Source: a bacterium
Lineage (GTDB): Bacteria > UBA8248
Direction of reading: 5' to 3'
DNA: 64,000 nucleotides
Assembly (NCBI GenBank): GCA_965261085.1
Contig: OZ253442.1
Location: forward strand, 4,128,001-4,192,000
Shown: positions 1-64,000 of the stretch, in pieces
Numbering within the stretch: the first letter of the stretch is position 1
Layout of the letters: each line of letters starts with the position of its first letter
Made by a program: the position numbers and the translations under genes
Notes under the pieces: model-generated
The model's database searches: none
What the model saw: the letters and a program-made list of their open reading frames with translations, nothing else
Told to the model about the DNA's origin: nothing

Positions 1-1062
1 GAACGCCCTCCCTGTCCGCGCGAGGGAGGTGGCGAGGTCGAACCGGAAACCATCGACGTGAAACTCCTCCGCCCAATAGCGCAGGCTGTCCACGATGAGG
101 CGCAAGACCGCCGGGTGTGAGGCGTTCAGTGAATTTCCGCAGCCGGTGGTGTCGACGTAGCGGCTCTCATCCTTAGGATCCACGCGGTAATAGACCCGGT
201 TGTCCAGCCCGCGAAACGCCAGATGCGGTCCCCTAAAATCGCCCTCCCCGGTATGGTTGTAGACCACGTCGAGAATCACCTCGATTCCCGCGCGGTGATA
301 CGTCTTCACCATCTCCTTGAACTCATCGACCTGCCCGCCTTTATCGCCACGGCAGGAAAAGCGGGCATCGGGCGCGAAAAAGCCGATCGTCGCGTACCCC
401 CAATAATTGGAAAGCCCCAACGTCTGGAGACGATGATCGGATATCCGGTGATGTACGGGTAAAAGTTCGATAGCCCTCACGCCCAAATCTTTCAGGTATT
501 CGACCACGCCAGGGTGGGCCAGACCCGAATACGTGCCCCGGAGCTCTTCGGGCACGTCGGGATGCCGCATGGTGAAACCTTTTACGTGCAGCTCGTAGAC
601 GATGGTTTCAGACCAGGGCGTCCCGGGCGGGGAGACATCCTCCCAATCGAAAGATGAATCCACGAGCACGCTCTTGGGCGCCGCGTGGGCGTTGTCCCTC
701 GTATCGAAATGGTGGATGTCGCCATCCCTGTAGCCGTACATCTCCTCGCACCAGTGGAGGTCGCCCGCAATCGCTCTCGCATACGGGTCGAGCAGCACCT
801 TGTGGGGGTTGAAGCGATGCCCCTGTGCGGGCGCATAGGGGCCGTGGACGCGAAATCCATAGGGCCGGCCCGCCTCGAGGCCTACCACCTCCACGCGCCA
901 GAGGTCGCCCTCCCGCTCAAGGGGAATCCGCTCCGTTTCATTTTGGTGGTCACCCGGGTCGAACAGGCAAAGCTCGACCCCCTCCGCGTTCTCGGAGAAA
1001 AGAGAAAAGCGCACGCCTCCCTCAATCCATTCGGCGCCCTGGCGCCCTTCCGGCTGACTCAT
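1..1062 (-). CDS. glgX: Glycogen debranching enzyme (5' part; runs off window start; absent from ORF track)
   Basis: ATG at 1062 with GGAGG SD; translation GAEWIEGGVRFSLFSENAEGVELCLFD...GHRFNPHKVLLDPYARAI is the typical GlgX/isoamylase N-terminus. Confidence 0.9.
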   Translation of the reverse strand, partial: MSQPEGRQGAEWIEGGVRFSLFSENAEGVELCLFDPGDHQNETERIPLEREGDLWRVEVVGLEAGRPYGFRVHGPYAPAQGHRFNPHKVLLDPYARAIAGDLHWCEEMYGYRDGDIHHFDTRDNAHAAPKSVLVDSSFDWEDVSPPGTPWSETIVYELHVKGFTMRHPDVPEELRGTYSGLAHPGVVEYLKDLGVRAIELLPVHHRISDHRLQTLGLSNYWGYATIGFFAPDARFSCRGDKGGQVDEFKEMVKTYHRAGIEVILDVVYNHTGEGDFRGPHLAFRGLDNRVYYRVDPKDESRYVDTTGCGNSLNASHPAVLRLIVDSLRYWAEEFHVDGFRFDLATSLARTGRAF

Positions 1063-1322
1063 CTTCCTCCCGCCTTATATTCGTATCGTCCCCGACGAAC
1101 AAAATCGCGGGGCATCACGACGCATCCACCCGATAATGCCCCATCATACGCTAATTTTGTTGTGATTTTGTTACACAGGCCTTTGATAACCGAGCTTGAA
1201 TCTCCCTCCGCCAATTTCAAGACTTTCGCGTCAGTCGGTTCGGCTTCACCTTTTCCCCGGATAAGCTGTAAAATCCCCGCGTCCACCAGAGGGCCTACAT
1301 CCAACCGAAACGGGAGAGAATC

Positions 1323-2492
1323 TTGAAGATCATCGACATCCGCGAGACGGTGGTGCCCATACAGTCCGACCTCAGAAACGCATTCATCGATTTTTCCCTG
1401 ATGACGGTGAGCGTCGCCGCGCTCGTCACGGACGTGGTGCGCGACGGCAAGCGCGTCGTCGGCTTCGGCTTCAACTCGAACGGCCGCTACGCCCAGCAGG
1501 GGCTTTTGCGCGAGCGCTTCATTCCCAGGCTCCAGGAGGCGGACCCCGAATCGCTGCTGAACGAGGAAGGCTCAAACTTCGACCCGGCAAAAATATGGGA
1601 CTACATGATGAAAAACGAAAAGCCCGGCGGGCACGGCGATCGCTCCGTCGCCGTGGGCATCATCGACATGGCGGTGTGGGACATGGTGGCCAAAATCGAG
1701 GAAAAACCGCTCTACCGCCACCTGGCGGACACCTACCGCGACGGACGATGCGACGAAAAAGTATCCGTCTACGCCGCCGGGGGCTATTACTACCCGGGGA
1801 AAGACCTGAAAGCCCTCCAGAACGAGATGCAGAGCTATCTCGAGCGCGGCTACACCACCGTCAAGATGAAGATAGGCGGTGAATCACTCGATGACGACAT
1901 CAGGAGAATCGAGGCGGTGCTCGAGGTCGTGGGCGAAGGCCGGAACCTGGCGGTGGACGCCAACGGAAAATTCGACATGGAAACCGCCATTGCCTACGGA
2001 GAGGCGCTCGCACCCTACGGCCTCCACTGGTACGAGGAGGCGGGCGACCCGCTCGATTACGCCCTTCAGGCCGAACTCGCCCGGCACTACGACAAACCCA
2101 TGGCGACGGGGGAAAACCTCTTCTCCACCCTGGACGCGAGAAACCTGATCCGCTACGGGGGGATGCGGCCGGGCGTGGATATCCTGCAGTTCGACTGCGC
2201 GCTGAGCTACGGCCTGGTGGAGTATCTGAGAACGCTTAAGATGGCGGAAGAACACGGCTGGTCGGCCCGCTCGTTCATCCCCCACGGCGGGCATCAACTC
2301 TCGCTCAACATCGCAGGCGGACTCGGCCTTGGCGGCAGTGAGTCCTACCCCGACGTGTTCAAGCCCTTCAACGGCTTCGCCGACGGCGTGGCGGTGGAGG
2401 ACGGCTACGTCGGGTTTCCCGACCTGCCCGGCCTCGGCATCGAGGACAAGGCCGCTCTCAAGGACGTGCTGAAAGAGCTGTCTGAAATCTAG
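1323..2492 (+). CDS. tarD: Mandelate racemase/enolase superfamily enzyme, D-tartrate dehydratase-like
   Basis: RNAFIDFS..T.S..A.VTDVVRDGKRVVGFGFNSNGRY N-terminus, KMK motif, DAN, WYEE, ATGENLFS, PHGGH. Confidence 0.75.
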   Translation: MKIIDIRETVVPIQSDLRNAFIDFSLMTVSVAALVTDVVRDGKRVVGFGFNSNGRYAQQGLLRERFIPRLQEADPESLLNEEGSNFDPAKIWDYMMKNEKPGGHGDRSVAVGIIDMAVWDMVAKIEEKPLYRHLADTYRDGRCDEKVSVYAAGGYYYPGKDLKALQNEMQSYLERGYTTVKMKIGGESLDDDIRRIEAVLEVVGEGRNLAVDANGKFDMETAIAYGEALAPYGLHWYEEAGDPLDYALQAELARHYDKPMATGENLFSTLDARNLIRYGGMRPGVDILQFDCALSYGLVEYLRTLKMAEEHGWSARSFIPHGGHQLSLNIAGGLGLGGSESYPDVFKPFNGFADGVAVEDGYVGFPDLPGLGIEDKAALKDVLKELSEI

Positions 2493-3493
2493 AGAAACTC
2501 GGGCATCACCTCTTTGGCGAAGCGCTCGAGCGTTCTCAAGACGAGTTCCTGCGGCATCCCCGGCCACTGGACCCGGAACGCCATGTGGTCCACGCCCAAC
2601 TCGTCTCGGTGGCGTCTGATATCCTCGGCCACGTCCTCCGCCGAGCCGATCAGGAACCTGTCGGAGCGCAGCTCATCGAGCGGCATCCGGAGCGTATCGC
2701 TCTTGGGCAGCGCCTCGCTCTGGCCCCACTTCACGTAGACGTTGTATTTCACCGCCAGATAATCCGCGCATTCGCGAAAGGCGCTCTCCCTGTCATCGCC
2801 GATGAACATCTCCTTGATGACGGGCGTCGCATCGGGCGCGCCCTTGCCTGCGGCTTCGCGTTCGGCGTGAAACATCTCCATCTGACGCTTGAGCGTGTCG
2901 AAGCGCGCATGGGGATTCAGGAACCACGCCTCGCTCATTCTGGCGGCTCGCTTCACGGCGCCGTCTCCGTTCGCCGCTATCCAGATGGGCGGCCTGGGCT
3001 TCTGGGTAGGCCGCATGGTGAGCGTGACGTCCTCGAGCTGGACGACTTCGCCCGCATAATTCAGCGTCTCCCCTTCGAGCAGGCGGGTGACGGCTTCCAG
3101 TTTTTCTTCGAACGCCTTGACGCGGTAAGGTTTTGCGAGGCCGAACGCGCGATATTCGGGCTCGCGGTAGCCGAGTCCCACGCCGAGCACGAAGCGGCCC
3201 TTCGTCATGGCGTCGAGCGTGGCGACTTGCTCGGCCACGTCCACCGGATTGTGGAGCGCGAGCAGCAGGATGCCCGTGCCGACGGTCATATCGCCTGCGT
3301 GGGCCGCCACCTGGGCGACGCTCGGCCAGGTCTGCATCATCCACACGCCCTCGGTGAGGTAGTGCTGGCCGCACCACACGCTGTGAAAACCCAGATCGCG
3401 AATGAGGCGCACCTGCTCGAGATGCTCCTCCCAGCGTTCTGCGGGGTCATCTTCCAACGAGTGCTGGTTCATGACGAACATGCCGAATTTCAT
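2489..3493 (-). CDS. LLM-class (luciferase-like) flavin/F420-dependent oxidoreductase
   Basis: MKFG start at 3493, GQHY, AEQVATLDAMTKGRFVLGVGLGYR, PTQKPRPPIWIAA. Confidence 0.85.
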   Translation of the reverse strand: MKFGMFVMNQHSLEDDPAERWEEHLEQVRLIRDLGFHSVWCGQHYLTEGVWMMQTWPSVAQVAAHAGDMTVGTGILLLALHNPVDVAEQVATLDAMTKGRFVLGVGLGYREPEYRAFGLAKPYRVKAFEEKLEAVTRLLEGETLNYAGEVVQLEDVTLTMRPTQKPRPPIWIAANGDGAVKRAARMSEAWFLNPHARFDTLKRQMEMFHAEREAAGKGAPDATPVIKEMFIGDDRESAFRECADYLAVKYNVYVKWGQSEALPKSDTLRMPLDELRSDRFLIGSAEDVAEDIRRHRDELGVDHMAFRVQWPGMPQELVLRTLERFAKEVMPEFL

Positions 3494-3512
3494 ATCACCC
3501 TCTCGTTTTGTC

Positions 3513-4421
3513 TTAGGAATCCTTGGTTCCGAAATCATCGGCCAGGGCGATCACTTTCTCCGCCGCCTCGACCACGGGATAGTCGATCATTCTTCCGCCG
3601 ACGGAGACGCTCGCCTCCCCGCGCGCCGTCGCCTCTTCAAAGGCGACGATTACCTCGCGCGCCTTTTCGACCTCTTGTTTCGTCGGCGTGAACGCGTGGT
3701 TCACGATTTCCACCTGCCGGGGGTGGATACAGAATTTGCCGAACATGCCGAGCGCGCGGCACCTCTCCGCGCTAATCGCGAGGCCTTCCTGATCGTCTAA
3801 GGCAATCCACACCGTATCGAGGGGTTTCTCCAAACCTGCGGCGCGCGAGGCCACTGCGATGCGAGAGCGCGGATAATCGAAGGTGAACTCATCGCGCGGC
3901 CATTCGATGTCCAGATCGTTGGTGTAGTCCCCCGCCCCGAAAGCGAGCGCGAAACGCCGCTCCCCCGTATCGGCGGAGGCGATGGCGAAAGCATCCTCAA
4001 CACCCCGGGCGTTCTCGATAATGGCGAGCAGGTGGACCGACCCCGCCTCACAGCCCGCCTTTTTTTCCGCATCGCGAAGAAGACGGTCGGCCGTGAGAAT
4101 CTGGCCGGCGTTCTCCGCCTTGGGGAGCACGATACCCCGGAGCGCGGGACCCACGACGGCGGCGATGTCCTCCGGCCCGCAGGCGATGGAAAAACCCGTC
4201 ACGTCATCCAGTGGATTCACGCGCACGAAAACGTCCGCCCCGTCTTCTTCGACTATCGTTTTCACAGCCGCCCCGAGCGCACCCCGCGTGGACGTCTTCT
4301 CATCGGCGGGCACCGCGTCTTCTAAGTCCAAAACGACGGCGTCGGCCCCGGCCTTGCCCACTTTGGCGAGCATTCTCTCCCTGTTTCCGGGGGCGAACAG
4401 AATCGTCCGGTAGAGTTTCAT
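3513..4421 (-). CDS. HpcH/HpaI aldolase / CitE-like CoA-ester lyase
   Basis: RTILFAPG, LDLEDAV, VRVN, IVLPK, GKFCIHPRQ, GRMIDYP motifs. Confidence 0.88.
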   Translation of the reverse strand: MKLYRTILFAPGNRERMLAKVGKAGADAVVLDLEDAVPADEKTSTRGALGAAVKTIVEEDGADVFVRVNPLDDVTGFSIACGPEDIAAVVGPALRGIVLPKAENAGQILTADRLLRDAEKKAGCEAGSVHLLAIIENARGVEDAFAIASADTGERRFALAFGAGDYTNDLDIEWPRDEFTFDYPRSRIAVASRAAGLEKPLDTVWIALDDQEGLAISAERCRALGMFGKFCIHPRQVEIVNHAFTPTKQEVEKAREVIVAFEEATARGEASVSVGGRMIDYPVVEAAEKVIALADDFGTKDS

Positions 4422-4871
4422 AGGTGGTTCTCCTTTTCTTTCACCTTACGAGATGATGTTTTTTACCCTTGATGGCGGCGCTTGCCAAGCCGTGGAGGCC
4501 TGCGACGGATTATCAGGTGTACGCGAAGACCGAAGCCGAGTCGGTCGGACAGGCGGTTGCGCCCCCGTCCGGGAACGTCTGGGCGCTTTTCCAAACCCGG
4601 CGCGTTATGAACAGTGCGTACTGCGCTCCCCACGCCGGCGCGGTCTCGCGTACGCCGCGGCCTAACCATCCTCCGCCTCACGATTGTATCCCCCCGGTGG
4701 ATGCCGTAGAGTGGGTTTACCGCTGTATGTGTGGCTAGGGATCCGCTACGGGTCTGGACCGAGCGCCGCGTAAAGCCGCAAAAAACGGCTGACACCTTAA
4801 GGGATAAAAGACCAGGGGGGATACGCGGGTGTGAGTGTGTACGCCCGTCATCCAAATCTTGAGGTGCCCCC

Positions 4872-5729
4872 ATGACGTTTTTCGCCCTGGCGTTGGTGCT
4901 CACCGCTGCTCTTAGTCACGCCACCTGGAACTTGCTGGTCAAACGCATCAACGGCGGGCCGGAGTTGGTCTGGCTGTTTTCCTCTCTCTCGGTCTTGATA
5001 TATTTGCCGGTCGCGGTGGGCGTTTATCTGGTAGAGCGCCCCCTCCTGGGTTGGCGCGAGGTCGGGTTCTGCATCGGCAGTTCCTTGCTGCATTTGGCCT
5101 ACTTCCTGCTTCTCCAGCAGGGCTACCGCAAGGGCGAGTTATCCTTGGTCTATCCGGTTGCGCGGGCGACCGGACCGTTCCTGTCAACCCTGTTTGCCGT
5201 CTTCATCCTGGGCGAGAATCTGAGCCTCCCGATCGTCGGCGGCGGCTTGGCTATCATCGTCGGCGTAGTGTTCCTTACCGGTGGCTTCGGCCGGGGCGCC
5301 ACGCGGCGCAGAAGTTCGCTGATGTTCGGGGTCGCAGTCGGCGTGCTGATCGGGAGCTACACGGTCTGGGACGCCTTTACGGTCAGCGCTATCGCCGTAC
5401 CGCCAGTGCTGCTTGACTACGCATCGAGCCTTGCGCGCACTGTATTTCTGGCTCCCTACGCGGTGACGCGCAAGGAGGTGATGGCGAAGCACTGGCGGGA
5501 ACACAAAGTCGCCGTGATCGGCATTGCCGTGTTCAGCTCACTCGCCTATATCCTGGTGCTGACGGCCCTCGTCTTCACGCCCATCGTATACGTTGCGCCG
5601 GCGCGCGAGGTCAGCGTTCTGATCACGGTGGCGATGGGGTCGATCCTTCTGGGCGAGGGCGAGTTGCGTCGACGCATGGGGTGGGCCTGCCTGATTCTCC
5701 TGGGCATGGTGATGCTGGTGCTGAACTAG
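4872..5729 (+). CDS. DMT/EamA family transporter
   Basis: About 10 hydrophobic helices, HATWNLLVK, GELSLVYPVAR, APAREVSV. Confidence 0.85.
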   Translation: MTFFALALVLTAALSHATWNLLVKRINGGPELVWLFSSLSVLIYLPVAVGVYLVERPLLGWREVGFCIGSSLLHLAYFLLLQQGYRKGELSLVYPVARATGPFLSTLFAVFILGENLSLPIVGGGLAIIVGVVFLTGGFGRGATRRRSSLMFGVAVGVLIGSYTVWDAFTVSAIAVPPVLLDYASSLARTVFLAPYAVTRKEVMAKHWREHKVAVIGIAVFSSLAYILVLTALVFTPIVYVAPAREVSVLITVAMGSILLGEGELRRRMGWACLILLGMVMLVLN

Positions 5730-6027
5730 CGCCACGGCGGGCTTATTCCAGAAGCTTGTACTGCCGGCATGAAAGAAGCGGCTGTACCATATCTCCCCTG
5801 CCACCTATGCTACCGCTCGGGCTGAATTCCGGATGCGCAACGATTTGCGCCCCCCGGGCACTGGAGCGGCTCGGAAACACGATGCGGACACCCATTGGCG
5901 GTTGGTTCTCACCACTGGAGCACCGGTGGTCTCATCACACATTGGGATGAACACCCTCTTTCGTTTCGGCTCGAACGCTACCTGGAATATAATCGCGCCA
6001 AAATGACCCCATATACGGAGCCTCCCC

Positions 6028-7704
6028 ATGAATCGCGACGAACTGTTGTATCGCCCCATCACGGAACTGGCCGCCCTCATCGAGGCAGGCGATGCGAAGC
6101 CGAGCGAGGTGCTCGAAAGCCACATCGCCAGAACCCAAGGACTGGACGCCACCATCAACGCCTTCACGAGAACCACCTTCGAACTCGCCAGAGCACAGGC
6201 GGGGCGGCTGGATGAGGCGCTCACCCGGGGAGAATACCTGGGGCCGCTCCACGGAATTCCCATAGCGCTCAAGGATTTGCTCGACTTGAAAGGCCACCCG
6301 ACCACGGCGGGCAGCAGGATTTTGGGGAAAACCGCGGCGCTCGTATCGGCGGAGTGCGTGCGCAGGCTCATAGAAGCTGGGGCGGTCATCATCGGAAAAA
6401 CGAATTTGCAGGAATTCGCGCGCGGCGGCACCGGGGCGAACAGCGCTTTCGGCCCGGCGCGAAACCCCTGGAGTCTGGATCACACGCCAGGGGGAAGCAG
6501 CAGCGGCTCGGCCGCCTGTGTGGCGGCGGGAATGGCGGCGGCAGCGCTTGGCTCCGACACCGGCGGCTCGGTGCGCCTGCCCGCTTCGTTCTGTAATCTG
6601 GTGGGAATCCGTTCCACCTATGGCCGGGTGAGCAGGGCCGGGGCCGTGCCCTTAGGACTCAGCTTCGACAACGTGGGTCCCCTCACGCGAACGGTGGAGG
6701 ACGCCGCCCTCATCCTACAAGCCATCGCCGGTCCCGACCCCAAGGACCCGACGACGGGGAACAGGCCCGCGCCCGATTTTCTCGAATGCGTGAACGAGGG
6801 CGTACACGGCATGACACTGGGTGTCCCCACCAACCACTTCTGGCCGGGTGAGGACCCGGAAGCGGAAGCCGTCGTCCGAGAGGCCATCGCCCGATTCGAG
6901 AAGTTGGGAGCGAATCTCGTAGAGGTGGAAATCCCCTGGGCGCGGCTTGGCCAGGTCGCCTACGCCGCGACCGTGGGGCCTGAGGGTGCGGAATACCACC
7001 GGAAATATCTGGAAAACCACCGGGACGGGTATGTATCTCCGGGAGCGGATTTCTTCGAGCACAGCCTCTTCATTCCGGGCTGGCGCTACGTGCAGGCGCA
7101 AAAGGCGAGAACCTTCTTCATCCGCCAGGCGGCGGAGGTTTTCAGAAGCGTGGACGCCGTGCTCACGCCCACCGTCGCCATCGCGCCCCCCACCATTGCG
7201 GATTGTCTGGACGGGATGAAGATGTGGCCGGTGGTGAGCGACAACACCGCCGCCTTCAGCACCATCGGCAATCCCGTGCTTCAGGTCCCTTGCGGTTTCA
7301 CGAAAGCGCACCTGCCCGTCGGTCTTCAGATTGCGGGCAGATGGGGGGATGAGGCGCGTCTTTTCCGCATCGGCAAGGCGCTCGAAACCGACAATCCACT
7401 GTGGAAGTTGAGACCGCCTGAAATAGACGAGCAGCCGTCTCCCGAAGAATTTCTGCAAGCCTCCGCCTCCTCACCCTCGCAAGGTGAGCCGGATACAGAG
7501 GCGGTGGGCCATATTCTGGCCATGGCGAAAACTATGGGCTATGCGATCGACAGGGATAAAATCTCGCTGGAGAGCCTCGCGCAAGGCGTGGCGAACATGC
7601 TCTCGGGCCTTCAAAAACTGGACGACCTCGTTCTCGATGGTTGCGAGCGCGCCGAAACGCTCAACCTTCTCGACATGGATTTCGACTCCATCCCGAAGCC
7701 GTGA
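6028..7704 (+). CDS. Amidase signature family enzyme with C-terminal extension
   Basis: GPLHGIPIALKD, PGGSSSGSAA, LGSDTGGSVRLPAS. Confidence 0.9.
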   Translation: MNRDELLYRPITELAALIEAGDAKPSEVLESHIARTQGLDATINAFTRTTFELARAQAGRLDEALTRGEYLGPLHGIPIALKDLLDLKGHPTTAGSRILGKTAALVSAECVRRLIEAGAVIIGKTNLQEFARGGTGANSAFGPARNPWSLDHTPGGSSSGSAACVAAGMAAAALGSDTGGSVRLPASFCNLVGIRSTYGRVSRAGAVPLGLSFDNVGPLTRTVEDAALILQAIAGPDPKDPTTGNRPAPDFLECVNEGVHGMTLGVPTNHFWPGEDPEAEAVVREAIARFEKLGANLVEVEIPWARLGQVAYAATVGPEGAEYHRKYLENHRDGYVSPGADFFEHSLFIPGWRYVQAQKARTFFIRQAAEVFRSVDAVLTPTVAIAPPTIADCLDGMKMWPVVSDNTAAFSTIGNPVLQVPCGFTKAHLPVGLQIAGRWGDEARLFRIGKALETDNPLWKLRPPEIDEQPSPEEFLQASASSPSQGEPDTEAVGHILAMAKTMGYAIDRDKISLESLAQGVANMLSGLQKLDDLVLDGCERAETLNLLDMDFDSIPKP

Positions 7705-7711
7705 GAGTCGC

Positions 7712-8836
7712 CTAATCCGGTTTCAGGAGGACCTTCAGGCACTCCCCCGTTCCGGTGACCTCGATGCCCGCCTGCACCTGGGAGAGCGGCAGGCGATGGG
7801 TGAAGATGTCGTCAATCGGCAGGTCCGTTCTCAAGAGCATGTCCATCGCCGGTTCGAACTGCACCTGGGGATAGGCCCATGAGCCGCAGATATCCACGTC
7901 CTTGTTGCACACCTGGTGGGGCCTGATTTCCACCCCTCCCGGGTCGCCGTAATGCCCGACTTCCACCAGCTTCCCGCCCCGGCGGACGATGTCCAGACCC
8001 TCGGCGAAGGCAGCGGGAACGCCCGCCGCCTCGATCACCACGTCGGGTCCCACGCCATCCGTCCAGGAGAGAATCTGCTCTTTTCTTTCCTCTTTCGTGA
8101 GCGCCGCGAGACTCACCGTCTTCGTGGCCCCGAACTTTCCGGAAAACGCGAGTCTTTCTTCGCTCATATCCACCGCGATGATCTCGCCCGCCCCCATCGT
8201 CTTGAGAGCCGCCACTACCAGCAGGCCGATGGGGCCCACACCCATGACGGCGCACCGCGCGCCCACGCCGAAGCCCTCCCCCGCATAGGGGATGCCCGGA
8301 GAAAGAGAGCGCCCGGCCGCTCTCTGGGCCACCGCCAGGGGTTCGCAAAGCGTGGCCCGCTCGAGTGAGAGACCCTCTGGCAGCTTCAAGGCGAAGGAGT
8401 TTCCGGGAATGTACATGTATTCTGAAAACGCCCCGAAAAGGTGCGGCGCCTCGGCGGAGGTGCGGAAGCCGAAAACCGTGCGGTTCGGGCACAACTGGGG
8501 CCGGTGCGGCGTGTGAATGCAAAACCAGCACCTGCCGCAGGCCTGACTGCCCGGCGCCACGGTGATGGCGTCGCCCTCCTGGATGGGTCCGCCCACGATC
8601 TTCATGGCCGAATTCGCCAGAGGCCCCATCTTCTCGACGACGCCGCTGAACTCATGCCCCGGAATGACCGGCCACGCCACGTTCAGGTTGCCCCCGTACA
8701 TGTGCTTGTCCGAACCGCAGATACCGACGGCGGCCACCCGCATCAAAAGGGCGTCGTCCTCAATCTCGGGCATGGGGTATTCACGGAGGGCGATTTCGCC
8801 CGGCTGTAGAATCGTGGCGGCCTGAACGGTGGACAT
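7712..8836 (-). CDS. Zinc-dependent medium-chain dehydrogenase
   Basis: GICGSD, GHEFSG, CGRCWFC...C, GVGPIG. Confidence 0.9.
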   Translation of the reverse strand: MSTVQAATILQPGEIALREYPMPEIEDDALLMRVAAVGICGSDKHMYGGNLNVAWPVIPGHEFSGVVEKMGPLANSAMKIVGGPIQEGDAITVAPGSQACGRCWFCIHTPHRPQLCPNRTVFGFRTSAEAPHLFGAFSEYMYIPGNSFALKLPEGLSLERATLCEPLAVAQRAAGRSLSPGIPYAGEGFGVGARCAVMGVGPIGLLVVAALKTMGAGEIIAVDMSEERLAFSGKFGATKTVSLAALTKEERKEQILSWTDGVGPDVVIEAAGVPAAFAEGLDIVRRGGKLVEVGHYGDPGGVEIRPHQVCNKDVDICGSWAYPQVQFEPAMDMLLRTDLPIDDIFTHRLPLSQVQAGIEVTGTGECLKVLLKPD

Positions 8837-8987
8837 CGAATCTGCCTCCTGGAAGTGATGATCTCAAACGCAATAAAACCGGCGCAGAGCGTCTCGGGAA
8901 GTTGTGATGCACGCTACTTTAGCGTATCTCTAATTCCCGCCACAATGAAGGTGGGAAAACGAACCCCGGATCATCTGAGGAAAACCC

Positions 8988-9851
8988 ATGCCGATCGAGA
9001 AGACGCTCGCTATTTTCGGCTATCCCCTGGGGCATACGCTCTCGCCCGTCATGCACAACGCGGCGGCGCAGGCGCTGAATCTGCCCTACCGCTTCATGGC
9101 GTATGAGGTGCATCCGGATCAATATGAAGAAGCGGTTCGCGGCGCGGGGGCTATGGGTTTCGCCGGTTTCTGCGTCACCATCCCCCACAAGGTGGCCACC
9201 TTCCGGCTCGTGGACAAGGTGAGCGAGGATGCGAGGCTCATGGGCGCGGTGAACATGGTGACCTTCGAGAGCGGCGGCAGGCTCAAGGGCCACAACACCG
9301 ACGGCTCGGGCTGGCTCCGGTCCCTGGAAGAGGAAACGGGCGTCTCCCCGCAAGGGAAGAGATGCCTCCTTCTGGGCGCGGGCGGGGCCGCGCGGGCGAT
9401 CGCCATCAAGCTCGCGCAAACCGGGGCCGCGCACGTCGAGATTCGAAACCGCACGGCGGAGAAAGCCGTATCGTTGGCGCAGGAGGTGAAATCACATTTC
9501 CCGAAAACCGAAATCCACGGAGGCGGCCTGGAGGCGCTTGAATCCGCCGCCCGGGGGCGGGATATTATCGTCAACACGACGAGCCTGGGGATGTCCGGCG
9601 ATAAAGAAAGGGAGGCGGCCTGCTGCCTTCCCGAGGAATTCATACCGCCCGGAAGCATTTGCGCCGACGCGGTCTACAGCCCGCTCGACACCCCTTTTCT
9701 GAAAGCGGCCCGCCGAAAAGGGGCGCGCGCCGTTTCTGGCATCGGCTGGCTTTTGCACCAGGGTGCCCAGGGCTGGAAGCTTTGGACAGGCACGCAGATG
9801 CCCATCGAGCATGTGCGCGAGAAGATGCTCGAAGCGCTTCAGAACCGATAG
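8988..9851 (+). CDS. aroE: Shikimate dehydrogenase family
   Basis: GHTLSPVMHN, VTIPHK, GAVN, NTDG, GAGGAARA, NRT. Confidence 0.85.
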   Translation: MPIEKTLAIFGYPLGHTLSPVMHNAAAQALNLPYRFMAYEVHPDQYEEAVRGAGAMGFAGFCVTIPHKVATFRLVDKVSEDARLMGAVNMVTFESGGRLKGHNTDGSGWLRSLEEETGVSPQGKRCLLLGAGGAARAIAIKLAQTGAAHVEIRNRTAEKAVSLAQEVKSHFPKTEIHGGGLEALESAARGRDIIVNTTSLGMSGDKEREAACCLPEEFIPPGSICADAVYSPLDTPFLKAARRKGARAVSGIGWLLHQGAQGWKLWTGTQMPIEHVREKMLEALQNR

Positions 9852-9884
9852 AATCCATCAAAAGATAAGGAGCCTGAGAATTTC

Positions 9885-11075
9885 ATGAGTATGCCCCTTG
9901 AGGGGATTCGCGTCCTCGATCTTTCCAGAATTCTGGCGGGACCATTCTGCACGATGATGCTCGGCGACATGGGCGCCGAAGTGATTAAAGTCGAAAACCC
10001 CGTCGGCGGAGACGACACGCGCGGCTGGCCGCCTTTTTATGAGGGGGGTGAGAGCAGCTATTTCCAGTCCGTGAACAGGAACAAGAAAAGCCTCACGCTC
10101 AACTTGAAGGCCGAGGAAGGAAAAGAGGTTTTAAGAGCGCTCGTTCAACAATCGGACATCCTCATCCAGAATTTCAGGCCGGGCGCCATCGAGCGGCTCG
10201 GCTTCGACTGGGAAACTTGCCATACGCTCAACCCGCGCCTCATCTACGCCAGCGTCTCGGGCTACGGCCAGAGCGGGCCTTCGAGAGCGCGGCCCGCCTA
10301 CGACATCCTCTTACAGGGTGAAGGCGGACTCATGAGCATCACGGGCGCAGAGGGCGGCGGCGGCTTCAAGACGGGCATCGCCATCGCCGATCTCACCACC
10401 GCGATGTTCGCGACCCAGGGGATTCTGCTGGCCATCATCGCGCGGGAGAAGACGGGGAAGGGCCAATACGTCGACACGGCGATCCAGGACGGGCAGGCCG
10501 CGCTGATGAGCCACGCAGCGGGAAACTATTTCGCCACGGGCGCCCCGCCCGGTCGGCTGGGGAACCGCCACCCGAGCATCTCGCCGTACCGGGATTTTCC
10601 CTGCTCGGACGGGGAACTCATCGTCGCGGCGGCCAACGATTCCTTGTGGCAGAGGTTCGCCCGCGCCATCGGCAGGGCCGACTTGGCGGATGACCCCCGA
10701 TGGGCCACGAACACGGCGCGCGTATCGGGGCGCGATGAACTCGAAGCTGAAATCGAGCAGACTATGCGGACCAAAACCCGCGCGGAGTGGGCCGAAATCG
10801 TATCGGGAGCCGGCGTGCCCTGCGGGCCGGTGCGGACGATTGAGGAGTTGTGCGCGGACCCGCAAATCCATCACCGCGAGATGGTCGTCGAGATGGAGCA
10901 CGCGAGAACCGGCGTCCTGAAGGTGATGGGCAACCCCATGAAGCTCTCGGATACGCCCGGCGAAATCCGCATGCCCCCTCCCCTGCTGGGTGAGCACACC
11001 GAAGAAGTTCTCTCCCGCCTGCTTGGAAAATCAGATGGAGAAATCGCCGCGTTAAAAGAAAAGGGCGTCGCGTAG
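9885..11075 (+). CDS. Family III CoA-transferase (CaiB/BaiF)
   Basis: LEGIRVLDLSRILAGPFC, NRNKKSLTLNLK, NFRPG, PPLLGEHT. Confidence 0.92.
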   Translation: MSMPLEGIRVLDLSRILAGPFCTMMLGDMGAEVIKVENPVGGDDTRGWPPFYEGGESSYFQSVNRNKKSLTLNLKAEEGKEVLRALVQQSDILIQNFRPGAIERLGFDWETCHTLNPRLIYASVSGYGQSGPSRARPAYDILLQGEGGLMSITGAEGGGGFKTGIAIADLTTAMFATQGILLAIIAREKTGKGQYVDTAIQDGQAALMSHAAGNYFATGAPPGRLGNRHPSISPYRDFPCSDGELIVAAANDSLWQRFARAIGRADLADDPRWATNTARVSGRDELEAEIEQTMRTKTRAEWAEIVSGAGVPCGPVRTIEELCADPQIHHREMVVEMEHARTGVLKVMGNPMKLSDTPGEIRMPPPLLGEHTEEVLSRLLGKSDGEIAALKEKGVA

Positions 11076-11169
11076 CGTTTATGGCGCAATGCGCCTTGTC
11101 AGACATGGCGCTCGCCGATAGGATACGGGAGAAATCGCGGACTTTACTCGATAGATACGGAGAAACATC

Positions 11170-12171
11170 CTGAGAACGGTCACGTATTCATTCAACTTCA
11201 CCTTGCCCATCACGAACTGGTGCGTGAACCACTGCGGCTATTGCAGTTTCCGCAGCAACGTCCCCGTCCTGCTCTCGATGGAGGAGTGCGAACGGCTCGC
11301 GAAGCAGGCCTATGCGCAGGGAGTGGTCGAGGCGCTCGTGATGACGGGCGAGGGAATCGACCGGCACAAGGGTCTCATAAACCAGTTAAAAAACTGGGGA
11401 TATGACTCCTACGCCGCCTACACGGCCGCAGTGTGCAAGATGTGCCTCGATGTCGGCCTGCTGCCCCACGCGAACATCGGCACGCTGGAAGAATGGGAAT
11501 ACGAGATACTGAAACCCTACAACGTCTCGATGGGCATGATGATGGAGACCGTGAGCCTCGAGGCCACGCGGGTCGCCCACCGGGCGGCGCCGACGAAAAC
11601 GCCCGAGGTCAGGCACGCCTCCCTCGAGGCGGCGGGAAAGCTCGGGGTCGCCTTCACGACGGGAATACTCGTCGGCATCGGGGAATCGCCCGCCGAGCGG
11701 GTCGAGACGCTTGCGGCCATCGCCGAGGTACACAACCGCTACGGGCACATACAGGAGATTATCTTACAACCCTTAAACCCCCAGCCCCTGACGCCCATGT
11801 CCAAGTGGACCCGGCCGCCGGATGAGGATATCGCGGCGCTGATCCCCGAGGCGCAAAGGCTCATGCCGGGCGTGCACATCCAGGTTCCGCCGAACCTGGT
11901 CGACGATCTGCTCGGCCTCATCATGGCGGGTGCGGACGACATCGGGGGCATCGCGCCGGAGCCGGATCACATCAACCCGAACCGCCACTGGCCCAAGCTC
12001 GGCAATCTCGACCAATCCCTTCATCAAGAAGACATCGCGCTGCGCCTGCGGATGCCGGTGTATGATGAATTCATCGAGGCGGGCTGGTGTCCGCCCGAAA
12101 CCCTGCCTGCGCTCCACCGGATGCTCGAAAGACGTGAAGCGCAAGAAGCCCTTCCCATGGAGATCGCATGA
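11170..12171 (+). CDS. cofG: FO synthase subunit 1 (radical SAM); probable CTG start at 11170
   Basis: CVNHCGYC radical SAM motif, LLPHANIG, FTTGILVGIGE, GHIQEIILQ, QVPPNL, DHINP; conserved VTYS lies upstream of the track start. Confidence 0.85.
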   Translation: MRTVTYSFNFTLPITNWCVNHCGYCSFRSNVPVLLSMEECERLAKQAYAQGVVEALVMTGEGIDRHKGLINQLKNWGYDSYAAYTAAVCKMCLDVGLLPHANIGTLEEWEYEILKPYNVSMGMMMETVSLEATRVAHRAAPTKTPEVRHASLEAAGKLGVAFTTGILVGIGESPAERVETLAAIAEVHNRYGHIQEIILQPLNPQPLTPMSKWTRPPDEDIAALIPEAQRLMPGVHIQVPPNLVDDLLGLIMAGADDIGGIAPEPDHINPNRHWPKLGNLDQSLHQEDIALRLRMPVYDEFIEAGWCPPETLPALHRMLERREAQEALPMEIA

Positions 12172-13421
12172 ACGCCCTTTATCCTCATGAAATTATTGAC
12201 GCCTTCGAGGCGGGCGAGGAAATATCGCGCGACGGCGCGACCGCCCTGCTCGCCGAGAAGGACAGGGAATTCACCGAGCGCCTTTATGAAACGGCGAACG
12301 CGGAGAGAGAAAAAGCCGTCGGCGATGAGGTGAGCTACGTCATCAACGCGAACGTGAATTTCACGAACGTGTGCTACACGGATTGCAAATACTGCGGCTT
12401 CTGGCGGCGGCCGAACGCCCCGGACGCCTATACGCACGACGACGACGTGCTGCGCAAGAAATTCGAGCGCGCAAGGGATTTCGGCGTGCGTGAAATCTGC
12501 ATGCAGGGGGGGCTGAACCCCCAGATATCGATTGATCGTTACGAGGAAGTGCTCAGGCTCGCCCGCGAAATCATCCCGGGCGTGCACATGCACGCCTATT
12601 CGCCCGCGGAAGTCGACCACATCCAGCGAAAAACCCGGTTGCCGCTCGAAGTAGTGCTCACGAGACTCAAAGAAGCGGGGCTCGGCTCCATCCCGGGAAC
12701 GGCCGCCGAGATACTCGTGGAAAGAGTGAAGAAACTGATCAGCCCGGGAAGAATCCCCGTCGAAAGATGGTGCGAGATCATCCGAACCGCTCATCTCGTG
12801 GGCATCCCGACGACCTCCACCGTCATGTACGGCCACATCGAGAGCAGCGCCGACCTGGCCGAACACATGGACATTTTGAGAAAAATGCAAAAAGACTCGC
12901 TCCAGACGGACGGAGAGGGCCGGTTCACGGAGTTCGTTCCGCTGCCCTTCATCCCGTACGACAACAAGATGGGCGAGGAATTCGGCATCGAGGAAATGGC
13001 GGACCTGGAAACCATCTTCAGGCTTCACGCCGTTGCGCGACTCTTCTTCCGGGGGACGATAGCCAACATTCAGGTGGCGTGGCCCAAGATCGGAATCGAC
13101 GCCGCCCAGAAGGCGCTCTCCCTCGGGGTGAACGACCTGGGCGGAACGCTGATCGAGGAGAACATCTCCCGTGAGTCGGGTTCTGAATACGGACAAAGCC
13201 TGAGCCCCCGGCAGTTCAACGACGCCATACTGGGAGCGGGACGCATCCCCGTTCAGCGTACGACCACGTACGACATCATTCGCGAAGACGACACGCGGTA
13301 CCGCCCGCCCCGCGCGGATGACGAGATGCTGCTCGGCGCCGGCTTCTCGGGCGGGAGAAAAGAGGGCGACTTCATCCCGGAAAACCACCTGGGCGTCTCG
13401 AATCCCGAGCGCGCCCGCTAA
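12168..13421 (+). CDS. cofH: FO synthase subunit 2 (radical SAM)
   Basis: VSYVINANVNFTNVCYTDCKYCGF, GSIPGTAAEIL, TSTVMYGHIE, NDLGGTLIEENIS; follows cofG. Confidence 0.85.
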   Translation: MNALYPHEIIDAFEAGEEISRDGATALLAEKDREFTERLYETANAEREKAVGDEVSYVINANVNFTNVCYTDCKYCGFWRRPNAPDAYTHDDDVLRKKFERARDFGVREICMQGGLNPQISIDRYEEVLRLAREIIPGVHMHAYSPAEVDHIQRKTRLPLEVVLTRLKEAGLGSIPGTAAEILVERVKKLISPGRIPVERWCEIIRTAHLVGIPTTSTVMYGHIESSADLAEHMDILRKMQKDSLQTDGEGRFTEFVPLPFIPYDNKMGEEFGIEEMADLETIFRLHAVARLFFRGTIANIQVAWPKIGIDAAQKALSLGVNDLGGTLIEENISRESGSEYGQSLSPRQFNDAILGAGRIPVQRTTTYDIIREDDTRYRPPRADDEMLLGAGFSGGRKEGDFIPENHLGVSNPERAR

Positions 13422-13440
13422 TCGGCCGGAGAGAAAACCC

Positions 13441-14883
13441 TTGAGTGAACTTCACCACCCCTCCTTCAAAGACATGATGAACGACGTGGTGGATGCGGGC
13501 AGTTGCTGCGAGTGCGGAAGCTGCGTTCTCGTCTGCCCGCACAACGTCATCGAGTACATCGACGCCAAACCCAAGCAGACGGCCAAGGCGAAGGCCGATT
13601 TCGATTATTGCGGCATCAGCGAGGGAGTGGGCTGCGACGTATGCGCGGCTGTGTGCCCGAGGCTCTGGCCGAGGGAAATCCATTTAAAAGACGCCACCTT
13701 CCAGGAGAAGAGAAGCGAGACCTACGAGGGCATTTTCGGCGCCTACCAGCACATCTTCATGGCGAGGACCAAGCGCGACGACGTGATGGAACGCGCCCAG
13801 GACGGCGGCATCGTCACTGCGCTGCTCGCATGGGCGCTCGAGAACGCCGTCATCGACGGAGCGGTGGTTTCCGCCGTCGGGGAGGACGACCCGCCGTGCG
13901 ACCCGAGCCCCAAGGTCGCCACGACGTACGAAGAGATTCGCGCGAGCGCAGGGAGTTGGTACACCTACTGCGCGAACAACCTCGCGCTCGAGGAAGTGAA
14001 GCAAAGAGACTTGAAAAAAGTGGGCTTCGTGGGCGTTCCCTGCCAGATCACGCCAATTCGCAAAATGGAGCTCATCGACCCCGCCTTTCTGGTATCGCAC
14101 AAGAAAAGGCCCCAGCACATCGAGAAACAGCGTGGCTTCCTGAGAGGATTCTCCGAGCGCGTCGCGTTTCAAATCGGCCTGTTCTGCACGGAAGTCTTCA
14201 CCTTCGACCTGATGACGGAGAAAATCGAAAAAGAGTTGGGCATCCCCCTCACGGATGTGGCGAAGTTTAACGTCAAAGGCGAGGTGCTCGTCCATAAAAA
14301 AGACGGGGAACTCGTCACATTCCCGCTCCAGGAGGCGATGGAGAACTACCAGCGTCCCGAATGCCAGCATTGCGCGGATTTCTCCGCCGAACTCGCGGAC
14401 ATCGCCTGCGGGGGCGTGGGCACGCGGGGCTGGACGATAGTCGTCCTGCGAACCGAGAAGGGCAAGGAGATCTGGAGCGAATTCGAAAAAGAAGGCCTCG
14501 TGGAAATCCAACCGATACAGGAGAACAGGCGGGCCTGGAACATCCTGCAGATTCTGGCGAGAAGACAGCGCAATCGCGTGCCGACGATGGGACCCCGGAG
14601 CGGCACGCCGGCCGGCCTTCCCCAGTACGACCCGTTCGAGGGCGCCGGCATCGCCGGGCAAAAAATGGTCGATAGTCCCAAAACGCCAGAGGAATTAGAA
14701 GAATGCCTCACCACGGCCTATGGGGAGGAGGCGCGCCCCGCGGGCGTGCGCGGCTTCCTCGCGGGCCAGCCGATTCCCGGTGACCCGGGAGATCCGCCCC
14801 CCGGGGAGAAACGCAAACTTCCACCACCCCCGAGCCCGGCCCAGGGCGGCGTGCCGCCGGGCTGGGAGGTTTCAGGGGAATAA
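13441..14883 (+). CDS. Coenzyme F420 hydrogenase/dehydrogenase beta subunit (FrhB/FdhB family) with ferredoxin domain
   Basis: TTG start; CCECGSCVLVCP, AQDGGIVTALL, VGVPCQI, IGLFC, CQHCADFSAELADIACG. Confidence 0.85.
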   Translation: MSELHHPSFKDMMNDVVDAGSCCECGSCVLVCPHNVIEYIDAKPKQTAKAKADFDYCGISEGVGCDVCAAVCPRLWPREIHLKDATFQEKRSETYEGIFGAYQHIFMARTKRDDVMERAQDGGIVTALLAWALENAVIDGAVVSAVGEDDPPCDPSPKVATTYEEIRASAGSWYTYCANNLALEEVKQRDLKKVGFVGVPCQITPIRKMELIDPAFLVSHKKRPQHIEKQRGFLRGFSERVAFQIGLFCTEVFTFDLMTEKIEKELGIPLTDVAKFNVKGEVLVHKKDGELVTFPLQEAMENYQRPECQHCADFSAELADIACGGVGTRGWTIVVLRTEKGKEIWSEFEKEGLVEIQPIQENRRAWNILQILARRQRNRVPTMGPRSGTPAGLPQYDPFEGAGIAGQKMVDSPKTPEELEECLTTAYGEEARPAGVRGFLAGQPIPGDPGDPPPGEKRKLPPPPSPAQGGVPPGWEVSGE

Positions 14884-14884
14884 G

Positions 14885-15520
14885 TTGGATACCCCCGCTC
14901 TCACAGATAAAAAACCGGCGCTCTCCATCTCACTCGATGAGGCTCTACGCAAAAGACGCTCCATACGCCACTTCACGCCGGATCCCGTCCCGATGGAGAT
15001 GCTCCAAACCGCCCTGTCCGCCGCGTGTCTGGCTCCCAGTCCGCACGGGACGAGTCCCTGGCGGTTTTGCATTCTCGATTCCAAAGAGGCCAAAGAAGCC
15101 CTCGCGGCCGAGATGGGCAAAGATTTCCTCCGCGACATGGAAGCGGAAGGCGTTCCAGAAGAAGAGCGGACGCGCAGACACAGGGGAAGCATCCGCCTGC
15201 TTACCGGCGCGCCCGCACTCATCATGGCGTCTCTCTCCTTCGCGGACCTGGATGAATACGAGGAACGCGAAAAACAATCCAACGAATGGATGATGGCCGA
15301 ACACAGCCTGGGGGGCGCTCTGCAAAACCTGATGCTCGCCCTCGCGGCCCAGGGAGTGGGCTCCGTGTGGCGCTGCGCTCCCTTGTTCTGTCCCGAAACG
15401 GCCAGAAAGGCCCTGGACCTGCCCGCAGACTGGGCGCCAAGGGCCCTCATCGTCGCGGGCTACCCATCGCAGCAGCCCGCCCCCAAAGAATCACCCGAAC
15501 CGGTGCTGATCGTCCGATGA
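14885..15520 (+). CDS. Nitroreductase-family protein (FbiB C-terminal-like, probable dehydro-F420 reductase)
   Basis: TTG start; RRSIRHF, APSPHGTSPWRF, QNLMLALAAQGVGSVW, APLFCP; located in cof operon. Confidence 0.75.
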   Translation: MDTPALTDKKPALSISLDEALRKRRSIRHFTPDPVPMEMLQTALSAACLAPSPHGTSPWRFCILDSKEAKEALAAEMGKDFLRDMEAEGVPEEERTRRHRGSIRLLTGAPALIMASLSFADLDEYEEREKQSNEWMMAEHSLGGALQNLMLALAAQGVGSVWRCAPLFCPETARKALDLPADWAPRALIVAGYPSQQPAPKESPEPVLIVR

Positions 15521-16473
15521 GTTTTTCCGGCCCTGTCGTTGCGCTTGCAGGCGGTGTGGGCGGCGCGAAACTCGCCGTCGGCCTGGCCCATGCGCTCCCC
15601 GAGGGGGAGCTCACCGTCATCGTGAACACCGCGGACGACCTGGTGCTCCACGGCCTGCACATCAGCCCGGACATCGATACGGTGATGTACAATCTGGCGG
15701 GCATGTCGAATCCCGAGACGGGCTGGGGGATCGACGGCGATAGAACGAGCGCGCTCGACCTCTTGGGACGCTACGGTGGACCGACCTGGTTCCGGCTGGG
15801 CGATCAGGACCTCGCCACCCACATCCGGCGAACCCAGCGCCTGGCCGAGGGGGCGAGCCTGACGGAGGTGACGCGCGAACTCGCAGCCTCCCTGGGCATC
15901 AAGGCGAACATATTGCCCATGACGGATTCTTCCATCGCCACCCGGGTGAAGACGCCCGAGGGAGAACTCGAGTTTCAGGATTACTTCGTCGCCAGAGGAA
16001 CGAGGCCGAGCGTATGCGGCGTACGCTTTCAGGGGGCTGAGGAGGCGAAAACCACGCCGGAGGTGATGCGCGCGTTCGATGAGGCGCGCGCGGTCGTTTT
16101 TTGTCCGTCCAATCCGATTGTGAGCATCGGCCCCATTCTCGCGCTCGCCGACATTCATGAGCGGCTCCGGCAGGCGTCCGCGCCGCGCGTGGGGGTGAGT
16201 CCCATTATCGGGGGCGCGGCTTTGAGAGGCCCCGCCGCCGAGATGCTCAGTAGTCTGGGGCATGAAGTGTCGGCCTTAGGGGTCGCCAGGATTCTCGAAG
16301 ACGTGCTCGATGGGTTCATCGTGGACACCGAGGATGAGGCCCTGGTTTCATCCATTGAAGAACTGGGGCTTAGAAGCATCGCGCTGCCCAGCATCATGTC
16401 CGACGTCGATTCCAAAAAAAAGCTGGCCCAAGGCGTTTTGGCGTTCGCCTCATCCATACAAAAGATGGCATAA
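15517..16473 (+). CDS. cofD: 2-phospho-L-lactate/PEP transferase (CofD/FbiA)
   Basis: ALAGGVGGAKL, VNTADD, ISPDIDTVMY, WFRLGDQDLATH, FQDYFV, PSNPIVSIGPIL. Confidence 0.93.
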   Translation: MSFSGPVVALAGGVGGAKLAVGLAHALPEGELTVIVNTADDLVLHGLHISPDIDTVMYNLAGMSNPETGWGIDGDRTSALDLLGRYGGPTWFRLGDQDLATHIRRTQRLAEGASLTEVTRELAASLGIKANILPMTDSSIATRVKTPEGELEFQDYFVARGTRPSVCGVRFQGAEEAKTTPEVMRAFDEARAVVFCPSNPIVSIGPILALADIHERLRQASAPRVGVSPIIGGAALRGPAAEMLSSLGHEVSALGVARILEDVLDGFIVDTEDEALVSSIEELGLRSIALPSIMSDVDSKKKLAQGVLAFASSIQKMA

Positions 16474-16524
16474 GAAAATTCAGGTATACTCAAAACACAT
16501 TTTCTCTCGCACACCCCGGGATGG

Positions 16525-17181
16525 ATGATGAGTCTTCCGAGCCATTGCGTCGCCTTGATTCCAGTTCGCGATTTCAGAACCGGGAAATCCAGGCTCGCGC
16601 AGACCCTGGATGAGAACGCCAGAAACCAGTTGGGCCGCTGGATGCTCGAGCGTGTTCTGAAGGCCGTCGGCGCTGCAGATCGCATCGATGAAATTGTGGT
16701 GTTGAGTGATTCAGCGGAAGTCCTGACCCTCGCCGGGGAATACGGCGCTATCGGCCTGTTCGAAAAATCAGGCGGTCTCAACAACGATCTGGAAATCGGC
16801 CGCTCCTGGGCGAGACAGAAAAACGCCCGCTCTTTGTTTATCGTGCACGGAGATTTGCCGTTTTTAACCACCGAAGAGGTGAACGCGTTTCTGAAGCGGC
16901 GCGAATCACCGGAAAATATCGAGCGCGACATACGCATCGCCCGATCGAAAGACAACGGCACGACCGCTTTGTTCATACAGCCAATCGATGCGATTCCCTT
17001 CCTCTTCGGAGAACAGAGTTTCGAGAAACACCGCGCCGCCGCGCGAAAGAAGGGCTGTGACCCGCAAGCTTGCGAATCTTTCGGCTTCGCGCACGACATA
17101 GACTCGCCTGAGGATCTCGAGTTCCTGCTCTCTCGTGAGGGAGAAGCGCCCGGGTGGCTCGCTTCCGCTCCCATGAGATGA
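16525..17181 (+). CDS. cofC: Phospholactate/PEP guanylyltransferase (CofC/FbiD)
   Basis: IPVR...GKSRLA, GLNN, HGDLP, FGEQSFEKH, DIDSPEDL. Confidence 0.85.
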   Translation: MMSLPSHCVALIPVRDFRTGKSRLAQTLDENARNQLGRWMLERVLKAVGAADRIDEIVVLSDSAEVLTLAGEYGAIGLFEKSGGLNNDLEIGRSWARQKNARSLFIVHGDLPFLTTEEVNAFLKRRESPENIERDIRIARSKDNGTTALFIQPIDAIPFLFGEQSFEKHRAAARKKGCDPQACESFGFAHDIDSPEDLEFLLSREGEAPGWLASAPMR

Positions 17182-17939
17182 ACAGCGTCGAAATCATACC
17201 CGTCACCGGGTTGCCGGAAATTCAGGAAGGGGATGCGTTGGCGCCCATGATCCTGGGAGCGCTCGAGGCGGGCGGCGCGAAAATCCGGGATCGGGACATC
17301 CTCGTCCTCGCCCAGAAGATCGTCAGCAAGGCTGAGGGCAGACTCCTGGACTTGAACAGCGTCGAACCATCCCGGGAAGCTCTCGACATCGCGAACCGCG
17401 ACGGACGCGACCCGAGGCTGGTGGAAGCAGTGCTCAGAGAATCGAACGAAATCGTCGTCGCCTCAGAGCGGGCGCTCATCGTGGAGCACCGCACGGGCGC
17501 GGTGTGCGCCCACGCAGGCATCGACCGCTCGAACGTCAAGGGGGGTAAGGATCGGGTCTTGCTGCTGCCCCGCGATGCCGATCTCTCCGCCCGGAAACTA
17601 CATGAAGAGATTAAGGGAGCAACGAACGCCTTCGTTCCCGTCCTCATCGCCGACACCCAGGGGCGCGCCTTTCGGCGGGGCGTCGTCGGCGTGGCGATAG
17701 GCTGCGCCGGCCTGGAGCCGTTGGTGGATCTACGGGGAGAGAAAGACAGAACGGGCCGTATGCTTGAGATCACCATACTCGCGCATGCGGATGAAATTGC
17801 GGCGGCGGCGAGCCTGGTGATGGGACAGGACAAGCAGGGAGTTCCCGCCGTCTTGATTCGCGGTCTTGATTATCATGAAGGAAACACGCCCGCGCGCGCT
17901 CTCTACCGCACAAAAGAAGAAGATTTGTTTCGCCCATAA
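17178..17939 (+). CDS. cofE: Coenzyme F420-0:L-glutamate ligase
   Basis: GLPEIQEGD, KIVSKAEGR, AGIDRSN, DTQGRAFRRG, ADEIAAAASLVMG. Confidence 0.92.
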   Translation: MNSVEIIPVTGLPEIQEGDALAPMILGALEAGGAKIRDRDILVLAQKIVSKAEGRLLDLNSVEPSREALDIANRDGRDPRLVEAVLRESNEIVVASERALIVEHRTGAVCAHAGIDRSNVKGGKDRVLLLPRDADLSARKLHEEIKGATNAFVPVLIADTQGRAFRRGVVGVAIGCAGLEPLVDLRGEKDRTGRMLEITILAHADEIAAAASLVMGQDKQGVPAVLIRGLDYHEGNTPARALYRTKEEDLFRP

Positions 17940-17969
17940 AACTACAACTCTCAATATGAGGATGCGCCC

Positions 17970-18302
17970 ATGGCTATACTTCACTGGAACGACGTCGAGA
18001 ATAGACAACTGAACGACATCATCCGCGGCAGAATCGTCAAAACGGACAACGTGATGGCGTGCAGGATCACGGCGAGCGCCGGAAAGCCCATCAAAACCCA
18101 CACCCACGAGTTTGACCAGATAACGCACATGATTCGGGGAAAACTGAAGTTCCACTCCGGAGATGAGGATTATCAAGTCGTTCAGGCGGGAGACGTCATG
18201 GTCTTTCCGGCGGGAACCCCGCACGGAGGAGAGGTTCTGGAAGAAGCGGAATATATCGACATGTTCTCGCCGCCGAATCCGGATTTCCAGTGGGACAAAT
18301 AA
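17970..18302 (+). CDS. Cupin domain protein
   Basis: HTHEFDQ...G...FPAGTPHG cupin motifs. Confidence 0.85.
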   Translation: MAILHWNDVENRQLNDIIRGRIVKTDNVMACRITASAGKPIKTHTHEFDQITHMIRGKLKFHSGDEDYQVVQAGDVMVFPAGTPHGGEVLEEAEYIDMFSPPNPDFQWDK

Positions 18303-18353
18303 CCGCCAGGCTTAGAACCGCATTGAGGTGAGAACCCGTTCTGCCCCAATGCG

Positions 18354-18392
18354 AAAAACCGGCCCTCCCCGTATCGGGAGAGCCGGCTCTTT
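18354..18392. terminator. Probable bidirectional intrinsic terminator between cupin gene and tail module
   Basis: A5-CCGGC.CTCCC/GGGAG.GCCGG hairpin followed by CTCTTT, between convergent genes. Confidence 0.6.
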
Positions 18393-18594
18393 AGTTCTTG
18401 AATCGTCTGAGATTCGCGCTTTTCCTACCCGGCTCCCGCCGACTCATCCGCTCCAGGGCCAAGCCGGCTTCGAGTACCTCCTGGTTGAAGCGAAACTCCT
18501 CCCAGGAGCATCGGGCCAGCAGGTGCGGGGGGAGGCCGTAGGTCTTCGCCTGAAAATGAATGACCCCCAGAAATTCTTTCCTACGCCGCCGGAA
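18391..18594 (-). CDS. Probable frameshift extension (T part of G/GT) of the tail assembly chaperone
   Basis: Open +1 frame overlapping the 3' end of the chaperone with no convincing own start; FLGVIHFQAKTYGLPPHLL. Confidence 0.45.
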   Translation of the reverse strand, partial: FRRRRKEFLGVIHFQAKTYGLPPHLLARCSWEEFRFNQEVLEAGLALERMSRREPGRKSANLRRFKN

Positions 18595-18973
18595 ACGTAT
18601 CGCCTCCCGGCGCGCCCTCCTCAGGGGCAGGGGCCGCCGTCTCGTTCTGCAGGGCCGTAACGGCGGTGAAGATCGCATCCGCATCCGCCGGGGCGAGTTC
18701 ATGGATACTGAGTTCATCCGGCATACAACGCCCCGGTTCTTTTTCAGTCATCGAGCCGCGCTCGGGAACGAAACAACGCCTCAGGATGCAGTGCACCCAC
18801 TCTCCGGTGAGCGCATATCGCTCCTCCCCGCTCGCAGCGCCGTTCGAGGCGCCCGCGAACAGTTTCGGATACGCCGCCATGTCCAGGAGATTCGGCGCGC
18901 GCACGAAGCCCTTGAGCCCTGAAGGCAGGGTGATGGGCTTGCGGCCATGGTTTCTGTATTCTGATATTTCCAC
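18581..18973 (-). CDS. Probable phage tail assembly chaperone (G-like)
   Basis: 130 aa, directly after tail tube gene, KPITLPSG start, GGAGG SD; call is mainly positional. Confidence 0.55.
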   Translation of the reverse strand: MEISEYRNHGRKPITLPSGLKGFVRAPNLLDMAAYPKLFAGASNGAASGEERYALTGEWVHCILRRCFVPERGSMTEKEPGRCMPDELSIHELAPADADAIFTAVTALQNETAAPAPEEGAPGGDTFPAA

Positions 18974-19045
18974 GATTCCTCCCTATCGTTTTCGCTGAAT
19001 CAGACCCACTTGAGATGAAGAAGAATCCGCCTATTGGGATGACGA

Positions 19046-20185
19046 CTAGGTGAAGACGATAGATATCTCGTCATCGCCTATATCGCGCGCCAGGCGGTAA
19101 GGCGCATCGTAAGTCAACAGACCGTCCCGGTCCCCGAAACCCAAATCCGAATATTGGCACTTGGGCGCGGTGATGGTGCAGATGTTCCCGGCCCTGTGGC
19201 CGATCTGCACGCCCAGGGGGAGTTGCGCGCCGCTCTCCCAATCGGCGAACACATCGTCGGTGGCTTTGAGCACGGCTTCGGGGTCGAACGAACCGGAGGG
19301 CGCCCGGCCCGTCACCATGGCGTTCACGTGTCCGCCCGATGCGTTGGCGCTCTGGCGCAAAACCACGTTGTTGTTCATGGCGAAGCGGATGTTCGTCACG
19401 TCGAAGTGGAACCCGCCGAACGAGAAGCCGCTCATGAGGACGGGTTCGGGCGTTTCGGCGTCGTAGGAATCGCCATTGAGCAGGGCTGCATCGCTCACCT
19501 CGAAATCGGCCGCCTCGAACTCCCAGTCCACCGTGGGAACGCCGTCCAGAGGGCAATTGATGGAAAAACTCCCCATGCAGCCCAGATACATGATCCGCAA
19601 GCCGTCGATGAACGTCGTCAGGCAGATTCTCGTGTAGTCCGATTTATCGGATGTGGGTGCATAGGTGACGGAGGCGCCCGCGGCAATCGTCTCCCTCATC
19701 GCACAGCCTTTGAACAACAATCCATAATCCGGAGCAATTCCCGCAGCGCCGGAACCGCGCAACTCGGTGGAAAAGGTAATCTGGGCGGAGCGCTTCCCGG
19801 GAATCGACGGGAAGGGCGAGAGGCTCGCATCCTTCACCGCGCGCTCGAGCTGCTCCACGCTGACCTCATGGGCGAAGTTGCCCGCCCGGAACAATTCCCC
19901 CGCAGCAGCCGGCCGATCCAGAAGATAGGCCGTGCCCGCAACGGGCATGGCGTCCCAGGCGGCGTCTACCGTAATCGTGTCCGAGGTCGAATCGAATTCC
20001 CGCACTCTTCTTTTTTGGCCGATGCCCACGCCTCGAATCGTTCGCAGCACCGAACCGTTCCAGAAATCATCATCCTCTGAAAGCGCGGCGTCCACCAAGG
20101 TGGAGGCATCGGCGGAATCCGCCACCAGTTCTTTTTCTTCCGTCGCGCCGATAGTTTGGAGATCCATCAATATCGTATCGCCCAT
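19046..20185 (-). CDS. Phage tail tube / major tail protein with N-terminal inserted domain
   Basis: TELRGSGAAGIAPDYGLLFKGCAM, VTYAP, TGRAPSGSFDPEA, GDRDG, GDDEISIVFT are typical of tail tube proteins. Confidence 0.75.
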   Translation of the reverse strand: MGDTILMDLQTIGATEEKELVADSADASTLVDAALSEDDDFWNGSVLRTIRGVGIGQKRRVREFDSTSDTITVDAAWDAMPVAGTAYLLDRPAAAGELFRAGNFAHEVSVEQLERAVKDASLSPFPSIPGKRSAQITFSTELRGSGAAGIAPDYGLLFKGCAMRETIAAGASVTYAPTSDKSDYTRICLTTFIDGLRIMYLGCMGSFSINCPLDGVPTVDWEFEAADFEVSDAALLNGDSYDAETPEPVLMSGFSFGGFHFDVTNIRFAMNNNVVLRQSANASGGHVNAMVTGRAPSGSFDPEAVLKATDDVFADWESGAQLPLGVQIGHRAGNICTITAPKCQYSDLGFGDRDGLLTYDAPYRLARDIGDDEISIVFT

Positions 20186-20257
20186 TCTCTATTCTCCTCC
20201 TTCGGTTTTTTTGAAGCGAAGGGACATCCTTCGCCGGTTTTCATTCCTTCTTTCCAA

Positions 20258-20791
20258 TCAATCCCGCCGAATCCGCTCTATCGCCCGAACCCGGATTTCT
20301 GCGTAATGGCAAAGCACGTTTCCAAATGTTCTTAGTTCAATCAGGTCCACCTGCGGAGGCTGAAGACGCTCCAGGGACCGAACGCGCGGGGCGCCTGATT
20401 CATCGAGGAGGCGAAGCGTTTTGTCGTTCCTGAAGCGGTCGCAAATCTCCTCGATCAGCTCCTGAAAGGCCACCTCACTGCCCACCGCGTCCTCGGCGCT
20501 CATGATTCCGAACAACAAGAACGTATGGGTTCTTCTGCTGAGGCCTGCGGGCGTGAAGCCGCCGGCCGCGTTCGAGCCGATGGATGCGACCTCTTCTCCG
20601 GCTCTCTCGCGCGTCAGCACCCAGCCCCTGATTTGGTTGAGGCCGTTGCCAGCTTCCCACCGGAAAAGGTCCAGGTATTTGCCCAGATCGGCCGACCAGC
20701 GCTGATAGCTGTGCACCCGCCCCGCCTCCGCCACGCTCGATATTTCCGCCAAAATGGCGTCGCCAATTTCTTTGTATTGTGATTTAGCCAC
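20258..20791 (-). CDS. Probable phage tail terminator/completion protein
   Basis: GTG start overlapping upstream gene; GRVHSYQRW, IRGW, SEVAFQELIEEICDRFR, FGNVLCHYAEI; position between neck and tube. Confidence 0.6.
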   Translation of the reverse strand: MAKSQYKEIGDAILAEISSVAEAGRVHSYQRWSADLGKYLDLFRWEAGNGLNQIRGWVLTRERAGEEVASIGSNAAGGFTPAGLSRRTHTFLLFGIMSAEDAVGSEVAFQELIEEICDRFRNDKTLRLLDESGAPRVRSLERLQPPQVDLIELRTFGNVLCHYAEIRVRAIERIRRD

Positions 20792-21308
20792 CGACTCTCC
20801 TCGCAATCTCATCCAGCAGTTCACGAATGCGCCTGTCGATTCGGCTTTGGTTATCCTCAAAAGCGCGCGCGAACATGCGGTGTCCACTTGTCCCGCGCCG
20901 GACTATCGCGCGAGCAACGAGGAAGGCCACGCTCTCGATATACCCATCGGGCGGATCCAGTTTGTGGGCCACCCAGCGATACAGGGACGACCCCTCCCTC
21001 CAGGGCGGCATTCCGCCACCCGCCCGGCGTCCGAATTCCACGTACCTGGCGTAAGGGACGCGCGAAGCGACCACGCCGCGCAACACGCCCCGGCCTTCTC
21101 CCTTGATTTCGGTGAAAATACTGCCCCTGAGGTTTCCGCTCGCGCCGATGGGCGTTCGCGTCATGACCTCGCGCCTGAGCATTTCGGTGATCTCGGCCAT
21201 CGCCTCGCGCGCGAGGCGAAAAACCTCCTCCTCCTGCGCGCTCGGCGGCGCTTCCGCCAGGGCATCAAGCGTTATATGTCGACGAAACACTTCGCCTCTC
21301 CTCCCCAC
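20784..21308 (-). CDS. HK97 gp10-like phage neck/tail-completion protein
   Basis: TPIGASGNLRGSI, PYARYVEFG, GTSGHRMFARA. Confidence 0.75.
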   Translation of the reverse strand: MGRRGEVFRRHITLDALAEAPPSAQEEEVFRLAREAMAEITEMLRREVMTRTPIGASGNLRGSIFTEIKGEGRGVLRGVVASRVPYARYVEFGRRAGGGMPPWREGSSLYRWVAHKLDPPDGYIESVAFLVARAIVRRGTSGHRMFARAFEDNQSRIDRRIRELLDEIARRVGG

Positions 21309-22019
21309 CTAGCGATCCCCGGACGCGCCGTGCGTGAAGTATTCGCCGCGCCCCAGGGAGAGGAGCGCGTCCCAATCGAGAGAAGCGCCCGCGGGACCCG
21401 CCACTTCGCCTTCCTTGCGGCCGATATGGTTCTGGTATTTACGCTCGAGCTCTCGCCCCAGGCGCGTGTATTCCCCGGACTTGCTCTGGTAGTCCACCGA
21501 ATTCGCAGCGATGGTCGGGGTCGAGGACTGGGCGAAGCGGCGGGCCAGAAGGTGGCAGCCCTCTGCGGCGGCCAGCCAGGCCACGGCGGTCAGATCGTTT
21601 TCGGGAACGCTCGTGCGCTCGTCATCTGCCGTGTGCTTGAGCGTGTAGAACAAGCGAAGCGTCTGGCCCTGTTGAGGGACGAAGTACATGAGCCTGAACT
21701 TCGCCGCCGGGGTCCCTTTCGCATAGATGATCCAGGCGCTCCTAAGCAGGTAGGAGGGTTTCCGCTTGCCCTGGGGATATTCCACCGCCCGGATGAAGGA
21801 GAGGGAATCGTCCCAAGCCGTTGGCAAGGGAAAATCGAACGTTTCGCTATCGCCTGCGAAATCGGCGAACGAGACGAGCGGCCTGTCCTTGCTGTAGCGC
21901 GTGAGCGCCGCGTTAACCAAATCGGCGAAATCCGCCTCCTCGACCCCGAACTCCTGCGGCAGCGCGCCCGCCTTCAACAGCACCTTCACCTCCTTGATGA
22001 TCGTCTGCCTGCCGGCCAT
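21309..22019 (-). CDS. Probable head-tail adaptor/connector protein
   Basis: ATG at 22019 with AGGAG SD; AALTRYSKDRP, TIAANSVDYQSKS; position after capsid genes. Confidence 0.55.
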   Translation of the reverse strand: MAGRQTIIKEVKVLLKAGALPQEFGVEEADFADLVNAALTRYSKDRPLVSFADFAGDSETFDFPLPTAWDDSLSFIRAVEYPQGKRKPSYLLRSAWIIYAKGTPAAKFRLMYFVPQQGQTLRLFYTLKHTADDERTSVPENDLTAVAWLAAAEGCHLLARRFAQSSTPTIAANSVDYQSKSGEYTRLGRELERKYQNHIGRKEGEVAGPAGASLDWDALLSLGRGEYFTHGASGDR

Positions 22020-22062
22020 TTCTGTTTTCTCCTTTGCTCGCTCACCCGATGCGGGCGGGGGT

Positions 22063-22404
22063 TCAAGTCTTGAGCGTGATCTTGGCCTCGAACGTGAACG
22101 AAGGCTCCTCCCCGCCGACGGACCACGCGAGCCTGACCCAGGGGCCGATGTTCGCGAGCTTGACGAGGGTTTTTCCGGTCGAGGTGATCCGGGCGGATTT
22201 GGTATGGACGAAAACCGCTTCATCATCTGCAGGCCCGGTTTGCACCTCGAAATCAAGCGTGGGGGATGCACCCGAGACCGCCGTCACGTCGATGAACAAC
22301 AGCGCCTCGGTGAAGCGGCTCACCTCGAACGCCGTGCTGCCTCCCGCGGCGACGCGGGCCGCGGGAGGAGCGAGGACTATGGTGTGGGTTCGCCTGTCGG
22401 ACAT
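22063..22404 (-). CDS. Small beta-rich virion protein (decoration-like)
   Basis: AAGGAG SD; alternating beta-strand pattern, DVTAVSGASPTLD; directly after major capsid. Confidence 0.5.
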   Translation of the reverse strand: MSDRRTHTIVLAPPAARVAAGGSTAFEVSRFTEALLFIDVTAVSGASPTLDFEVQTGPADDEAVFVHTKSARITSTGKTLVKLANIGPWVRLAWSVGGEEPSFTFEAKITLKT

Positions 22405-22438
22405 GGCTTCTCCTTTGTATGGGCAAACGACCCGCGAA

Positions 22439-24520
22439 CTACGCGGGCGCGCCGCGATAGAAGCCGCGAAAGTCCAGGACGGCGCCGCCGTAGACGTGTC
22501 TGATCTTGTAGCGAATCTTGTCCGCGCTGAATCCGCTGCCGGCGGAGGGGTTGTCCTCGATGAACAGCTCGGGCTCGCGCATGTCGTCCATGAAGCCGAT
22601 TTCGATGGTGTCCATCAGGCCCGGGTCGGCGATCATGTACCAATCGTTCGCGTCGGTGAGTTCGGGCACCCACAAGGGCTCCATACCCAGGCGGTTGATG
22701 ACGCTCGGCTGCGCGGAGTTCCCGCCCGCAACAACCTTGACGGACGACTGGGTGACGTCGAACGCTTCTTCGAGCAGCTCCGTGGGGTGAACGAGAAATT
22801 TCGGCCGCGCTTGAGCCGCCACCTCGACGCCCTCTTCTCCATAAAACGTCTGCCGGCCCATCGCCTTGATGCCGGCGATGACGTTGTCGTACGTGAGCGC
22901 GTTCGTGGAGGTGTTGTTGTGGTTGGCGTGGAACAGCGCGTCCCCGTCGTATATGTCGGCGTTTGCCGTCAGGAAATCGAACACGAAGCTGTTCAGGGTG
23001 CGCTGGGCCGCACGGGCGAGACGCTGGGGAATCATGCGAATCGCGCCCATGTCGTCGTTCTGGATCATCTCCCAGGTGAGGTCTTCCACCCCACCGCGCT
23101 TGGCCACGGCGTACGTCACCTCCTCATCCGTCGGGGAGGCGAGCGCCGGATAGGTAGCCTGTTCGGCGACTTTTTGCAGATCACCGTAGCCGCCGACGCG
23201 CACCCGGCGGTTCGTGCGGAAATCCTTGACGGGCGCCACGGAGGAGACGATCTTCTTCCACTGGTGGAACCTCTCGTCCCTGAAATCACGCAGCATGGCC
23301 CGCCGGATGGAATCCCCGAACGCCTCCCCCCATGTATTCGTCTGCAAGGAGGCGGAGAGGCGGCGCACCCCGTTCCAGTCCTCGGCGGCTCGGTGATAGT
23401 GGAAAGTCTCGGCGAAGAACTGGCGCGGGGTGAGGCGATGGCCCGTGAAATCCTGAAACGCCTCGCTCATGAAGCGGTAGGGCCGCTCCCCGTCGACCAC
23501 CTCATCGCGCGAACTCCAAAGCCCGTCGAGGGCCGCTTTTTTGCGGTCCGCCTCGTCTCGCATCACCTCCGCACGCGCGCCGAAACCACGGAGTGCGCCG
23601 CTCGCCGTGAGTTTTTCCAGCGTGGACGCCTCGATGCGAATCGCATCTTCGATTTCCTCCTCAGTGAAGCTCCTGCCCCCGAACTGGGCGCGCATTTTCT
23701 CCTGAACGGCTTCGGGCAATGCGGAGGCCGCGAGTTTTTGAGCAAGCACCCTGCGCGCGGCGGTCTCCGGGGTCCTGGTTTCGTCCTTCATGGCGCTTCC
23801 TCCATTTTCCTTGAAGTCCAGTTCGAGGCCTGCGTCTTCACAGGCCGCGAGGAGTTGTTGCGGCGTCCATTTATCACCGAGCCTCCTGGCCGATTCGGGC
23901 GCCACGCTTTTGAGTTTCTTTCCGAGTTTCTCGAACATCTTCACCTCCGATGTAGTGGAATGATTGGCGGCGAGACCCAGAATCCCGCCCCCCAGCTTGC
24001 CTTTGTGCACGACGTCGACGGAGTGAACCGCCAGAATCTTTTCGAAATGCAAAACGAGCCTATCGGCCTCCTCGCGGAACTCCGCTTGCGCTAAAACGTC
24101 AAAGGAAAAGCCAAAAGGCTCATCGAGACCCCGGGCCAGCGCATCGTGCGCCAGCGCCTGAAACCATGCCGCGGATCGCGAAACCGCAAAGGTGCTCAAA
24201 AGCCCCTCCTCACCCATTCGGACCTCGCGGTGCCAGCCAACCAGGTCCTTGATGTCGGGACCACCCGACCCGGTATGGTTCGCGAACGCCTGCGCGCCCT
24301 CGAACAGGGGAGCGGCTTCGCGCAGAACCTCACGGGGCAGGAACCACTCCCCATCCCTCGAGTAGCCGGCTTGTGCGATCAGCACGTCGAAATCCCAGGT
24401 TTCGCCCGGCGGCTGCGCTTGTTTCGCAACCGCGCGAATGAGTTGGCCATGCAGCCTTAAGGGGCGAAAATCCTTTTGCGCTTCCGCGCGCGCCCATATG
24501 AGGTTCATCCATCTTTTCAA
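22439..24520 (-). CDS. Prohead protease/scaffold - major capsid fusion (Mu gpT-like C-terminal domain)
   Basis: TTG start at 24520 after AAGGAG SD; N-terminal ANH...DLVGW...GFSFD...HSVDVV protease-like region; C-terminal DFR, KRGG...TWEMIQNDDMGAI, LFHANHNN, YKIRHVYGGAVLDFRGFY. Confidence 0.8.
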   Translation of the reverse strand: MKRWMNLIWARAEAQKDFRPLRLHGQLIRAVAKQAQPPGETWDFDVLIAQAGYSRDGEWFLPREVLREAAPLFEGAQAFANHTGSGGPDIKDLVGWHREVRMGEEGLLSTFAVSRSAAWFQALAHDALARGLDEPFGFSFDVLAQAEFREEADRLVLHFEKILAVHSVDVVHKGKLGGGILGLAANHSTTSEVKMFEKLGKKLKSVAPESARRLGDKWTPQQLLAACEDAGLELDFKENGGSAMKDETRTPETAARRVLAQKLAASALPEAVQEKMRAQFGGRSFTEEEIEDAIRIEASTLEKLTASGALRGFGARAEVMRDEADRKKAALDGLWSSRDEVVDGERPYRFMSEAFQDFTGHRLTPRQFFAETFHYHRAAEDWNGVRRLSASLQTNTWGEAFGDSIRRAMLRDFRDERFHQWKKIVSSVAPVKDFRTNRRVRVGGYGDLQKVAEQATYPALASPTDEEVTYAVAKRGGVEDLTWEMIQNDDMGAIRMIPQRLARAAQRTLNSFVFDFLTANADIYDGDALFHANHNNTSTNALTYDNVIAGIKAMGRQTFYGEEGVEVAAQARPKFLVHPTELLEEAFDVTQSSVKVVAGGNSAQPSVINRLGMEPLWVPELTDANDWYMIADPGLMDTIEIGFMDDMREPELFIEDNPSAGSGFSADKIRYKIRHVYGGAVLDFRGFYRGAPA

Positions 24521-24617
24521 GGGGAACTCCTTTCTCTCTGGTCCTTTCGGGTATCTGCTCCCGGCGATACGCCGGGGAGAGCGCCTCCCCGATACGGGAG
24601 ACGGGTGCAACGGGGAC

Positions 24618-24669
24618 AATCTAGGGCAAGGGGTCTCAAACGCGGGCCTCGCAAATGCGGGGAAATGCG
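24618..24669 (-). promoter_or_regulatory. Shared late-type promoter, copy upstream of head-tail module
   Basis: Minus strand CGCATTTCCCCGCATTT (24669-24653), N29, TAGATT (24623-24618). Confidence 0.7.
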
Positions 24670-24672
24670 TAT

Positions 24673-24701
24673 TTGACGTCTTTTTATGAGGACTTTTTAA
24701 T
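24673..24701 (+). promoter_or_regulatory. Possible sigma70 promoter for the diadenylate cyclase gene
   Basis: TTGACG-N17-TTTAAT in AT-rich intergenic DNA; imperfect -10. Confidence 0.3.
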
Positions 24702-24879
24702 TTTGCTAATTGTAAATATCAGGAAAATGCGGTAACATACGGAAAATTATGGAGTTGCGGACGAAGCGGGTGGTCCCGGCGTCTACCAATTCTGGATTCT
24801 ACGCCCGCCACTCGGAAATTCCCGGAATCGCCGAGCGACAAAGACCGCCCCTTTATTAACGTGGACGAGGTTTAATCTC

Positions 24880-26175
24880 ATGTGGGGCGTCGCTCAACCG
24901 GCATTGAATTTCATCCAGAAGCTCTCCTGGAACCATATGCTCGACATCGGGATCATGTGGTTTCTGCTCTACCAGGTATATATTCGTTTCAAGGGCACCC
25001 AGGCGATGCGTCTCCTCGTGCGCGTATTCGCAGTATGGCTCATCTATCTCGCCTCCCAGGCCGCTGGTCTGCACCTGACCTCATTCCTGCTGTGGGCCAT
25101 CTGGATTGCCGTTCTCATCTTGTTTCTCATCAATTTCCACGGAGAAATCCAGAAGATATTCTTCCAGCTCAACCCGGTGCGCAGAATATCCACCCTGCTG
25201 CGCCGGGCGATGCGCATCCGCCTGCCGGACGAGAGCGTCGCCACCATCGCAGGCTCCGTATTCTCGCTCGCGGCCAAGAGCTTGGGAGCCATCATCGTCG
25301 TGGAACGCCGCGATTTGACCGAAGCGCTCTTGAACAGCCCGGGTGAGGAGATCGAGGCGGTCATCCAGCCCACGCTTCTCGATTCCATCTTCTTCAAGGG
25401 GGCGCCCTACCACGACGGCGCCGCCGTGGTTCACGAGAACAAGGTCTCGCGCGCGGGCTGCCTCCTGCCCCTTTCGGAGAACCGCGCCCTGCCGCCTGAG
25501 TTCGGCACGCGCCACAGGGCGGCGGTGGGCATCACGGAGCGCTGCGACGCCCTGGCGATCGTCATATCCGAGGAACGCGGAGAGATCACCTGCGTGGAAG
25601 GCGGCCTTATCAAGGCGATGAAAGATGAAGATGAACTCGCCTCCTGGCTCACCACGCGGCTGCGCGCGGCCCGAGGGGCGGGACAGACGAAAAGGCGCAT
25701 ATCGCTTGGCCACGTTTTCGATAACTGGCGGCCCAAGCTCGCCGCGCTGGCCGCCGTTATTTTCCTCTGGTCGCTCGGCGGGCAGGAAAACCAAAATCCG
25801 CAGAATTTCTTCCCGCAACTCGAAAGCAAGGTAGAGGAAGAATTCCGGGTTCCACTCCATTATTACAACATTCCGAACGGCGTCACTCTGCCGGCCGATG
25901 CAGTGAAGGTGGTCAAAATCCGCCTCAGGGGCAGGCGCGATCTACTGAACTACATCGACGCCACCCGTCTGCGCATGAACGTGAACCTCGCCAAAATGAC
26001 GCCCGGCGCGCATTCGCGCACGCTATCGAGCCGCGATATCGACCTGCCGAGCGACCTCGAATTCCTGAGCGTGGAACCCAAGGCCTTGGAACTGAACCTC
26101 GCCAAAGCCCCCGCGCCTGAGAAAATGACGAAATCGAGCGCCTCCACAGAAACGCCGGAGTCCTCGAACTTTTAA
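24880..26175 (+). CDS. dacA: Membrane diadenylate cyclase (DacA/CdaA) fused to YbbR/CdaR-like domain
   Basis: Three N-terminal TM segments, GAIIVVER, HDGA, GTRHRAAVGITE, ISEERGEI; C-terminal NWRPKLAAL TM then YbbR-like VKIRLRG. Confidence 0.85.
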   Translation: MWGVAQPALNFIQKLSWNHMLDIGIMWFLLYQVYIRFKGTQAMRLLVRVFAVWLIYLASQAAGLHLTSFLLWAIWIAVLILFLINFHGEIQKIFFQLNPVRRISTLLRRAMRIRLPDESVATIAGSVFSLAAKSLGAIIVVERRDLTEALLNSPGEEIEAVIQPTLLDSIFFKGAPYHDGAAVVHENKVSRAGCLLPLSENRALPPEFGTRHRAAVGITERCDALAIVISEERGEITCVEGGLIKAMKDEDELASWLTTRLRAARGAGQTKRRISLGHVFDNWRPKLAALAAVIFLWSLGGQENQNPQNFFPQLESKVEEEFRVPLHYYNIPNGVTLPADAVKVVKIRLRGRRDLLNYIDATRLRMNVNLAKMTPGAHSRTLSSRDIDLPSDLEFLSVEPKALELNLAKAPAPEKMTKSSASTETPESSNF

Positions 26176-26250
26176 GACCCCTCTTTTCAGATACTTGAAT
26201 TTTCAGCCCTCAAAAATTTGCTTTTTTCGTGCAAAGAGCCGATATTGAAA

Positions 26251-26378
26251 GGACCGGGCTATCGTCGCCGAGACGTCCATGGCGCTTTGAGGAGCGATAG
26301 GGGCGAACCATCTTTGATGGTCCTCGGCGTCAGCCGAGTGAGGCGGTAAGGAGCCGACAAAGAAGTCGACTCCGGTCC
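26251..26378. ncRNA. Candidate multi-stem structured RNA (family not recognised)
   Basis: Closing stem GGACCGG/CCGGTCC enclosing ACCATC/GATGGT, CTCGGC/GCCGAG, GGAG.CGAC/GTCG.CTCC and CTATCG/CGATAG stems. Confidence 0.45.
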
Positions 26379-26570
26379 GGATCAAGGTAACCCGTCAAAG
26401 GAAGGAGGATGCGATGATATTCACAATAAATCGCTTCAGCCGTGCGGAGACGCTATCCTCCCCGGCCCCATTGCATCGCCGGGCGGGGAGGAAACCTCAA
26501 GGCTGATGCCTTTATAAAGGCGGCAAAACGCCTTATTGAGGTGAGACGAGTTCTCACCCTGAAAAGAAGA

Positions 26571-26610
26571 AAAAAAGAGAGCGGGATGCAACGTCCCGCT
26601 CTTCTTTTTT
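26571..26610. terminator. Bidirectional intrinsic terminator
   Basis: A-run, GAGCGGGA/TCCCGCTC stem, T-run. Confidence 0.75.
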
Positions 26611-26806
26611 ATCCGCTCTTGGCTTCCAGTTTCCGCATTTCGATTTCAAGCTGCTGGAGCCTGTTCTTGATCATGTTGAAGTCGTACTCGAACCCCTCGG
26701 CGAGCAGCATCAGGCCTTTATACAACTGGTGTTTTTCCGGTTCCTCCTCCTCGTTCACCGAGTCGAACATCTCGACGAAAACCTCTCTTGCATGATGAAA
26801 GCTCAA
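26609..26806 (-). CDS. Small hypothetical coiled-coil protein
   Basis: AAGGAGG SD before TTG; 65 aa with C-terminal heptad pattern; ends in terminator. Confidence 0.6.
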   Translation of the reverse strand: MSFHHAREVFVEMFDSVNEEEEPEKHQLYKGLMLLAEGFEYDFNMIKNRLQQLEIEMRKLEAKSG

Positions 26807-26941
26807 CGCGCATTCCTCCTTTTAGAATGAACACTACGAAGTGAAGTAATAATCCTTTTTGCGGGAAGAACCCCGCTTGTATCTCTGCTTGAATCCATCG
26901 CACCGACAAATAAACCACAACGCACTCAAGGAGTCATCTTC

Positions 26942-27439
26942 ATGCCGGAAAGACCGAACACGCCGCAAGTCATCCTCCGCCACATCCAGGGCACACAGCT
27001 TCAGATGTTCACCACCACGGGCAAGCACTCCTACGTGCTCGACGAGCCGGAAACCCGAGGAGGCACGGACCTGGCCGCCACTCCGTTTGAGTTCTTCATC
27101 GCCGGACACGCGGGCTGAGGCCTCTACACGCTGCTGGGAGCAGCGAAGGCCAAGGGCATCCACATCGAGGACGTGGAAGTCCACGCGGAGTTCAAGCGAA
27201 ACATCTCGCCGAAGTTTCACGGCGATTATCACGGGGACCCGGAGCGAAGAAAACTCGCCATCGGCGTCATTCGCACGAGCTATTACATCCACGGCGACGT
27301 ATCCGAGGAGCAAAAGGCGGAGCTTCTCGATGAGCTCGACAACTGCCCCATCCACAACACGCTGATGACGCCGCCCAAGCTCGAGGAGCGAATCGTCGTA
27401 TTAGGAGAAGACGAAACCGCACCCAATGAAGTTTCATAA
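26942..27439 (+). CDS. OsmC-family selenoprotein (Sec at codon 59)
   Basis: AAGGAG SD; DEPETRGGTDLAATPFEFFIAGHAG-UGA(27116-27118)-GLYTL...CPIHNTL; hairpin CGCTGCT-GGG-AGCAGCG at 27129-27145. Confidence 0.8.
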
Positions 27440-27475
27440 TGGCGGAGAAAGAAGACGGTTTTTCAGAATCGGGAA

Positions 27476-27949
27476 TCAATAGGAAATCGTATCGTCCATC
27501 TGCTCCCACAACCTGAAGGATTCGAGCGCTTCACTCTCCAGGAGCCGCGTTGCATCCAGTTTTCTCTCATGAACCGGCAAGGTAATTTCCTTGTAGAGAA
27601 ATTCATCGGAAAACCCAATCGCATCGGCCTCAACGATGGTATTTCCATAAAACATGCGCTCAATCCTCGCCCAGTAAATGGCGCTCAAACACATCGGGCA
27701 AGGCTCGCAACTCGTGTATAACTCACACCCGGACAAATCGAAATTTTTCAGTTTCGCGCTGGCCGCCCGTATGGCGAGCATTTCGGCATGGGCGGTGGGA
27801 TCGCAAGAAGTCGCCACCCGGTTCGTGCCCTCGCCGATAATCTCGCCGTCCTTGACGACGACCGACCCGAAAGGCCCGCCCAGCCCCTCCCTCACGTTTT
27901 GAGAAGCGAGCGATATCGCCCTTCTCATGAAAGATTCCCGAGTCGTCAT
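27476..27949 (-). CDS. guaD: Nucleoside/guanine deaminase (cytidine deaminase fold)
   Basis: GGPFG, DPTAHAE, LYTSCEPCPMCLSAIYWARI. Confidence 0.8.
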   Translation of the reverse strand: MTTRESFMRRAISLASQNVREGLGGPFGSVVVKDGEIIGEGTNRVATSCDPTAHAEMLAIRAASAKLKNFDLSGCELYTSCEPCPMCLSAIYWARIERMFYGNTIVEADAIGFSDEFLYKEITLPVHERKLDATRLLESEALESFRLWEQMDDTISY

Positions 27950-28156
27950 TTTCGCTATCTCCCGTTTGGTTCCACTTTTTCGCCGCTGTTTGCTCTTCGG
28001 CGCGTTTTAAGTTTTTCTCCAGATTCGCCTCATCATAACTTGTTTTTGGAATGGTTTACATTCATTTTGTAGGTTCTTCTTTATCGTTCTCCAAAAACCG
28101 GAGCCTGGAACGAGAGAGGCGCCACTTTGTGAAATTCGCAACCCAAAAAGGAATTG

Positions 28157-29062
28157 ATGATGAAAATCGGATTTATCGGACTGGGAAACATGGGGGCGGG
28201 CATGGCTGCCAACCTCCAGAAAGCTGGCTATGAGCTCGTCGTACACGACATCGCCCCGGAAGCGGCGGCTGAGCACTTAGAAAGAGGCGCCCTCTGGGCG
28301 GACACTCCCGAAGAGGTGGCCCGCGCATGTGAAATCATCTTCACTTCCCTGCCCGGCCCCAAAGAAGTCGAGAGCGTCGCCACGGGGCCGAACGGCATCC
28401 TCTCAGGCATCAGCGCGGGAAAAGTCTATATCGACTTGAGCACGGGATACCCCACCATCGTCCGCAGCATCCACCAGAAGTTCGCAGAAACAGGCGCGCA
28501 CATGCTGGACGCCCCCGTGAGCGGCTCCACCATAGGCGCGAACACGGGACGCCTCGCGATCATGGTGGGGGGCGATAAAGAGGTGTATGAGCGCTGCAAG
28601 CCCGTACTCGACGCCATCGGGGACCGCCCCACCTACACCGGCGGCATCGGCACCGGCACCGTCTGCAAGCTCGCCCACAACTGTCTGGGCTACGGCATTC
28701 AGGCCATTGCGGCGGAATGCTACACCCTGGGCGTCAAGGCGGGCGCCGATCCCAAAGCCGTGGCCGAGACGATCTTAAACGGCGCGGTGGGCCGGGGCGT
28801 ACACTTTCACTTCGTCTTCCCCGAAACTCTCTTCAAGGGAAAATTCGACGAGCCCCACTTTCCCATGAAGGGCGCGGTGAAAGACGTAGGGCTGGCGCTT
28901 GAGCTCAGCCGCGAGTATGACGTGCCCATGGCGATAGGCAACATCGCCTACGGGGAACTCATTGCGGGCGTGAACCGAGGATGGGGAGAGGATGACGCCA
29001 GGCGCGCCATGACGCTCCAGGAAGAGCGCGCGGGCGGCGCGCAGATGCGGATTTCAGAATAG
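28157..29062 (+). CDS. 3-hydroxyisobutyrate dehydrogenase-family NAD(P) oxidoreductase
   Basis: IGFIGLGNMG, LDAPVSG, MVGG, KLAHN. Confidence 0.9.
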   Translation: MMKIGFIGLGNMGAGMAANLQKAGYELVVHDIAPEAAAEHLERGALWADTPEEVARACEIIFTSLPGPKEVESVATGPNGILSGISAGKVYIDLSTGYPTIVRSIHQKFAETGAHMLDAPVSGSTIGANTGRLAIMVGGDKEVYERCKPVLDAIGDRPTYTGGIGTGTVCKLAHNCLGYGIQAIAAECYTLGVKAGADPKAVAETILNGAVGRGVHFHFVFPETLFKGKFDEPHFPMKGAVKDVGLALELSREYDVPMAIGNIAYGELIAGVNRGWGEDDARRAMTLQEERAGGAQMRISE

Positions 29063-29075
29063 GAGATTTTGCGGG

Positions 29076-30080
29076 ATGAAACACGGTATCGCCATGCTGC
29101 CCCCTGCGCCCGAGACCTACGCGCACTGGTGCCGGCTCTCCGAGGAGGCGGGCTTTGACGTCATCTGGGTGCCGGATTCCCAGTCTCTCTACAGAGAGCT
29201 GTACGTTTCATGCGCCATCTGCGCGGCTAACACCACGCGTGCGCTGCTGGGTCCCAACGTCACCAACCCGCTCACGCGCCACCCGGCGACGGCGGCGAGC
29301 GCCATCGCCACGGTGGACGAGTTCTCGGGGGGCCGCGCGTTGTTCGGAATCGCCACGGGCGACAGCGCCGTCCTGAACCTGGGGTTACGCCCCGGACGGG
29401 TGGACGACATGAGAGACTACGTGCTCGCCATGCGCGGGATGCTCGAAGAAGGTGCTGCGCACTACCAGGGAAAACCCTGCACGCTGAACTGGCATAAAAA
29501 GCGCATCCCGCTCTACATCGCCGCCGAGGGGCCGCGCACCATCCGGCTTGCGGGCGAGATAGCGGACGGCGTCACAATCGGAACCGGCCTCACTCCTGAA
29601 GTTGTGGCCGATTCCCTCACCTGGCTCGAGGAGGGCGCGAGAAAATCGGGCCGCAAACTGAGCGACTTGGACATCTGGTGGCTGGCGAAGGTGAACGTGC
29701 GCGAAGACGGCGAGACCGCGCGGGAGGAGATTCGCATGGCGCTTGCCGCGAGCGCGCACCACGCCTTTCGCTTCACGCTCGAGGGCAAGCGAATCCCCAG
29801 AGAACTGCTCTCCGCCGTCGAGACCCTCAAAAAAGAATACGCGTTTCACGAACACGAGATGGTGGACAAGCAGACGAACGCCGAACTCGTGGACAGGCTC
29901 GGCCTTCGCGAGTACCTGCTCGATCGCTTCGCTATCGCAGGCTCCCCCGCCGAATGCAGAGAAAAGGTGAAGGCCATGAAAGCAACCGGCGTCGAGAACT
30001 TGAGAATCGCCGCACACGTTCACGATAAGCCCGCCTTCATCCGGGCGTGGGGCCGCGAGATTATCAGCCAAATCAAGTAA
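29076..30080 (+). CDS. LLM-class oxidoreductase (Mer-like, possibly F420-dependent)
   Basis: PDSQSLYRE, VTNPLTRHP, GIATGDSA, AAEGPRT. Confidence 0.85.
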   Translation: MKHGIAMLPPAPETYAHWCRLSEEAGFDVIWVPDSQSLYRELYVSCAICAANTTRALLGPNVTNPLTRHPATAASAIATVDEFSGGRALFGIATGDSAVLNLGLRPGRVDDMRDYVLAMRGMLEEGAAHYQGKPCTLNWHKKRIPLYIAAEGPRTIRLAGEIADGVTIGTGLTPEVVADSLTWLEEGARKSGRKLSDLDIWWLAKVNVREDGETAREEIRMALAASAHHAFRFTLEGKRIPRELLSAVETLKKEYAFHEHEMVDKQTNAELVDRLGLREYLLDRFAIAGSPAECREKVKAMKATGVENLRIAAHVHDKPAFIRAWGREIISQIK

Positions 30081-30097
30081 TCAAAGAGGATATCTTC

Positions 30098-31099
30098 ATG
30101 AGACACGGTATTTCATTCAGACCGCCCGACACGGATTCATTCGCCCATTGGTGCAGATGTGCGGAAGAACTCGGCTTCGATGCGGTATTCATCCCCGATA
30201 CCCAATCCCTTTATCGGGAGGTGTACGTGTCGAGCGCGATATGCGCGATGGAGACGAGTGAGATCATCTTCGGCCCATGCGTCACGAACCCCGTCACGCG
30301 GCACCCGGCGGTTGCCGCGAGCGCAATAGGCACCATCAGCGAACTATCGGGCGGGCGCGCCTTCTGGGGTATAGCCACGGGCGACAGCGCAGTGTTGAAC
30401 TTAGGGCTTAGACCCGCGAAGCTCGCCGAGATGCGCGAATACATCCTCGCCGTGCGGGGAATGCTCGAAGAGGGAAGCGCCCAGTACAAAGGGAAAACCA
30501 ACCGGCTGAGCTGGCACAAATCCCACGTGCCCATCCACATCGCCGCGGAAGGCCCCAAGACACTGCGCCTGGCGGGCGAGGTGGCCGACGGCGTCATCAT
30601 CGGAACCGGCCTCATCCCCGAAGTCATCGCGGACACGCTCGCCTTCATCGACGAGGGTGCCAAGAAATCAGGCAAAAGGGTGGAGGATCTGGATCTGTGG
30701 TGGCTGGTGGACGCCCACGTGGACGCAGACGGCGAGCGCGCCCGCGAGGACATCCGCACCGCTCTCGCCGCGAGCGCGCATCATTCCTTCGCCTTCACGA
30801 TGGAGGGCAAACGAATTCCTAAGGAACTCGAATCCGCCATCCGAGCGCTCAGAGACGGTTATCAGACATCCGAGCACGGCTTCATGAACAAATCGAACAA
30901 CGCAGGCCTAGTCGATGAGTTCGGACTGAGAGATTACCTGGCCGAGCGCTTCGCCATCGTCGGCACGCCCGCTGAATGCCAAAAGAGGCTGGAAGACCTG
31001 GAAAACCTGGGCGTCAAGGGGCTTCGCATCAACAACAACCTGCCCGACCGGACGGTCTTCATGAACGCCTGGAGCAAGGAGGTGCGACAGATCGCGTAA
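30098..31099 (+). CDS. LLM-class oxidoreductase, tandem paralogue of upstream gene
   Basis: PDTQSLYRE, VTNPVTRHP, GIATGDSA, AAEGPKT. Confidence 0.85.
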   Translation: MRHGISFRPPDTDSFAHWCRCAEELGFDAVFIPDTQSLYREVYVSSAICAMETSEIIFGPCVTNPVTRHPAVAASAIGTISELSGGRAFWGIATGDSAVLNLGLRPAKLAEMREYILAVRGMLEEGSAQYKGKTNRLSWHKSHVPIHIAAEGPKTLRLAGEVADGVIIGTGLIPEVIADTLAFIDEGAKKSGKRVEDLDLWWLVDAHVDADGERAREDIRTALAASAHHSFAFTMEGKRIPKELESAIRALRDGYQTSEHGFMNKSNNAGLVDEFGLRDYLAERFAIVGTPAECQKRLEDLENLGVKGLRINNNLPDRTVFMNAWSKEVRQIA

Positions 31100-31250
31100 C
31101 AAACTTAAATTCAGCGTGAGTGAAGCCCAAAGCCTTACTGGGTGGATACTATGGGTTCCCCTCGGGCCGCCGCTTCGGTTAGAATGACTGGAAATTATCG
31201 AAACAGGCGAATTTCGACTTCCCCGGACAATCTCTCACAGGAGGGTGGAC

Positions 31251-31805
31251 ATGACCGAGATGACGAAGCAAAAAGAAAAAATTCTCGTGTACGAACCCGT
31301 GGCGGAGGCCTCGGGCGAGAGCGCGGTCATGGCCGCGCGGCCCGAGAGCTTAAACGGCAAGAGCGTCGGCCTCATCAACAACACCAAGGATTTTACGGAT
31401 GAGATTTTAGGCGTCATGGGCGCCGCGCTTGAGAAACAGTTCCCCGGCGTGCGCGTCGTGCGCTACAGAAAAGAATCCGTGAGCGGCGCATCGCCTGCCC
31501 TCATGGAGCAGGTGGAAGGACAGTGCGACGCCGTCGTTTCCGCTCTTGGCGACTGAGGCTCCTGCACGTCGTGGAGTATCCACGACAGCGTCGCTTTAGA
31601 GAAAAGAGGGCTGGCCACGGTCACCATCGTTACCGACGCGTTTGAGACCTACGCCAGGCAACTCACCAAGCTGCACAAGATGCGCGACCTTCCTCTCATA
31701 GCGCTTCCCCATCCCATCGCGGGCAGAAAGCGCGAGGAGGTGGATGAGATGTCGGCGGAAGCGAGTGCGTATCTGGCAGCAGCCCTCACGCAGGCGAGTA
31801 GGTGA
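31251..31805 (+). CDS. UGSC-family selenoprotein (in-frame UGA at 31554-31556)
   Basis: ALGD-UGA-GSCTSWSIHD...LEKRG...LPHPI continues in frame to TGA at 31803-31805; perfect hairpin GTCGTGGA-GTA-TCCACGAC begins 11 nt after UGA. Confidence 0.85.
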
Positions 31806-31812
31806 TACAAAG

Positions 31813-32913
31813 ATGGACACGCCGAAGCCTGCCCGGCAGATAGCGCTCGATGAAGACCCAAGCGCGATATTCGATCACTTCTACGAAGAGGGCTGGACGG
31901 ACGGGCTGCCCATCATCCCGCCGACGGAGGAGCGCGTTGCAGAAACCCTGCGCTTCACGGACTATGCGCCGCAAGATGTGGTCGCCCTCGTCCCGCCCGG
32001 AAACGCGCCCGCCACGGTGGAGAACATCGCCATAAACGCCGTGATGGCGGGGTGTAAGCCTGAATACCTGCCCGTGCTCATCGCCGCCGTGCAGGCCATG
32101 ACGGAGCCCGCCTACAACCTCTACGGCCGCCAGACGACCACCCACCCGGGCGCGCACCTGATGATCGTCCACGGGCCTGCCCGGAACGAACTGGAAGTCA
32201 ACTGCCGCCAGAACGTGTTCGGCCAGGGCCGGCGCGCCAACGCGACGCTCGGGCGCGCGGTGAGGCTCCTGATGATGAACGTGGGCGGCGGCATCCCCGG
32301 CGTGACGGACATGGCCACACACGGGCATCCGGGCAAATACTCCTACACCATCGGCGAAGACGAGGAGGGAAGCCCCTGGCCGGCCTTTCACGTCGACAGG
32401 GGGCTTGCGCCCGACATCTCCGCCGTCACCATGCTCTGCGCCGAGTCGCCCCACAACGTCAACGATCTGGTGAGCAAGACGGCCCATAAGTATCTCGGCA
32501 CCGCGGCTTCGGCCATGAGTCACTTAGGCGCGAACGGCGTCTACCGGAGCGGGCTGCCGAGCGAGCAGATGCTCGTCCTGACCGCCGAGGCGGCCACATG
32601 GCTTTCGGATCAGGGGTGGACGAAGGCCGACGTATCCCAGTTCATCTTCGAGACGGCGCGCCAGCCGATTCGCCTCATGCGTGATCGCGGCGGCTTCGAC
32701 ATGACGCCGCTCGCTCCTTTCGTGAACATCGAGGAGGATGAAGACATGGCCCCCATCGTCCCGAGGCCGGAAGACATCCTCATCGTCATAGCCGGCGGCC
32801 ACGGACGCCACATGCAGGCCGTCCTCACGGCGAGCTACAACCTGAGCGTCACCAAGCCCATCACCAGAAAAGACGGAACGCCGGTGGGCTCGGTGCGGGA
32901 GTTCGTGGATTGA
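31813..32913 (+). CDS. Conserved UGSC-associated protein
   Basis: GWTDGLPIIPPTEERV, TVENIAINAVMAGCKPEYLPV, RANATLGRAVRL. Confidence 0.8.
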   Translation: MDTPKPARQIALDEDPSAIFDHFYEEGWTDGLPIIPPTEERVAETLRFTDYAPQDVVALVPPGNAPATVENIAINAVMAGCKPEYLPVLIAAVQAMTEPAYNLYGRQTTTHPGAHLMIVHGPARNELEVNCRQNVFGQGRRANATLGRAVRLLMMNVGGGIPGVTDMATHGHPGKYSYTIGEDEEGSPWPAFHVDRGLAPDISAVTMLCAESPHNVNDLVSKTAHKYLGTAASAMSHLGANGVYRSGLPSEQMLVLTAEAATWLSDQGWTKADVSQFIFETARQPIRLMRDRGGFDMTPLAPFVNIEEDEDMAPIVPRPEDILIVIAGGHGRHMQAVLTASYNLSVTKPITRKDGTPVGSVREFVD

Positions 32914-32931
32914 GGGGTACAAGCCTTCGGC

Positions 32932-33423
32932 TTACTCATAAGGGAGCATATGCGTCTGGATGACCTCGATGTCGAAGTATCGCTCCATCTGTTTAATCCC
33001 CTGATCATCGGAGTAAATCGTACTTTCATTTTCAGCGAGAGCTACGGCGAGGATTTGCCTGTCGTATTTGAGTTGCGCCTTGGTGAACGGAGACTGGGAT
33101 TCGAATATTCGGTTGTCGTGAATTTTCTGTGTGACATGGACGAGTTTTTTGACGGCGTCTATATCAAAATCCACAATCTGAAAGTGGCGGGACTGCTGCA
33201 GCATAGATATCCATTCGTCTATCTGTCCTTTCGCAATAACCAGAACTTCGGCCAATGCGGGGGTGGGTATAACGATTGTTTGAGATTTGGATTCAATATC
33301 CCGGATGAGACGTTCAATCCGCTGGCTGACATTGGCGAGCGGCTCTCCGGTGGCGGGGTCATTGGGAGGCTTGGCGTTCGGCTGCACCAAAAACATGAGA
33401 GTCGTTGAATCGAATTCCGGCAT
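32932..33423 (-). CDS. PIN-domain protein (putative toxin)
   Basis: FDSTTL, IPTPALAEVL, KYDRQILAVA, IYSDD acidic PIN motifs; lower GC. Confidence 0.75.
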   Translation of the reverse strand: MPEFDSTTLMFLVQPNAKPPNDPATGEPLANVSQRIERLIRDIESKSQTIVIPTPALAEVLVIAKGQIDEWISMLQQSRHFQIVDFDIDAVKKLVHVTQKIHDNRIFESQSPFTKAQLKYDRQILAVALAENESTIYSDDQGIKQMERYFDIEVIQTHMLPYE

Positions 33424-33689
33424 TACTTTTTGATCTCGACGCCTCGTTCCCTCATGAGTTCGGTATACGGGTCATCGACGCCATCGAACAACCCCAGGTC
33501 TCTCATTTTGTTGACTACCGAATCGAGCGATTCTTCGGCGGATTCAGGCCCGATGTTCATATTTCCATTTTCTTGAATGTAGTCTTCGTTCTCAGCGACA
33601 AATTCAAGATTCGTTTTTTCTTCCCGATTTTTATCGTCCATCGCCCTCTCCTTGAACTCGATTATCCAGGAAACGGGAAACTCATTCAA
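33423..33689 (-). CDS. Small acidic protein, putative antitoxin
   Basis: Stop overlaps PIN start (TAATG); acidic; true start uncertain. Confidence 0.45.
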   Translation of the reverse strand: MNEFPVSWIIEFKERAMDDKNREEKTNLEFVAENEDYIQENGNMNIGPESAEESLDSVVNKMRDLGLFDGVDDPYTELMRERGVEIKK

Positions 33690-33749
33690 GTGAGAGATTT
33701 TTTGCGTTCTACGTCAACCGGGCTCCTTTTCGAATTAAATTCATCCCCC

Positions 33750-35123
33750 CTACCCCCCCAGCTTCATGCCGAACTGGCTCGCGATGTGGGTGATGAGCTT
33801 GCCTGCGGCCTCATCGCTCACCCAGCCGCGCGCGGTCGCCGTTTCGAGCGCGGTGCTCACGCGCAAAAGCGCCTGGGATATCTTCTCGGTATCGCGGACG
33901 GATATCTCCGGCATAACGGGGGAGACGCCCGAGCGCAGCGCCTCTTCGGGCAACACGCCCGCGCGGTGGGCTTCCTCTAACTGCTTGTCGGCCATGGCCT
34001 GTAGAATGTGGCGCACGGTGCGCTGGCGGCGCGTCATCTTCTTGAGCGTGGGCTGATCCATCGATTCGGCGGAGGCGCGGTTCACGTCCTCTCCCTGGGC
34101 GAACCAGTGGGAAGGGATGCCCACGCCACCCAGGAGAAGGCCCCGCATCATCTTGGCGATGCCCTGCGCGCCGGTTTCTCCACCTTTCAAATCAGGCGAG
34201 ACGGCCTGCCACTCCTCTTTTTCGTTGTGTACGCGCACGCTCGAGGGCTTGGGCGCGACGCCGTTCTCGGAAAGCCACTCGGCTATCTTCTCGGGGCCTG
34301 CGCCTTTTAAGGTGACGTCGTAGATGAAGCTGTTCTGGAGGCGCGCGCGCTCCACGGCGTCGAAGATGAAGCGCTCATAGGTGTCTATCCAGTCGATGGC
34401 GGCGAGCAGGTCCGATGCCCCGCGAGCGGCGTCACTCGCCTTGTTGATCTGGAACAAAAACGCCTCCCCGTCCGTAAAGCGCGCACGCTCCCTCTGGGCG
34501 GATGCGCTCAGATAACCGCGCGGGTCGCCGCCAAGGACCGTCCTGACCCGCTTGCCCTTGCGCGCCGCCCCGCCCGGTCCTTCGGCGCGCAGGACGACCC
34601 CGATGGGCAAGGCGCAGTTGTCCGGATCCATCACCACCTCTTCTATCAGGCGGGGGCTGACGTAGCCCAGCCGGACGCGCCCCTCGAAGCGCGAGACGGC
34701 GACCGGCAGGAGAAGTTCACCGAAAATGCCGAGTTCAGAGACCAGCCGCTCGAAGCGGATATCCATCTGGTTCACGGGATCGCCCCAGAACGCCTTCACG
34801 ACGCGCAGGGCGCGCTCATCCTCCCCGTGCCAGCTTATTCCCTCGCCCACGACGTGATCGGTCACGATTTCGATCAGGCGCTGGCCCATCAGGTTGGTGA
34901 GCCACAATTCGTGCGCCAAGGCCTGCATGCGCGCGTGCGTGTGGGGAGATACACCGCCCCGCCCCTCACCCAGGGGCCGCCAGATTCTCTCATCCGGATC
35001 TATCTCGGCGCTCATGCGCCCTGAACGCTGCGCGGCCGCTTTCACTCGCGCCGCATCCCCTTTGTTCCCGGATCCCCTCTCCCGCCTGGGAGCCTTCACG
35101 CTCTTTGCTTTCTCCATCTTCAT
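33750..35123 (-). CDS. Phage portal protein
   Basis: IVTDHVVGEG, ELGIFGE, RGASDL, SVRVHNEKEEW, GIPSHWF...NRASAESM; follows terminase. Confidence 0.8.
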   Translation of the reverse strand: MKMEKAKSVKAPRRERGSGNKGDAARVKAAAQRSGRMSAEIDPDERIWRPLGEGRGGVSPHTHARMQALAHELWLTNLMGQRLIEIVTDHVVGEGISWHGEDERALRVVKAFWGDPVNQMDIRFERLVSELGIFGELLLPVAVSRFEGRVRLGYVSPRLIEEVVMDPDNCALPIGVVLRAEGPGGAARKGKRVRTVLGGDPRGYLSASAQRERARFTDGEAFLFQINKASDAARGASDLLAAIDWIDTYERFIFDAVERARLQNSFIYDVTLKGAGPEKIAEWLSENGVAPKPSSVRVHNEKEEWQAVSPDLKGGETGAQGIAKMMRGLLLGGVGIPSHWFAQGEDVNRASAESMDQPTLKKMTRRQRTVRHILQAMADKQLEEAHRAGVLPEEALRSGVSPVMPEISVRDTEKISQALLRVSTALETATARGWVSDEAAGKLITHIASQFGMKLGG

Positions 35124-35767
35124 CTCCTCCTGAGCATCCGCTGATCAAAAGACTGCGGAACCACCGTTCCCCCGGCGAGGGGGGCCAGTATTCCCTCGCT
35201 CCGCGCCAGGGATTCGGCCAGCCGCGCATAGGCGCAGGCGAAGCCGAAGTGGTTCTCGTTTCGCTCATACGCCAGCACCGTCTCCCCGGAGGAGCGGATG
35301 CGCGGCTTTTTCCTCAAATTCATCAGATGACGCTCCACCTCGTTCAGGAGCGCCTCCTCATTGGTGTCCTTTGGATTCGGCAGCAAGACCCGCCCGGCCC
35401 CCTCATGGAACTCCTCCACGAGGTGATCGAGAAGGTCCTCGCGGTTCATCCGCACATGGCGGCGCTCGACGCCCAAAAACGAGACGTCCTTGGTCTGCAT
35501 TTCGCCCTCGGTGTGCCGCCAGATGAAGCCGCCCTCGGGGTTCAAGTCGTACACCGCGCGCGCGGCCTGGGTGTGGGGTCCGCCGTCGACCACGAACGCC
35601 TCCACGCCCAAGCCAGAAAATATCGCGCGGCACCGCTCGATGAGCCGCTCGATGGGCGGCGCCTCAAAATAAATCCACCTGGCGTGCCGGTACTCCCCGC
35701 GCTCGCGCACCGCGACCGCGCAAACATCCCCCGTATCGATACCGCAGAAGCGATGGCGCGCGCTCAT
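35120..35767 (-). CDS. Terminase large subunit nuclease domain, encoded as separate gene
   Basis: ATG at 35767 overlapping upstream TGA, GGAGG SD; FCGIDTG, FVVDGGP, NHFGFACAYA RNase H-like motifs. Confidence 0.7.
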   Translation of the reverse strand: MSARHRFCGIDTGDVCAVAVRERGEYRHARWIYFEAPPIERLIERCRAIFSGLGVEAFVVDGGPHTQAARAVYDLNPEGGFIWRHTEGEMQTKDVSFLGVERRHVRMNREDLLDHLVEEFHEGAGRVLLPNPKDTNEEALLNEVERHLMNLRKKPRIRSSGETVLAYERNENHFGFACAYARLAESLARSEGILAPLAGGTVVPQSFDQRMLRRR

Positions 35768-36822
35768 GCGGGCGCCTCCGCCAGGCGATAGGGCGCGGCG
35801 TCGCGCAGCGTTCTGAGCAATTCGCGGGAGATCGGCTGGGTATCGCCCGCATCGGGGGTGGCGAGCGTGGAGCAGCGAAAGCGCGCCTTTTCGCTCGGAA
35901 GACCGGCGGCGGCCCATTTCGCCGTGATCCGATCGAGGCGCACCGCGCCGACCGCAAGCTGGGAGAGGCGATAGCTCCTGTGCCGGGGCTTCACTCGCGC
36001 GGCCTCCCACCGCCCCGCTCCCCTGTCGAGCGCGCCGCCACAGTCCGGGCACGCGAGGCCGCCTGCGCGCAGGATACCGGGCCAGTTCTCCTCCATGACG
36101 CTCTCTTTTCGGCACGCGGGACACCTCACATGCCAGCGCCTCCGGTCCCCGCCCTCGTACATGGCGTGAATGCCCGCGCCGGGGGTTCTCCCCACGGCGA
36201 GATTGAGCGTCAGGGCGAGGGGCGAGGCGTCGATGCGGTCGTTCGACCACTTGAGATTATCCGGCGGGAGATCGTCCACCTCGTCTCTGATCAGGACGTC
36301 GAGCGGAATCGAGATGGCGTTGCCGATGTCCTTGAGACCCAGAATGTACAAAAACCGCGAGCCCCCGCGGCCGGGGAACTCCTTTAAGCCCTTGGGCGAT
36401 GCGCCCCGGTATTTCCCCTCGCGCATGATTGAAGCGATTCTTTCGCCCCTGAGCGCCGGGCGCACGCGCGTCTGATCGAAGCGGTCGGCGAAATCCTGAT
36501 CGGGCAGAAAATAGCCCACGTTCAGGCGGTGGACGATGACGCAGTAAAACGCAAAGCCTATTGCGAGGGTTGTCATGCCCACCTGCGCGCCCTTCAAGAC
36601 GCTGATGGTCTGATCGGGCGTGCGGTTTTTCAGAACTTCATCGAGGACGGCAGTGGGTTCTGAGAGCGCCTCTCTGCCTTCGAAGGTGAACACGCCCTTG
36701 TCGGTCGACATCTCGCTCGCAAGAAATCGCCCCAGCCCGCGCCCCTCCCCCGAAAAGCGCGAAGACCCCCCGGCGGCGAGGACCATGCCGGGCGTTCGGA
36801 TGATTTTTCGGGGCTTGCGCAA
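35764..36822 (-). CDS. Terminase large subunit ATPase domain (lambda gpA-like)
   Basis: Probable TTG start after GGAGGAG; KGAQVGMT (Walker A-like), LIRDEVD (Walker B), WHVRCPAC...CPDCG Zn ribbon, SYRLSQL. Confidence 0.8.
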   Translation of the reverse strand: MRKPRKIIRTPGMVLAAGGSSRFSGEGRGLGRFLASEMSTDKGVFTFEGREALSEPTAVLDEVLKNRTPDQTISVLKGAQVGMTTLAIGFAFYCVIVHRLNVGYFLPDQDFADRFDQTRVRPALRGERIASIMREGKYRGASPKGLKEFPGRGGSRFLYILGLKDIGNAISIPLDVLIRDEVDDLPPDNLKWSNDRIDASPLALTLNLAVGRTPGAGIHAMYEGGDRRRWHVRCPACRKESVMEENWPGILRAGGLACPDCGGALDRGAGRWEAARVKPRHRSYRLSQLAVGAVRLDRITAKWAAAGLPSEKARFRCSTLATPDAGDTQPISRELLRTLRDAAPYRLAEAPA

Positions 36823-36873
36823 AACCGGAACTCCTCCCACTCGAGGATGCCATACGCATCCTCATGGGGGAGG

Positions 36874-36925
36874 AATATAGGGGATGGGACCTGTGAACCT
36901 CGCCGCGCAAATGCGGGGAAATGCG
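36874..36925 (-). promoter_or_regulatory. Shared late-type promoter, copy upstream of terminase-portal module
   Basis: Minus strand CGCATTTCCCCGCATTT (36925-36909), N29, TATATT (36879-36874). Confidence 0.72.
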
Positions 36926-36935
36926 CGCTCAGGCT

Positions 36936-37421
36936 TTAATCGCGCATGTTCTCGAACTGGAGCGCGAACTTCAGGTTCAGCCCCCGGCAGAGGGACATCA
37001 CCTCCTGGAGGTCGTCCCGCTTCTTGCCGCTCACTCTCAGCTGATCCCCTTGAATCGCGACTTGAACCTTCATTTTCGTCGCCTTCACCTTCTTTACGAT
37101 CTCACGCGCCGCGTCCTGGTCCACCCCTTGCTGCACGATGAGGGTCTGCCTGAGCGCCCCGCCCGAGGCGGATTCCGGCTCCTTGAATTCAATGGCGCGC
37201 AGGTCCACCTTCCGCCTCGTGAAATAGGTGTTCACCAGATCGTGCATCTGCCTGAGCTTGAAGTCATCATCGGCCAGCAGGGTGATGACCTCTTCTTTTC
37301 GCTCCAGCGCGCATTTCGACCCCTTGAAATCGAAACGCTGGGTAATCTCCCGGCGCACGCCGTTGATCGCATTGTCGACTTCCTGTAAATCCGTCCTTGA
37401 AACGATGTCGAATGAAGGCAT
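36936..37421 (-). CDS. yajQ: YajQ family nucleotide (c-di-GMP)-binding protein
   Basis: MPSFDIVS...QEVDNA...RFDFKGS...IQGDQLRVSGKKRDDLQ. Confidence 0.95.
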   Translation of the reverse strand: MPSFDIVSRTDLQEVDNAINGVRREITQRFDFKGSKCALERKEEVITLLADDDFKLRQMHDLVNTYFTRRKVDLRAIEFKEPESASGGALRQTLIVQQGVDQDAAREIVKKVKATKMKVQVAIQGDQLRVSGKKRDDLQEVMSLCRGLNLKFALQFENMRD

Positions 37422-37631
37422 ATGGTTCGCAAAGCTCCTCTAGAAATCGGGCGCATGCTACACACCCGGGGCTACTGATGGTATAGTGAGGGGGTACACT
37501 TATCCAACGCCCAGGATTGTTCTGGAGACGATTTAGGGATTCTTCCTCCATGAAGAATCCCTATTTTCCTTGACTCAATAGCTGGCTCCGACGCCCTCCG
37601 GGGCGCGAAACCATCGAACGGAGATTAGTGT

Positions 37632-37769
37632 ATGCGTCGAATCACGGCGATTATCAAGCCCGAAGACGTCGGGAGAGCACCAACCGGGTGCGGCGGCGAT
37701 GATGAAATTTCCATCCACGCGGCGGAAGACGGCATTCGAACCGGCGAGCGCGCGAGGCCGCCGTCTTAA
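37632..37769 (+). pseudogene. glnK: Internally deleted P-II (glnK/glnB-like) remnant, 45 codons
   Basis: GGAG SD; MRRITAIIKP matches the PII N-terminus, TGCGGDDEISI...IRTGE matches the PII C-terminus; directly upstream of amtB. Confidence 0.7.
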
Positions 37770-37829
37770 ATCTGAATCAAAACATTTTTTCGATTCATTA
37801 CCCGATGCACTTAAAGGGAGGTTCAAGAA

Positions 37830-39119
37830 ATGAAACGCTTTTTGTTGGTCCTTTGGGCCACGGCGCTCACCCTGGCTCCGGGGGTCGCATTCGCGGCACA
37901 GGCCCAAAAGCTCGATACCGGGAACACCGCCTGGATTCTGACGTCGACCGCTCTCGTCCTTTTCATGACGCTTCCGGGCCTCTCGCTGTTCTACGGCGGC
38001 CTCGTACGCGCGAAAAATGTTCTCTCGGTGCTGATGCAGTGCTTCACCATCGCCTGCGCCGTTTCCATCGTCTGGCTCGTCGTCGGCTACAGCCTGGTGT
38101 TCGAGGCCGGCAACGCCTTCATCGGCGGACTGGGCAAGGCGTTTTTCGCGGGCGTGGGCGTGGATTCGCTCTCGGGCAACATTCCCGAGACGGTCTTCGC
38201 CATGTTCCAGCTTACCTTCGCCATCATAACGCCCGCGCTGATCGTGGGCAGCTTCGCCGAGCGGATGCGCTTCTCCGCCCTTCTGATTTTCTCCGTCGTC
38301 TGGGTCGTGGTCGTCTACGCCCCCGTGGCCCACTGGGTGTGGGGCGGGGGATGGCTCGGCGCGATGGGCGCGCTCGATTTCGCGGGCGGCACCGTGGTGC
38401 ACATCAACTCAGGCATCGCTGCTCTGGTGGCCGCCATGCTGATCGGCCAGAGACACGGCTTTCCCAACACGGCCATACTGCCCCATAACCTGCCCATGGC
38501 GGTGACGGGCGCGGGCATCCTGTGGGTGGGCTGGTTCGGCTTCAACGCAGGCAGCGCGCTGGCGGCCGACGGCACGGCGGGCATGGCCATGCTCGTGACC
38601 CACATCTCCTCGGCAGCCGGCGCCCTCGCGTGGATGTGCGCCGAATGGATAAAACACGGAAAAGCGAGCGTACTCGGCATCGCCACGGGCATGGTGGCGG
38701 GCCTCGTCGGCATCACGCCAGCATCGGGCTTCGTGGGGCCGATGGGCGCGCTGCTGCTCGGCGCGATAGCGGGCCTGGGCTGCTACGCCGCCACCAACTA
38801 CATGAAGCAGGTGCTTAAGATAGACGACTCACTCGACGTGTTCACCGTGCACGGCGTCGGCGGTATCATCGGCGCGATACTCACCGGCGTATTCGCCGCC
38901 AAGGGATTCGGCGGCGTCGGCTTCGCCGATGGCGTCAGCATGGGCGGGCAGGTCTGGGTTCAGATAATCAGCGTCGTCGCCACGCTCGTCTATTCGGGCG
39001 TCGTCTCCTTCATCCTGCTCAAAATCGTGGACGCCATGGTGGGCTTGAGGGCCGACGCCAACGAGGAATCGGGCGGTCTCGACCTCACGATGCACAACGA
39101 ATCGGCCTACGAACGCTAG
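37830..39119 (+). CDS. amtB: Ammonium transporter
   Basis: FMTLPGLSLFYGG, FQLTFAIITPAL, DFAGGTVVHI, GWFGFNAGS, DDSLDVFTVHG. Confidence 0.96.
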   Translation: MKRFLLVLWATALTLAPGVAFAAQAQKLDTGNTAWILTSTALVLFMTLPGLSLFYGGLVRAKNVLSVLMQCFTIACAVSIVWLVVGYSLVFEAGNAFIGGLGKAFFAGVGVDSLSGNIPETVFAMFQLTFAIITPALIVGSFAERMRFSALLIFSVVWVVVVYAPVAHWVWGGGWLGAMGALDFAGGTVVHINSGIAALVAAMLIGQRHGFPNTAILPHNLPMAVTGAGILWVGWFGFNAGSALAADGTAGMAMLVTHISSAAGALAWMCAEWIKHGKASVLGIATGMVAGLVGITPASGFVGPMGALLLGAIAGLGCYAATNYMKQVLKIDDSLDVFTVHGVGGIIGAILTGVFAAKGFGGVGFADGVSMGGQVWVQIISVVATLVYSGVVSFILLKIVDAMVGLRADANEESGGLDLTMHNESAYER

Positions 39120-39128
39120 GCCGTACAC

Positions 39129-39159
39129 AAAAAGACCCCGGGGCTAAGTCCCCGGGGTC
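39129..39159. terminator. Intrinsic terminator between convergent amtB and cyclase genes
   Basis: A5 + GACCCCGGGG/CCCCGGGGTC perfect 10-bp stem. Confidence 0.7.
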
Positions 39160-39278
39160 GCGCGTTCCCGTGAACGTGCAACTTCCCCGAGAGGGGGAGG
39201 CGCGAAAAACCCTCTACGGAATTCCGATTGAAAAGATGATTCCCGGCGGCGGCCAGAAGCCGCATCAGAAGCCTCGGC

Positions 39279-41126
39279 TTATGACGCTGCGGCGGACCCC
39301 CTGATTCGCTCGAAATACGCCTTGGCGTCATCGGGCAGGGAGGTGAAGCGCAGCATCAGCCGTTTCCCGTCCGCCTCCACGACTTTCGCGTAGATATCGG
39401 AAACCTCCGCTTCTTCCGCCACCCGCAGCATCAGGTTCGCGTTCCTCTCAAAGGGGGCTTTCGCCTCCACGTCCATACAGTTCTCTGATGCGCGCTTGAT
39501 TGCCGCGCCCACCGCTTCATCCGACACCGTCTTGCCCTCGACAGCGAACATCCGCACCTCGATCGGCGAGACGAGCTCCACGAACGCCTCGGGCGCGGCT
39601 TCGGGCATCTCGCACGCATAAGGCCCCGACATGCCCCGCACCTCGTATACGCGAACCGGCTCATCCAGCCCCTTGAAACGCAGGTCCTGCGTCTCACCCA
39701 CCTGAACGAATTCCGCCGTCTTGGCGTGCGTCTCGGGACTGATGAGCACCTGCCCGCTCACGGTGTGGGACTCGATGCGGTAGGCCATGTTGATGGCCGT
39801 GCCCATTGCGCCGTACTTGGTGCGCTTCTCCGAACCGATGTTGCCGACGATCACCTCGCCCGTGTTGATGCCGACGCCCATGTGAAGCTCGGCCATGCCG
39901 TGCGCGCCCTGCTCTTCGTTTATCTTTACCAGCGCGCGCTGCATCTCCACGGCGCAGGTCACCGCCCGGGCCGGGTCGTCGGGGGCGGCGAGCGGCGCTC
40001 CGAAAAACGCGAGAATCCCGTCGCCCTGGAACTCGTCCACCGTGCCTTTGTACTTGGTGATGATATCCACCATCGGCTCGAGGAAGCGGTTCACCACCTC
40101 GATGACCTCCGCAGGCGCAAGGCGCGAGGAAAGCGCGGTGAACCCCCTGAGATCCGAAACGAGAAACGTCACCTCGCGCACCTCGCCGCCGAGCTTCAGG
40201 CCATCGGGCGAGTTCAAGAGTTCATCCACTATCTCCTCGCTGATGTAGCGCCCGAAGGTGTCGCGGATGAAATCGCGCTGCTTCAAGCCCTCGATCATGC
40301 CCTCGAAAGAGGTGGCCAGACGGCCCACCTCGTCGTGGCTCCTCTTCGCGGGAAGCGTGACGTCGAGGTTCCCCTGGCTCACTTCTTCCGCCGCGGACGT
40401 CAAGTTTCTGAGCAGGCGCAGCATTCTCGTTGAAGCCACCCAGAAGAGGATGAGGCCCAGGGCGATCAGGATGATCGTGAAGCGGAGCAGTTTGAAGGTG
40501 TTCGTCGCCACCTGTTCGGCCACGAGGTTCGCGACCTTGTTGAGCACCAGGATGGCCACCACCTTGCCGTTCAGCTTGAGCGGCGTGTTGAGTTGTAAGA
40601 ACTTGTCGAACTCGCGGTCCCCCACCTTTCCGCCAAAGAGCCGGGAGCGCATCATCTCGCCTTTGTTCCAGGTATCGTTCGTGGCCTTGTAGGTGGCCGG
40701 AAAAAGCCGGTGGATGTGGGCGTCTTGGCCGATTGCGAACCCGTCGTGCCCGGCGGCGACGTATTCGTAGCTGCCGTTCGGCCGTCTGCGCATGATGATG
40801 GCGTTATCCACGCCTGAGTTTTTCCTGATGCGCCGAAGCGCGGCGAGTACTTCCCTGTACTCGACGGTATTCTTGTCGCTCGGTAGTCTCAGGCTGTGAA
40901 CGGCTTCCGCGTCTATCAGAACGGCACCGCGCTCGGCGATGAACTCGAGCTTGGCCGACAGTACGTTGAGTTCGTAATTGTAGCTCGACTGATAGTACCT
41001 GTAGGACATCGGAACGATAGCGACGATGAGAATAATCAAGACAAGGATAAGGCTCTTGAAGACGATCGAACAGTAAAAACGCTGCTTTGCCTGGGTGCTC
41101 GACTCGGGATTGCTGGATTGGGACAT
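39279..41126 (-). CDS. Membrane adenylate/guanylate cyclase (sensor-HAMP-class III cyclase, PilZ-like tail)
   Basis: Two TM segments, DEVGRLATSF HAMP, SDLRGFT, FQGDGILAFFGAP, GINTGEVIVGNIG. Confidence 0.9.
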   Translation of the reverse strand: MSQSSNPESSTQAKQRFYCSIVFKSLILVLIILIVAIVPMSYRYYQSSYNYELNVLSAKLEFIAERGAVLIDAEAVHSLRLPSDKNTVEYREVLAALRRIRKNSGVDNAIIMRRRPNGSYEYVAAGHDGFAIGQDAHIHRLFPATYKATNDTWNKGEMMRSRLFGGKVGDREFDKFLQLNTPLKLNGKVVAILVLNKVANLVAEQVATNTFKLLRFTIILIALGLILFWVASTRMLRLLRNLTSAAEEVSQGNLDVTLPAKRSHDEVGRLATSFEGMIEGLKQRDFIRDTFGRYISEEIVDELLNSPDGLKLGGEVREVTFLVSDLRGFTALSSRLAPAEVIEVVNRFLEPMVDIITKYKGTVDEFQGDGILAFFGAPLAAPDDPARAVTCAVEMQRALVKINEEQGAHGMAELHMGVGINTGEVIVGNIGSEKRTKYGAMGTAINMAYRIESHTVSGQVLISPETHAKTAEFVQVGETQDLRFKGLDEPVRVYEVRGMSGPYACEMPEAAPEAFVELVSPIEVRMFAVEGKTVSDEAVGAAIKRASENCMDVEAKAPFERNANLMLRVAEEAEVSDIYAKVVEADGKRLMLRFTSLPDDAKAYFERIRGSAAAS

Positions 41127-41268
41127 CTCGCGTCTCCGGGGCGGCTCCTCAGGCCAGTATACACCAGCGGCGCGGGAGGAAAAGCCGAAAACGAGGAGGA
41201 TATCCACCTCTGGAAACAGGCGGCGAGGCGGCGCTCCTCACCGTTCCAAGACGCCGCAGAAGACCGTC

Positions 41269-42279
41269 TTACGTCGTCCGCTTTTTCCCCACGTAGTCGA
41301 GCAGCACCGCCAGGATGATGATCCCGCCGACGGCCAGCAGTTGCCAGTCGGCGGCGATGCCCAGCAGGTTCAGCCCGTTCCTGATACACGCGATGATGAG
41401 CGTGCCGATGACGGTGCCGATGACGCGCCCCTCGCCGCCCAGCAGCGAGGCGCCGCCGATGACGACCGCGGCGATCACGTCCATCAGGTCGAACATGCCC
41501 ATGATGGCCTGTGCGGCCATGAGGCGTGAGGCCATCACCACGCCCGCGAGCGCGCCGCAAAAGCCGCTGAAGACGAGCACGAACAGCTTGACGGCGAAGA
41601 CGTTCACGCCGGCGACGCGGGCGGCCTCCTTGTTGCCGCCGACGGCGTAGATGTTCGTGCCCAAAACGGTGCGCGAGAGGATGAGGTGCGCGGCCAGAAA
41701 GACGACGGCCATGATGACGGCGGCCATGGGAAACGGACCCAAGTAGCCCTGCCCCACCACGCTGAACGCCTCGGGCAGGCCGTAGATGGACTGCTCGCCG
41801 GTGAGGATGAGCGCGCCGCCGCGCGCGAGGCTGTCCATCGCCAGCGTGAGGATGAAGGCGGGAATCGCGAACCAGCCCACGAACACCCCGCTGACCCCGC
41901 CCAAAATCACTCCAAGAAGCAGGGCGGCGAGCACCGCCGGGACGATGGGCACGCCGTAGTTTTTAAGCAGCAGGGCGACGACCACCGCGCCCATCGACTG
42001 GATGGAGGCCACCGAGAGGTCGATCTCCGCGCAGATGATGACGAGCGTGAGGCCCGCCGCCATGATGCCGATGTTGGCAGACTGGAGCAGGATGTTCATC
42101 ATGTTCGAGACGGTGAAGAAGTTCTCCGCCGTGATGGAGAGAAAGACGACCAACAAGATGAGCGCCAGGATAAGGCCGTACTTGGAAAAGCCCGACGCGA
42201 TGAGAGAGGAGATGCTGTATCCCCCGCTCGCACCGGCGACGGGGCCTCGCCCGCTATCCGATTTCACCTCATTGCTCAT
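41269..42279 (-). CDS. Monosaccharide ABC transporter permease
   Basis: IDLSV, IPAFILTL, YAVGGNKEAARVAGV, IAAVVIGGASLLGG. Confidence 0.92.
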   Translation of the reverse strand: MSNEVKSDSGRGPVAGASGGYSISSLIASGFSKYGLILALILLVVFLSITAENFFTVSNMMNILLQSANIGIMAAGLTLVIICAEIDLSVASIQSMGAVVVALLLKNYGVPIVPAVLAALLLGVILGGVSGVFVGWFAIPAFILTLAMDSLARGGALILTGEQSIYGLPEAFSVVGQGYLGPFPMAAVIMAVVFLAAHLILSRTVLGTNIYAVGGNKEAARVAGVNVFAVKLFVLVFSGFCGALAGVVMASRLMAAQAIMGMFDLMDVIAAVVIGGASLLGGEGRVIGTVIGTLIIACIRNGLNLLGIAADWQLLAVGGIIILAVLLDYVGKKRTT

Positions 42280-42304
42280 CGTCCCCTCCGTTACCGCACG
42301 CTTC

Positions 42305-43891
42305 TTACGCCGCTGTGCTCGTCGCGTAGCGCATGATGGTCTCGGCGTCGGCGTCTTCTCTTAGAACCTCACCGGTGATGCGGCCTTCGTTCATCACGAT
42401 GATCCGGTTGCAGATCGCCGTGACCTCGGGCAGTTCCGAGGATATCACGATAATCGCCACCCCGAGTTGGGCCAGTTCCTCGAGTATGCGGTAGATCTCC
42501 ACCTTGGCGCCCGCGTCGACGCCCTTGGTCGGCTCATCCAGGATGACGATGCGCGCGCCCGTGGATATTCCCCGCGCGAGCAGCACCTTCTGCTGGTTCC
42601 CGCCGCTTAACTGCGCGATCTGATCCGTCAAGGAGGCGACCTTAATGCTCAGCCTCTCCACGTAGTCGCGCGAGAGGCTGTCCGCGCCCGAGCCGTTGAT
42701 GCAGCCGAGCAAGCGCGTGAGCTTTCGAGAGCGGCTTTCCCGACCGAAGTTAAACAGGGTGATCAGCAGATTCTCCAGCACCGAGAGGAGCGGGAAAACG
42801 CCCTGGTTCTTGCGATCCTCGGTCAGGAAGGAAAGCCCGTGGCGTATGGCGTCGCGGGGTTTTCGTATCCTCACCCTATTACCGTCGATGAACACCTCAC
42901 CGGCATCGGGCAGCTCTAAGCCGAAGAGCGCGCGGAACAAATCCGTCCGCCCCGCGCCGACGAGGCCTGCAAAACCGAGGATCTCACCCTGCCTGACGCG
43001 GAAACTCACGTCGCTGAACACCCCTGTTCTCGTGAAATTCCTGACTTCCAGAACTTCCTCGCCTATCTTGCCCGAAATCCTGGGGTAGCGCTCGCTGAAG
43101 GTGCGCCCCGTCATCATGCGGATCAAGGTGTCGATGCCGGTGTTTTCCGCGCCGATGGTCCCGACGTGGCGTCCGTCGCGCAGGACAGAGATGCGATCTC
43201 CGATAGCGAGGCAATCCTCCAGGGTGTGGGAGACGTAGACCACCCCGATGCCGCGCGCTGTCAAGCGTTCGATGACGCTAAAGAGCGCTTCCTTCTCCCC
43301 GGGACCCAGGGACGAGGTGGGCTCGTCCATCAGGATGACTTTCGCATCGAAGGCCACCGCTTTGGCGATCTCGAGAAACTGCATGTCCGACAGACTCAGA
43401 GCCAACACCCCGGCGTTCGGGTCGATATCTATACCGAGTTCGGTGAATATCTCGCGGCAGCGCCGTTCCATCGCCACCTCATCCCGCACGCCCAACCGTC
43501 CGAGCAGCCGGTTCCGCACTCTCAAATCGCGGCCCAGGAAGAGATTGCTCTTCACGTCCATCAGCCGCACGAGGCTCAACTCCTGATGGATCACGCTGAT
43601 CCCGAGCTCCCGCGTGAGCGCGGGGGAGCACTTCCCGACGGTGTGGCCTTCGAACACCATCTCTCCGGTATCTTTTTCGACGACGCCCGAGATGATCTTG
43701 ATGAGGGTCGACTTGCCGGCGCCGTTTTCGCCCAGGAGCACGTGGACCTCACCGGGCCGCACGCTGAAATCCACGTCATCGAGCGCCACGACGCCCGGAA
43801 ACTCCTTGCCGACCCCGCGCATGTCGAGAATGAGGCGCTCGGCCGCGTCCTCGGGGTGAGATTCGGATGGATTGGAGGGGGATGACGTCAT
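42305..43891 (-). CDS. Monosaccharide ABC transporter ATP-binding protein (two NBDs)
   Basis: GENGAGKST, MDEPT, GLVGAGRT, LSGGNQQKV, LDEPTKGVD. Confidence 0.93.
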   Translation of the reverse strand: MTSSPSNPSESHPEDAAERLILDMRGVGKEFPGVVALDDVDFSVRPGEVHVLLGENGAGKSTLIKIISGVVEKDTGEMVFEGHTVGKCSPALTRELGISVIHQELSLVRLMDVKSNLFLGRDLRVRNRLLGRLGVRDEVAMERRCREIFTELGIDIDPNAGVLALSLSDMQFLEIAKAVAFDAKVILMDEPTSSLGPGEKEALFSVIERLTARGIGVVYVSHTLEDCLAIGDRISVLRDGRHVGTIGAENTGIDTLIRMMTGRTFSERYPRISGKIGEEVLEVRNFTRTGVFSDVSFRVRQGEILGFAGLVGAGRTDLFRALFGLELPDAGEVFIDGNRVRIRKPRDAIRHGLSFLTEDRKNQGVFPLLSVLENLLITLFNFGRESRSRKLTRLLGCINGSGADSLSRDYVERLSIKVASLTDQIAQLSGGNQQKVLLARGISTGARIVILDEPTKGVDAGAKVEIYRILEELAQLGVAIIVISSELPEVTAICNRIIVMNEGRITGEVLREDADAETIMRYATSTAA

Positions 43892-43984
43892 GGGCGAGTT
43901 CTTTCAGTCAGGTCGGTAAGGCGATGCAAGCGGCCGCCGCGTTCGCTTCGATCTCTAGCGCGAAAATCCTCCCCAGGCTCGGCG

Positions 43985-45190
43985 CTATATCTCGAGCGGC
44001 TCCCTCGGGAAGGACGTAAAGGAGACGCCGCCTTCTTTCGTGACGTGCACCATGTCCTCGTTGCCGAACAAATAGGTGTTGTCGACGGCGATTCGCGGCT
44101 CCACCGCGAGCACCATGTTCTCCTCGAGCGGCAACTCCTCGATTCCCATGTCCGGGCGCTCGTGGATGTCCCACCCCAGGCCGTGGCCCAGGAACCTGTC
44201 CCACAAATCGAACCCGGCGTCGCGGGCCATCGCCTCGGCCATGTCGACGAGCCTGCTGGCCAGGATTCCCGGCTTCGCCTTCTCGATGACCGTCCGCTGA
44301 ATTTCCAGAATCGCCTCATAAGCGCGCCGGTGGGTATCCGTCACTTGGCCCATGGCGCGGGTGCGCGAGGAGTCGACCGGATAGCCCTCAAACCTCATGC
44401 AGATGTCCCAGTGCACGACGTTGCCGCGCTCGATGGCATTGGCCGGGCTGGGCATGTGCAACAGCGCGCCCGCCACCGGATAGCCGCTGCAAATCAGGCT
44501 CGGCGAAGAGCTGCACGAATCCTCATAAATCGGGTCGGCGGAGCGCATCGCGTGCTCGGCGGCGCGGATGAGTTCCAGTTCGGTCGTGCCGACGCCCTCC
44601 GCACCCAGGATGGCGACGACGGTCTCGTGGCCCAAGTCCGCCACGCGGCCCGCCTTGCGCATCATCTCGAGATCAAAATCGCTCTTCACCATCCGGAGTT
44701 CCTCCACGATGGTCGAGCGTTCGATTTCGAGATCCGGGAACGTCTCCCTCATCCCGGCGTAGAGCGGGGCCGGAAACTTATCGAACGTCTCGATACCGAC
44801 GCGACGCACGTTCCCTGCGTCGAGAATCAGCATCTCCAGGTTCTCGACGGACAGCCCATCGCCCTTTTTCGCCGAAAACCCCTCCCCGGCCACGATGCGC
44901 GGGACGCAGACTTCGCGCGTCGGCATGAGGCCCGGATCGACCATGAGCGCAGGATCGTCCTTTTGCGTGATGAAGACCGCGCCCCCGTCTACGATGGCGG
45001 TCTCCGTGGGCGTGAGGCTTATCCAGCCCGCCCGGTCGGGAAAGTAATCGGTGAGATAGCGCAGGCTGCCGGAGAGCTTGTTGTTGCCGTACACGATGAG
45101 GGCGTCGTATTCACGCTCCGCCATCATCTGCCGGGTCTTCGCCAGCCGCCTGTCGATTTCGGCCTGAAGCACGTCGCGTGGAATGGGCAT
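43985..45190 (-). CDS. M24 family (Xaa-Pro peptidase/creatinase-like) hydrolase
   Basis: LRMVKS, D...DSSRT, GHGLG..IHE, VEP, ED ligands. Confidence 0.85.
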   Translation of the reverse strand: MPIPRDVLQAEIDRRLAKTRQMMAEREYDALIVYGNNKLSGSLRYLTDYFPDRAGWISLTPTETAIVDGGAVFITQKDDPALMVDPGLMPTREVCVPRIVAGEGFSAKKGDGLSVENLEMLILDAGNVRRVGIETFDKFPAPLYAGMRETFPDLEIERSTIVEELRMVKSDFDLEMMRKAGRVADLGHETVVAILGAEGVGTTELELIRAAEHAMRSADPIYEDSCSSSPSLICSGYPVAGALLHMPSPANAIERGNVVHWDICMRFEGYPVDSSRTRAMGQVTDTHRRAYEAILEIQRTVIEKAKPGILASRLVDMAEAMARDAGFDLWDRFLGHGLGWDIHERPDMGIEELPLEENMVLAVEPRIAVDNTYLFGNEDMVHVTKEGGVSFTSFPREPLEI

Positions 45191-45273
45191 GTGCGTCCCC
45201 TTAGGCGAGCGGACGCGCGCAGAGACGGGGAATCAATACCCCGCCTCCGCCGCGCGGCCTCGCGCGTGATTTC

Positions 45274-46230
45274 CTACTTGACCCCGGCTTTTAAGCTCTT
45301 ACCGACCGCCTGGAGCAGCTTCGTCTCGAGCGGAATCGTTCCGGTGTCGATCGTGTACTTGGATTTATCGTCCCGGTCCATCGCCACGTCGACCCCCGTG
45401 CGGACGAGTTGCTTGCCGACGGAATCACAAAAAGTCAGCACGGTCGCCAGCATGTTTCCGCGATAGACTTCCTGCACCGCCTCCTCGACGCCGTTAAAGC
45501 CCGTGACGATGATCTTGCCCAGCTTGCCGCGCGCCTTGACGGCCTGCAGCGCGCCAAGGGCCATGTCGTCGTTCACGGCGATGATGGCCGAGATATCCGG
45601 ATGCGCCGTCAGGATGTCCTCCGCCTTCTTGAGTCCCTGTGCGCGATCCCAGTTGGCCGCCCAGGTGCCGACCACCTTGATGCCCTTGTACTTGGCCAGC
45701 GTGTCTTTCGCGCCCCTTTTCCGCAGGATGCTGGACATGTTGCCCGGCACGCCTTCCATGAGCGCGACCTTGCCCTTGCCGCCCAATTCCTCGGCGGCGG
45801 CCCTGGCGACCGCGGACTGCCCGTAATACTGATCCGGACCGACGAAATGCCGCGCCACCTTCTTCGCCAGATCGTCGGAATGAATCAGCACGCGGATGCC
45901 GCTTTTCTGCACCTTCTTGACCGTCTGCACCATCGCGTTCGGGTCGATGGCGCTGAAGGCGAGGACGTGCACGCGCTTCTGGATCATGTCGTCGATCATC
46001 TTGGTCACGCCGATGAGGTCGGTGCCCAGGGCGCCGCTCAATACCGTGAGCTTGACGTTGGGATGCTTCTTGGCTTCCGCCTCGGCGGAGCGTTTGAGAC
46101 ACGCGAAGTAGGGGTTCCCCAGTGTTTCCACCACGATGCCGATCTTGATGTCCTTCGCGAACGCGGGCGACGTGAACCCGGCGAACGCGACTGCCACTGC
46201 TACGATAACGATGCCGATCATGCGCTTCAT
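45274..46230 (-). CDS. Sugar ABC transporter substrate-binding protein
   Basis: Signal peptide ending AFA, LGNPYF, ANWDR, NDDMALGA. Confidence 0.9.
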   Translation of the reverse strand: MKRMIGIVIVAVAVAFAGFTSPAFAKDIKIGIVVETLGNPYFACLKRSAEAEAKKHPNVKLTVLSGALGTDLIGVTKMIDDMIQKRVHVLAFSAIDPNAMVQTVKKVQKSGIRVLIHSDDLAKKVARHFVGPDQYYGQSAVARAAAEELGGKGKVALMEGVPGNMSSILRKRGAKDTLAKYKGIKVVGTWAANWDRAQGLKKAEDILTAHPDISAIIAVNDDMALGALQAVKARGKLGKIIVTGFNGVEEAVQEVYRGNMLATVLTFCDSVGKQLVRTGVDVAMDRDDKSKYTIDTGTIPLETKLLQAVGKSLKAGVK

Positions 46231-46383
46231 AGGCTTTCCTCCCCGGTGAGATCTATGGACCAGTGTGCAATCGTATTCTCTGAAATGTGTTGATGGGAAA
46301 ATCATCACACACAGGCTTCGGCCCGTCAAGAAAGGAGACCGGCGGCGGGCGTGGGTGGACAATCCGCCGCCGGTGGAAACTCC

Positions 46384-48129
46384 CTACTTCGGCGGAATGA
46401 TCGGCAAGAGCACGTGGGAGGGATACTCGGGGCCGGTATGGATGGTCACGTCGCCGCGGAACACCTCCGGGGGCCTGTCGACCGGATCGTTGTGCCTAAA
46501 GGGCCCCACGCCCGAGAATACGGCGGGCATGTTCGGAAGCCCCTTGGCGACGCCGCCCGGGTAGACGTAATCACAGCCGCGCACGCTGAGCGCCAGGCGG
46601 TAGCCCCTGGGCACCACGACGCAGGTGGGCCATATCTCGACGTCCAGTTCGTATATCTCGCCCGGCGTCAGGGACTGCGCCTCGTCGTGCGTGTGGTAGG
46701 GCCTATAAGGGAGCGTGCGTTTTTCATCCAGCTTCCGGTGCGAAGCCCTCAACCAGCCCTGGGCGACCGGGGTTTTGGGGTCGAGCGCCCCCTGGAAGGT
46801 GACTTCCTTGAAATCGGGCGTGAAGACTCTCAGGACGAGGAACAGATCGGCATCCTCGGTTGCTGAGGACACCCACAGCCTGGACGCCAGGGGGCCCGTG
46901 AGCTCGGTTTCCCGCTTCAGGGGAGGCGAGACGAACGTCACCCCATCGCTCAGACCCGCATAGGTGGCCGAACCCGCCTCGGCGGGCGCGGCCTCGCCGA
47001 GCAGGTGTCCCTCGCTCTGGAGAAAGAGCTTCGTCCACTGCGTGCGCGCGATGGGCCACTCATCCTCCGCGCGCTCCACGAATTTTTCCCCGGGGTGGCG
47101 CACCTGGAGCAGGACCCGAGGCTGATCCTTCCAGCCCGTGTCCTCGCCTTTTAAGAAATGGCCAAAGAATTTCTTCTGAAGCGCCACGCCGTAATCGGTG
47201 TAAAACTCCGTCCAGTGCTCGATGCCGTGGCTCTCCAGCCATTTTTCTTCTGAGGCCGCATTCATGAAGGCTTCGCAGTTGCCCCTCGGGTGAAGACCCT
47301 GGCCGCCCCAGTTGTTCGAGGAGAGAAACGGAACCTCGATTTGGGACCAGTCGGGCGTTTTCGTCTTCCAGTATTCATCATCGAGGGGATGCGCGCGCAT
47401 CTTCGCTCCCAGACGGCAGCGGTTCGCCCCGAGTTCTTCTTCGCTCAAGGTATCCGGCCCCGAGACCCAATCGCCCGTCACCCGGCTCTTGTAGCCGCGC
47501 TCACCGAGACCATGCTGTTTGGAGCACGCCCTTCGCTCATACCAGTTCTCGGTGAACGTGCAGTAGATGCCCCCGTGGTAGTTCATGTCGCGGTAGAAAT
47601 CCGCCGCCCCCTCCCAGGCGCACATGGCGGCGAGGTGCGGGGGTTTAAGGCACGCGACCTGCCACTGGTTGATGGCGTAATACGAAATGCCGTTGATGCC
47701 GACCTTCCCGTTGCTCCAGGGCTGCACCCCCGCCCACTCGATGCAATCGTAAAAATCTTTGGCCTCACGATCCGAGAAGGGGTCCATATATCCCGGCGAG
47801 CGGCCAGCGCCTCTGGAGTCCACCCGCAGGCAGACGTAGCCGTCCGGCACCCATTTCTCCGGGTCCACGACCTCCCAGTTCTGGTATTTGTTGGAGGAGC
47901 CGGCGGCGACGTCGGGGTGTTGCTCCACCATGCGGCGCCACTGCTCGGGGTAGCCGTCCTCGAAGTGGAGCCACTTTCCGTAAATCCCGTAAGTGATCAG
48001 AACGGGATAGCGGCCCTCCTCGATGGGCCGGTAGACGTCGCAGCGCAGCACGACGCCGTCATCCATTTCGATGGAAACCTCCCAGTCGATCCGCATGCCG
48101 TCCGCTATTTCTGATTTACGCCCTCTCAT
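46384..48129 (-). CDS. CocE/NonD family hydrolase
   Basis: MDDGVVLRCDVYRP, DSRGAGRS, GISYY nucleophile motif, GWLRASHR. Confidence 0.92.
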   Translation of the reverse strand: MRGRKSEIADGMRIDWEVSIEMDDGVVLRCDVYRPIEEGRYPVLITYGIYGKWLHFEDGYPEQWRRMVEQHPDVAAGSSNKYQNWEVVDPEKWVPDGYVCLRVDSRGAGRSPGYMDPFSDREAKDFYDCIEWAGVQPWSNGKVGINGISYYAINQWQVACLKPPHLAAMCAWEGAADFYRDMNYHGGIYCTFTENWYERRACSKQHGLGERGYKSRVTGDWVSGPDTLSEEELGANRCRLGAKMRAHPLDDEYWKTKTPDWSQIEVPFLSSNNWGGQGLHPRGNCEAFMNAASEEKWLESHGIEHWTEFYTDYGVALQKKFFGHFLKGEDTGWKDQPRVLLQVRHPGEKFVERAEDEWPIARTQWTKLFLQSEGHLLGEAAPAEAGSATYAGLSDGVTFVSPPLKRETELTGPLASRLWVSSATEDADLFLVLRVFTPDFKEVTFQGALDPKTPVAQGWLRASHRKLDEKRTLPYRPYHTHDEAQSLTPGEIYELDVEIWPTCVVVPRGYRLALSVRGCDYVYPGGVAKGLPNMPAVFSGVGPFRHNDPVDRPPEVFRGDVTIHTGPEYPSHVLLPIIPPK

Positions 48130-48156
48130 CGCACACCTCTCGTCTTTTGTCGGGAA

Positions 48157-49893
48157 TTATCCTTTCGGGGGAATCACCGGCAGCACCACGTGGGATGGAT
48201 GCGCCGGGCCGGTGTGCAGCGTCACCTTGCCGCCGAACAGTTCCGTCGGCCTGTCCTCTTTCAAGTCATGCTTGAAGGGCCCCACGCCGTAATAGACGCG
48301 ACCCGATATCTTCGCCGCGGAAGGCTCGTAGCCCGGCCAGACGTAATCGCGCCCGCGAACGCTCAAGGCGAGGCGGTATTCCCTGGGGATCACGATGGAA
48401 GTCGGCCAGATCTCGACGTCCAGTTCGTATATCTCACCGGGCGTCAGCGGCTGAATCTCATCGTGCGTGTGGTATGGCCTATAGGGCAGCGTGAGATTTT
48501 CATCCAGCTTTCTGTGCGAGGCCCTGAGCCACCCGATGGCCACGGGCGTATGCGGGTCGTTCGCGCCCCGGTAGACGATCTCCGTCATGTCCGGCGTGAA
48601 TACGCGCAGGTTGAGGAACAAATCGGCATCCTCCGTATCCGAGGAGACGAACAGCTTGGCCGCCACGGGGCCCGTGATCTCCGTTTCCTCGGCGAAAGGC
48701 GGCGAGACGTAGATTAAGCCGTCTCCCAGGGCGTCATAGGTTTTCTCCCGCTCGTTCGTCTGGGGATCGGCCCGGAAGGCGCCGGAACCTGAATGCAGGT
48801 AATACTTCGTCCACTGCGTGCGCGCGATGGGCCACTCGCTTTCCGCGCGCGCCACGAATTTCTCGCCCGGATGCCGCACCTGGAGCAGGACCTTGGGCTG
48901 CTCCTCCCAGCCGGTATCCTCGCCTTTCAGGAAATGGCCAAAGAATTTCTTTTGAAGCGCGACGCCGTAATCGGTATAAAAATGCGTGAAATGCTCGAGC
49001 CCGTGCATCTCGAGCCATTTCTCCTCGGTGGCCGATTGCACGAAGCCCTCCGTGTTGCCCCTGGGATGCAGGCCCACGCCGCCCCAGTTTCCCGCCGATA
49101 AGAGCGGCACGTTGATTTTCGAGTAATCGGGCATGCGCGCGCGCCAGTAATCGTCATCAAGGGGATGATCCAGTATGTCGCGCCCGTAATCGCTCCTGTT
49201 CGAGGCCAGTTCTTCTTCGCTCAGGTTCGCGGGGCCGGATATCCAGTCGCCGTTCATGCGGCTCTTGATGCCGCGATGGCCCTTGCCGTGCTGGCGGGGC
49301 ACGACGGCCTCCCGGTGCCAGGTGTCCGGGAAGCGGCAGGCGATGCCCCCGTGGTGGGCCAGATCGCGGTAGAAATCCGCCGCTCCCTCCCAGACGCACA
49401 TGGCGGCCAGGTGCGGCGGCTGGAGCGATGCCACCTGCCACTGGTTCATCCCGTAGTAGGAGATGCCGTTCAGCCCCACCTTCCCGTTGCTCCAGGACTG
49501 CCCTCCCGCCCATTCGATGCAGTCGTGAAAATCCCTGGCCTCGCGCGGCGACCACACCTCGAGATAACCCGGCGAGCGGCCCGCACCCCTTGAATCCACC
49601 CGCACGCAGGCGTAGCCGTCCGGCACCCATTTTTCGGGGTCCACGAGCTCCCAGTTCTGGTATTTGTTGCTCGTCCCCATGATGGTCTCGGGATAATCGT
49701 TCACCATCAGGCTCCACTGGTGGGGATAGCCGTCCTGTAAATGGAGCCACTTGGCGTAGGGGCCGTAGCTCATGATGACGGGATAATGCCCATCATCGTC
49801 GGGCCTATAGACATCGCAGCGCAGCACCACGCCGTCGTCCATCTCGATGGGTACGTCCCAGTCGATGCGCATCCCGTCTCTTGCCTCGCTCAT
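48157..49893 (-). CDS. CocE/NonD family hydrolase (tandem paralogue)
   Basis: Same motifs; collinear with the neighbouring copy. Confidence 0.92.
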   Translation of the reverse strand: MSEARDGMRIDWDVPIEMDDGVVLRCDVYRPDDDGHYPVIMSYGPYAKWLHLQDGYPHQWSLMVNDYPETIMGTSNKYQNWELVDPEKWVPDGYACVRVDSRGAGRSPGYLEVWSPREARDFHDCIEWAGGQSWSNGKVGLNGISYYGMNQWQVASLQPPHLAAMCVWEGAADFYRDLAHHGGIACRFPDTWHREAVVPRQHGKGHRGIKSRMNGDWISGPANLSEEELASNRSDYGRDILDHPLDDDYWRARMPDYSKINVPLLSAGNWGGVGLHPRGNTEGFVQSATEEKWLEMHGLEHFTHFYTDYGVALQKKFFGHFLKGEDTGWEEQPKVLLQVRHPGEKFVARAESEWPIARTQWTKYYLHSGSGAFRADPQTNEREKTYDALGDGLIYVSPPFAEETEITGPVAAKLFVSSDTEDADLFLNLRVFTPDMTEIVYRGANDPHTPVAIGWLRASHRKLDENLTLPYRPYHTHDEIQPLTPGEIYELDVEIWPTSIVIPREYRLALSVRGRDYVWPGYEPSAAKISGRVYYGVGPFKHDLKEDRPTELFGGKVTLHTGPAHPSHVVLPVIPPKG

Positions 49894-50071
49894 GTCTCGC
49901 CTTTCTAAAAAAAGGTGGAATCACCGTCGGTGACATATTTTGGGATGAGGGGAAATATAACCGAGCGGCGGTGCGGCGTCCAGATGTGGGGGGTGTTTCT
50001 TATGTCGGGAGGGGGGTTGAAGCTCTAGTCAAACTTGATGATGCAAAGCATTTCATACGTCGTGATGCGCG

Positions 50072-50209
50072 TTACAAAGAGGCCAGGAGATCGTCCACGG
50101 AATCGTAACTTTTAATCCTGCCCTCTCTGTAATCATCATCCGCCTCGTCTTCCATCGCCTGCCATTCATCGGAATAAAACCAAGAGAGGTCCTCTTGCAT
50201 AGTATCCAT
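50072..50209 (-). CDS. 45-aa acidic antitoxin-like peptide (below ORF-track cutoff)
   Basis: MDTMQEDLSWFYSDEWQAMEDEADDDYREGRIKSYDSVDDLLASL resembles type II antitoxin C-termini. Confidence 0.55.
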   Translation of the reverse strand: MDTMQEDLSWFYSDEWQAMEDEADDDYREGRIKSYDSVDDLLASL

Positions 50210-50437
50210 GGTGCCCTCGTAATTATGAACTGGCGGTTTTGTCTGCTACATTTTGGGTGAATATGAAGCGCAGTATTATCGAACCTATCACAAGATGATC
50301 CGAAAGCGCCTGAGACATTACGTGGTGCAGTCTGGAACCACCATAATTTGCGTCCCATGCATACCATTATTCAGATGGAGTTATTGGCAAAGGGTTTTAA
50401 TGGCAAGCAGCTTTCGTGGAAAATTCTCATGGCGTAA

Positions 50438-50632
50438 TCAAATCTTATCATCTATCCCAGCCGACTTGAGGATTCCGTTTGCTGTATGCTTGGATTTTGT
50501 GCTTTTAGGGACACTTACATGAACACTCGTATCAATACTGACCCATATTTCGTGGGATCCTTTGCCTTCTCGCCAAAACACAAAATTTGAGTCCTTGAGT
50601 TTCTGGGTCAATTTTCTGTAAATGTCTGTCAT
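50438..50632 (-). CDS. hicA: HicA-family toxin
   Basis: REGKGSHEIW, VSVP, HTANGILKSAGI. Confidence 0.88.
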   Translation of the reverse strand: MTDIYRKLTQKLKDSNFVFWREGKGSHEIWVSIDTSVHVSVPKSTKSKHTANGILKSAGIDDKI

Positions 50633-50904
50633 TGAGCAAAAACTTCACGGGTCGGACGTTCCTCATTGAATGGACGTTCCCAAACTACAGTTGAAAACAA
50701 GTCTTTAATCTTTCTCGTGGTGAACTCAGGGCCTTGAATATGGTTAGCGACTATAAGATCGCCAACGAGATCATTCATTACCTCTTCAAATTCATCTATT
50801 GTTTTTGCTTCAATATGCAGTCCCTTGATATTACTTTCAGAAACAAAAACTTCAGCCTCTTCGTCCCATGCAGTTTTTACAAAGAAGGTCATATTCGAAC
50901 TCAT
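50629..50904 (-). CDS. DUF1902/HicB-like antitoxin
   Basis: AWDEEAEVFVSESNIKGLHIEAKTIDE; ATGA overlap with hicA. Confidence 0.78.
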   Translation of the reverse strand: MSSNMTFFVKTAWDEEAEVFVSESNIKGLHIEAKTIDEFEEVMNDLVGDLIVANHIQGPEFTTRKIKDLFSTVVWERPFNEERPTREVFAQ

Positions 50905-51278
50905 GATTTTCTCCCTCGAACAACAAATACGGGTTCAATTCCCTCCACGGCCTCCCCATCTATTTATTTGACGTGGATATCTTCTTATCCGCCGCTCTAA
51001 AGATGGTTTTTTCAATTTTTCGTGGCGTAGCTGGTATCAGATAAACTACGCTCCTCACCGGACGCCCCGGTGATTTGGAACCCATGGTTTCCCCTGTGAT
51101 ATTTAGTGTAGGCGACTGTCAACAGAAATATCGCCCCATGTAACGGAAATGTCAATGTTCCGCATATGGAACGAAAACAATTTTGATGGCCGCCACTATT
51201 TTGGCGTGCCAAGTTACGCATATAATTCCCACTTATTCATTTCTTTAAATCGAGGCGATTAAAGTCACTCCCCCACCC

Positions 51279-51851
51279 TCACTCGATGCGCTCCTCGAGC
51301 GTTCGCGTTGACTCCTCGACGATTTCGCACACCTTGTCCATCACCTCGGGATGCTCGCGGAAAGATTCGCGCACTTCCTTGACGATCGCCATCTTGGCGG
51401 CGGCGAAGCCATCCTCGTACTGGAGCCTCAGCCGCTCGGCCGATATGCGGCTGCGCTCGAGCGCGTTCACCATCTGCGCGAGTTTCTCGGGCGTCAAGCC
51501 CTCGAAGGATTCTTTCCCCATCTGCGAGACGGCCTCGACCGCCTGGGCCATCAGCATCCGCCGCGCGGCGGCGGCCACCTTCTCGCCCGGGTCCCTGCCC
51601 TCGCCGTCATAGGCCATAACCTCCTCAATCAACTCATCCACCATGGCTTCCACCCGCTTGGTCTTGCGGATGCCCTCGAGCAGGCGGTTGTTGCGCGCGC
51701 CCACGGAGCCGAGCGCTATCTTCTCCCCGGTGGCCTCCTCGAAGGCCTCGGCCACCTCCTTGTAGGTTTTCCCCTCGGCGAGCAGAGGGTCGACGATTTT
51801 CTCGGCGCCATATTCCACTACTTTCGACCTCCGTCCCCGCCTCCTCTCCAT
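51279..51851 (-). CDS. Mu gp27/DUF3486-like protein (putative small terminase)
   Basis: RGRRSKV N-terminus, TYKEVAEAF HTH-like segment, helical C-terminus; TGATG coupling to upstream gene. Confidence 0.65.
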   Translation of the reverse strand: MERRRGRRSKVVEYGAEKIVDPLLAEGKTYKEVAEAFEEATGEKIALGSVGARNNRLLEGIRKTKRVEAMVDELIEEVMAYDGEGRDPGEKVAAAARRMLMAQAVEAVSQMGKESFEGLTPEKLAQMVNALERSRISAERLRLQYEDGFAAAKMAIVKEVRESFREHPEVMDKVCEIVEESTRTLEERIE

Positions 51852-52183
51852 CAGAGATCTCCCACGAGGATGTCTGGAGAGGCGGAGACGGCTCCTTCGA
51901 GCAGGCCGCGCCCCTTGCGGGTCAGGTGCGCCTCATAATCCGTCAACAGGCGCCCGAAACCGCCCGGGGTGCGCTTTTCCACCAAACCCCGCTCCGCCAG
52001 ATCGTCCACGAAGGCCTCGAGCGTCTCACGGCCCAAGGGCGCGCCGTCTTCATGGTGGCCCGCCTCGCGCAGCGCACTCCAAAGGAGAAGGCTGCCCACG
52101 CACGATTTCACCTGAAAGGCTTCCTGATAATAGAGCGTCTTCAATATGTCGCCGCGCAGGACGCGGGCCGCCAACTCGTTCAC
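51851..52183 (-). CDS. Mu gp26-like winged-helix protein
   Basis: RGDILKTL...DLAERGLVE...AHLTRKGRGLLEG; GAGGAGG SD; precedes gp27-like gene. Confidence 0.6.
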   Translation of the reverse strand: MNELAARVLRGDILKTLYYQEAFQVKSCVGSLLLWSALREAGHHEDGAPLGRETLEAFVDDLAERGLVEKRTPGGFGRLLTDYEAHLTRKGRGLLEGAVSASPDILVGDL

Positions 52184-52191
52184 AATGAAAC

Positions 52192-52349
52192 ACCTCCTCG
52201 ATGACTTTCATACCGGTGCGCCGGACGCCGCTCGCCGAAATCCAGGCCTCTTCCAAGCACTGAACTACCTCCTCGATGACTTTCATACCGGTGCGCCGGA
52301 CGCCACTCGCCGAAATCCAGGCCTCTTCCAAGCACTGAACTACCTCCTC
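52192..52349. repeat. 75-bp tandem duplication (two copies plus 8 bp)
   Basis: Units start at 52192, 52267 and 52342; one mismatch (G52230/A52305). Confidence 0.95.
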
Positions 52350-52403
52350 CATGACATTGATACTGAAATACCAAAGACCCCCGCGCGCGGCGGAAACTCA
52401 CCC

Positions 52404-52455
52404 AATATAGAACGCGGCGCAGGTTCGGGCGGCACGGAAAATGCGGGGAAATGCG
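52404..52455 (-). promoter_or_regulatory. Shared late-type promoter, copy upstream of gp26/gp27-like module
   Basis: Minus strand CGCATTTCCCCGCATTT (52455-52439), N29, TATATT (52409-52404). Confidence 0.72.
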
Positions 52456-52518
52456 GACTCGGGCGCGTTGAGAAAAGAATTTCGGAGTTGCACAATGCCG
52501 CCAGAGGAGGAGGCTTCG

Positions 52519-52911
52519 ATGCGCTCGAGTATCTGGATATTCGCCGCACTCGCCACATTCGCGCTGTGGTTCGCGTGGCTGCCCGACGCGCCGGCCCTGG
52601 GCCACGGGGAGGAGGAAATCCTCCTGTTCGCCTATCTGGCGGAAGAGCGCAACCTCCTGAGAATCTCGACCGCCATCGTGGGCGGCATCATCCTGGCGAT
52701 GGGCGCCTTCATCACCCAGCAATCGCGCGCCGAGGCGAGAGAGCACGCGGGACCTGAATTCTCCGGCTTCAAGGTGATGATGCCGGGGCTGCTCGTCACC
52801 TCCCTGGGCGTCGCCGTGCTGTTCACGGCCGCCTTCATCCTGCCCGAGCAGATCAAGATCTTGCACGATCATCCCCTGGAGCATATCGAGACGAAAACCA
52901 CGGAAAAATAG
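52519..52911 (+). CDS. Hypothetical membrane protein
   Basis: GAGGAGG SD; signal/TM segment plus two further TM segments. Confidence 0.6.
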   Translation: MRSSIWIFAALATFALWFAWLPDAPALGHGEEEILLFAYLAEERNLLRISTAIVGGIILAMGAFITQQSRAEAREHAGPEFSGFKVMMPGLLVTSLGVAVLFTAAFILPEQIKILHDHPLEHIETKTTEK

Positions 52912-52939
52912 GAACGGCCCGCGAGCCGCCCTCGTCCCC

Positions 52940-53362
52940 TCACCGCGTCTTTCCCGTCAATTTCTCGACGGTGCGAAGCGCGCCCAGACCCAGCATCCCC
53001 AGGGTGAGTTCCAACAATCCCTCCGCCGAGACGGGATAGGGCACGAGCTCACCGCTCATCAGCACCTGCCGCGTCCAGAGCCATGCGCCCAGGGCGTACT
53101 GGGGGATGAAGTAAAAGGCGAGCGAGACGCCGCAGGTCCACAGGATGAACGGCCTGCCCCCGGCGACGAAGGCGCTTCGGTGGGCGGCCTCTATCTTGTT
53201 GATCTCGTTCTGGGCTTCGGCGGGGCGCATCATCAGCTTTTGTTTTATCGCCTCCGCCGCGCGTCTCTCATCAGGCGTCTCGACGAACTTGTCGATGACG
53301 TTGGCGACACCCTCCGCCGCCGTGATGACGCCGCCGCCGATGAGGTTTTCCAAAAAGGCCAT
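52940..53362 (-). CDS. 3TM-type holin (family described as 'holin for gene-transfer release')
   Basis: IDKFVET, EINKIEAAHRSAFVAGGRPFILW, GMLGLGALRTVEK; TGATG coupling to lysozyme. Confidence 0.8.
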   Translation of the reverse strand: MAFLENLIGGGVITAAEGVANVIDKFVETPDERRAAEAIKQKLMMRPAEAQNEINKIEAAHRSAFVAGGRPFILWTCGVSLAFYFIPQYALGAWLWTRQVLMSGELVPYPVSAEGLLELTLGMLGLGALRTVEKLTGKTR

Positions 53363-53775
53363 CACGCGCTCCTCATGCTCTCGGCGACCCTGCCCGCCCG
53401 GGCCGGCAGTTCCCTCGCGTAATCGGAATCGAGCGCCTCCACAGCCGCGCGCTCGTAATCGCCCTCTCTCAGCGCGGCCCACATTCTCTTGAAACCCAGA
53501 AGGCTCGGCACGCCCATGTTGTAGGCCATGTTCAAAACCGCGCGCTGCGCGAGGGGTCTCAGATTTTTATACACCTCGCCGACGCGGGAGCGCTCGAGTT
53601 CTCCGGCCATCAGGCCGAGCCGATGCCGGAGGAGCAGTTCCGCTTCGGCTTGCGATATGCCGTCTTCCAGCAGCGTTCCGTAGCCGATGGTCTTCTTGCG
53701 CTTGCCGTCGAGATACACTTTCGCGACGAAACCCTCCTCGCGCTTGATATCCTCTACGAGTTCGTCCGTGAGCAT
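53362..53775 (-). CDS. Phage lysozyme (GH24, T4-like)
   Basis: IKREEG...YLD...TIGYG, NMAYNMG, FKRM, EALDS. Confidence 0.9.
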   Translation of the reverse strand: MLTDELVEDIKREEGFVAKVYLDGKRKKTIGYGTLLEDGISQAEAELLLRHRLGLMAGELERSRVGEVYKNLRPLAQRAVLNMAYNMGVPSLLGFKRMWAALREGDYERAAVEALDSDYARELPARAGRVAESMRSA

Positions 53776-53993
53776 CCCTCACCCTCCCCTTCAGGCAAGT
53801 CCCCGGCCTCACCCACCTCTTGCATCAGTCGCCGGAGCGCCGCCGCGCCCTTTCGAGCGCTCGCACGATGCGCATAGGCCTGGCTCGACGCCAGGATGCG
53901 TCCGTTCCTCGCTCGCACACGGAAGCGATGCCGCCCGGATTTATCCCTGAAAATATCGACGGGGCGATATTTGGCTCTCTTTACGGCCTGCAT
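53754..53993 (-). CDS. DUF1508/YegP-family protein
   Basis: IFRDKSGRHRFRVRARNGRILASSQAY. Confidence 0.75.
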   Translation of the reverse strand: MQAVKRAKYRPVDIFRDKSGRHRFRVRARNGRILASSQAYAHRASARKGAAALRRLMQEVGEAGDLPEGEGEGCSRTNS

Positions 53994-54199
53994 ACGAAAC
54001 CCCCCAGGAAAAAGCCCAACACCACGAGGCATGCGCCCGCAACGATCAGGCGCAAGACAGTGCGCTTTCCCCCAGCCCAGCGCGATAGCATGGCGTCCGT
54101 TTTTCCTTCGAATTCATTTTTCTCAGACATTGCTTTCCTCTCTTTCCGGTAGCGAAATCCCGCGCGTCGCCCGCGAGCGATGCGCCTTCTATGCGGGAG

Positions 54200-54261
54200 A
54201 GTTTATGTCTTGATAGCGCGCGCCCTATGACGGAAAATGCGGGCAACTGCGGGGTGATGCG
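54200..54261 (-). promoter_or_regulatory. Shared late-type promoter, degenerate copy upstream of lysis module
   Basis: Plus strand AAATGCGGGCAACTGCG (54235-54251, 15/17 match) with a third unit to 54261; minus-strand TAAACT (54205-54200) at the same N29 spacing. Confidence 0.6.
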
Positions 54262-54401
54262 CCCCTGATTCCCCATGCGCGCGGAAAACATCGAAAACGG
54301 CGTTTCAACCGGCCGGAAAGGGGTGATAAAATGCGCATCGCCCAAAGTCGTTTGATATAATGCGCGACGCAGCGCATGCCGCCACACAAAGGAGACGAAC
54401 A

Positions 54402-54890
54402 ATGAAAAAACTGACGGCCACCCTCCTCATCGCCGTATTCAGCCTGGGGCTCGCCGGGTGCCGCACGGACGGAAGCATGGACAAACAGACCGGCGGAGCG
54501 ATTCTGGGCGGAATCGCGGGCGGCCTGCTCGGCTCGCGGGTCGGCAAGGGCCGGGGACGCCAGGCGGCGACCATCGCGGGCGCCGTTCTCGGCAGTCTCG
54601 TAGGCAGTTCCATCGGAAAACAACTCGACGAGCGCGACCGCCTGCTGATGGGGCGCAGAACGCAAACAACGCTCGCGCGCGGCAAGTCGGGCGTGGCCGG
54701 CACATGGGTGAACCCGGATTCGGGAAACCGGGGCACCATCACGCCCAAGCGCACCTACCAGGTGAGAAGAGGCGCGACAAGCACCTATTGCCGCGAGTTC
54801 CAGCAGACCATCACCGTGGGCGGCAAGACAGAGCGCGCCTATGGCCGCGCCTGCCGCCAGCCCGACGGTAGCTGGAAGATAGTCAACTAG
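54402..54890 (+). CDS. Glycine-zipper lipoprotein (17-kDa surface antigen-like)
   Basis: Lipobox LAGC, glycine zipper, YCREFQQTITVGG, ACRQPDGSW. Confidence 0.88.
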   Translation: MKKLTATLLIAVFSLGLAGCRTDGSMDKQTGGAILGGIAGGLLGSRVGKGRGRQAATIAGAVLGSLVGSSIGKQLDERDRLLMGRRTQTTLARGKSGVAGTWVNPDSGNRGTITPKRTYQVRRGATSTYCREFQQTITVGGKTERAYGRACRQPDGSWKIVN

Positions 54891-55010
54891 GCGCGAACCG
54901 CGCCATCGGCGCACATCGTAAATGCTCCTCGACCACGCCGGGAAATCCGCCCGCCTGGAGTCCGCACTTCTTGAGGGATATAATCCGGGTTCACCCACAA
55001 GGGGCGTCTC

Positions 55011-55409
55011 ATGAAAAGACACATCTGCGCGGGCGTGGCGTTCATGTTCTTCGTATCCGGGTGTGCGGGCTCGGGACCCATTCCGGTGGTGCAATTCGTA
55101 CCCGGAGACAAGAAACGCAACTGCGCGTCGCTCCAGGCGGAAATCAAGGCCAACAAGAAGGAAATCGAAAAGAAGACCACCGAGCGAACGAACAAGACGT
55201 TCAAGAACTTAGGCCTCGGAGCGACGGGCGTGTTCCTCATCGCGCCGTGGTTTTTCATGGATTTAAAGGGCAAGGAAGCGGACGAGACGAAGGCGCTAGA
55301 GCGGCGAAACGCCGCACTTCGCCGCATCGCCTTCGTCAAGGGCTGCAACGCGCCGACTCCCATCGTCACTCACCAGAGAAAACAGAAAGCGGGAGAGAAA
55401 GTGAAATAG
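55011..55409 (+). CDS. Hypothetical lipoprotein
   Basis: Lipobox VSGC; GDKKRNCASLQAEI; PWFFMDLK. Confidence 0.7.
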   Translation: MKRHICAGVAFMFFVSGCAGSGPIPVVQFVPGDKKRNCASLQAEIKANKKEIEKKTTERTNKTFKNLGLGATGVFLIAPWFFMDLKGKEADETKALERRNAALRRIAFVKGCNAPTPIVTHQRKQKAGEKVK

Positions 55410-55568
55410 CACCGAGAATCACGACAAATCGAGCCGATCATGGACTTAACAAACCGCACCATCTGGAACTTCCGCCTAGCAAGGAATATAATCCATATTT
55501 AAGCAAATTCATCGACCAAATAGATCAGAAAGTGGTCGAGAAGCATTTCAACACCTAGGATCAATAAT

Positions 55569-56540
55569 GTGAATACCAATACAACCATTCGCGAGCCAAG
55601 CGCTAACGTCACGAAGGAGGCGCCTTGCCGCCAAACACGGTATCCATCACCCGCTCCAATCAGTTATGTCAGGATCAACGAACTTGAAAGACCGCCCTTT
55701 GAAACCATAGATCGGTCACTACTCATATACGGGGATGCCCATCAAGCGCTTGACTTGTTGCCGGATGAATCCGTGCAAACTGTTGTTACGTCCCCGCCGT
55801 ACTGGTCGCTTCGAGATTACGAAGTAGAAGAGCAGCTCGGTTGCGACGATGCCTTGGAGGATTACGTAGAAAGCATCGTGAAAACTTTCGAGAAAATTAG
55901 GCGCGCTCTTCGGCCTGATGGAACGGTGTGGCTAAATATTGGGGACGCGTACACGTCTGGAAACCGCCGCTACCGGGCACCGGACAGAAAGAATCGCGCT
56001 CGTGCGATGAAAGTCAGGCCGCCGACTCCAAGCGGACTGAAGCCGAAAGACCTGATAGGTGTCCCGTGGCGATTGGCGTTCGCGTTTCAAAAAGCCGGAT
56101 GGTGGCTTCGCTCGGAAGTGATCTGGCACAAGCCGAACGCACATCCGGAATCTGTTCGGGACCGCCCCACGAAAGCGCACGAGACATTGTTTCTACTATC
56201 AAAAAACCAAAACTACTATTACGATGTTGGAGCCGTCCGGGGGCCGAACGATCGGAGGCTACGCACTGTCTGGGATATTCCAACAGAGCCCAGAAAGAAT
56301 GGACAAGTCGACGAGCACCCAGCGATTATGCCAATGTCGCTAGCAAGCAGATGCGTCAACATTACCACCAAGCCAGAAAGCGTTGTCCTCGATCCATATG
56401 CGGGCTCGGGAACAACTTTACTCGCTGCGCAAAAACTCGCGCGAAAATGGGTGGGTGTTGAACTCAAAGCCTCATTCGTGAACCTGATCGAGCGACGAAT
56501 GAACAGTAAATGGCTCTCCAAGAGCTTAAATCCAAACTAG
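55569..56540 (+). CDS. Beta-class N4-cytosine DNA methyltransferase, M.SmaI/M.Cfr9I-like
   Basis: TSPPY N-terminal, DPYAGSGT C-terminal; RPPTPSGLKPKDLIGVPWRLAFA recalled from the SmaI/Cfr9I group. Confidence 0.85.
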   Translation: MNTNTTIREPSANVTKEAPCRQTRYPSPAPISYVRINELERPPFETIDRSLLIYGDAHQALDLLPDESVQTVVTSPPYWSLRDYEVEEQLGCDDALEDYVESIVKTFEKIRRALRPDGTVWLNIGDAYTSGNRRYRAPDRKNRARAMKVRPPTPSGLKPKDLIGVPWRLAFAFQKAGWWLRSEVIWHKPNAHPESVRDRPTKAHETLFLLSKNQNYYYDVGAVRGPNDRRLRTVWDIPTEPRKNGQVDEHPAIMPMSLASRCVNITTKPESVVLDPYAGSGTTLLAAQKLARKWVGVELKASFVNLIERRMNSKWLSKSLNPN

Positions 56541-57255
56541 ACCAGCTATCACCAGTCAAAGTGCAGTTCGTGGCGAAGGTTATCGAAGCCCTATCCAATC
56601 CGCCACAAGTAAGCATCAAAAAGGGAACATGGATTACTCGCTCCGCGGATTGGATAGAGTATTTCGGCCTCGCGCTTTCATTACATCACGGAACAACCAC
56701 AGAACCTCTGGACCGGACCATGTTCGAGACAGTATTCAGGAATGCCTGTACTTCCATGAACTGGAAAGTCGATGAACCGGGAAGCCCGACCAGGCGCTTT
56801 TCGATCTTGAAGTTCAAGCAGGCAATGAGCCCAAAAGACGAATTTCGTTGAAATCGACCTCTGCAAAAAACTTGTCAGAAACGAGAGCGCATATTTCCAA
56901 ACTGACCGAAGCGGCATGGATACAGGATCTGCGCAGAGCGCAAGAACGACGCAACCAAACGCTCAGTTTGTTCAATGACTATACGAACGCCGAAGATGCA
57001 ATCGTTATGTTGAGGGCTTTTAGAGAGGGAAACAATATCCCGCATCGCTACCAGCTTATCGAGATTCCAACTGCGATCTTTGAGCCGGTTCAGGAAGCTC
57101 CGGTAGAAATTTTCAGGAATGACGCGCCAGTTATCGTATACAATATGAGAGGAAATACCGTCGCTCGGGTCGCGATAGATCGTTCCGATGCAAAAATTAC
57201 AATCCGTAGCATCCTCCTGAGTGCGTGCGTTGTTCATGCGGAATGGCTTACCTGA
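56510..57255 (+). pseudogene. Type II restriction endonuclease (SmaI-like), frameshifted near 56797-56801
   Basis: Two ORFs join into ~248 aa by adding one base (RRF-x-DLEV...ISLKS); FG..L..HH, AKNLS...HISK, YQLIEIP, CVVHAEW resemble R.SmaI. Confidence 0.65.
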
Positions 57256-57329
57256 CCAAACCTACGTGTTAGCCAGTAAAAAATACTTAACGCATCGCCT
57301 CGCCGCCGCATTTCGCAAAGGGTCACGCC

Positions 57330-58181
57330 ATGGCGAAAAGACGCACAAGATATCTTCTCATCAGATCACTCCTCATCGCCGCCCTGGGCGTCTGCTTTGT
57401 GAGCGTCCCTCGCGCGAATGCCAGAGAATGCTCCTTTGGCCCCTACACCGGACGCTGCCGCGACATCCGGCTCATGCGCTCGGTCAAGGGCGACGCGGAA
57501 AAACTCGTCTCGGCGCTCTCGATCCTCTGGGTCGAGGCGGGTTATCTCTCGACAGATGAGGCGAGCGATTTACACCAAAGGATAGACGCAGGGATTAAAG
57601 CCGTGGAGAAGTTTCTTGACCTTCCGTTCTCACGCGCGGCCTACGGGCAGGAGAAAATCGAGTTCTTCGTCCACGGCAGGCGTGCTCCTTCGCACACCAT
57701 CACGGCCTACAGCCCGCGAAAATACATGCACCCCGTCGTGTTCCTCTCCTTCGCCAAAGAAGGGAGATCGCCCTATCTGCATGAGACGGTCCACGTCATC
57801 GCGTGGGATTGGAACACCCTTTGGCTGAAAGAAGGACTGGCCGTTCACTTGAACGATCGCTTAAGCGGCTACGCCGCCTTTCCCAATTTCGGCGAATCAA
57901 TCGACGCTTTCGCCGGCCGGGTGTTGAGACGCGAGTTCCCTCCCGCGATAGAGGCGCTCGATCTGGTGGGCGAAAACGGCATCCCCAGATTCGAGGACAG
58001 GCGCGTTCGGCGCATGTTCTACATTCTCGCGGGCTCCTACGCCGGCTATCTCCTGCGCGAGTGGGGCGTCAAAAAACTCATGCGGGTCTACGCCGCAAAG
58101 GACACCAATGCCGCGATTCAAAAAGAGACGGGAAAACCCGCCTGGCGATGGAAGGAGGCATGGCTGGGTGAGGTGAGGTAG
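57330..58181 (+). CDS. Secreted protein with zincin-like HExxH motif
   Basis: Signal peptide; YLHETVH...WLKEGLA. Confidence 0.65.
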   Translation: MAKRRTRYLLIRSLLIAALGVCFVSVPRANARECSFGPYTGRCRDIRLMRSVKGDAEKLVSALSILWVEAGYLSTDEASDLHQRIDAGIKAVEKFLDLPFSRAAYGQEKIEFFVHGRRAPSHTITAYSPRKYMHPVVFLSFAKEGRSPYLHETVHVIAWDWNTLWLKEGLAVHLNDRLSGYAAFPNFGESIDAFAGRVLRREFPPAIEALDLVGENGIPRFEDRRVRRMFYILAGSYAGYLLREWGVKKLMRVYAAKDTNAAIQKETGKPAWRWKEAWLGEVR

Positions 58182-58259
58182 ATTCTTTGGCGTCTGTTGT
58201 GTGGGAATGGTAGCAAAACCGGTAAAGACCTTACATTGACGACATAAAATCAAAACAGA

Positions 58260-59192
58260 TCATTTTAAGTCGTAAAATTTTAGAGCTGACTCAGTCAATA
58301 ATCGCGTCGCGACCGAAACGCCAACTTTCCATGTACCGTTTGCCGCTTTTTTTATGTTTTCGGCAAACCATTCTTTCGCCTTTGCTCCAAATGGTTCCTC
58401 TGCGCTCCCCGACTCCTCGGTCGAGAGGATATCGGCAAATTCTTCCATATCGGCTTGTGGCAGACCTTTGGACACAAGAAATTCGACGAAAGCATCTTTG
58501 TCATCTTTGCCAATGGAGACGCTAAGATTGGCTCCTTCGCCATAGTTTGTAACTGAAGTTAGATTACCGACATCACCGTGAATAGTTTGATTGTAAATCT
58601 GAGTCACCTTCTCTGCGCTCCCCATATCGGACTTTCCGGGCTTTTCAAGACTAACTTCAGCAGCAACTGGTACAGATTTCTCAAGCTGAATGGTTAATTC
58701 GAGCACCCGAACTCGAACCGCGTGCTGAATTTCCACGAGTGCTGCGCGCGATACAGTACCTACGACGCTATTACAAGCATAACCTTCATAGATCTTGCCC
58801 TGTAAAAATAGAATCAGATTGGACGCATCGATTTGCAAGGATCCATTATCAGGCGATCTTCCGATGAGGTCATCAATTGCAGCGACATTTAGTCTAATTT
58901 CGAAATCCGTCCATTTGTCGCCAGCGAATTTTTCGACGAGGTATCCAGGTATCGGAACGTTCCTAAGTTCACTTCCGAAAGGACCAAAGAACGTCCCACG
59001 ATACGAAACGGGGATTCTACGATAATCTGGAAGTTCCACGCCTTCCGGATAGCCTTCCGACTCGTATTTCACCCATTCTTCCAAAGGGCCGCTTCCAAGC
59101 CTCGCCGCAAGTAGGCGCAACTTGAGAAGAATGGGCGCAATACTCTGTTCGCTTTCAATGATGGATGTCTGTATGTCGCGAAGTAGGCTCAT
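58260..59192 (-). CDS. AbiTii-domain protein (putative anti-phage)
   Basis: LLRDIQ...ILLKLRLLAARLG...EEWVKYESEGY...LPDYR; low GC. Confidence 0.75.
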   Translation of the reverse strand: MSLLRDIQTSIIESEQSIAPILLKLRLLAARLGSGPLEEWVKYESEGYPEGVELPDYRRIPVSYRGTFFGPFGSELRNVPIPGYLVEKFAGDKWTDFEIRLNVAAIDDLIGRSPDNGSLQIDASNLILFLQGKIYEGYACNSVVGTVSRAALVEIQHAVRVRVLELTIQLEKSVPVAAEVSLEKPGKSDMGSAEKVTQIYNQTIHGDVGNLTSVTNYGEGANLSVSIGKDDKDAFVEFLVSKGLPQADMEEFADILSTEESGSAEEPFGAKAKEWFAENIKKAANGTWKVGVSVATRLLTESALKFYDLK

Positions 59193-59299
59193 TGGTGTCT
59201 AGCAATGGGCGAGGAAACTCGGTAACCCAAAACCTAAAGGCGGTAAGATAGTAAGTCAATCGGAGTTATAATCTCCCCGCTATACTCCTAGTAGACGAA

Positions 59300-59323
59300 G
59301 GGCGGTTCACGAACCGCCCCTAC
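59300..59323 (-). repeat. REP-like palindrome
   Basis: Minus strand GTAG-GGGCGGTTC-GT-GAACCGCCC. Confidence 0.6.
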
Positions 59324-59447
59324 GGATGAGATTGACTCCTGCATTCGTCGGTGGCGGTGAAATTTCGAGGTTGGGTATCGTGCCCGTGAGGCTGTTGTCG
59401 CCGCAAGTTTCCCACGTGCGAATTGTCCAGCCCGAAACAACCGGGCA

Positions 59448-59552
59448 AAAGAAAAGCCCCCCGGGTTTCTCCGGGAGGCTTGATTTCGTTTCAGGCTTGC
59501 TGCTAGAAGCCGGGGTCCTCGTCGTGTGTATGAAACATCGCTTGGTCTCCTT
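59448..59552 (-). repeat. ~105-bp repeat copy 1: SD + micro-ORF MFHTHDEDPGF (59538-59503) + terminator
   Basis: Near-identical to 60976-61081; AAGGAG SD; GCCTCCCGG/CCGGGGGGC stem plus T-run. Confidence 0.85.
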
Positions 59553-59588
59553 TCAGCGGCTAGGTAATTACAAAACCACCTAAGTGGT

Positions 59589-60197
59589 TCAATTATCCCA
59601 TTTCCGGCATAGATTTTCAAGACCTTTATATAGTCGGTTGCCCCTTCGGTTTCTCAGGTCCGCAATCCACGGCTCGAATACGTCATAGTAGCGTAAAACA
59701 TTTGTCTGGAACAGTTCGCGAATGATGTCTTCGTTGACGAAGCCTTTATCGACCAACACCGCCAAGTCTTCCAGGTAATTCAAAACATTCGTAATGTTCA
59801 GTTCCAGAATGTCATCGCCTTTGATTTTCTCTTGTATAATCCTCAGCCTCTCCTCCCTCGGTTTGGCGGCTATGGGTTTTATTAGCCCGATGACGGCTTT
59901 TTTAGAGTCGAAAAAACTTGCGGTATTCCATTCGGAGGTAAGAGACATCGTGCGGGTCATTTGCTCGGATTCCACATTCGCATAAACGCTTTGAGCAATG
60001 TAAAAAGCGCTGACGATCGCGGCTGCGGCGCCAACGGCAATGGCGATAAACGTCGCCAACTCCTTATGGGCAGGCAAGAAGAAATGCACGCCGACTATCA
60101 AGCCGACGAAGATGATGGCGACCACGCCAATATGAACCGTGAACCTGCGCTCGAATTTAAGATTGAAATCGAATGCTTTGGAAAAATCTCTCGCCAA
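59589..60197 (-). CDS. DUF4760-like membrane protein
   Basis: Two N-terminal TM segments; VLNYLEDLAVLVDKGFVNEDII...WIADLR...LYKGLENLCRKW. Confidence 0.72.
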   Translation of the reverse strand: MARDFSKAFDFNLKFERRFTVHIGVVAIIFVGLIVGVHFFLPAHKELATFIAIAVGAAAAIVSAFYIAQSVYANVESEQMTRTMSLTSEWNTASFFDSKKAVIGLIKPIAAKPREERLRIIQEKIKGDDILELNITNVLNYLEDLAVLVDKGFVNEDIIRELFQTNVLRYYDVFEPWIADLRNRRGNRLYKGLENLCRKWDN

Positions 60198-60427
60198 TTT
60201 CAGACCTCCACGCGAACTCGACCACCCTTCGATTCACTTGGGGTCCCCTGGCGACTCGTTTGAGTGGTTAAACGTTCGCCAAATATACCTCTTTCCACTC
60301 ATATCTCAACCTCATCCTGCATTGCTCCGCCCGGTAGTGATGAAAGGGTTTCTTGCTTCCCCTCCTCGGTCGAAAGCGCAGGCTTCCCCTCCTCGGGAAA
60401 GCCTGACCTGATCAGTCGGAATCGACC

Positions 60428-60854
60428 CCTACTCCCGCATCCCGCCGAATTTCCATTCCAGATCGATCGGAAAATCCTCCTGCATCTTCTCGACGTAGGC
60501 GAGCACGTCCTCGCGGCGAAAGCGCGCGCTCTTAAACGAGGGATGGTTCTCGGGCTGGCGGACGCCGGCGCGCGGGGGCGGGCGGCGCAGATAGACGGGC
60601 CGGAGGCAGGGCGCATCGCTCGAGCAGTCCTCGGCGATGATGGCGTCGAGCGTGCGGTAGCTCTTATAGCCGAGCACCTTGGCGAGCATGGGTTTGGTGA
60701 GAAACGCTTCTTCCTCGAGAATCCGGCGCGGCGTTCTCGGGTCGGGCGGGGCCTGTTTCTTGCTCCTCTCGCGCCTCTCGCTCCCTCGGGTATTCTTTGC
60801 GGGCGGCATCAGCAAAGCGCCTCGGCGAGCGGGAGGACGGACACGTCGTGGCGG
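60428..60854. repeat. ~430-bp direct repeat, copy 1 (copy 2 at 62169-62595)
   Basis: Collinear at offset 1741 bp with scattered substitutions. Confidence 0.92.
60429..60809 (-). CDS. Xis/AlpA-like winged-helix DNA-binding protein, copy 1
   Basis: FLTKPMLAKVLGYKSYRTL...RFRREDVLAYVE; ATG in TGATG overlap. Confidence 0.6.
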   Translation of the reverse strand: MPPAKNTRGSERRERSKKQAPPDPRTPRRILEEEAFLTKPMLAKVLGYKSYRTLDAIIAEDCSSDAPCLRPVYLRRPPPRAGVRQPENHPSFKSARFRREDVLAYVEKMQEDFPIDLEWKFGGMRE

Positions 60855-60975
60855 GATACTCGTAACAGAGACTTTATCAACATAAGCCGGAGGGGGCGGA
60901 TACGTCAATTCATGAAGCGGGGAGATAGCGTATCGAATTCCCGGCGAGGATTGTCCGCCCGAGATGACCGAACCT

Positions 60976-61081
60976 AAAGAAAAGCCCCCCGGGTTTCCCC
61001 GGGAGGCTTTATTTCGTTTCAGGCTCCATTGCTAGAAGCCGGGGTCCTCGTCGAGTGTATGGAACATCGCTCGTTCTCCTT
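60976..61081 (-). repeat. ~105-bp repeat copy 2: SD + micro-ORF MFHTLDEDPGF (61067-61032) + terminator
   Basis: Near-identical to 59448-59552; SD overlaps the upstream stop (TAAGGAG). Confidence 0.85.
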
Positions 61082-61652
61082 AGTATAGATGATGTCCTCT
61101 GGCTTTCGCGGTGGCGAGTTCGACATTGAGCAGTTCAATTCTTTCCCTGGCTACGCTCAAACTCTTGAGCATTTTCTCACGCGCTCTCAGATAAATGGCG
61201 ATGACACCAACGACCGCTATCGTCATCGGAGAAATCAGGACCATGTGCGCCGCCATGATTTTAGATATTTCACTTCTGAACGCATAAATTCTGTTTCTCG
61301 TCTCTTCGTTTTCGATGCGCTCGGTCCGCTCCCGCCATTCGGCGTAGTCGTTCGCTACATGTGAATTCCCGGAACGCGCGAGGCTGACCATGCTCATGAC
61401 GATTCTCCAGATCGTAACGCGGTGCCCGTAACGAATCAGCGCATTGATGAGCAGCCTGAGGTCCGTATATGCGGGATGGGTGAACTCTAAGTGGCCTGCG
61501 TTCGCGTATTCAAACAATTCATCCCTGAGCTTGAACAGTCTTTGCCTGAAATAATCGACGCGGTACGGAATCCAGAACTGATACCAAATCAGCCAGGCGA
61601 TGAACAACACCAAGCAGAACCTCAAGACGTGAAGAGCGTCTTCTCCAATCAT
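61080..61652 (-). CDS. Hypothetical membrane protein
   Basis: N-terminal TM, FRQRLFKLRDELF, HPAY..LR...N..IRYGH, second TM. Confidence 0.7.
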   Translation of the reverse strand: MIGEDALHVLRFCLVLFIAWLIWYQFWIPYRVDYFRQRLFKLRDELFEYANAGHLEFTHPAYTDLRLLINALIRYGHRVTIWRIVMSMVSLARSGNSHVANDYAEWRERTERIENEETRNRIYAFRSEISKIMAAHMVLISPMTIAVVGVIAIYLRAREKMLKSLSVARERIELLNVELATAKARGHHLY

Positions 61653-61656
61653 TCGT

Positions 61657-62058
61657 CTAATCCTCCGGCCTGGATTGACCCTGTCGGGTGAGGCGGCTGG
61701 AATTGCGATTCGCGTCTATCAATTTCTCATACTTTTCACGGATATCGTGAAATTGCTCTATCGTTTTTCGCCTGAGAGACCTCTCAAATCGCCATCCCAC
61801 AAGAGCGATAATCAACGCAAGGACCAGAAAACCTTCCAGCTTCCCGGAAACAACGCGGGCTATCGCCTTGATTCCAATATCGAGTATTGTTGATTTGCCT
61901 GCAATGGAGTCTAGCGCAAGATAGATGAACCAAACAATAACCGTCAAAAACACCCATTTTGTTTGGGAAATCGTATGGTGCCATATATCGAGTTTTCGAT
62001 TCTGGATGAGGAAATCGCGCTGTTCCTGACGCTCACGAGGTGACGGTCGTCTGCTCAT
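61657..62058 (-). CDS. Hypothetical two-TM membrane protein
   Basis: Two hydrophobic segments, C-terminal IDANRNSSRLTRQG; lower GC; start uncertain. Confidence 0.6.
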   Translation of the reverse strand: MSRRPSPRERQEQRDFLIQNRKLDIWHHTISQTKWVFLTVIVWFIYLALDSIAGKSTILDIGIKAIARVVSGKLEGFLVLALIIALVGWRFERSLRRKTIEQFHDIREKYEKLIDANRNSSRLTRQGQSRPED

Positions 62059-62168
62059 AACTTTCTCAGTGACGCATGATCCTCGTGGTGCAATATTCAT
62101 AGAACATCCGATGAATCCATGCAACTCGCTTTGGCATAAAGCGATGCCTCCCCTCCCCGTCGGAACTG

Positions 62169-62595
62169 CCTACTCCCGCATCCCGCCGAATTTCCATTCC
62201 AGATCGAGCGGAAAATCCTCCTGCATCTTCTCGACGTAGGAGAGCACGTCCTCGCGGCGAAAGCGCGCGCTCTTAAACGAGGGATGGTTCTCGGGCTGTT
62301 TGACGCCGGCGCGCGGGGGCGGGCGGCGCAGATAGACGGGCCGGAGGCAGGGCGCGTCGCTCGAGCAATCCTCGGCGATGATGGCGTCGAGCGTGCGGTA
62401 GCTCTTATAGCCGAGCACCTTGGCGAGCATGGGTTTGGTGAGAAACGCTTCTTCCTCGAGAATCCGGCGCGGGGTTCTCGGGTCGGGCGGGGCCTGTTTC
62501 TTGCTCCTCTCGCGCCTCTTGCGCCCTCGGGTATTCTTTGCGGGCGGCATCAGCAAAGCGCCTCGGTGAGCGGGGTGACGGACACGTCGCGGCGG
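62169..62595. repeat. ~430-bp direct repeat, copy 2
   Basis: Matches 60428-60854. Confidence 0.92.
62170..62550 (-). CDS. Xis/AlpA-like winged-helix DNA-binding protein, copy 2
   Basis: Near-identical to copy 1; TGATG coupling to upstream gene. Confidence 0.6.
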   Translation of the reverse strand: MPPAKNTRGRKRRERSKKQAPPDPRTPRRILEEEAFLTKPMLAKVLGYKSYRTLDAIIAEDCSSDAPCLRPVYLRRPPPRAGVKQPENHPSFKSARFRREDVLSYVEKMQEDFPLDLEWKFGGMRE

Positions 62596-62831
62596 CGGGC
62601 TCTCTTGGCCCGGACGAGCGCATCGGCGCGCGCTCGCGCGGAGGCGAGATTCGGGAAGATGAGACTCACGCGCCTCTCGCGGGTGAGATCGCGGTAGACG
62701 AGCAGTGCGGCTTCTTCGGGCACGCCGAAGCCCTCATCCATGAGATCGGAGAGCGTGCGCTCATGGGTTCCGATGAAAGAGGCGGCCTCGTTCATGACGT
62801 ACCTCCCGGACATGCGCATGGTGATTCGCAT
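62550..62831 (-). CDS. Small HTH (MerR/Xis-like) protein
   Basis: AAGGAGG SD; YVMNEAASFIGTHERTLSDLMDEG. Confidence 0.55.
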   Translation of the reverse strand: MRITMRMSGRYVMNEAASFIGTHERTLSDLMDEGFGVPEEAALLVYRDLTRERRVSLIFPNLASARARADALVRAKRARRRDVSVTPLTEALC

Positions 62832-63252
62832 GGCGCCTCCTTGATGAGAAGTGATACATGCCCGGATGACCCGCGTGGTCTTGAAGGTGCAATGGACTCG
62901 GAAGGGGGCGCCTCGCGGGCGGTTCGAGGCGCCGTTTTCGGTGGGGAAGATGGTGGGGTGTCGCGGGACGGATCATCCGGGCAAGCTGAATTCCTGAAAA
63001 TATCGATAAATTTAGATAAATTGACGGGGTTTTTCGATAAATTCATGGAATTTCCTTTTTTCTTCATAAAGTCAATAATATCAATCAAATAACTCATTCA
63101 TCCGTTTGTGTGCGATCTGCTCGTTCGCACATCAAGCACCCTGAATATATCTATATATATTCATATTGTCAATAAAAATATATATAAATAATTATATCTG
63201 GAGGTATGTCCGTACAAACTATTGATAGGAAAGGAGTTGCGGAAAGGTTGCG

Positions 63253-64000
63253 CTAGTCGATATCCCTGCCCAGAAGCTCGATGAAGCGCTTTACGCCGCC
63301 GTGGAGCTGCTTGTCGCGTCTGTGGATGAGACCCAGGGGCCGGATGATGCGCTCCCCCTCGAAGGGCAGCACCGCCAGCGTGTTCATGGCCCTTTCGTTG
63401 TGAACGGCCGAGCCGGGCAGAATGCTCACCCAGGTGTCGATGAAGAGCGCCTCTTTGATGCTCTCCACGTTGTCGAACTCCATCACGACGTCCACGCTCA
63501 CGCCCGCTTTGCGCAAGACCCTGTCTATGGCGTTGCGAATGGAGAGATCGCCGTCGAACGCCACGAAGGGCTCCCCCGCGAGGTCGGAAACCCTTACCGC
63601 GTGGCGAAAGGCAAGTTGATGCCCCGGATGAGAGACGAAGAACATGGGCTCATCCTTGAAGGGCACGACCCGCAGCGCCTTGTCGCGCGGGGGGTAGGAG
63701 AGAATCCCGACGTCGGCCGTATCGTCCAGAACCGATTGCACCACCTTCTCCGGATGCAGACATTCCAGACGAACCCGCGCCTGGGGATACAGGGTGCGGA
63801 ACCGCTGCATGTAAGCGCCCATCTGGTGAAGACCCACCGAGTAGATGGCGGCGACGCGCACCTGCCCATGCACCTCGCCGATGCCGTGTGATATCTCCGC
63901 GCAGACCTGGTCGAATTCCCCCAGCATCTTGCGGCAAGCCTCATAAAACCGGGCGCCTTCTTCGGTGATGCCGAAAGGCCGCTTGCTCCTGTCGAGCAGC
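63253..64000 (-). CDS. LysR-family transcriptional regulator (5' end beyond window)
   Basis: LLDRSKRPFGITEEG, GQVRVAAIYSVG, MEFDNVESIK, RPLGLI. Confidence 0.9.
   Translation of the reverse strand, partial: LLDRSKRPFGITEEGARFYEACRKMLGEFDQVCAEISHGIGEVHGQVRVAAIYSVGLHQMGAYMQRFRTLYPQARVRLECLHPEKVVQSVLDDTADVGILSYPPRDKALRVVPFKDEPMFFVSHPGHQLAFRHAVRVSDLAGEPFVAFDGDLSIRNAIDRVLRKAGVSVDVVMEFDNVESIKEALFIDTWVSILPGSAVHNERAMNTLAVLPFEGERIIRPLGLIHRRDKQLHGGVKRFIELLGRDID

What the first reader, a model, noticed from the sequence alone, without database searches (positions are those of the whole stretch)
18391..54261. Dispersed, collinear phage late-gene modules: candidate new gene-transfer-agent-like system
Seen: four minus-strand modules in phage order - lysis (YegP-like, lysozyme, 3TM holin), gp26/gp27-like, terminase+portal, and protease-capsid-neck-tube-chaperone. 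They are separated by ~9 kb and ~14 kb blocks of ordinary host genes (dacA, guaD, LLM enzymes, yajQ, amtB, ABC transporter, CocE) and one membrane gene. The ORFs are intact with good SDs and host-like composition. No integrase, transposase or replication gene is in the window. Known: GTAs such as RcGTA are domesticated, non-replicating phage gene sets spread over several loci. Inference: this is a host-maintained particle-producing regulon from a Mu-like/siphovirus ancestor. Its gpA-like terminase and gpT-like capsid do not look like RcGTA genes.
Basis: partly seen in the sequence, partly recalled or inferred. Interest (0 to 1): 0.92.

Follow-up and report, generated by a model that had tools for sequence, protein, structure and literature searches.

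The report
Scattered domesticated phage particle genes
An uncultured Nitrospinota bacterium and most of its relatives carry a complete set of tailed-phage particle genes, split into pieces among ordinary genes but inherited, conserved, switched and lost together, which makes it a strong candidate for a new gene-transfer-agent-like system.

Summary
Four minus-strand phage late-gene modules lie at 18391-54261, separated by real host genes: lysis, wHTH protein plus small terminase, large terminase plus portal, and protease-capsid to tail chaperone.

I found a fifth locus about 240 kb away in the same genome, holding the tape measure and tail-tip genes. It completes the particle gene set.

- **Distribution:** five marker genes are single-copy in the same 20 of 22 genomes of the genus. 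The capsid gene occurs in 32 of 41 genomes of the family.
- **Arrangement:** the host-gene backbone and the interrupted layout are syntenic across relatives.
- **Selection:** dN/dS is about 0.1-0.5 and dS is host-like. Phage-gene and host-gene trees share their major clades.
- **Loss:** two phylogenetically separate genomes lost all five loci but kept every flanking host gene; one retains small relics.
- **Control:** all six transcription units start behind one promoter motif, a 10-bp direct repeat CGCATTTSCCCGCATTTKC followed 26-27 nt later by TAnAnT.
- **Mobility genes:** no integrase lies within 70 kb of any module.
- **Terminase:** the large terminase is cleanly split into ATPase and nuclease ORFs with a conserved ATGA/GTGA overlap.

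This is a vertically inherited, co-regulated, phage-derived particle system. Packaging and transfer of host DNA remain untested.

The parts
54233..54261 (-). Promoter motif of the lysis unit: two overlapping copies of the 10-bp direct repeat, with TAAACT 27 nt downstream
   Evidence: The same site is present in G008, G002 and G021.
53754..54032 (-). DUF1508 / YegP-like small protein, first gene of the lysis unit
   Evidence: Pfam PF07411, E 2.9e-10. dN/dS 0.37-0.47. A 37-aa relic remains in G010.
53362..53775 (-). Phage lysozyme (endolysin)
   Evidence: Pfam PF00959, E 7.8e-10. dN/dS 0.20-0.26.
52940..53482 (-). Three-TM holin. The likely start is the Met at about 53362, overlapping the lysozyme stop.
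   Evidence: Pfam PF11351 GTA_holin_3TM, E 9.2e-12. phrog_3427 holin, E 1.3e-23. The start was read from the translation.
52437..52455 (-). Promoter motif of the wHTH/small-terminase unit, with TATATT 27 nt downstream
   Evidence: Conserved in G008, G002 and G021.
52192..52363 (.). 75-bp tandem repeat, 2.3 copies, in the leader between the promoter and the 110-aa gene
   Evidence: Tandem Repeats Finder, score 316, 95% matches. Function unknown.
51851..52183 (-).
   Evidence: No Pfam, PHROG or NCBIfam hit. AlphaFold2 pLDDT 92.6. Foldseek best hits are MarR/PadR/TubR-type winged-helix proteins, prob 1.00, TM 0.5-0.63. 52-96% identical across relatives. Not found in G001.
51279..51851 (-). Small terminase subunit (Mu gp27-like)
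   Evidence: phrog_426 terminase small subunit, E 1.3e-7. Pfam Phage_Mu_Gp27 27.5 bits, just under the cut-off of 28. Present in 20 of 22 genus-mates.
36907..36925 (-). Promoter motif of the terminase-portal unit, with TATATT 27 nt downstream
   Evidence: Conserved in all six relatives examined. A relic of it remains in G010 beside the portal relic.
35764..36840 (-). Large terminase, ATPase half (separate ORF)
   Evidence: Pfam GpA_ATPase, E 8.4e-18. phrog_675 positions 26-341 of 576. dN/dS 0.17-0.26.
35120..35767 (-). Large terminase, nuclease half (separate ORF). It starts at an ATG that overlaps the TGA of the ATPase ORF (ATGA).
   Evidence: phrog_675 positions 354-547 of 576. Junction read. 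ATGA or GTGA is conserved in all six relatives. dN/dS 0.12-0.25.
33750..35123 (-). Portal protein
   Evidence: phrog_10963 portal, E 2.2e-46. 20 of 22 genus-mates, 83-96% identity. 39% identical to Microcystis phage Mae-JY22.
24651..24669 (-). Promoter motif of the head-to-tail-tube unit, with TAGATT 27 nt downstream
   Evidence: Conserved in all six relatives. Variant motifs sit at the same place in L029, L035, L028 and L036.
22439..24520 (-). Protease / major capsid fusion protein. The likely start is TTG 24520, behind AAAGGAG.
   Evidence: Pfam Phage_capsid_4, E 2.3e-44. phrog_29592, phrog_133 and phrog_4523 'major head and protease protein'. Start. 20 of 22 genus-mates.
22063..22404 (-). 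113-aa head or tail accessory protein
   Evidence: Weak phrog_9522 hit, E 3.8e-4. Conserved at 65-91%. dN/dS 0.21-0.41.
21309..22019 (-). About 236-aa head-tail connector candidate. The listed ORF runs up to 22271; the start at 22019 is my reading.
   Evidence: No family hit. Homologue in the same position in G032, G027 and phage Mae-JY22.
20784..21308 (-). HK97 gp10-like tail-completion / neck protein
   Evidence: Pfam PF04883, E 3.9e-8. phrog_5, E 2.5e-16.
20258..20887 (-). 209-aa neck/tail protein
   Evidence: No family hit. Syntenic homologues in G032, G027, L029, L031 and Mae-JY22.
19046..20185 (-). Tail tube protein
   Evidence: Pfam Phage_tube_2, E 3.1e-12. phrog_290, E 6.8e-22. dN/dS 0.15-0.28.
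18391..18973 (-). Tail assembly chaperone-like pair: a 130-aa ORF (18581-18973) and an overlapping +1-frame ORF (18391-18717)
   Evidence: No family hit. Both parts are conserved as protein in L029 and L031, where the tape-measure candidate follows directly. No canonical slippery heptamer was found.

Best explanation
This is a domesticated, vertically inherited set of late genes from a Mu-like siphovirus. The family of this Nitrospinota bacterium maintains it as one co-regulated system spread over at least five chromosomal loci.

Proposed mechanism (inferred):
1. An unidentified factor acts on the shared upstream direct repeat and switches on all six units together.
2. The protease-capsid fusion, portal and neck proteins build heads.
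3. The small terminase, perhaps with the adjacent winged-helix protein, and the two-piece large terminase fill the heads with DNA.
4. Tube, chaperone, tape measure (578 aa) and five tail-tip proteins add a long non-contractile tail.
5. Holin and lysozyme release the particles.

The genes lie 36 kb apart within the window, a further 240 kb away in this genome, and up to 1.7-2 Mb apart in relatives. There is no integrase or replication module nearby. No particle could therefore carry the whole set, so whatever DNA is packaged is mostly host DNA. In that sense it would work like a gene transfer agent.

Shown here: gene content, dispersal, vertical inheritance, purifying selection, shared promoter motif and joint loss.

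Inferred: particle formation, packaging of host DNA and delivery to other cells.
For: 1. **Full structural and lysis gene set.** Pfam and PHROGs. The fifth locus was found by homology to a contiguous cluster in G032. Its 578-aa gene matches four tape-measure PHROGs (best E 1.5e-6) and sits at the tape-measure position in L031.

2. **Same phyletic pattern for five markers.** Capsid, portal, small terminase, tail-tip 403-aa protein and tape measure each occur once in the same 20 of 22 genus-mates. All five are missing from G009 and G010. The capsid is found in 32 of 41 genomes of the family, in 8 of 9 genera, at 58-98% identity, against 42% outside the family.

3. **Conserved interrupted layout.** The layout is the same in G008, G002, G021, G007 and G001, and in G011 as far as amtB. 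The portal-capsid gap is 7.6-11.8 kb in 15 of 15 relatives where both genes lie on one contig.

4. **Purifying selection.** dN/dS is 0.05-0.57 for phage genes and 0.00-0.52 for host genes, with similar dS. Tail-locus genes give 0.10-0.45.

5. **Tree agreement.** Trees of 5 phage proteins and 7 host proteins share all major clades and have similar depths.

6. **Joint loss.** G009 and G010 keep the host backbone in order but lack every module at all five loci. G010 retains relics: 40 aa of the portal, 25 aa of the small terminase, 37 aa of YegP and the terminase promoter motif. On the host tree G010 is sister to a module-bearing genome (99/99) and G009 is a deep branch, so these are two separate losses.

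7. **Shared promoter.** The motif CGCATTTSCCCGCATTTKC, followed 26-27 nt later by TAnAnT, precedes all six units. Within the 60 kb examined in six relatives, every hit in five of them lies at a module head; G021 has one further hit, at 23664, which I did not place. It also precedes the tail locus in all five relatives examined. Sequence variants of it head the units in other genera. Only 22 of 3878 crude gene calls have it 20-320 nt upstream, and 5 of those are module heads.

8. **No integrase nearby.** There is no PF00589 match in the window or within about 70 kb of the tail locus.

9. **Even DNA depth.** Depth is 23-40 over most host and phage bins, up to 107 over 28340-32341 and 7.7 over the PIN gene, in the best DNA run.
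Against: - No particle, packaged DNA or transfer has been observed. The organism is uncultured.
- RNA-library contigs cover the phage genes only sparsely, and DNA carry-over cannot be excluded.
- The large terminase is split into two polypeptides, which could impair packaging. Against that, the junction and both halves are conserved.
- The five tail-tip proteins have no Pfam or PHROG match. The one model I made has low confidence, pLDDT 54.5.
- The small terminase aligns with nearly the whole Mu gp27 and phrog_426 profiles. I therefore cannot show the loss of a DNA-binding domain that a review reports for known GTAs (PMC11841831, passages read).
- The motif is not exclusive to the modules. Most of its roughly 50-119 copies in the genome belong to a short repeat family.
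- No regulator was identified. The winged-helix protein is missing from G001, which still has 33 motif copies.
- L013 and L014 are placed differently in the two trees.
- In G048 the terminase ATPase part has a frame break.
Confidence: 0.7

Rival explanations
1. It is a domesticated particle system whose selected function is not gene transfer. Examples would be a PBSX-like killer particle, a lysis or DNA-release device, or a delivery vehicle. Packaged DNA would then be incidental.
For: The evidence for domestication is the same. None of it says what the particles do after release. The tail-tip locus holds fibre-like proteins, and relatives carry LamG fusions. Both would fit any targeting function.
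Against: Terminase (both halves), small terminase and portal are conserved under purifying selection. This argues that DNA packaging itself is maintained. I know of no test with these tools that separates killing from transfer.
Confidence: 0.2
2. The modules are remnants of one old prophage that were exapted separately for unrelated host functions. For example, the lysis cassette could serve vesicle or DNA release and the capsid could act as a compartment. They would not work together.
For: The modules are physically separate, each has its own promoter, and host genes sit between them.
Against: All five loci were lost in both of two separate lineages. One promoter motif heads all six units. 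Five markers from four of the loci share an identical phyletic pattern. A chaperone pair and a tape measure make sense only with a tail.
Confidence: 0.05
3. It is a neutrally decaying defective prophage broken up by rearrangements.
For: Phage replication and integration genes are missing and the layout is fragmented.
Against: Reading frames are intact in 20 of 22 genus-mates at 68-98% protein identity. The stops reported in G021 lie upstream of the real starts. dN/dS is well below 1. The element spans 8 of 9 genera of the family.
Confidence: 0.03
4. It is an assembly artefact, or an active or mobile phage or island.
For: The genome is a metagenome-assembled single contig. Short-read contigs of the best DNA run break between genes.
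Against: The junctions are the same in six other assemblies, several of them single chromosomes. DNA depth over phage genes is in the range of the flanking host genes. No integrase lies nearby. Host genes between the modules remain in the genomes that lack the modules.
Confidence: 0.02

Closest known systems
Gene transfer agents (viriforms) as defined in Kogay et al. 2022, Virus Evol, PMC9662315 (passages read), e.g. RcGTA
   Same: - Caudovirus-derived head, tail, packaging and lysis genes only.
- Fully endogenised and spread over several loci that can be hundreds of kb apart; a review says the same of known GTAs (PMC11841831, passages read).
- Vertically inherited and co-diversifying with the host.
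- No integration or replication genes.
- The holin belongs to the Pfam family named after GTA release (PF11351).
   Different: - The host is from another phylum (Nitrospinota, by the record titles).
- The structural genes belong to other families: GpA-type terminase, Phage_capsid_4 protease-capsid fusion, Mu gp27-like small terminase. That RcGTA uses different families is my recollection, not a test.
- Even the head-tail genes are broken up, whereas in RcGTA most structural genes form one cluster (recalled).
- The large terminase is split.
- The control element is a direct-repeat promoter motif, not the CtrA/GafA circuit (recalled).
- Packaging and transfer are unproven here.
Microcystis phage Mae-JY22 (PP438414.1), a 41-kb phage with a Gam-family gene and a DUF3486/gp27-like gene
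   Same: It is the closest isolated phage: portal 39% over 90% of the query and protease-capsid fusion 33% over 95%. The order is the same, running lysis, gp27-like, terminase, portal, capsid fusion, connector and neck proteins, tube, chaperones, tape measure and tail tip.
   Different: The phage is one contiguous genome with early genes; the record annotates Gam, a methylase and many hypothetical proteins. Its terminase is not detectably similar to the one here. The element here has no such early region and is interrupted by host genes.
Contiguous phage-like clusters in more distant genomes of the same class (G032, G027)
   Same: Homologous portal, capsid fusion (about 42%), connector and neck proteins and two tail proteins, in the same order.
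   Different: These clusters are contiguous, and G032 has an unsplit 560-aa terminase of another type. They carry no copy of the promoter motif. They are found in only 4 of 10 genomes outside the family, as expected of ordinary prophages.
PBSX-type defective phages / phage-like killer particles (recalled from general knowledge)
   Same: Chromosomally fixed phage late genes that build tailed particles filled with host DNA.
   Different: PBSX is one contiguous cluster in one species group. Here the genes are scattered and conserved across a family. The function, killing or transfer, is unknown.

Membership tests
Gene transfer agent (definition in PMC9662315) | Uses proteins derived from a caudoviricete ancestor to form caudovirion-like particles | tested here: met
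   Met on the sequence-similarity criterion only. Terminase, portal, capsid, neck, tube, tape measure, holin and lysozyme match phage families. There is 33-39% identity to an isolated phage. Particles were not seen.
Gene transfer agent (definition in PMC9662315) | Mostly encapsidates random pieces of host DNA (experimental) | not testable with these tools
   Needs purified particles and sequencing of their DNA.
Gene transfer agent (definition in PMC9662315) | Genome fully endogenised in the host genome, often across multiple loci | tested here: met
   There are five loci: four in the window and one 240 kb away. Host genes lie between them. No integrase lies within 70 kb. The positions are the same in relatives.
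Gene transfer agent (definition in PMC9662315) | Its genome cannot be fully packaged because of limited head size (packaged length compared with size of loci) | tested here: inconclusive
   The packaged length is unknown. By geometry alone one headful cannot hold all loci. They span 36 kb plus a 240-kb gap here, and 0.5-2 Mb in G008, G002, G011, G021, G001 and G007.
Gene transfer agent (definition in PMC9662315) | Mostly vertical inheritance and co-diversification with hosts | tested here: met
   The loci are syntenic. dS is similar to that of host genes. The 16-taxon phage-gene tree and the 18-taxon host-gene tree share their major clades, with one local difference at L013/L014.
Gene transfer agent (definition in PMC9662315) | Encapsidated DNA is delivered to other cells (experimental) | not testable with these tools
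   No culture and no experiment.
RcGTA-like GTAs (Rhodogtaviriformidae) | Homology of the head-tail cluster genes to RcGTA genes | not tested
   No RcGTA sequence was compared. The Pfam families found here (GpA_ATPase, Phage_capsid_4, Phage_tube_2) are not the ones I recall for RcGTA. Only the holin family PF11351 is shared by name.
Mu-like transposable prophage | Early region with transposase, Gam and a Mor/C-type late activator | tested here: not met
   No Mor family match in the whole genome. No such genes lie beside any module. Transposase families were not searched genome-wide.

The most novel reading that the evidence does not exclude
This would be a GTA-type system of a new phylum whose control signal has spread over the chromosome. 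The direct-repeat promoter that heads all six particle-gene units also heads about 40-50 short, structured, non-coding repeat units per genome.

- Copies of the motif number 30-96 in 19 module-bearing genomes.
- They fall to 0 and 2 in the two genomes that lost the modules.
- Two module-bearing genomes (G016, G020) also have only 3 copies each, which runs against a strict link.

If the link is causal, the particle system and a genome-wide set of small transcription units, or DNA sites used in packaging, form one regulon. That regulon would exist only while the element exists.
Probability: 0.25. Interest if true: 0.9.

Novelty: new variant of a known kind. Interest (0 to 1): 0.82.

Why it matters
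Few independent GTA lineages are known, and they are hard to find because they look like dead prophages (PMC11841831, passages read). This would be a new, independently domesticated one. It lies in an uncultured Nitrospinota family that, by record titles and run labels, includes sponge-associated and groundwater genomes.

The case rests on evidence that can be reused elsewhere: identical phyletic profiles of scattered loci, joint loss in separate lineages with relics left behind, and a shared promoter motif.

It also offers three further things:
- A conserved, naturally split large terminase.
- A series of relatives that show stepwise dispersal from a contiguous phage.
- A predicted cis-element that makes co-regulation directly testable in metatranscriptomes.

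If the particles move host DNA, this would be a route of gene exchange inside dense symbiont communities.

Tried and rejected
**Leads that gave nothing or only weak results**

1. The winged-helix protein as reader of the promoter motif. It is the best-conserved protein and has a confident winged-helix fold. However, it is not found in G001, which has 33 motif copies, and it is present in G016 and G020, which have 3 each. This idea is not supported. A role alongside the small terminase remains possible.
2. A Mor/C-type late activator: no match in the genome.
3. Tail-tip proteins:
   - No Pfam, PHROG or NCBIfam hit.
   - The ESM Atlas lists viral clusters and a TipJ/Phage-tail_3 lead for the 403-aa protein.
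   - Its AlphaFold2 model is poor, pLDDT 54.5.
   - The Foldseek top hits are the phage Chi tail tip (E 5e-4, TM 0.22) and the JBD30 baseplate. These are hints only.
4. PDB sequence search with the 110-aa protein: nothing meaningful.
5. Rfam found no match on seven repeat-unit loci or on the whole window.
6. Expression. Three RNA or RNA-like runs were laid as contigs.
   - A few short pieces lie on tube, capsid, portal and the start of the terminase gene.
   - Most pieces lie on host genes.
   - Contigs cannot show level, strand or ends, and DNA may be present in these libraries.
   - I draw no conclusion on transcription from this.
7. Chaperone frameshift. The second ORF is in the +1 frame and no canonical slippery heptamer was found. 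I call the pair 'chaperone-like' on position and conservation only.
8. The two 'stops inside' the G021 capsid, and those in three tape-measure matches, lie upstream of the real start codons. They are not breaks.
9. Literature. Searches for 'gene transfer agent' with Nitrospinota and with Tectomicrobia, Nitrospinae or sponge symbiont, plus a search for new or multi-locus GTAs, listed no paper that describes such an element in these lineages.
   - I saw listings and abstracts only.
   - The exceptions were passages of PMC9662315 and PMC11841831.
   - Supplementary files were not consulted.

Full report
**What is in the window**

The window is G000:C1:4128001-4192000 of a single-contig 4.27-Mb genome. 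Record titles of close relatives place it among uncultured Nitrospinota, variously labelled Nitrospinaceae or 'Tectomicrobia'.

On the minus strand, read from 54261 down to 18391, there are four groups of phage late genes:

| Group | Genes and coordinates |
|---|---|
| (i) Lysis | DUF1508/YegP-like protein 53754-54032; phage lysozyme 53362-53775; three-TM holin of the family Pfam calls GTA_holin_3TM, 52940-53482 |
| (ii) wHTH + TerS | 110-aa protein 51851-52183; Mu gp27-like small terminase 51279-51851 |
| (iii) Packaging | GpA-type large terminase 35120-36840; portal 33750-35123 |
| (iv) Head to tail tube | protease/major-capsid fusion 22439-24520; two small or unassigned proteins; HK97 gp10-like neck protein; a 209-aa protein; tail tube protein; chaperone-like pair of overlapping ORFs ending at 18391 |

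The genes between the groups are ordinary cellular genes. They are a c-di-AMP cyclase domain protein, a deaminase, a dehydrogenase, two luciferase-like monooxygenases, YajQ/DUF520, AmtB, a HAMP adenylate cyclase, ABC transporter parts, an M24 peptidase and two S15 peptidases. The plus-strand membrane gene at 52441-52911 also behaves as a host gene, because it stays when the phage genes are lost. GC content and GC3 of the phage genes are like those of their neighbours.

**The terminase is split**

The ATPase ORF ends at a TGA that overlaps the ATG of the nuclease ORF (ATGA).
- The two ORFs match positions 26-341 and 354-547 of one 576-position terminase profile.
- The overlap is kept as ATGA or GTGA in all six relatives examined.
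- Both halves have dN/dS of 0.12-0.26.
- A more distant relative (L035) also has the two parts in different frames.

This is a stable two-gene terminase, not a fresh frameshift.

**A fifth locus completes the particle**

Nothing follows the chaperone pair in the window except a plus-strand cupin gene.

I used the proteins of a contiguous phage-like cluster in a distant relative (G032) as probes against all six-frame ORFs of the genome. This found a locus at G000:C1:3886622-3894208 on the plus strand, flanked by an M23 peptidase and a cinA-like gene. It holds:
- five proteins of 359, 177, 403, 313 and 231 aa with no Pfam or PHROG family;
- a small membrane protein;
- a variable 217-aa protein;
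- a 578-aa protein that matches four tape-measure PHROGs (best E 1.5e-6).

In L031 (a 'Tectomicrobia' record) and L029 (= G048), whose capsids are about 68-71% identical, homologues of these genes follow the chaperone directly. The ancestral order was therefore contiguous. Weak structural and language-model hints place the 403-aa protein with siphovirus tail-tip proteins.

**Ancestor**

The closest isolated phage is Microcystis phage Mae-JY22. Its portal is 39% identical and its capsid fusion 33%. It has the same gene order from lysis to tail tip, a Gam-family gene and a DUF3486/gp27-like gene.

**Inheritance**

Five markers were each searched in the 22 other genomes of the genus: capsid, portal, small terminase, the 403-aa tail protein and the tape measure.
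- Each is present once in the same 20 genomes, at 53-98% identity.
- Each is absent from the same two, G009 (99% complete) and G010 (95% complete).
- At family level the capsid is in 32 of 41 genomes and 8 of 9 genera at 58-98% identity. Outside the family only 42% matches occur, in 4 of 10 genomes.

The whole 36-kb arrangement, host genes included, is collinear in G008, G002, G021, G007 and G001, and in G011 up to amtB. The portal-capsid gap is 7.6-11.8 kb in all 15 relatives where both genes share a contig.

The tail locus lies elsewhere on the chromosome. It is 0.24 Mb from the head genes here and about 0.5-2 Mb away in G008, G002, G011, G021, G001 and G007.

In other genera the pattern of interruption differs:
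- G048 has portal next to capsid and a contiguous tail. Its small terminase, large terminase and portal are about 10 kb apart.
- L035 has terminase-portal, then two host genes, then capsid.

Dispersal was therefore stepwise, with order and strand kept.

**Selection and trees**

Nei-Gojobori estimates against six relatives give dN/dS of 0.05-0.57 for the phage genes (mostly about 0.2) and 0.00-0.52 for neighbouring host genes. dS values are similar; against G002, for example, they are 0.24-0.51 for phage genes and 0.22-0.68 for host genes. Tail-locus genes give 0.10-0.45.

I built two maximum-likelihood trees: 7 concatenated host proteins (18 genomes) and 5 concatenated phage proteins (16 genomes). 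They share all major clades and have similar branch depths. The placement of L013 and L014 differs.

I left out L029 and L023 because host genes were missing or partial there. G009 and G010 could not enter the phage tree.

**Joint loss**

In G009 and G010 the host genes of the window are present in the same order at 54-94% identity, but every phage module is gone. At the tail locus the M23 and cinA-like genes are adjacent.

G010 keeps relics: the last 40 aa of the portal, the first 25 aa of the small terminase, 37 aa of the YegP-like protein and the terminase promoter motif. The modules were therefore once there and were deleted locus by locus.

On the host tree G010 is sister to a module-bearing genome inside the crown clade (support 99/99). 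G009 is a deep branch separated from it by several well-supported nodes. These are two independent losses, each removing all five loci. This is what is expected if the loci are useful only together.

**A shared promoter**

Upstream of each of the six units lies a 19-bp motif, CGCATTTSCCCGCATTTKC. It is a direct repeat with a 10-bp period, followed after 26-27 nt by a TAnAnT box.

| Unit | Motif position |
|---|---|
| Lysis | window 54233-54261 |
| Winged-helix + small terminase | window 52437-52455 |
| Terminase + portal | window 36907-36925 |
| Capsid to chaperone | window 24651-24669 |
| Tail tip | genome 3886474 |
| Tape measure | genome 3892383 |

Conservation of the motif:
- In the 60-kb regions of six relatives, every hit in five of them lies at a module head. 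G021 has one further hit, at 23664, which I did not place.
- It heads the tail locus in all five relatives examined.
- In other genera a variant (CGAATTT...) sits at the same places, including internal positions of still-contiguous clusters. A multi-promoter late region thus predates dispersal and probably made it tolerable.
- The contiguous cluster of G032 has none.
- Of 3878 crude gene calls, 22 have the motif 20-320 nt upstream, and five of these are module heads. The sixth head gene was not in my crude list.

I could not name the factor that reads the motif. There is no Mor/C homologue. The winged-helix protein fails a phyletic test.

**An unexplained link**

The motif has 119 matches at up to 3 mismatches in this genome. 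Most belong to a short repeat unit. The unit runs motif, then the -10-like box, then a variable hairpin with compensatory differences, then a conserved AT-rich end about 91 nt from the motif.
- There are 58 such ends, and 39 are paired with a motif.
- Many units lie between genes and point towards a neighbour's 3' end.
- Rfam has no match.

Motif counts at up to 1 mismatch are 30-96 in 19 module-bearing genomes, 3 in G016 and in G020 (both module-bearing), 2 in G010 and 0 in G009. The two genomes without modules have thus also lost essentially all copies. Because two module-bearing genomes are also poor in copies, the link is suggestive only.

**Other checks**

- No tyrosine integrase lies in the window or within about 70 kb of the tail locus.
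- Seventeen public runs from about eight studies hold most of an 8-kb test stretch.
- In the best DNA run, depth is 23-40 over most host and phage bins and rises to 107 over 28340-32341. It drops to 7.7 over the PIN gene at 32932-33423, which is a strain-variable insert.
- RNA-library contigs touch tube, capsid, portal and terminase only sparsely. I make no claim from them.

**Comparison with what is known**

Against the six-point definition of GTAs (PMC9662315):
- Three points are met: caudovirus-derived proteins, endogenised multi-locus genome and vertical co-diversification.
- One is met only by geometry: the loci cannot fit in one head, but head capacity is unknown.
- Two are experimental and untested: random host DNA in the particles and delivery to cells.

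The element is not a Mu-like prophage, because it has no early region, Mor or integrase. Judging from the families found, it is not an RcGTA relative, although no direct comparison was made. I found no paper describing such an element in these lineages (listings and abstracts only).

**Verdict**

I rate it a new variant of a known kind. It is an independently domesticated, unusually fragmented, GTA-like particle system with a split terminase and a recognisable common promoter, and it is conserved across a family of uncultured Nitrospinota.

The main uncertainty is functional: whether particles are made, what DNA they carry and whether they transfer it.

Noticed in passing
Genome-wide in G000, e.g. 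G000:C1:1423209-1423300, 2292819-2292910, 3259105-3259240; one end copy in the window at about 62996: A family of about 40-58 short repeat units. Each starts with the same direct-repeat motif as the phage promoters, has a -10-like box and a variable hairpin, and ends in a conserved AT-rich sequence about 91 nt from the motif. Rfam has no match. Motif copies number 30-96 in 19 genus-mates, 0-3 in G009, G010, G016 and G020.
   Followed up: partly
window 32932-33423 (-): A PIN-domain gene with low GC3, between a host gene and the portal. It is absent from five of six relatives examined and present in G001 at 68%. It has a quarter of the neighbouring depth in the best DNA run, and one RNA-library contig joins across it. 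This looks like a strain-variable insertion.
   Followed up: partly
window 36936-37421 (-): yajQ/DUF520 lies directly upstream of the terminase promoter. It is missing together with terminase-portal in G009 and G010, and is reduced to about 40 aa in G002 and G011. It is unclear whether it belongs to the unit or is collateral.
   Followed up: partly
window 55000-63100: A low-GC (0.49-0.54) variable island with an N6/N4 DNA methylase (55569-56540), AbiTii (58260-59192), DUF4760 (59589-60197) and a duplicated 128-159-aa gene (60429-60908 and 62170-62556). It is probably a defence island, and it is only patchily shared with relatives.
   Followed up: partly
window 50000-51200: A low-GC gap (about 0.51) between the S15 peptidase gene and the small terminase, holding a DUF1902 (HicB-like) gene at 50629-50904. 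Among the six relatives it is found only in G001.
   Followed up: no
window 26267-26507: An intergenic stretch downstream of the DAC gene is covered by high-depth contigs (145-219) in three RNA or RNA-like runs. The surrounding genes have depth below 10. Rfam has no match. This may be an abundant small RNA.
   Followed up: no
window 52192-52363: A 75-bp tandem repeat, 2.3 copies and 95% matching, in the leader between the promoter motif and the winged-helix gene.
   Followed up: no
G048:C1:3141638-3142656 (genome of locus L029): In this other genus the ATPase part of the large terminase matches in two pieces in different frames, with one TGA. This is either a further break or a sequencing error.
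   Followed up: no
proteins P0032-P0035 (relatives of the 403-aa tail protein): Some relatives of the tail-tip protein are about 640 aa long and carry a C-terminal LamG domain (PF13385), as expected of a receptor-binding module that is swapped between lineages.
   Followed up: no

Follow-up and report, generated by a model that had tools for sequence, protein, structure and literature searches.

Among described systems, the GTAs come closest to the phage-like gene set considered here. As presented in the available part of PMC6363796, the RcGTA of Rhodobacter capsulatus comprises a core cluster, head spikes, a tail fibre, lysis genes and a maturation protein, and its loci rise together, with a dedicated DNA-binding activator on the promoter of the structural cluster; the excerpts of PMC6363796 and PMC9638019 name GafA as the direct activator. 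For CcGTA (GafYZ) and BaGTA, the portions at hand of PMC11150451 and bioRxiv 10.1101/2024.11.20.624540 describe several loci that are integrated by activation together with antitermination. The 64,000-nucleotide stretch of bacterial DNA analysed here (the window) holds four modules of phage-like genes, each with a recurring motif ahead of it. We put at roughly 70% the probability that the four sites represent a single conserved, −35-less, activator-dependent promoter, one that heads all modules of a GTA-like element.

One architecture ahead of four modules

A preliminary description of this DNA reported the motif AAATGCGGGGAAATGCG on the plus strand, exact at 24653, 36909 and 52439 and with two mismatches at 54235, and our scan of the window returned precisely these copies, along with a further one at 54245 (three mismatches) that is the 54235 copy shifted by 10 nt, that is, its third repeat unit. 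Five matches at ≤3 mismatches stand against 0.33 expected, 15-fold over chance, and none of 100 dinucleotide shuffles of the window reached five. On the coding strand the motif, CGCATTTCCCCGCATTT, reads CGCATTT-N3-CGCATTT, a direct repeat with a 10-bp period. Direct reading of the minus strand places a TAnnnT hexamer exactly 29 nt past the motif at all four sites, and no TTGACA-like hexamer lies 16–18 nt upstream of any of the four −10-like hexamers. All four sites are intergenic and face genes that Pfam and PHROGs mark as phage-like. The copies, the 29-nt spacing, the missing −35, the repeat period and the intergenic positions ahead of modules had been described beforehand, and each holds.

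All features located below lie on the minus strand. Motif copy 1 (CGCATTTCCCCGCATTT, exact; 24653..24669), at about −58 to −42 of the predicted capsid/tail-tube promoter, is followed after 29 nt by TAGATT (24618..24623); some 47 nt upstream of it stands a degenerate, putative second site, CCGTATGTTACCGCATTT (24716..24733), with ~63 nt between the two 5′ ends, which is retained as CCGCATGTTGCCGCACTTT in the distant species. The module behind comprises a prohead protease/major capsid fusion gene (22439..24520; TTG start behind AAAGGAG; Pfam Phage_capsid_4, 2.3e-44; PHROG 4523 and 133), an HK97-gp10-like head–tail joining gene (20784..21308; Pfam PF04883, 3.9e-08) and, at its end, a tail tube gene (19046..20185; Pfam Phage_tube_2, 3.1e-12; PHROG 290, 6.8e-22). 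Copy 2 (36909..36925, exact) abuts the stop of a YajQ-like gene, has an upstream flank that varies between species, and is followed 29 nt on by TATATT (36874..36879). It heads the TerL/portal module, in which the TerL ATPase part (35764..36840; Pfam GpA_ATPase, 8.4e-18; PHROG 675, 5.5e-49) and nuclease part (35120..35776; PHROG 675, profile positions 354–547) are separate ORFs, the latter beginning in an ATGA overlap with the former, and in which the portal gene follows (33750..35123; PHROG 10963, 2.2e-46); TerL occupies two frames in genome G016 as well.

Copy 3 (52439..52455, exact), in a divergent intergenic region, has its TATATT 29 nt on (52404..52409) and then a leader with 2.3 copies of a 75-nt tandem repeat (52192..52363); between species, motif-to-TerS distances fall into two classes ~75 nt apart. 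The first gene of this module, o110, encodes a 110-aa winged-helix protein (51851..52183; conserved ORF, AF2 fold), and the next a Mu gp27-like small terminase, TerS (51279..51851; PHROG 426, 1.3e-07; Pfam PF11985, 4.8e-06, a score below the curated Pfam cut-off). Copy 4 (54235..54261) consists of three 10-bp units, CGCATCACCC CGCAGTTGCC CGCATTT (two and three mismatches), with TAAACT 29 nt past it (54200..54205). Its lysis module starts with a 49-aa ORF (53981..54130), by its translation a putative single-pass membrane protein, and further contains a DUF1508 gene, an endolysin (53362..53775; Pfam Phage_lysozyme, 7.8e-10; PHROG 7) and a holin (52940..53482; Pfam GTA_holin_3TM, 9.2e-12; PHROG 3427, 1.3e-23).

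Conservation in the genus and co-variation in sister genera

Six of the phage genes were sought across 22 further species of the same genus: each of five turned up in 20 of them, the holin in 18. The protease/capsid fusion (single copy), TerL and TerS are each among those found in 20. All six are absent from G009 and G010, which have zero and three motif matches, respectively. The shared promoter architecture that had been proposed for the four sites extends across the genus, where motif, N28/29 and hexamer are kept before orthologous modules: in 20 of 21 loci for MCP, 20 of 21 for TerL, 21 of 21 for the tail gene T1, 18 of 19 for the lysis module and 17 of 21 for the TerS module, all of them counts that kinship inflates. 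The TerS motif is absent in four of the 21 loci (G034, G007, G001 and G016; best matches with 5–8 mismatches), and the tape-measure-like gene has a recognisable motif, at ≤3 mismatches, in only 5 of 21. The hexamer is TAGATT, TAAATT or TAGTTT at all 20 motif-bearing MCP loci, TATATT at all 20 motif-bearing TerL loci, and TAAACT, TAGAAT, TAGGAT or TAGATT before the lysis modules of relatives. Motif and hexamer persist while upstream flanks and spacers diverge between species, with dS in the adjoining genes of 0.06–1.2. The entire genome of G016 has three matches at ≤2 mismatches, and these are the predicted MCP, TerL and T1 promoters.

The phage genes also occur in sister genera, and there the repeat unit itself has changed. 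Six of seven capsid loci from other genera read with the unit CGAATTT, CGAAATT or CGCAATT, still with N29 before TA(G/C)ATT or TATTCT. G042 has ten altered-motif sites (CGAATTT unit), all on one strand, which precede o110–TerS, TerL, portal, MCP, the region past the tube gene, and T1. With a dedicated trans-acting factor one would expect just such co-variation of the motif between the modules of another genus. The sister genus gives no support to the suggestion that co-regulation was selected after fragmentation: there the modules still lie collinear within ~37 kb, every one already with a motif copy of its own. The multiple promoters are probably older than the dispersal of the modules.

How the promoter may be read

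Genome-wide, TAnnnT follows the motif at a spacer of 29 in 30 sites and of 28 in 13, and at each of the eight other spacers tested (24–27 and 30–33) in at most one site; the 29-nt spacing is a feature of the genome beyond the four window sites. In a PWM over 76 sites, position +47 is A in 47 of them and position +51 is T in 46. The predicted promoter would comprise two (to three) CGCATTT units in 10-bp phase at around −58 to −42, with a weak third that extends to ~−32, then a free-sequence spacer of 29 nt (rarely 28), and finally TA(n)A(t)T as its −10 element. It would serve TerS, TerL, portal, protease–capsid, connectors, tail tube, tape-measure-like, distal tail, endolysin and holin genes. 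The likeliest mechanism is a dedicated activator that would bind the units head-to-tail on one helix face, from directly before the absent −35 region into it, and recruit the ordinary RNA polymerase holoenzyme, such that all modules would fire together under one activator. A candidate for this binder is the o110 protein, which is 82–98% identical in 20 of 21 loci and whose homologues, only 33, are all in the host clade. Its AF2 model (pLDDT 90.7) is best matched by MarR, PadR and TubR folds, at modest scores (E about 2e-3, TM 0.5–0.62), and the acidity of its putative recognition helix counts against the role.

Instead of a classical activator working with the housekeeping sigma, a dedicated sigma-like or polymerase-associated factor might read the bipartite signal, a reading that the rigid 28–29-nt spacing would suit. 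It would also be consistent with the stretch right past the motif, which is ccggtagttggct in 10 of 10 G042 sites and a weaker GCCGT..A..G in G000, and whose conservation suggests contacts extending as far as the −35 region. We nevertheless regard such a factor as unlikely: repeat and hexamer are 33–43 nt apart centre to centre, farther than a single sigma-70-type protein could reach with its regions 4 and 2, the modules yielded no sigma-like Pfam domain, and a comparison of six genomes found no additional Sigma70_r2 gene in those that bear the GTA-like genes (four each in G000, G007, G008 and G016, vs. 4–5 in G010 and G009, which lack them). Quite improbable, too, is that the repeats are the operator of a repressor or silencer that holds modules and dispersed repeats off while activation comes from elsewhere. 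GTA-like and prophage genes need tight silencing, and the many genomic copies would fit an abundant silencer, but a site at −58 to −42 lies upstream of the polymerase footprint and off −10/+1, promoters without a −35 need help to fire, and it is activators that typically keep a constant helical phase relative to the −10.

Distant tail modules and dispersed repeats

If the sites are activator-dependent promoters of one gene set, a genome-wide scan should, as the preliminary description anticipated, mark the missing tail modules. The scan did find tail genes T1–T5 and a tape-measure-like gene, at genome positions 3,886,474 and 3,892,383, ~260 kb off, but also about 110 further copies. At ≤3 mismatches the whole genome contains 119 site clusters, and of the 77 at ≤2 mismatches 74 fall outside called genes, vs. 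17% of the genome. To judge by recurring flanks, short intergenic repeats of several families, dispersed over the genome, also bear the predicted promoter, at ~90 sites here (the flanks of 90 of the 119 are found again at other sites of the motif). Their neighbours are unrelated housekeeping genes, of which 19 are co-directional and 21 opposed. The motif is thus not specific to the modules, and since most sites belong to repeats that adjoin unrelated genes and point either way, the idea of a shared module promoter is formally refuted on the preliminary description's own terms; those terms are too strict, and comparative genomics rescues the idea. The repeats would respond to the same factor as the modules, a factor that, given such copies, could be general. 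Once all sites with recurring flanks are removed, 29 of 119 are left, nine of them at ≤2 mismatches. Eight of these nine have the hexamer, and six of the eight are phage modules, namely the four in the window plus those of T1 and of the tape-measure-like gene; the remaining two precede genes that are not conserved.

Could the motif simply be the end or inner part of a MITE-like mobile repeat that landed by phage genes, with no regulatory link? The recurring flanks, the unrelated neighbours and the random orientation would all fit, as would a 31-nt repeat core with the motif 0–400 nt upstream in 47 of its 73 copies (mode 97 nt). The module sites, however, lack any repeat flank, occupy orthologous places in as many as 21 of 21 species, and exist in G016, G007, G001 and G034, where the core has no copy; they are the sole strong matches in G016, and the sister genera retain the architecture with a different unit. 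This very improbable reading appears largely ruled out by the comparative data already.

A domesticated gene set

The phage genes evolve under purifying selection, with dN/dS of 0.10–0.34 (0.10–0.23 for the protease/capsid fusion), the tail and head modules are 0.26–1.8 Mb apart in complete genomes, and the closest capsid from a phage shares only 33% identity. Vertical inheritance, single copies, purifying selection and splitting by housekeeping genes together make a fragmented, GTA-like domesticated phage of the host's family the best reading of the gene set. Public records label that family Nitrospinota or Tectomicrobia. That an ordinary prophage is decaying here, its motif a relic of late promoters without present function, is scarcely credible: host genes do interrupt the modules, TerL lies in two ORFs and in five holin orthologues the match has a single in-frame stop at its 5′ edge, but in 20 of the 22 other species the genes are single-copy and have no internal stops, they keep dN/dS at 0.10–0.34 at dS up to 1.2 and are present across genera, motif and hexamer are kept while neutral flanks diverge, and the split TerL is itself conserved. 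For the domesticated gene set, long kept in its lineage, the common promoter probably indicates one switch for a putative new GTA-like particle.

Comparison with known systems

Mu middle and late promoters lack a −35 and need Mor or C bound just upstream, with one factor serving several late operons; the Mor and C sites are dyad-symmetric and centred near −43. The analogy with Mu that had been drawn for this DNA stands as a functional likeness, in the missing −35 and the predicted upstream factor, and fails for the site, which is a direct repeat of 10-bp period, without a dyad, centred near −50; the modules yielded no Mor/C-like Pfam domain. Lambda CII (TTGC-N6-TTGC) and winged-helix regulators of the PhoB/OmpR type bind direct repeats phased by 10–11 bp at or over the −35. 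The present sites share with theirs a spacing of one helical turn between repeats, a −35 that is poor or missing and a constant phase relative to the −10, whereas their sites straddle or replace the −35 and the two strong units here are placed another 1–2 turns upstream; the modules have no linked regulator with a receiver domain. The dispersed copies alone recall the Correia elements of Neisseria, which are promoter-carrying miniature repeats: both are ~0.2–0.5 kb long, genus-restricted and intergenic, number in the tens, occur in either orientation and carry promoter-like sequence. What is unique here is that the predicted promoter borne by the repeats is that of a phage-derived gene set.

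Like RcGTA, as the available part of PMC6363796 presents it, the system is a domesticated phage gene set scattered over several places of the chromosome. It differs in its unrelated host lineage, in that the packaging and head modules themselves are split, each with its own promoter copy, in the predicted promoter also lying on dozens of dispersed repeats, and in the shared motif as such, since that part of the paper reports no shared cis-motif for RcGTA. With CcGTA and BaGTA, as far as the excerpted accounts go, it has in common several phage-derived loci under one control, but where those systems read through long transcripts, this one has many separate, identical predicted initiation sites, 10 of them in 37 kb in G042.

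A shared, putative promoter signal before the phage-derived modules

The four phage-derived gene blocks of the window are headed by one and the same signal. A sequence scan of the window finds the 17-mer CGCATTT-N3-CGCATTT exact at 24653, 36909 and 52439 and with two mismatches at 54235; all four copies lie on the minus strand and are followed, after exactly 29 nt, by a -10-like hexamer (TAGATT, TATATT, TATATT and TAAACT), and direct reading finds no TTGACA-like hexamer at the usual distance upstream of any of the four. The preliminary description had claimed the same promoter architecture at all four modules, and motif, exact spacer, hexamer and missing -35 were indeed read at each. The window holds five matches to the 17-mer against 0.33 expected, a count reached in none of 100 shuffles, and an extra copy with three mismatches sits 10 nt upstream of the site at 54235. 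At the capsid promoter, a degenerate second motif-like site (24716-24733, minus strand), set off by an A/T-rich stretch ~47 nt upstream of the motif copy, is conserved as far out as the genus's most distant species, a possible sign of an upstream complex that is looped or bent.

By Pfam and PHROG matches, the first site (24653) heads a protease-capsid fusion (the major capsid protein, MCP), an HK97-gp10-like gene and a tail tube gene; the second (36909), the terminase large subunit (TerL), as two overlapping ORFs with an ATGA junction, and the portal; the third (52439), a Mu-gp27-like small terminase (TerS) together with o110, a 110-aa protein (51851-52183, minus strand); and the fourth (54235), a 49-aa membrane ORF, a DUF1508 gene, an endolysin and a GTA_holin_3TM holin. 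Gene calls beyond the annotated ORFs are the output of a crude purpose-made ORF scorer. Between the modules lie genes for a diadenylate cyclase, a deaminase, luciferase-like oxidoreductases, an ammonium transporter, an ABC transporter and peptidases. The division of TerL (35120-36840, minus strand) into an ATPase and a nuclease ORF, the latter starting MSARHRFCGIDTGD, falls at a stop/start overlap at about 35764-35776; since the two-frame arrangement recurs at 78% identity in another species of the genus (G016), it looks conserved rather than an assembly error. Between the third promoter and o110 there is a 75-nt tandem repeat of 2.3 copies with 95% matches (52192-52363), and because motif-to-TerS distances across species form two classes, one of about 528 nt and one of about 603 nt and so ~75 nt apart, its copy number varies between species.

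Two neighboring features are recorded separately. Beside the TerS and lysis modules, a low-GC stretch (50053-59192; 44-53% versus 59%) contains an AbiTii-like gene, a gene for an N6/N4 DNA methylase and a HicA/DUF1902 pair, and is by this content a small defence/TA island. The ORF at 31245-31556 (plus strand) matches the Pfam UGSC profile no further than its first half (positions 2-92 of 172) and may continue through an in-frame TGA.

Genome-wide copies and unlinked modules

Scanning the genome, a single contig of 4.27 Mb, yields 11 exact copies of the motif, 46 at up to one mismatch, 82 at up to two and 130 at up to three, the last collapsing to 119 clusters. Among the clusters at up to two mismatches, 74 of 77 lie outside called genes, in a genome whose non-genic share is only 17%, and a TAnnnT hexamer follows the motif at a spacer of 29 in 30 sites and of 28 in 13, whereas none of the eight remaining lengths tried has more than one site. 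Module specificity, which the preliminary description had made a condition of its reading, does not hold, as the motif is common beside unrelated genes and in either orientation. A general housekeeping promoter was rejected, none of the 119 sites lying within 500 nt upstream of a tRNA or tmRNA.

The modules do stand apart once flanking sequence is considered. Flanks recur at other motif sites for 90 of the 119 and are unique at 29; nine of these 29 have no more than two mismatches, and eight of the nine carry the hexamer at N28 or N29. Six of these eight are phage modules, namely the four of the window and those at genome positions 3,886,474 and 3,892,383, so that the genome scan proposed earlier to locate the missing tail modules found them. 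The former site heads five ORFs, T1-T5, whose nearest Atlas clusters are viral, those of T3 including Phage-tail_3/TipJ-like clusters (leads, not proof), and the latter a 578-aa protein with tape-measure PHROG matches (best 1.5e-06); searches of T1-T6 and o110 against Pfam and PHROGs gave zero matches. The remaining two unique sites (genome 840289 and 195209) precede genes without conservation, either missing from the relatives tested or present only as pieces in the closest one.

Conservation within the genus and concerted change between genera

Searches for six phage genes covered the 22 other species of the genus. Twenty of these have MCP, TerL, TerS, T1 and the tape-measure-like gene, each in single copy and without internal stops, and 18 have the holin; all six are missing from the same two genomes, G009 and G010, where the motif has 0 and 3 matches at up to one mismatch, against 35-104 in most others. 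Motif, N28/29 spacer and hexamer together precede T1 in 21 of 21 loci, MCP in 20 of 21 (a contig end accounts for the miss), TerL in 20 of 21, TerS in 17 of 21 and the lysis genes in 18 of 19 (the miss has 250 nt of flank only), and the tape-measure-like gene shows the signal in 5 of 21 at up to three mismatches, all these counts being drawn from kin genomes that are not independent. The sequence upstream of the motif and within the spacer diverges freely, the gene neighboring TerL differs too, and dS in the coding regions adjacent to the promoters is 0.06-1.2; dN/dS of the phage genes is 0.10-0.34. G016, in which the repeats described below are not expanded, has only three matches at up to two mismatches in 8 Mb, and these are the MCP, TerL and T1 promoters. 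Conserved before orthologues whose flanks diverge, and in G016 the sole strong matches, the module promoters are thus old and independent of the repeats.

Beyond the genus, the capsid gene occurs in 32 of the 41 other genomes of the family. Seven capsid loci from other genera were read, and six display an unchanged geometry around a different unit (CGAATTT, CGAAATT or CGCAATT, then N29, then TA(G/C)ATT or TATTCT), the seventh having too little flank. The complete genome of a sister genus (G042) has ten copies of CGAATTTCCCCGAATTT plus ccggtagttgg, all on the same strand of a 37-kb stretch, in front of o110-TerS, TerL, the portal, MCP, the region after the tube gene and T1. Within each genome, all sites carry that genome's version of the motif, as one would predict of sites that co-evolve with a single trans-acting reader. 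The collinear element of G042 (3,130,900-3,152,300; loci L262-L264) still holds host-type genes between its modules, including those for a receiver-TPR protein, an M20 peptidase and a 1113-aa adenylate-cyclase/STAND/TPR protein, and further promoter copies, three in number, head small unknown ORFs of 188, 55 and 71 aa; the ORFs between these modules showed neither a DNA-binding nor a sigma domain.

This arrangement lends no support to the earlier proposal that co-regulation was selected after fragmentation, for the G042 modules are still collinear and each already has its own copy. The multiple promoters therefore probably predate dispersal in the window's genus, in which 0.26-1.8 Mb separate the tail modules from those of the head. 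The idea that o110-TerS, without the motif in 4 of 21 species, lacks it by virtue of encoding the master regulator was dropped, as G042 has a copy there.

Dispersed repeats carrying the putative promoter

Most of the motif copies belong to dispersed repeats, whose commonest unit runs from the motif through N29, the hexamer and a short variable leader to a 31-nt core (ATCGATAAAT..TCGATAAAT), followed by an AT-rich stretch and occasionally a second motif copy; the core reads ATCGATAAATTCACGGGGTTTTTCGATAAAT and the AT-rich segment contains TTGATATATA. Long copies have inverted TCGATAAAT units around an AT-rich center, with the motif flanking them as a direct or inverted copy. The window's genome has 73 copies of the core, 47 of them with a motif 0-400 nt upstream (mode 97 nt); the window's own copy, at about 63012-63042 (plus strand), has no CGCATTT motif within 800 nt. 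Fifteen species have 45-71 copies and one has 5, and the core count is zero in G007, G001, G034, G016, G009 and G010, so that the family occurs in 16 of the 21 element-bearing genomes of the genus, the window's included, and in neither of the element-less ones, a weak comparison with only two of the latter. In G007 the motif rides another repeat, with the flank ..GGAATCGATCG followed by the motif, GAGAAT, GGGAGGAGG, ATG and a small basic ORF that begins MDFGKRMMTKA; this alternative repeat has an RBS and is present in at least 15 of 30 loci read (L199-L228). Separately, two P4-type integrase genes of 393 aa, ~90% identical and known from sequence reading only, lie at genome 217023 (plus strand) and 3814091 (minus strand; locus L009), and each is preceded by a three-mismatch motif (CGCAAATCCGCGCATTT), N29, CAGAAT and part of the repeat's core.

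As MITEs are, these repeats are short, non-coding, multi-copy and intergenic, and they carry a complete copy of the putative promoter, which would be driven by the same factor as the modules. Of the genes next to a unit, 19 point the same way as it does and 21 the opposite way, the adjacent genes are unrelated housekeeping genes (20 scanned), and some units are placed between convergent genes. A known RNA family was sought in 12 loci against Rfam at E<=1, and only a sub-threshold match to a Brucella sRNA appeared (24 bits versus 114). The repeats may be selfish hitch-hikers, decoys or functional RNAs; to our knowledge, no counterpart of a GTA promoter spread on dispersed repeats has been described.

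How the promoter may be read

If transcription starts ~7 nt past the hexamer, as assumed here, the two strong units would lie at -58..-52 and -48..-42 and a weak third (consensus GTCATCG) at -38..-32, all three on the same helix face and with the -35 absent, a geometry that is most likely that of an activator binding head-to-tail and contacting polymerase. The chance that o110 is this binder is roughly one in three. It is the first gene of the third module, is 82-98% identical across the genus, and has 33 homologues, all within this clade; its structural model (pLDDT 90.7) is a winged helix whose best matches are DNA binders of the MarR, PadR and TubR types, these being modest (E about 2e-3), and the putative recognition helix is acidic. 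Equally, o110 could serve the small terminase instead.

As for a dedicated sigma-70-family factor as the reader, a single sigma-70-type protein is unable to span the distance from motif to hexamer. No extra Sigma70_r2 gene accompanies the element, with four in each of the window's genome, G007, G008 and G016 versus four in G010 and five in G009, both element-less; atypical sigma-like proteins would escape this search. An SOS box was set aside, since the motif's position is upstream of where polymerase would sit and neither recA nor lexA is among the annotated downstream genes, and an antisense ORF considered as activator (L013:4891-5283) looks spurious.

A probable domesticated, GTA-like element

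The gene set fits a domesticated, GTA-like element. It comprises genes for head, packaging, tail and lysis, all of the tailed-phage kind (TerS, split TerL, portal, protease-MCP, gp10-like, tail tube, endolysin and holin), and distribution, conserved gene order and dN/dS indicate vertical inheritance, single copy and purifying selection. The modules are interleaved with housekeeping genes and parts are unlinked. Single-copy, syntenic, cross-genus occurrence, dN/dS of 0.10-0.34, unlinked parts and a nearest phage capsid that is only 33% identical suit such an element rather than a prophage or a decaying remnant. Among the ORFs scanned no integrase or replication domain turned up, which would be in keeping with this, though several small ORFs have no annotation. 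Six metatranscriptome runs cover small shares of the stretch, and four of them, one labelled sponge metagenome, were compared over 35000-54900; they cover the ammonium transporter, a binding protein and a lipoprotein and almost none of the phage modules, which is no evidence either way in assembled contigs, where transcript starts are likewise invisible.

Taken together, the boldest reading is of an independently domesticated, family-wide GTA whose cis-code co-evolves with a dedicated small activator, possibly o110, and whose promoter-bearing repeats are on the same switch; we consider it unlikely as a whole, at a probability of about 0.15. Were it true, the 50-100 repeats per genome would be decoys fixing the threshold of an all-or-none induction, or RNAs induced along with particle production, in a lineage labelled Nitrospinota or Tectomicrobia that includes sponge symbionts (homologues are labelled Nitrospinae, Nitrospinota or Tectomicrobia). 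The known GTA lineages number only a handful (RcGTA type, BaGTA, VSH-1, Dd1 and VTA), and among the papers listed in searches of the GTA literature none describes a GTA in this lineage. With a 17-nt code whose geometry is fixed, every module of a genome can be located, the unlinked ones too, and the code shifts in concert between genera. So readable a regulon puts three questions within reach: how does a fragmented phage remnant keep its co-regulation, which protein reads the code, and is DNA exchanged among uncultured sponge symbionts via such particles?

Comparison with known systems

The preliminary description likened these sites to Mu late promoters, and the analogy survives in part. Both have a poor or absent -35 and a recognizable -10, but Mu-type promoters dependent on C or Mor have a dyad-symmetric activator site over about -30 to -55, whereas here a direct repeat lies at about -58 to -42; the likeness is therefore one of logic only. 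Among GTAs, the CcGTA and BaGTA loci are reported to be integrated through antitermination (PMC11150451; bioRxiv 10.1101/2024.11.20.624540). By homologue labels, the host of the present element falls outside the Alphaproteobacteria. The closest system is RcGTA, whose scattered genes rise together and whose dedicated activator, GafA, binds the cluster promoter (PMC6363796).
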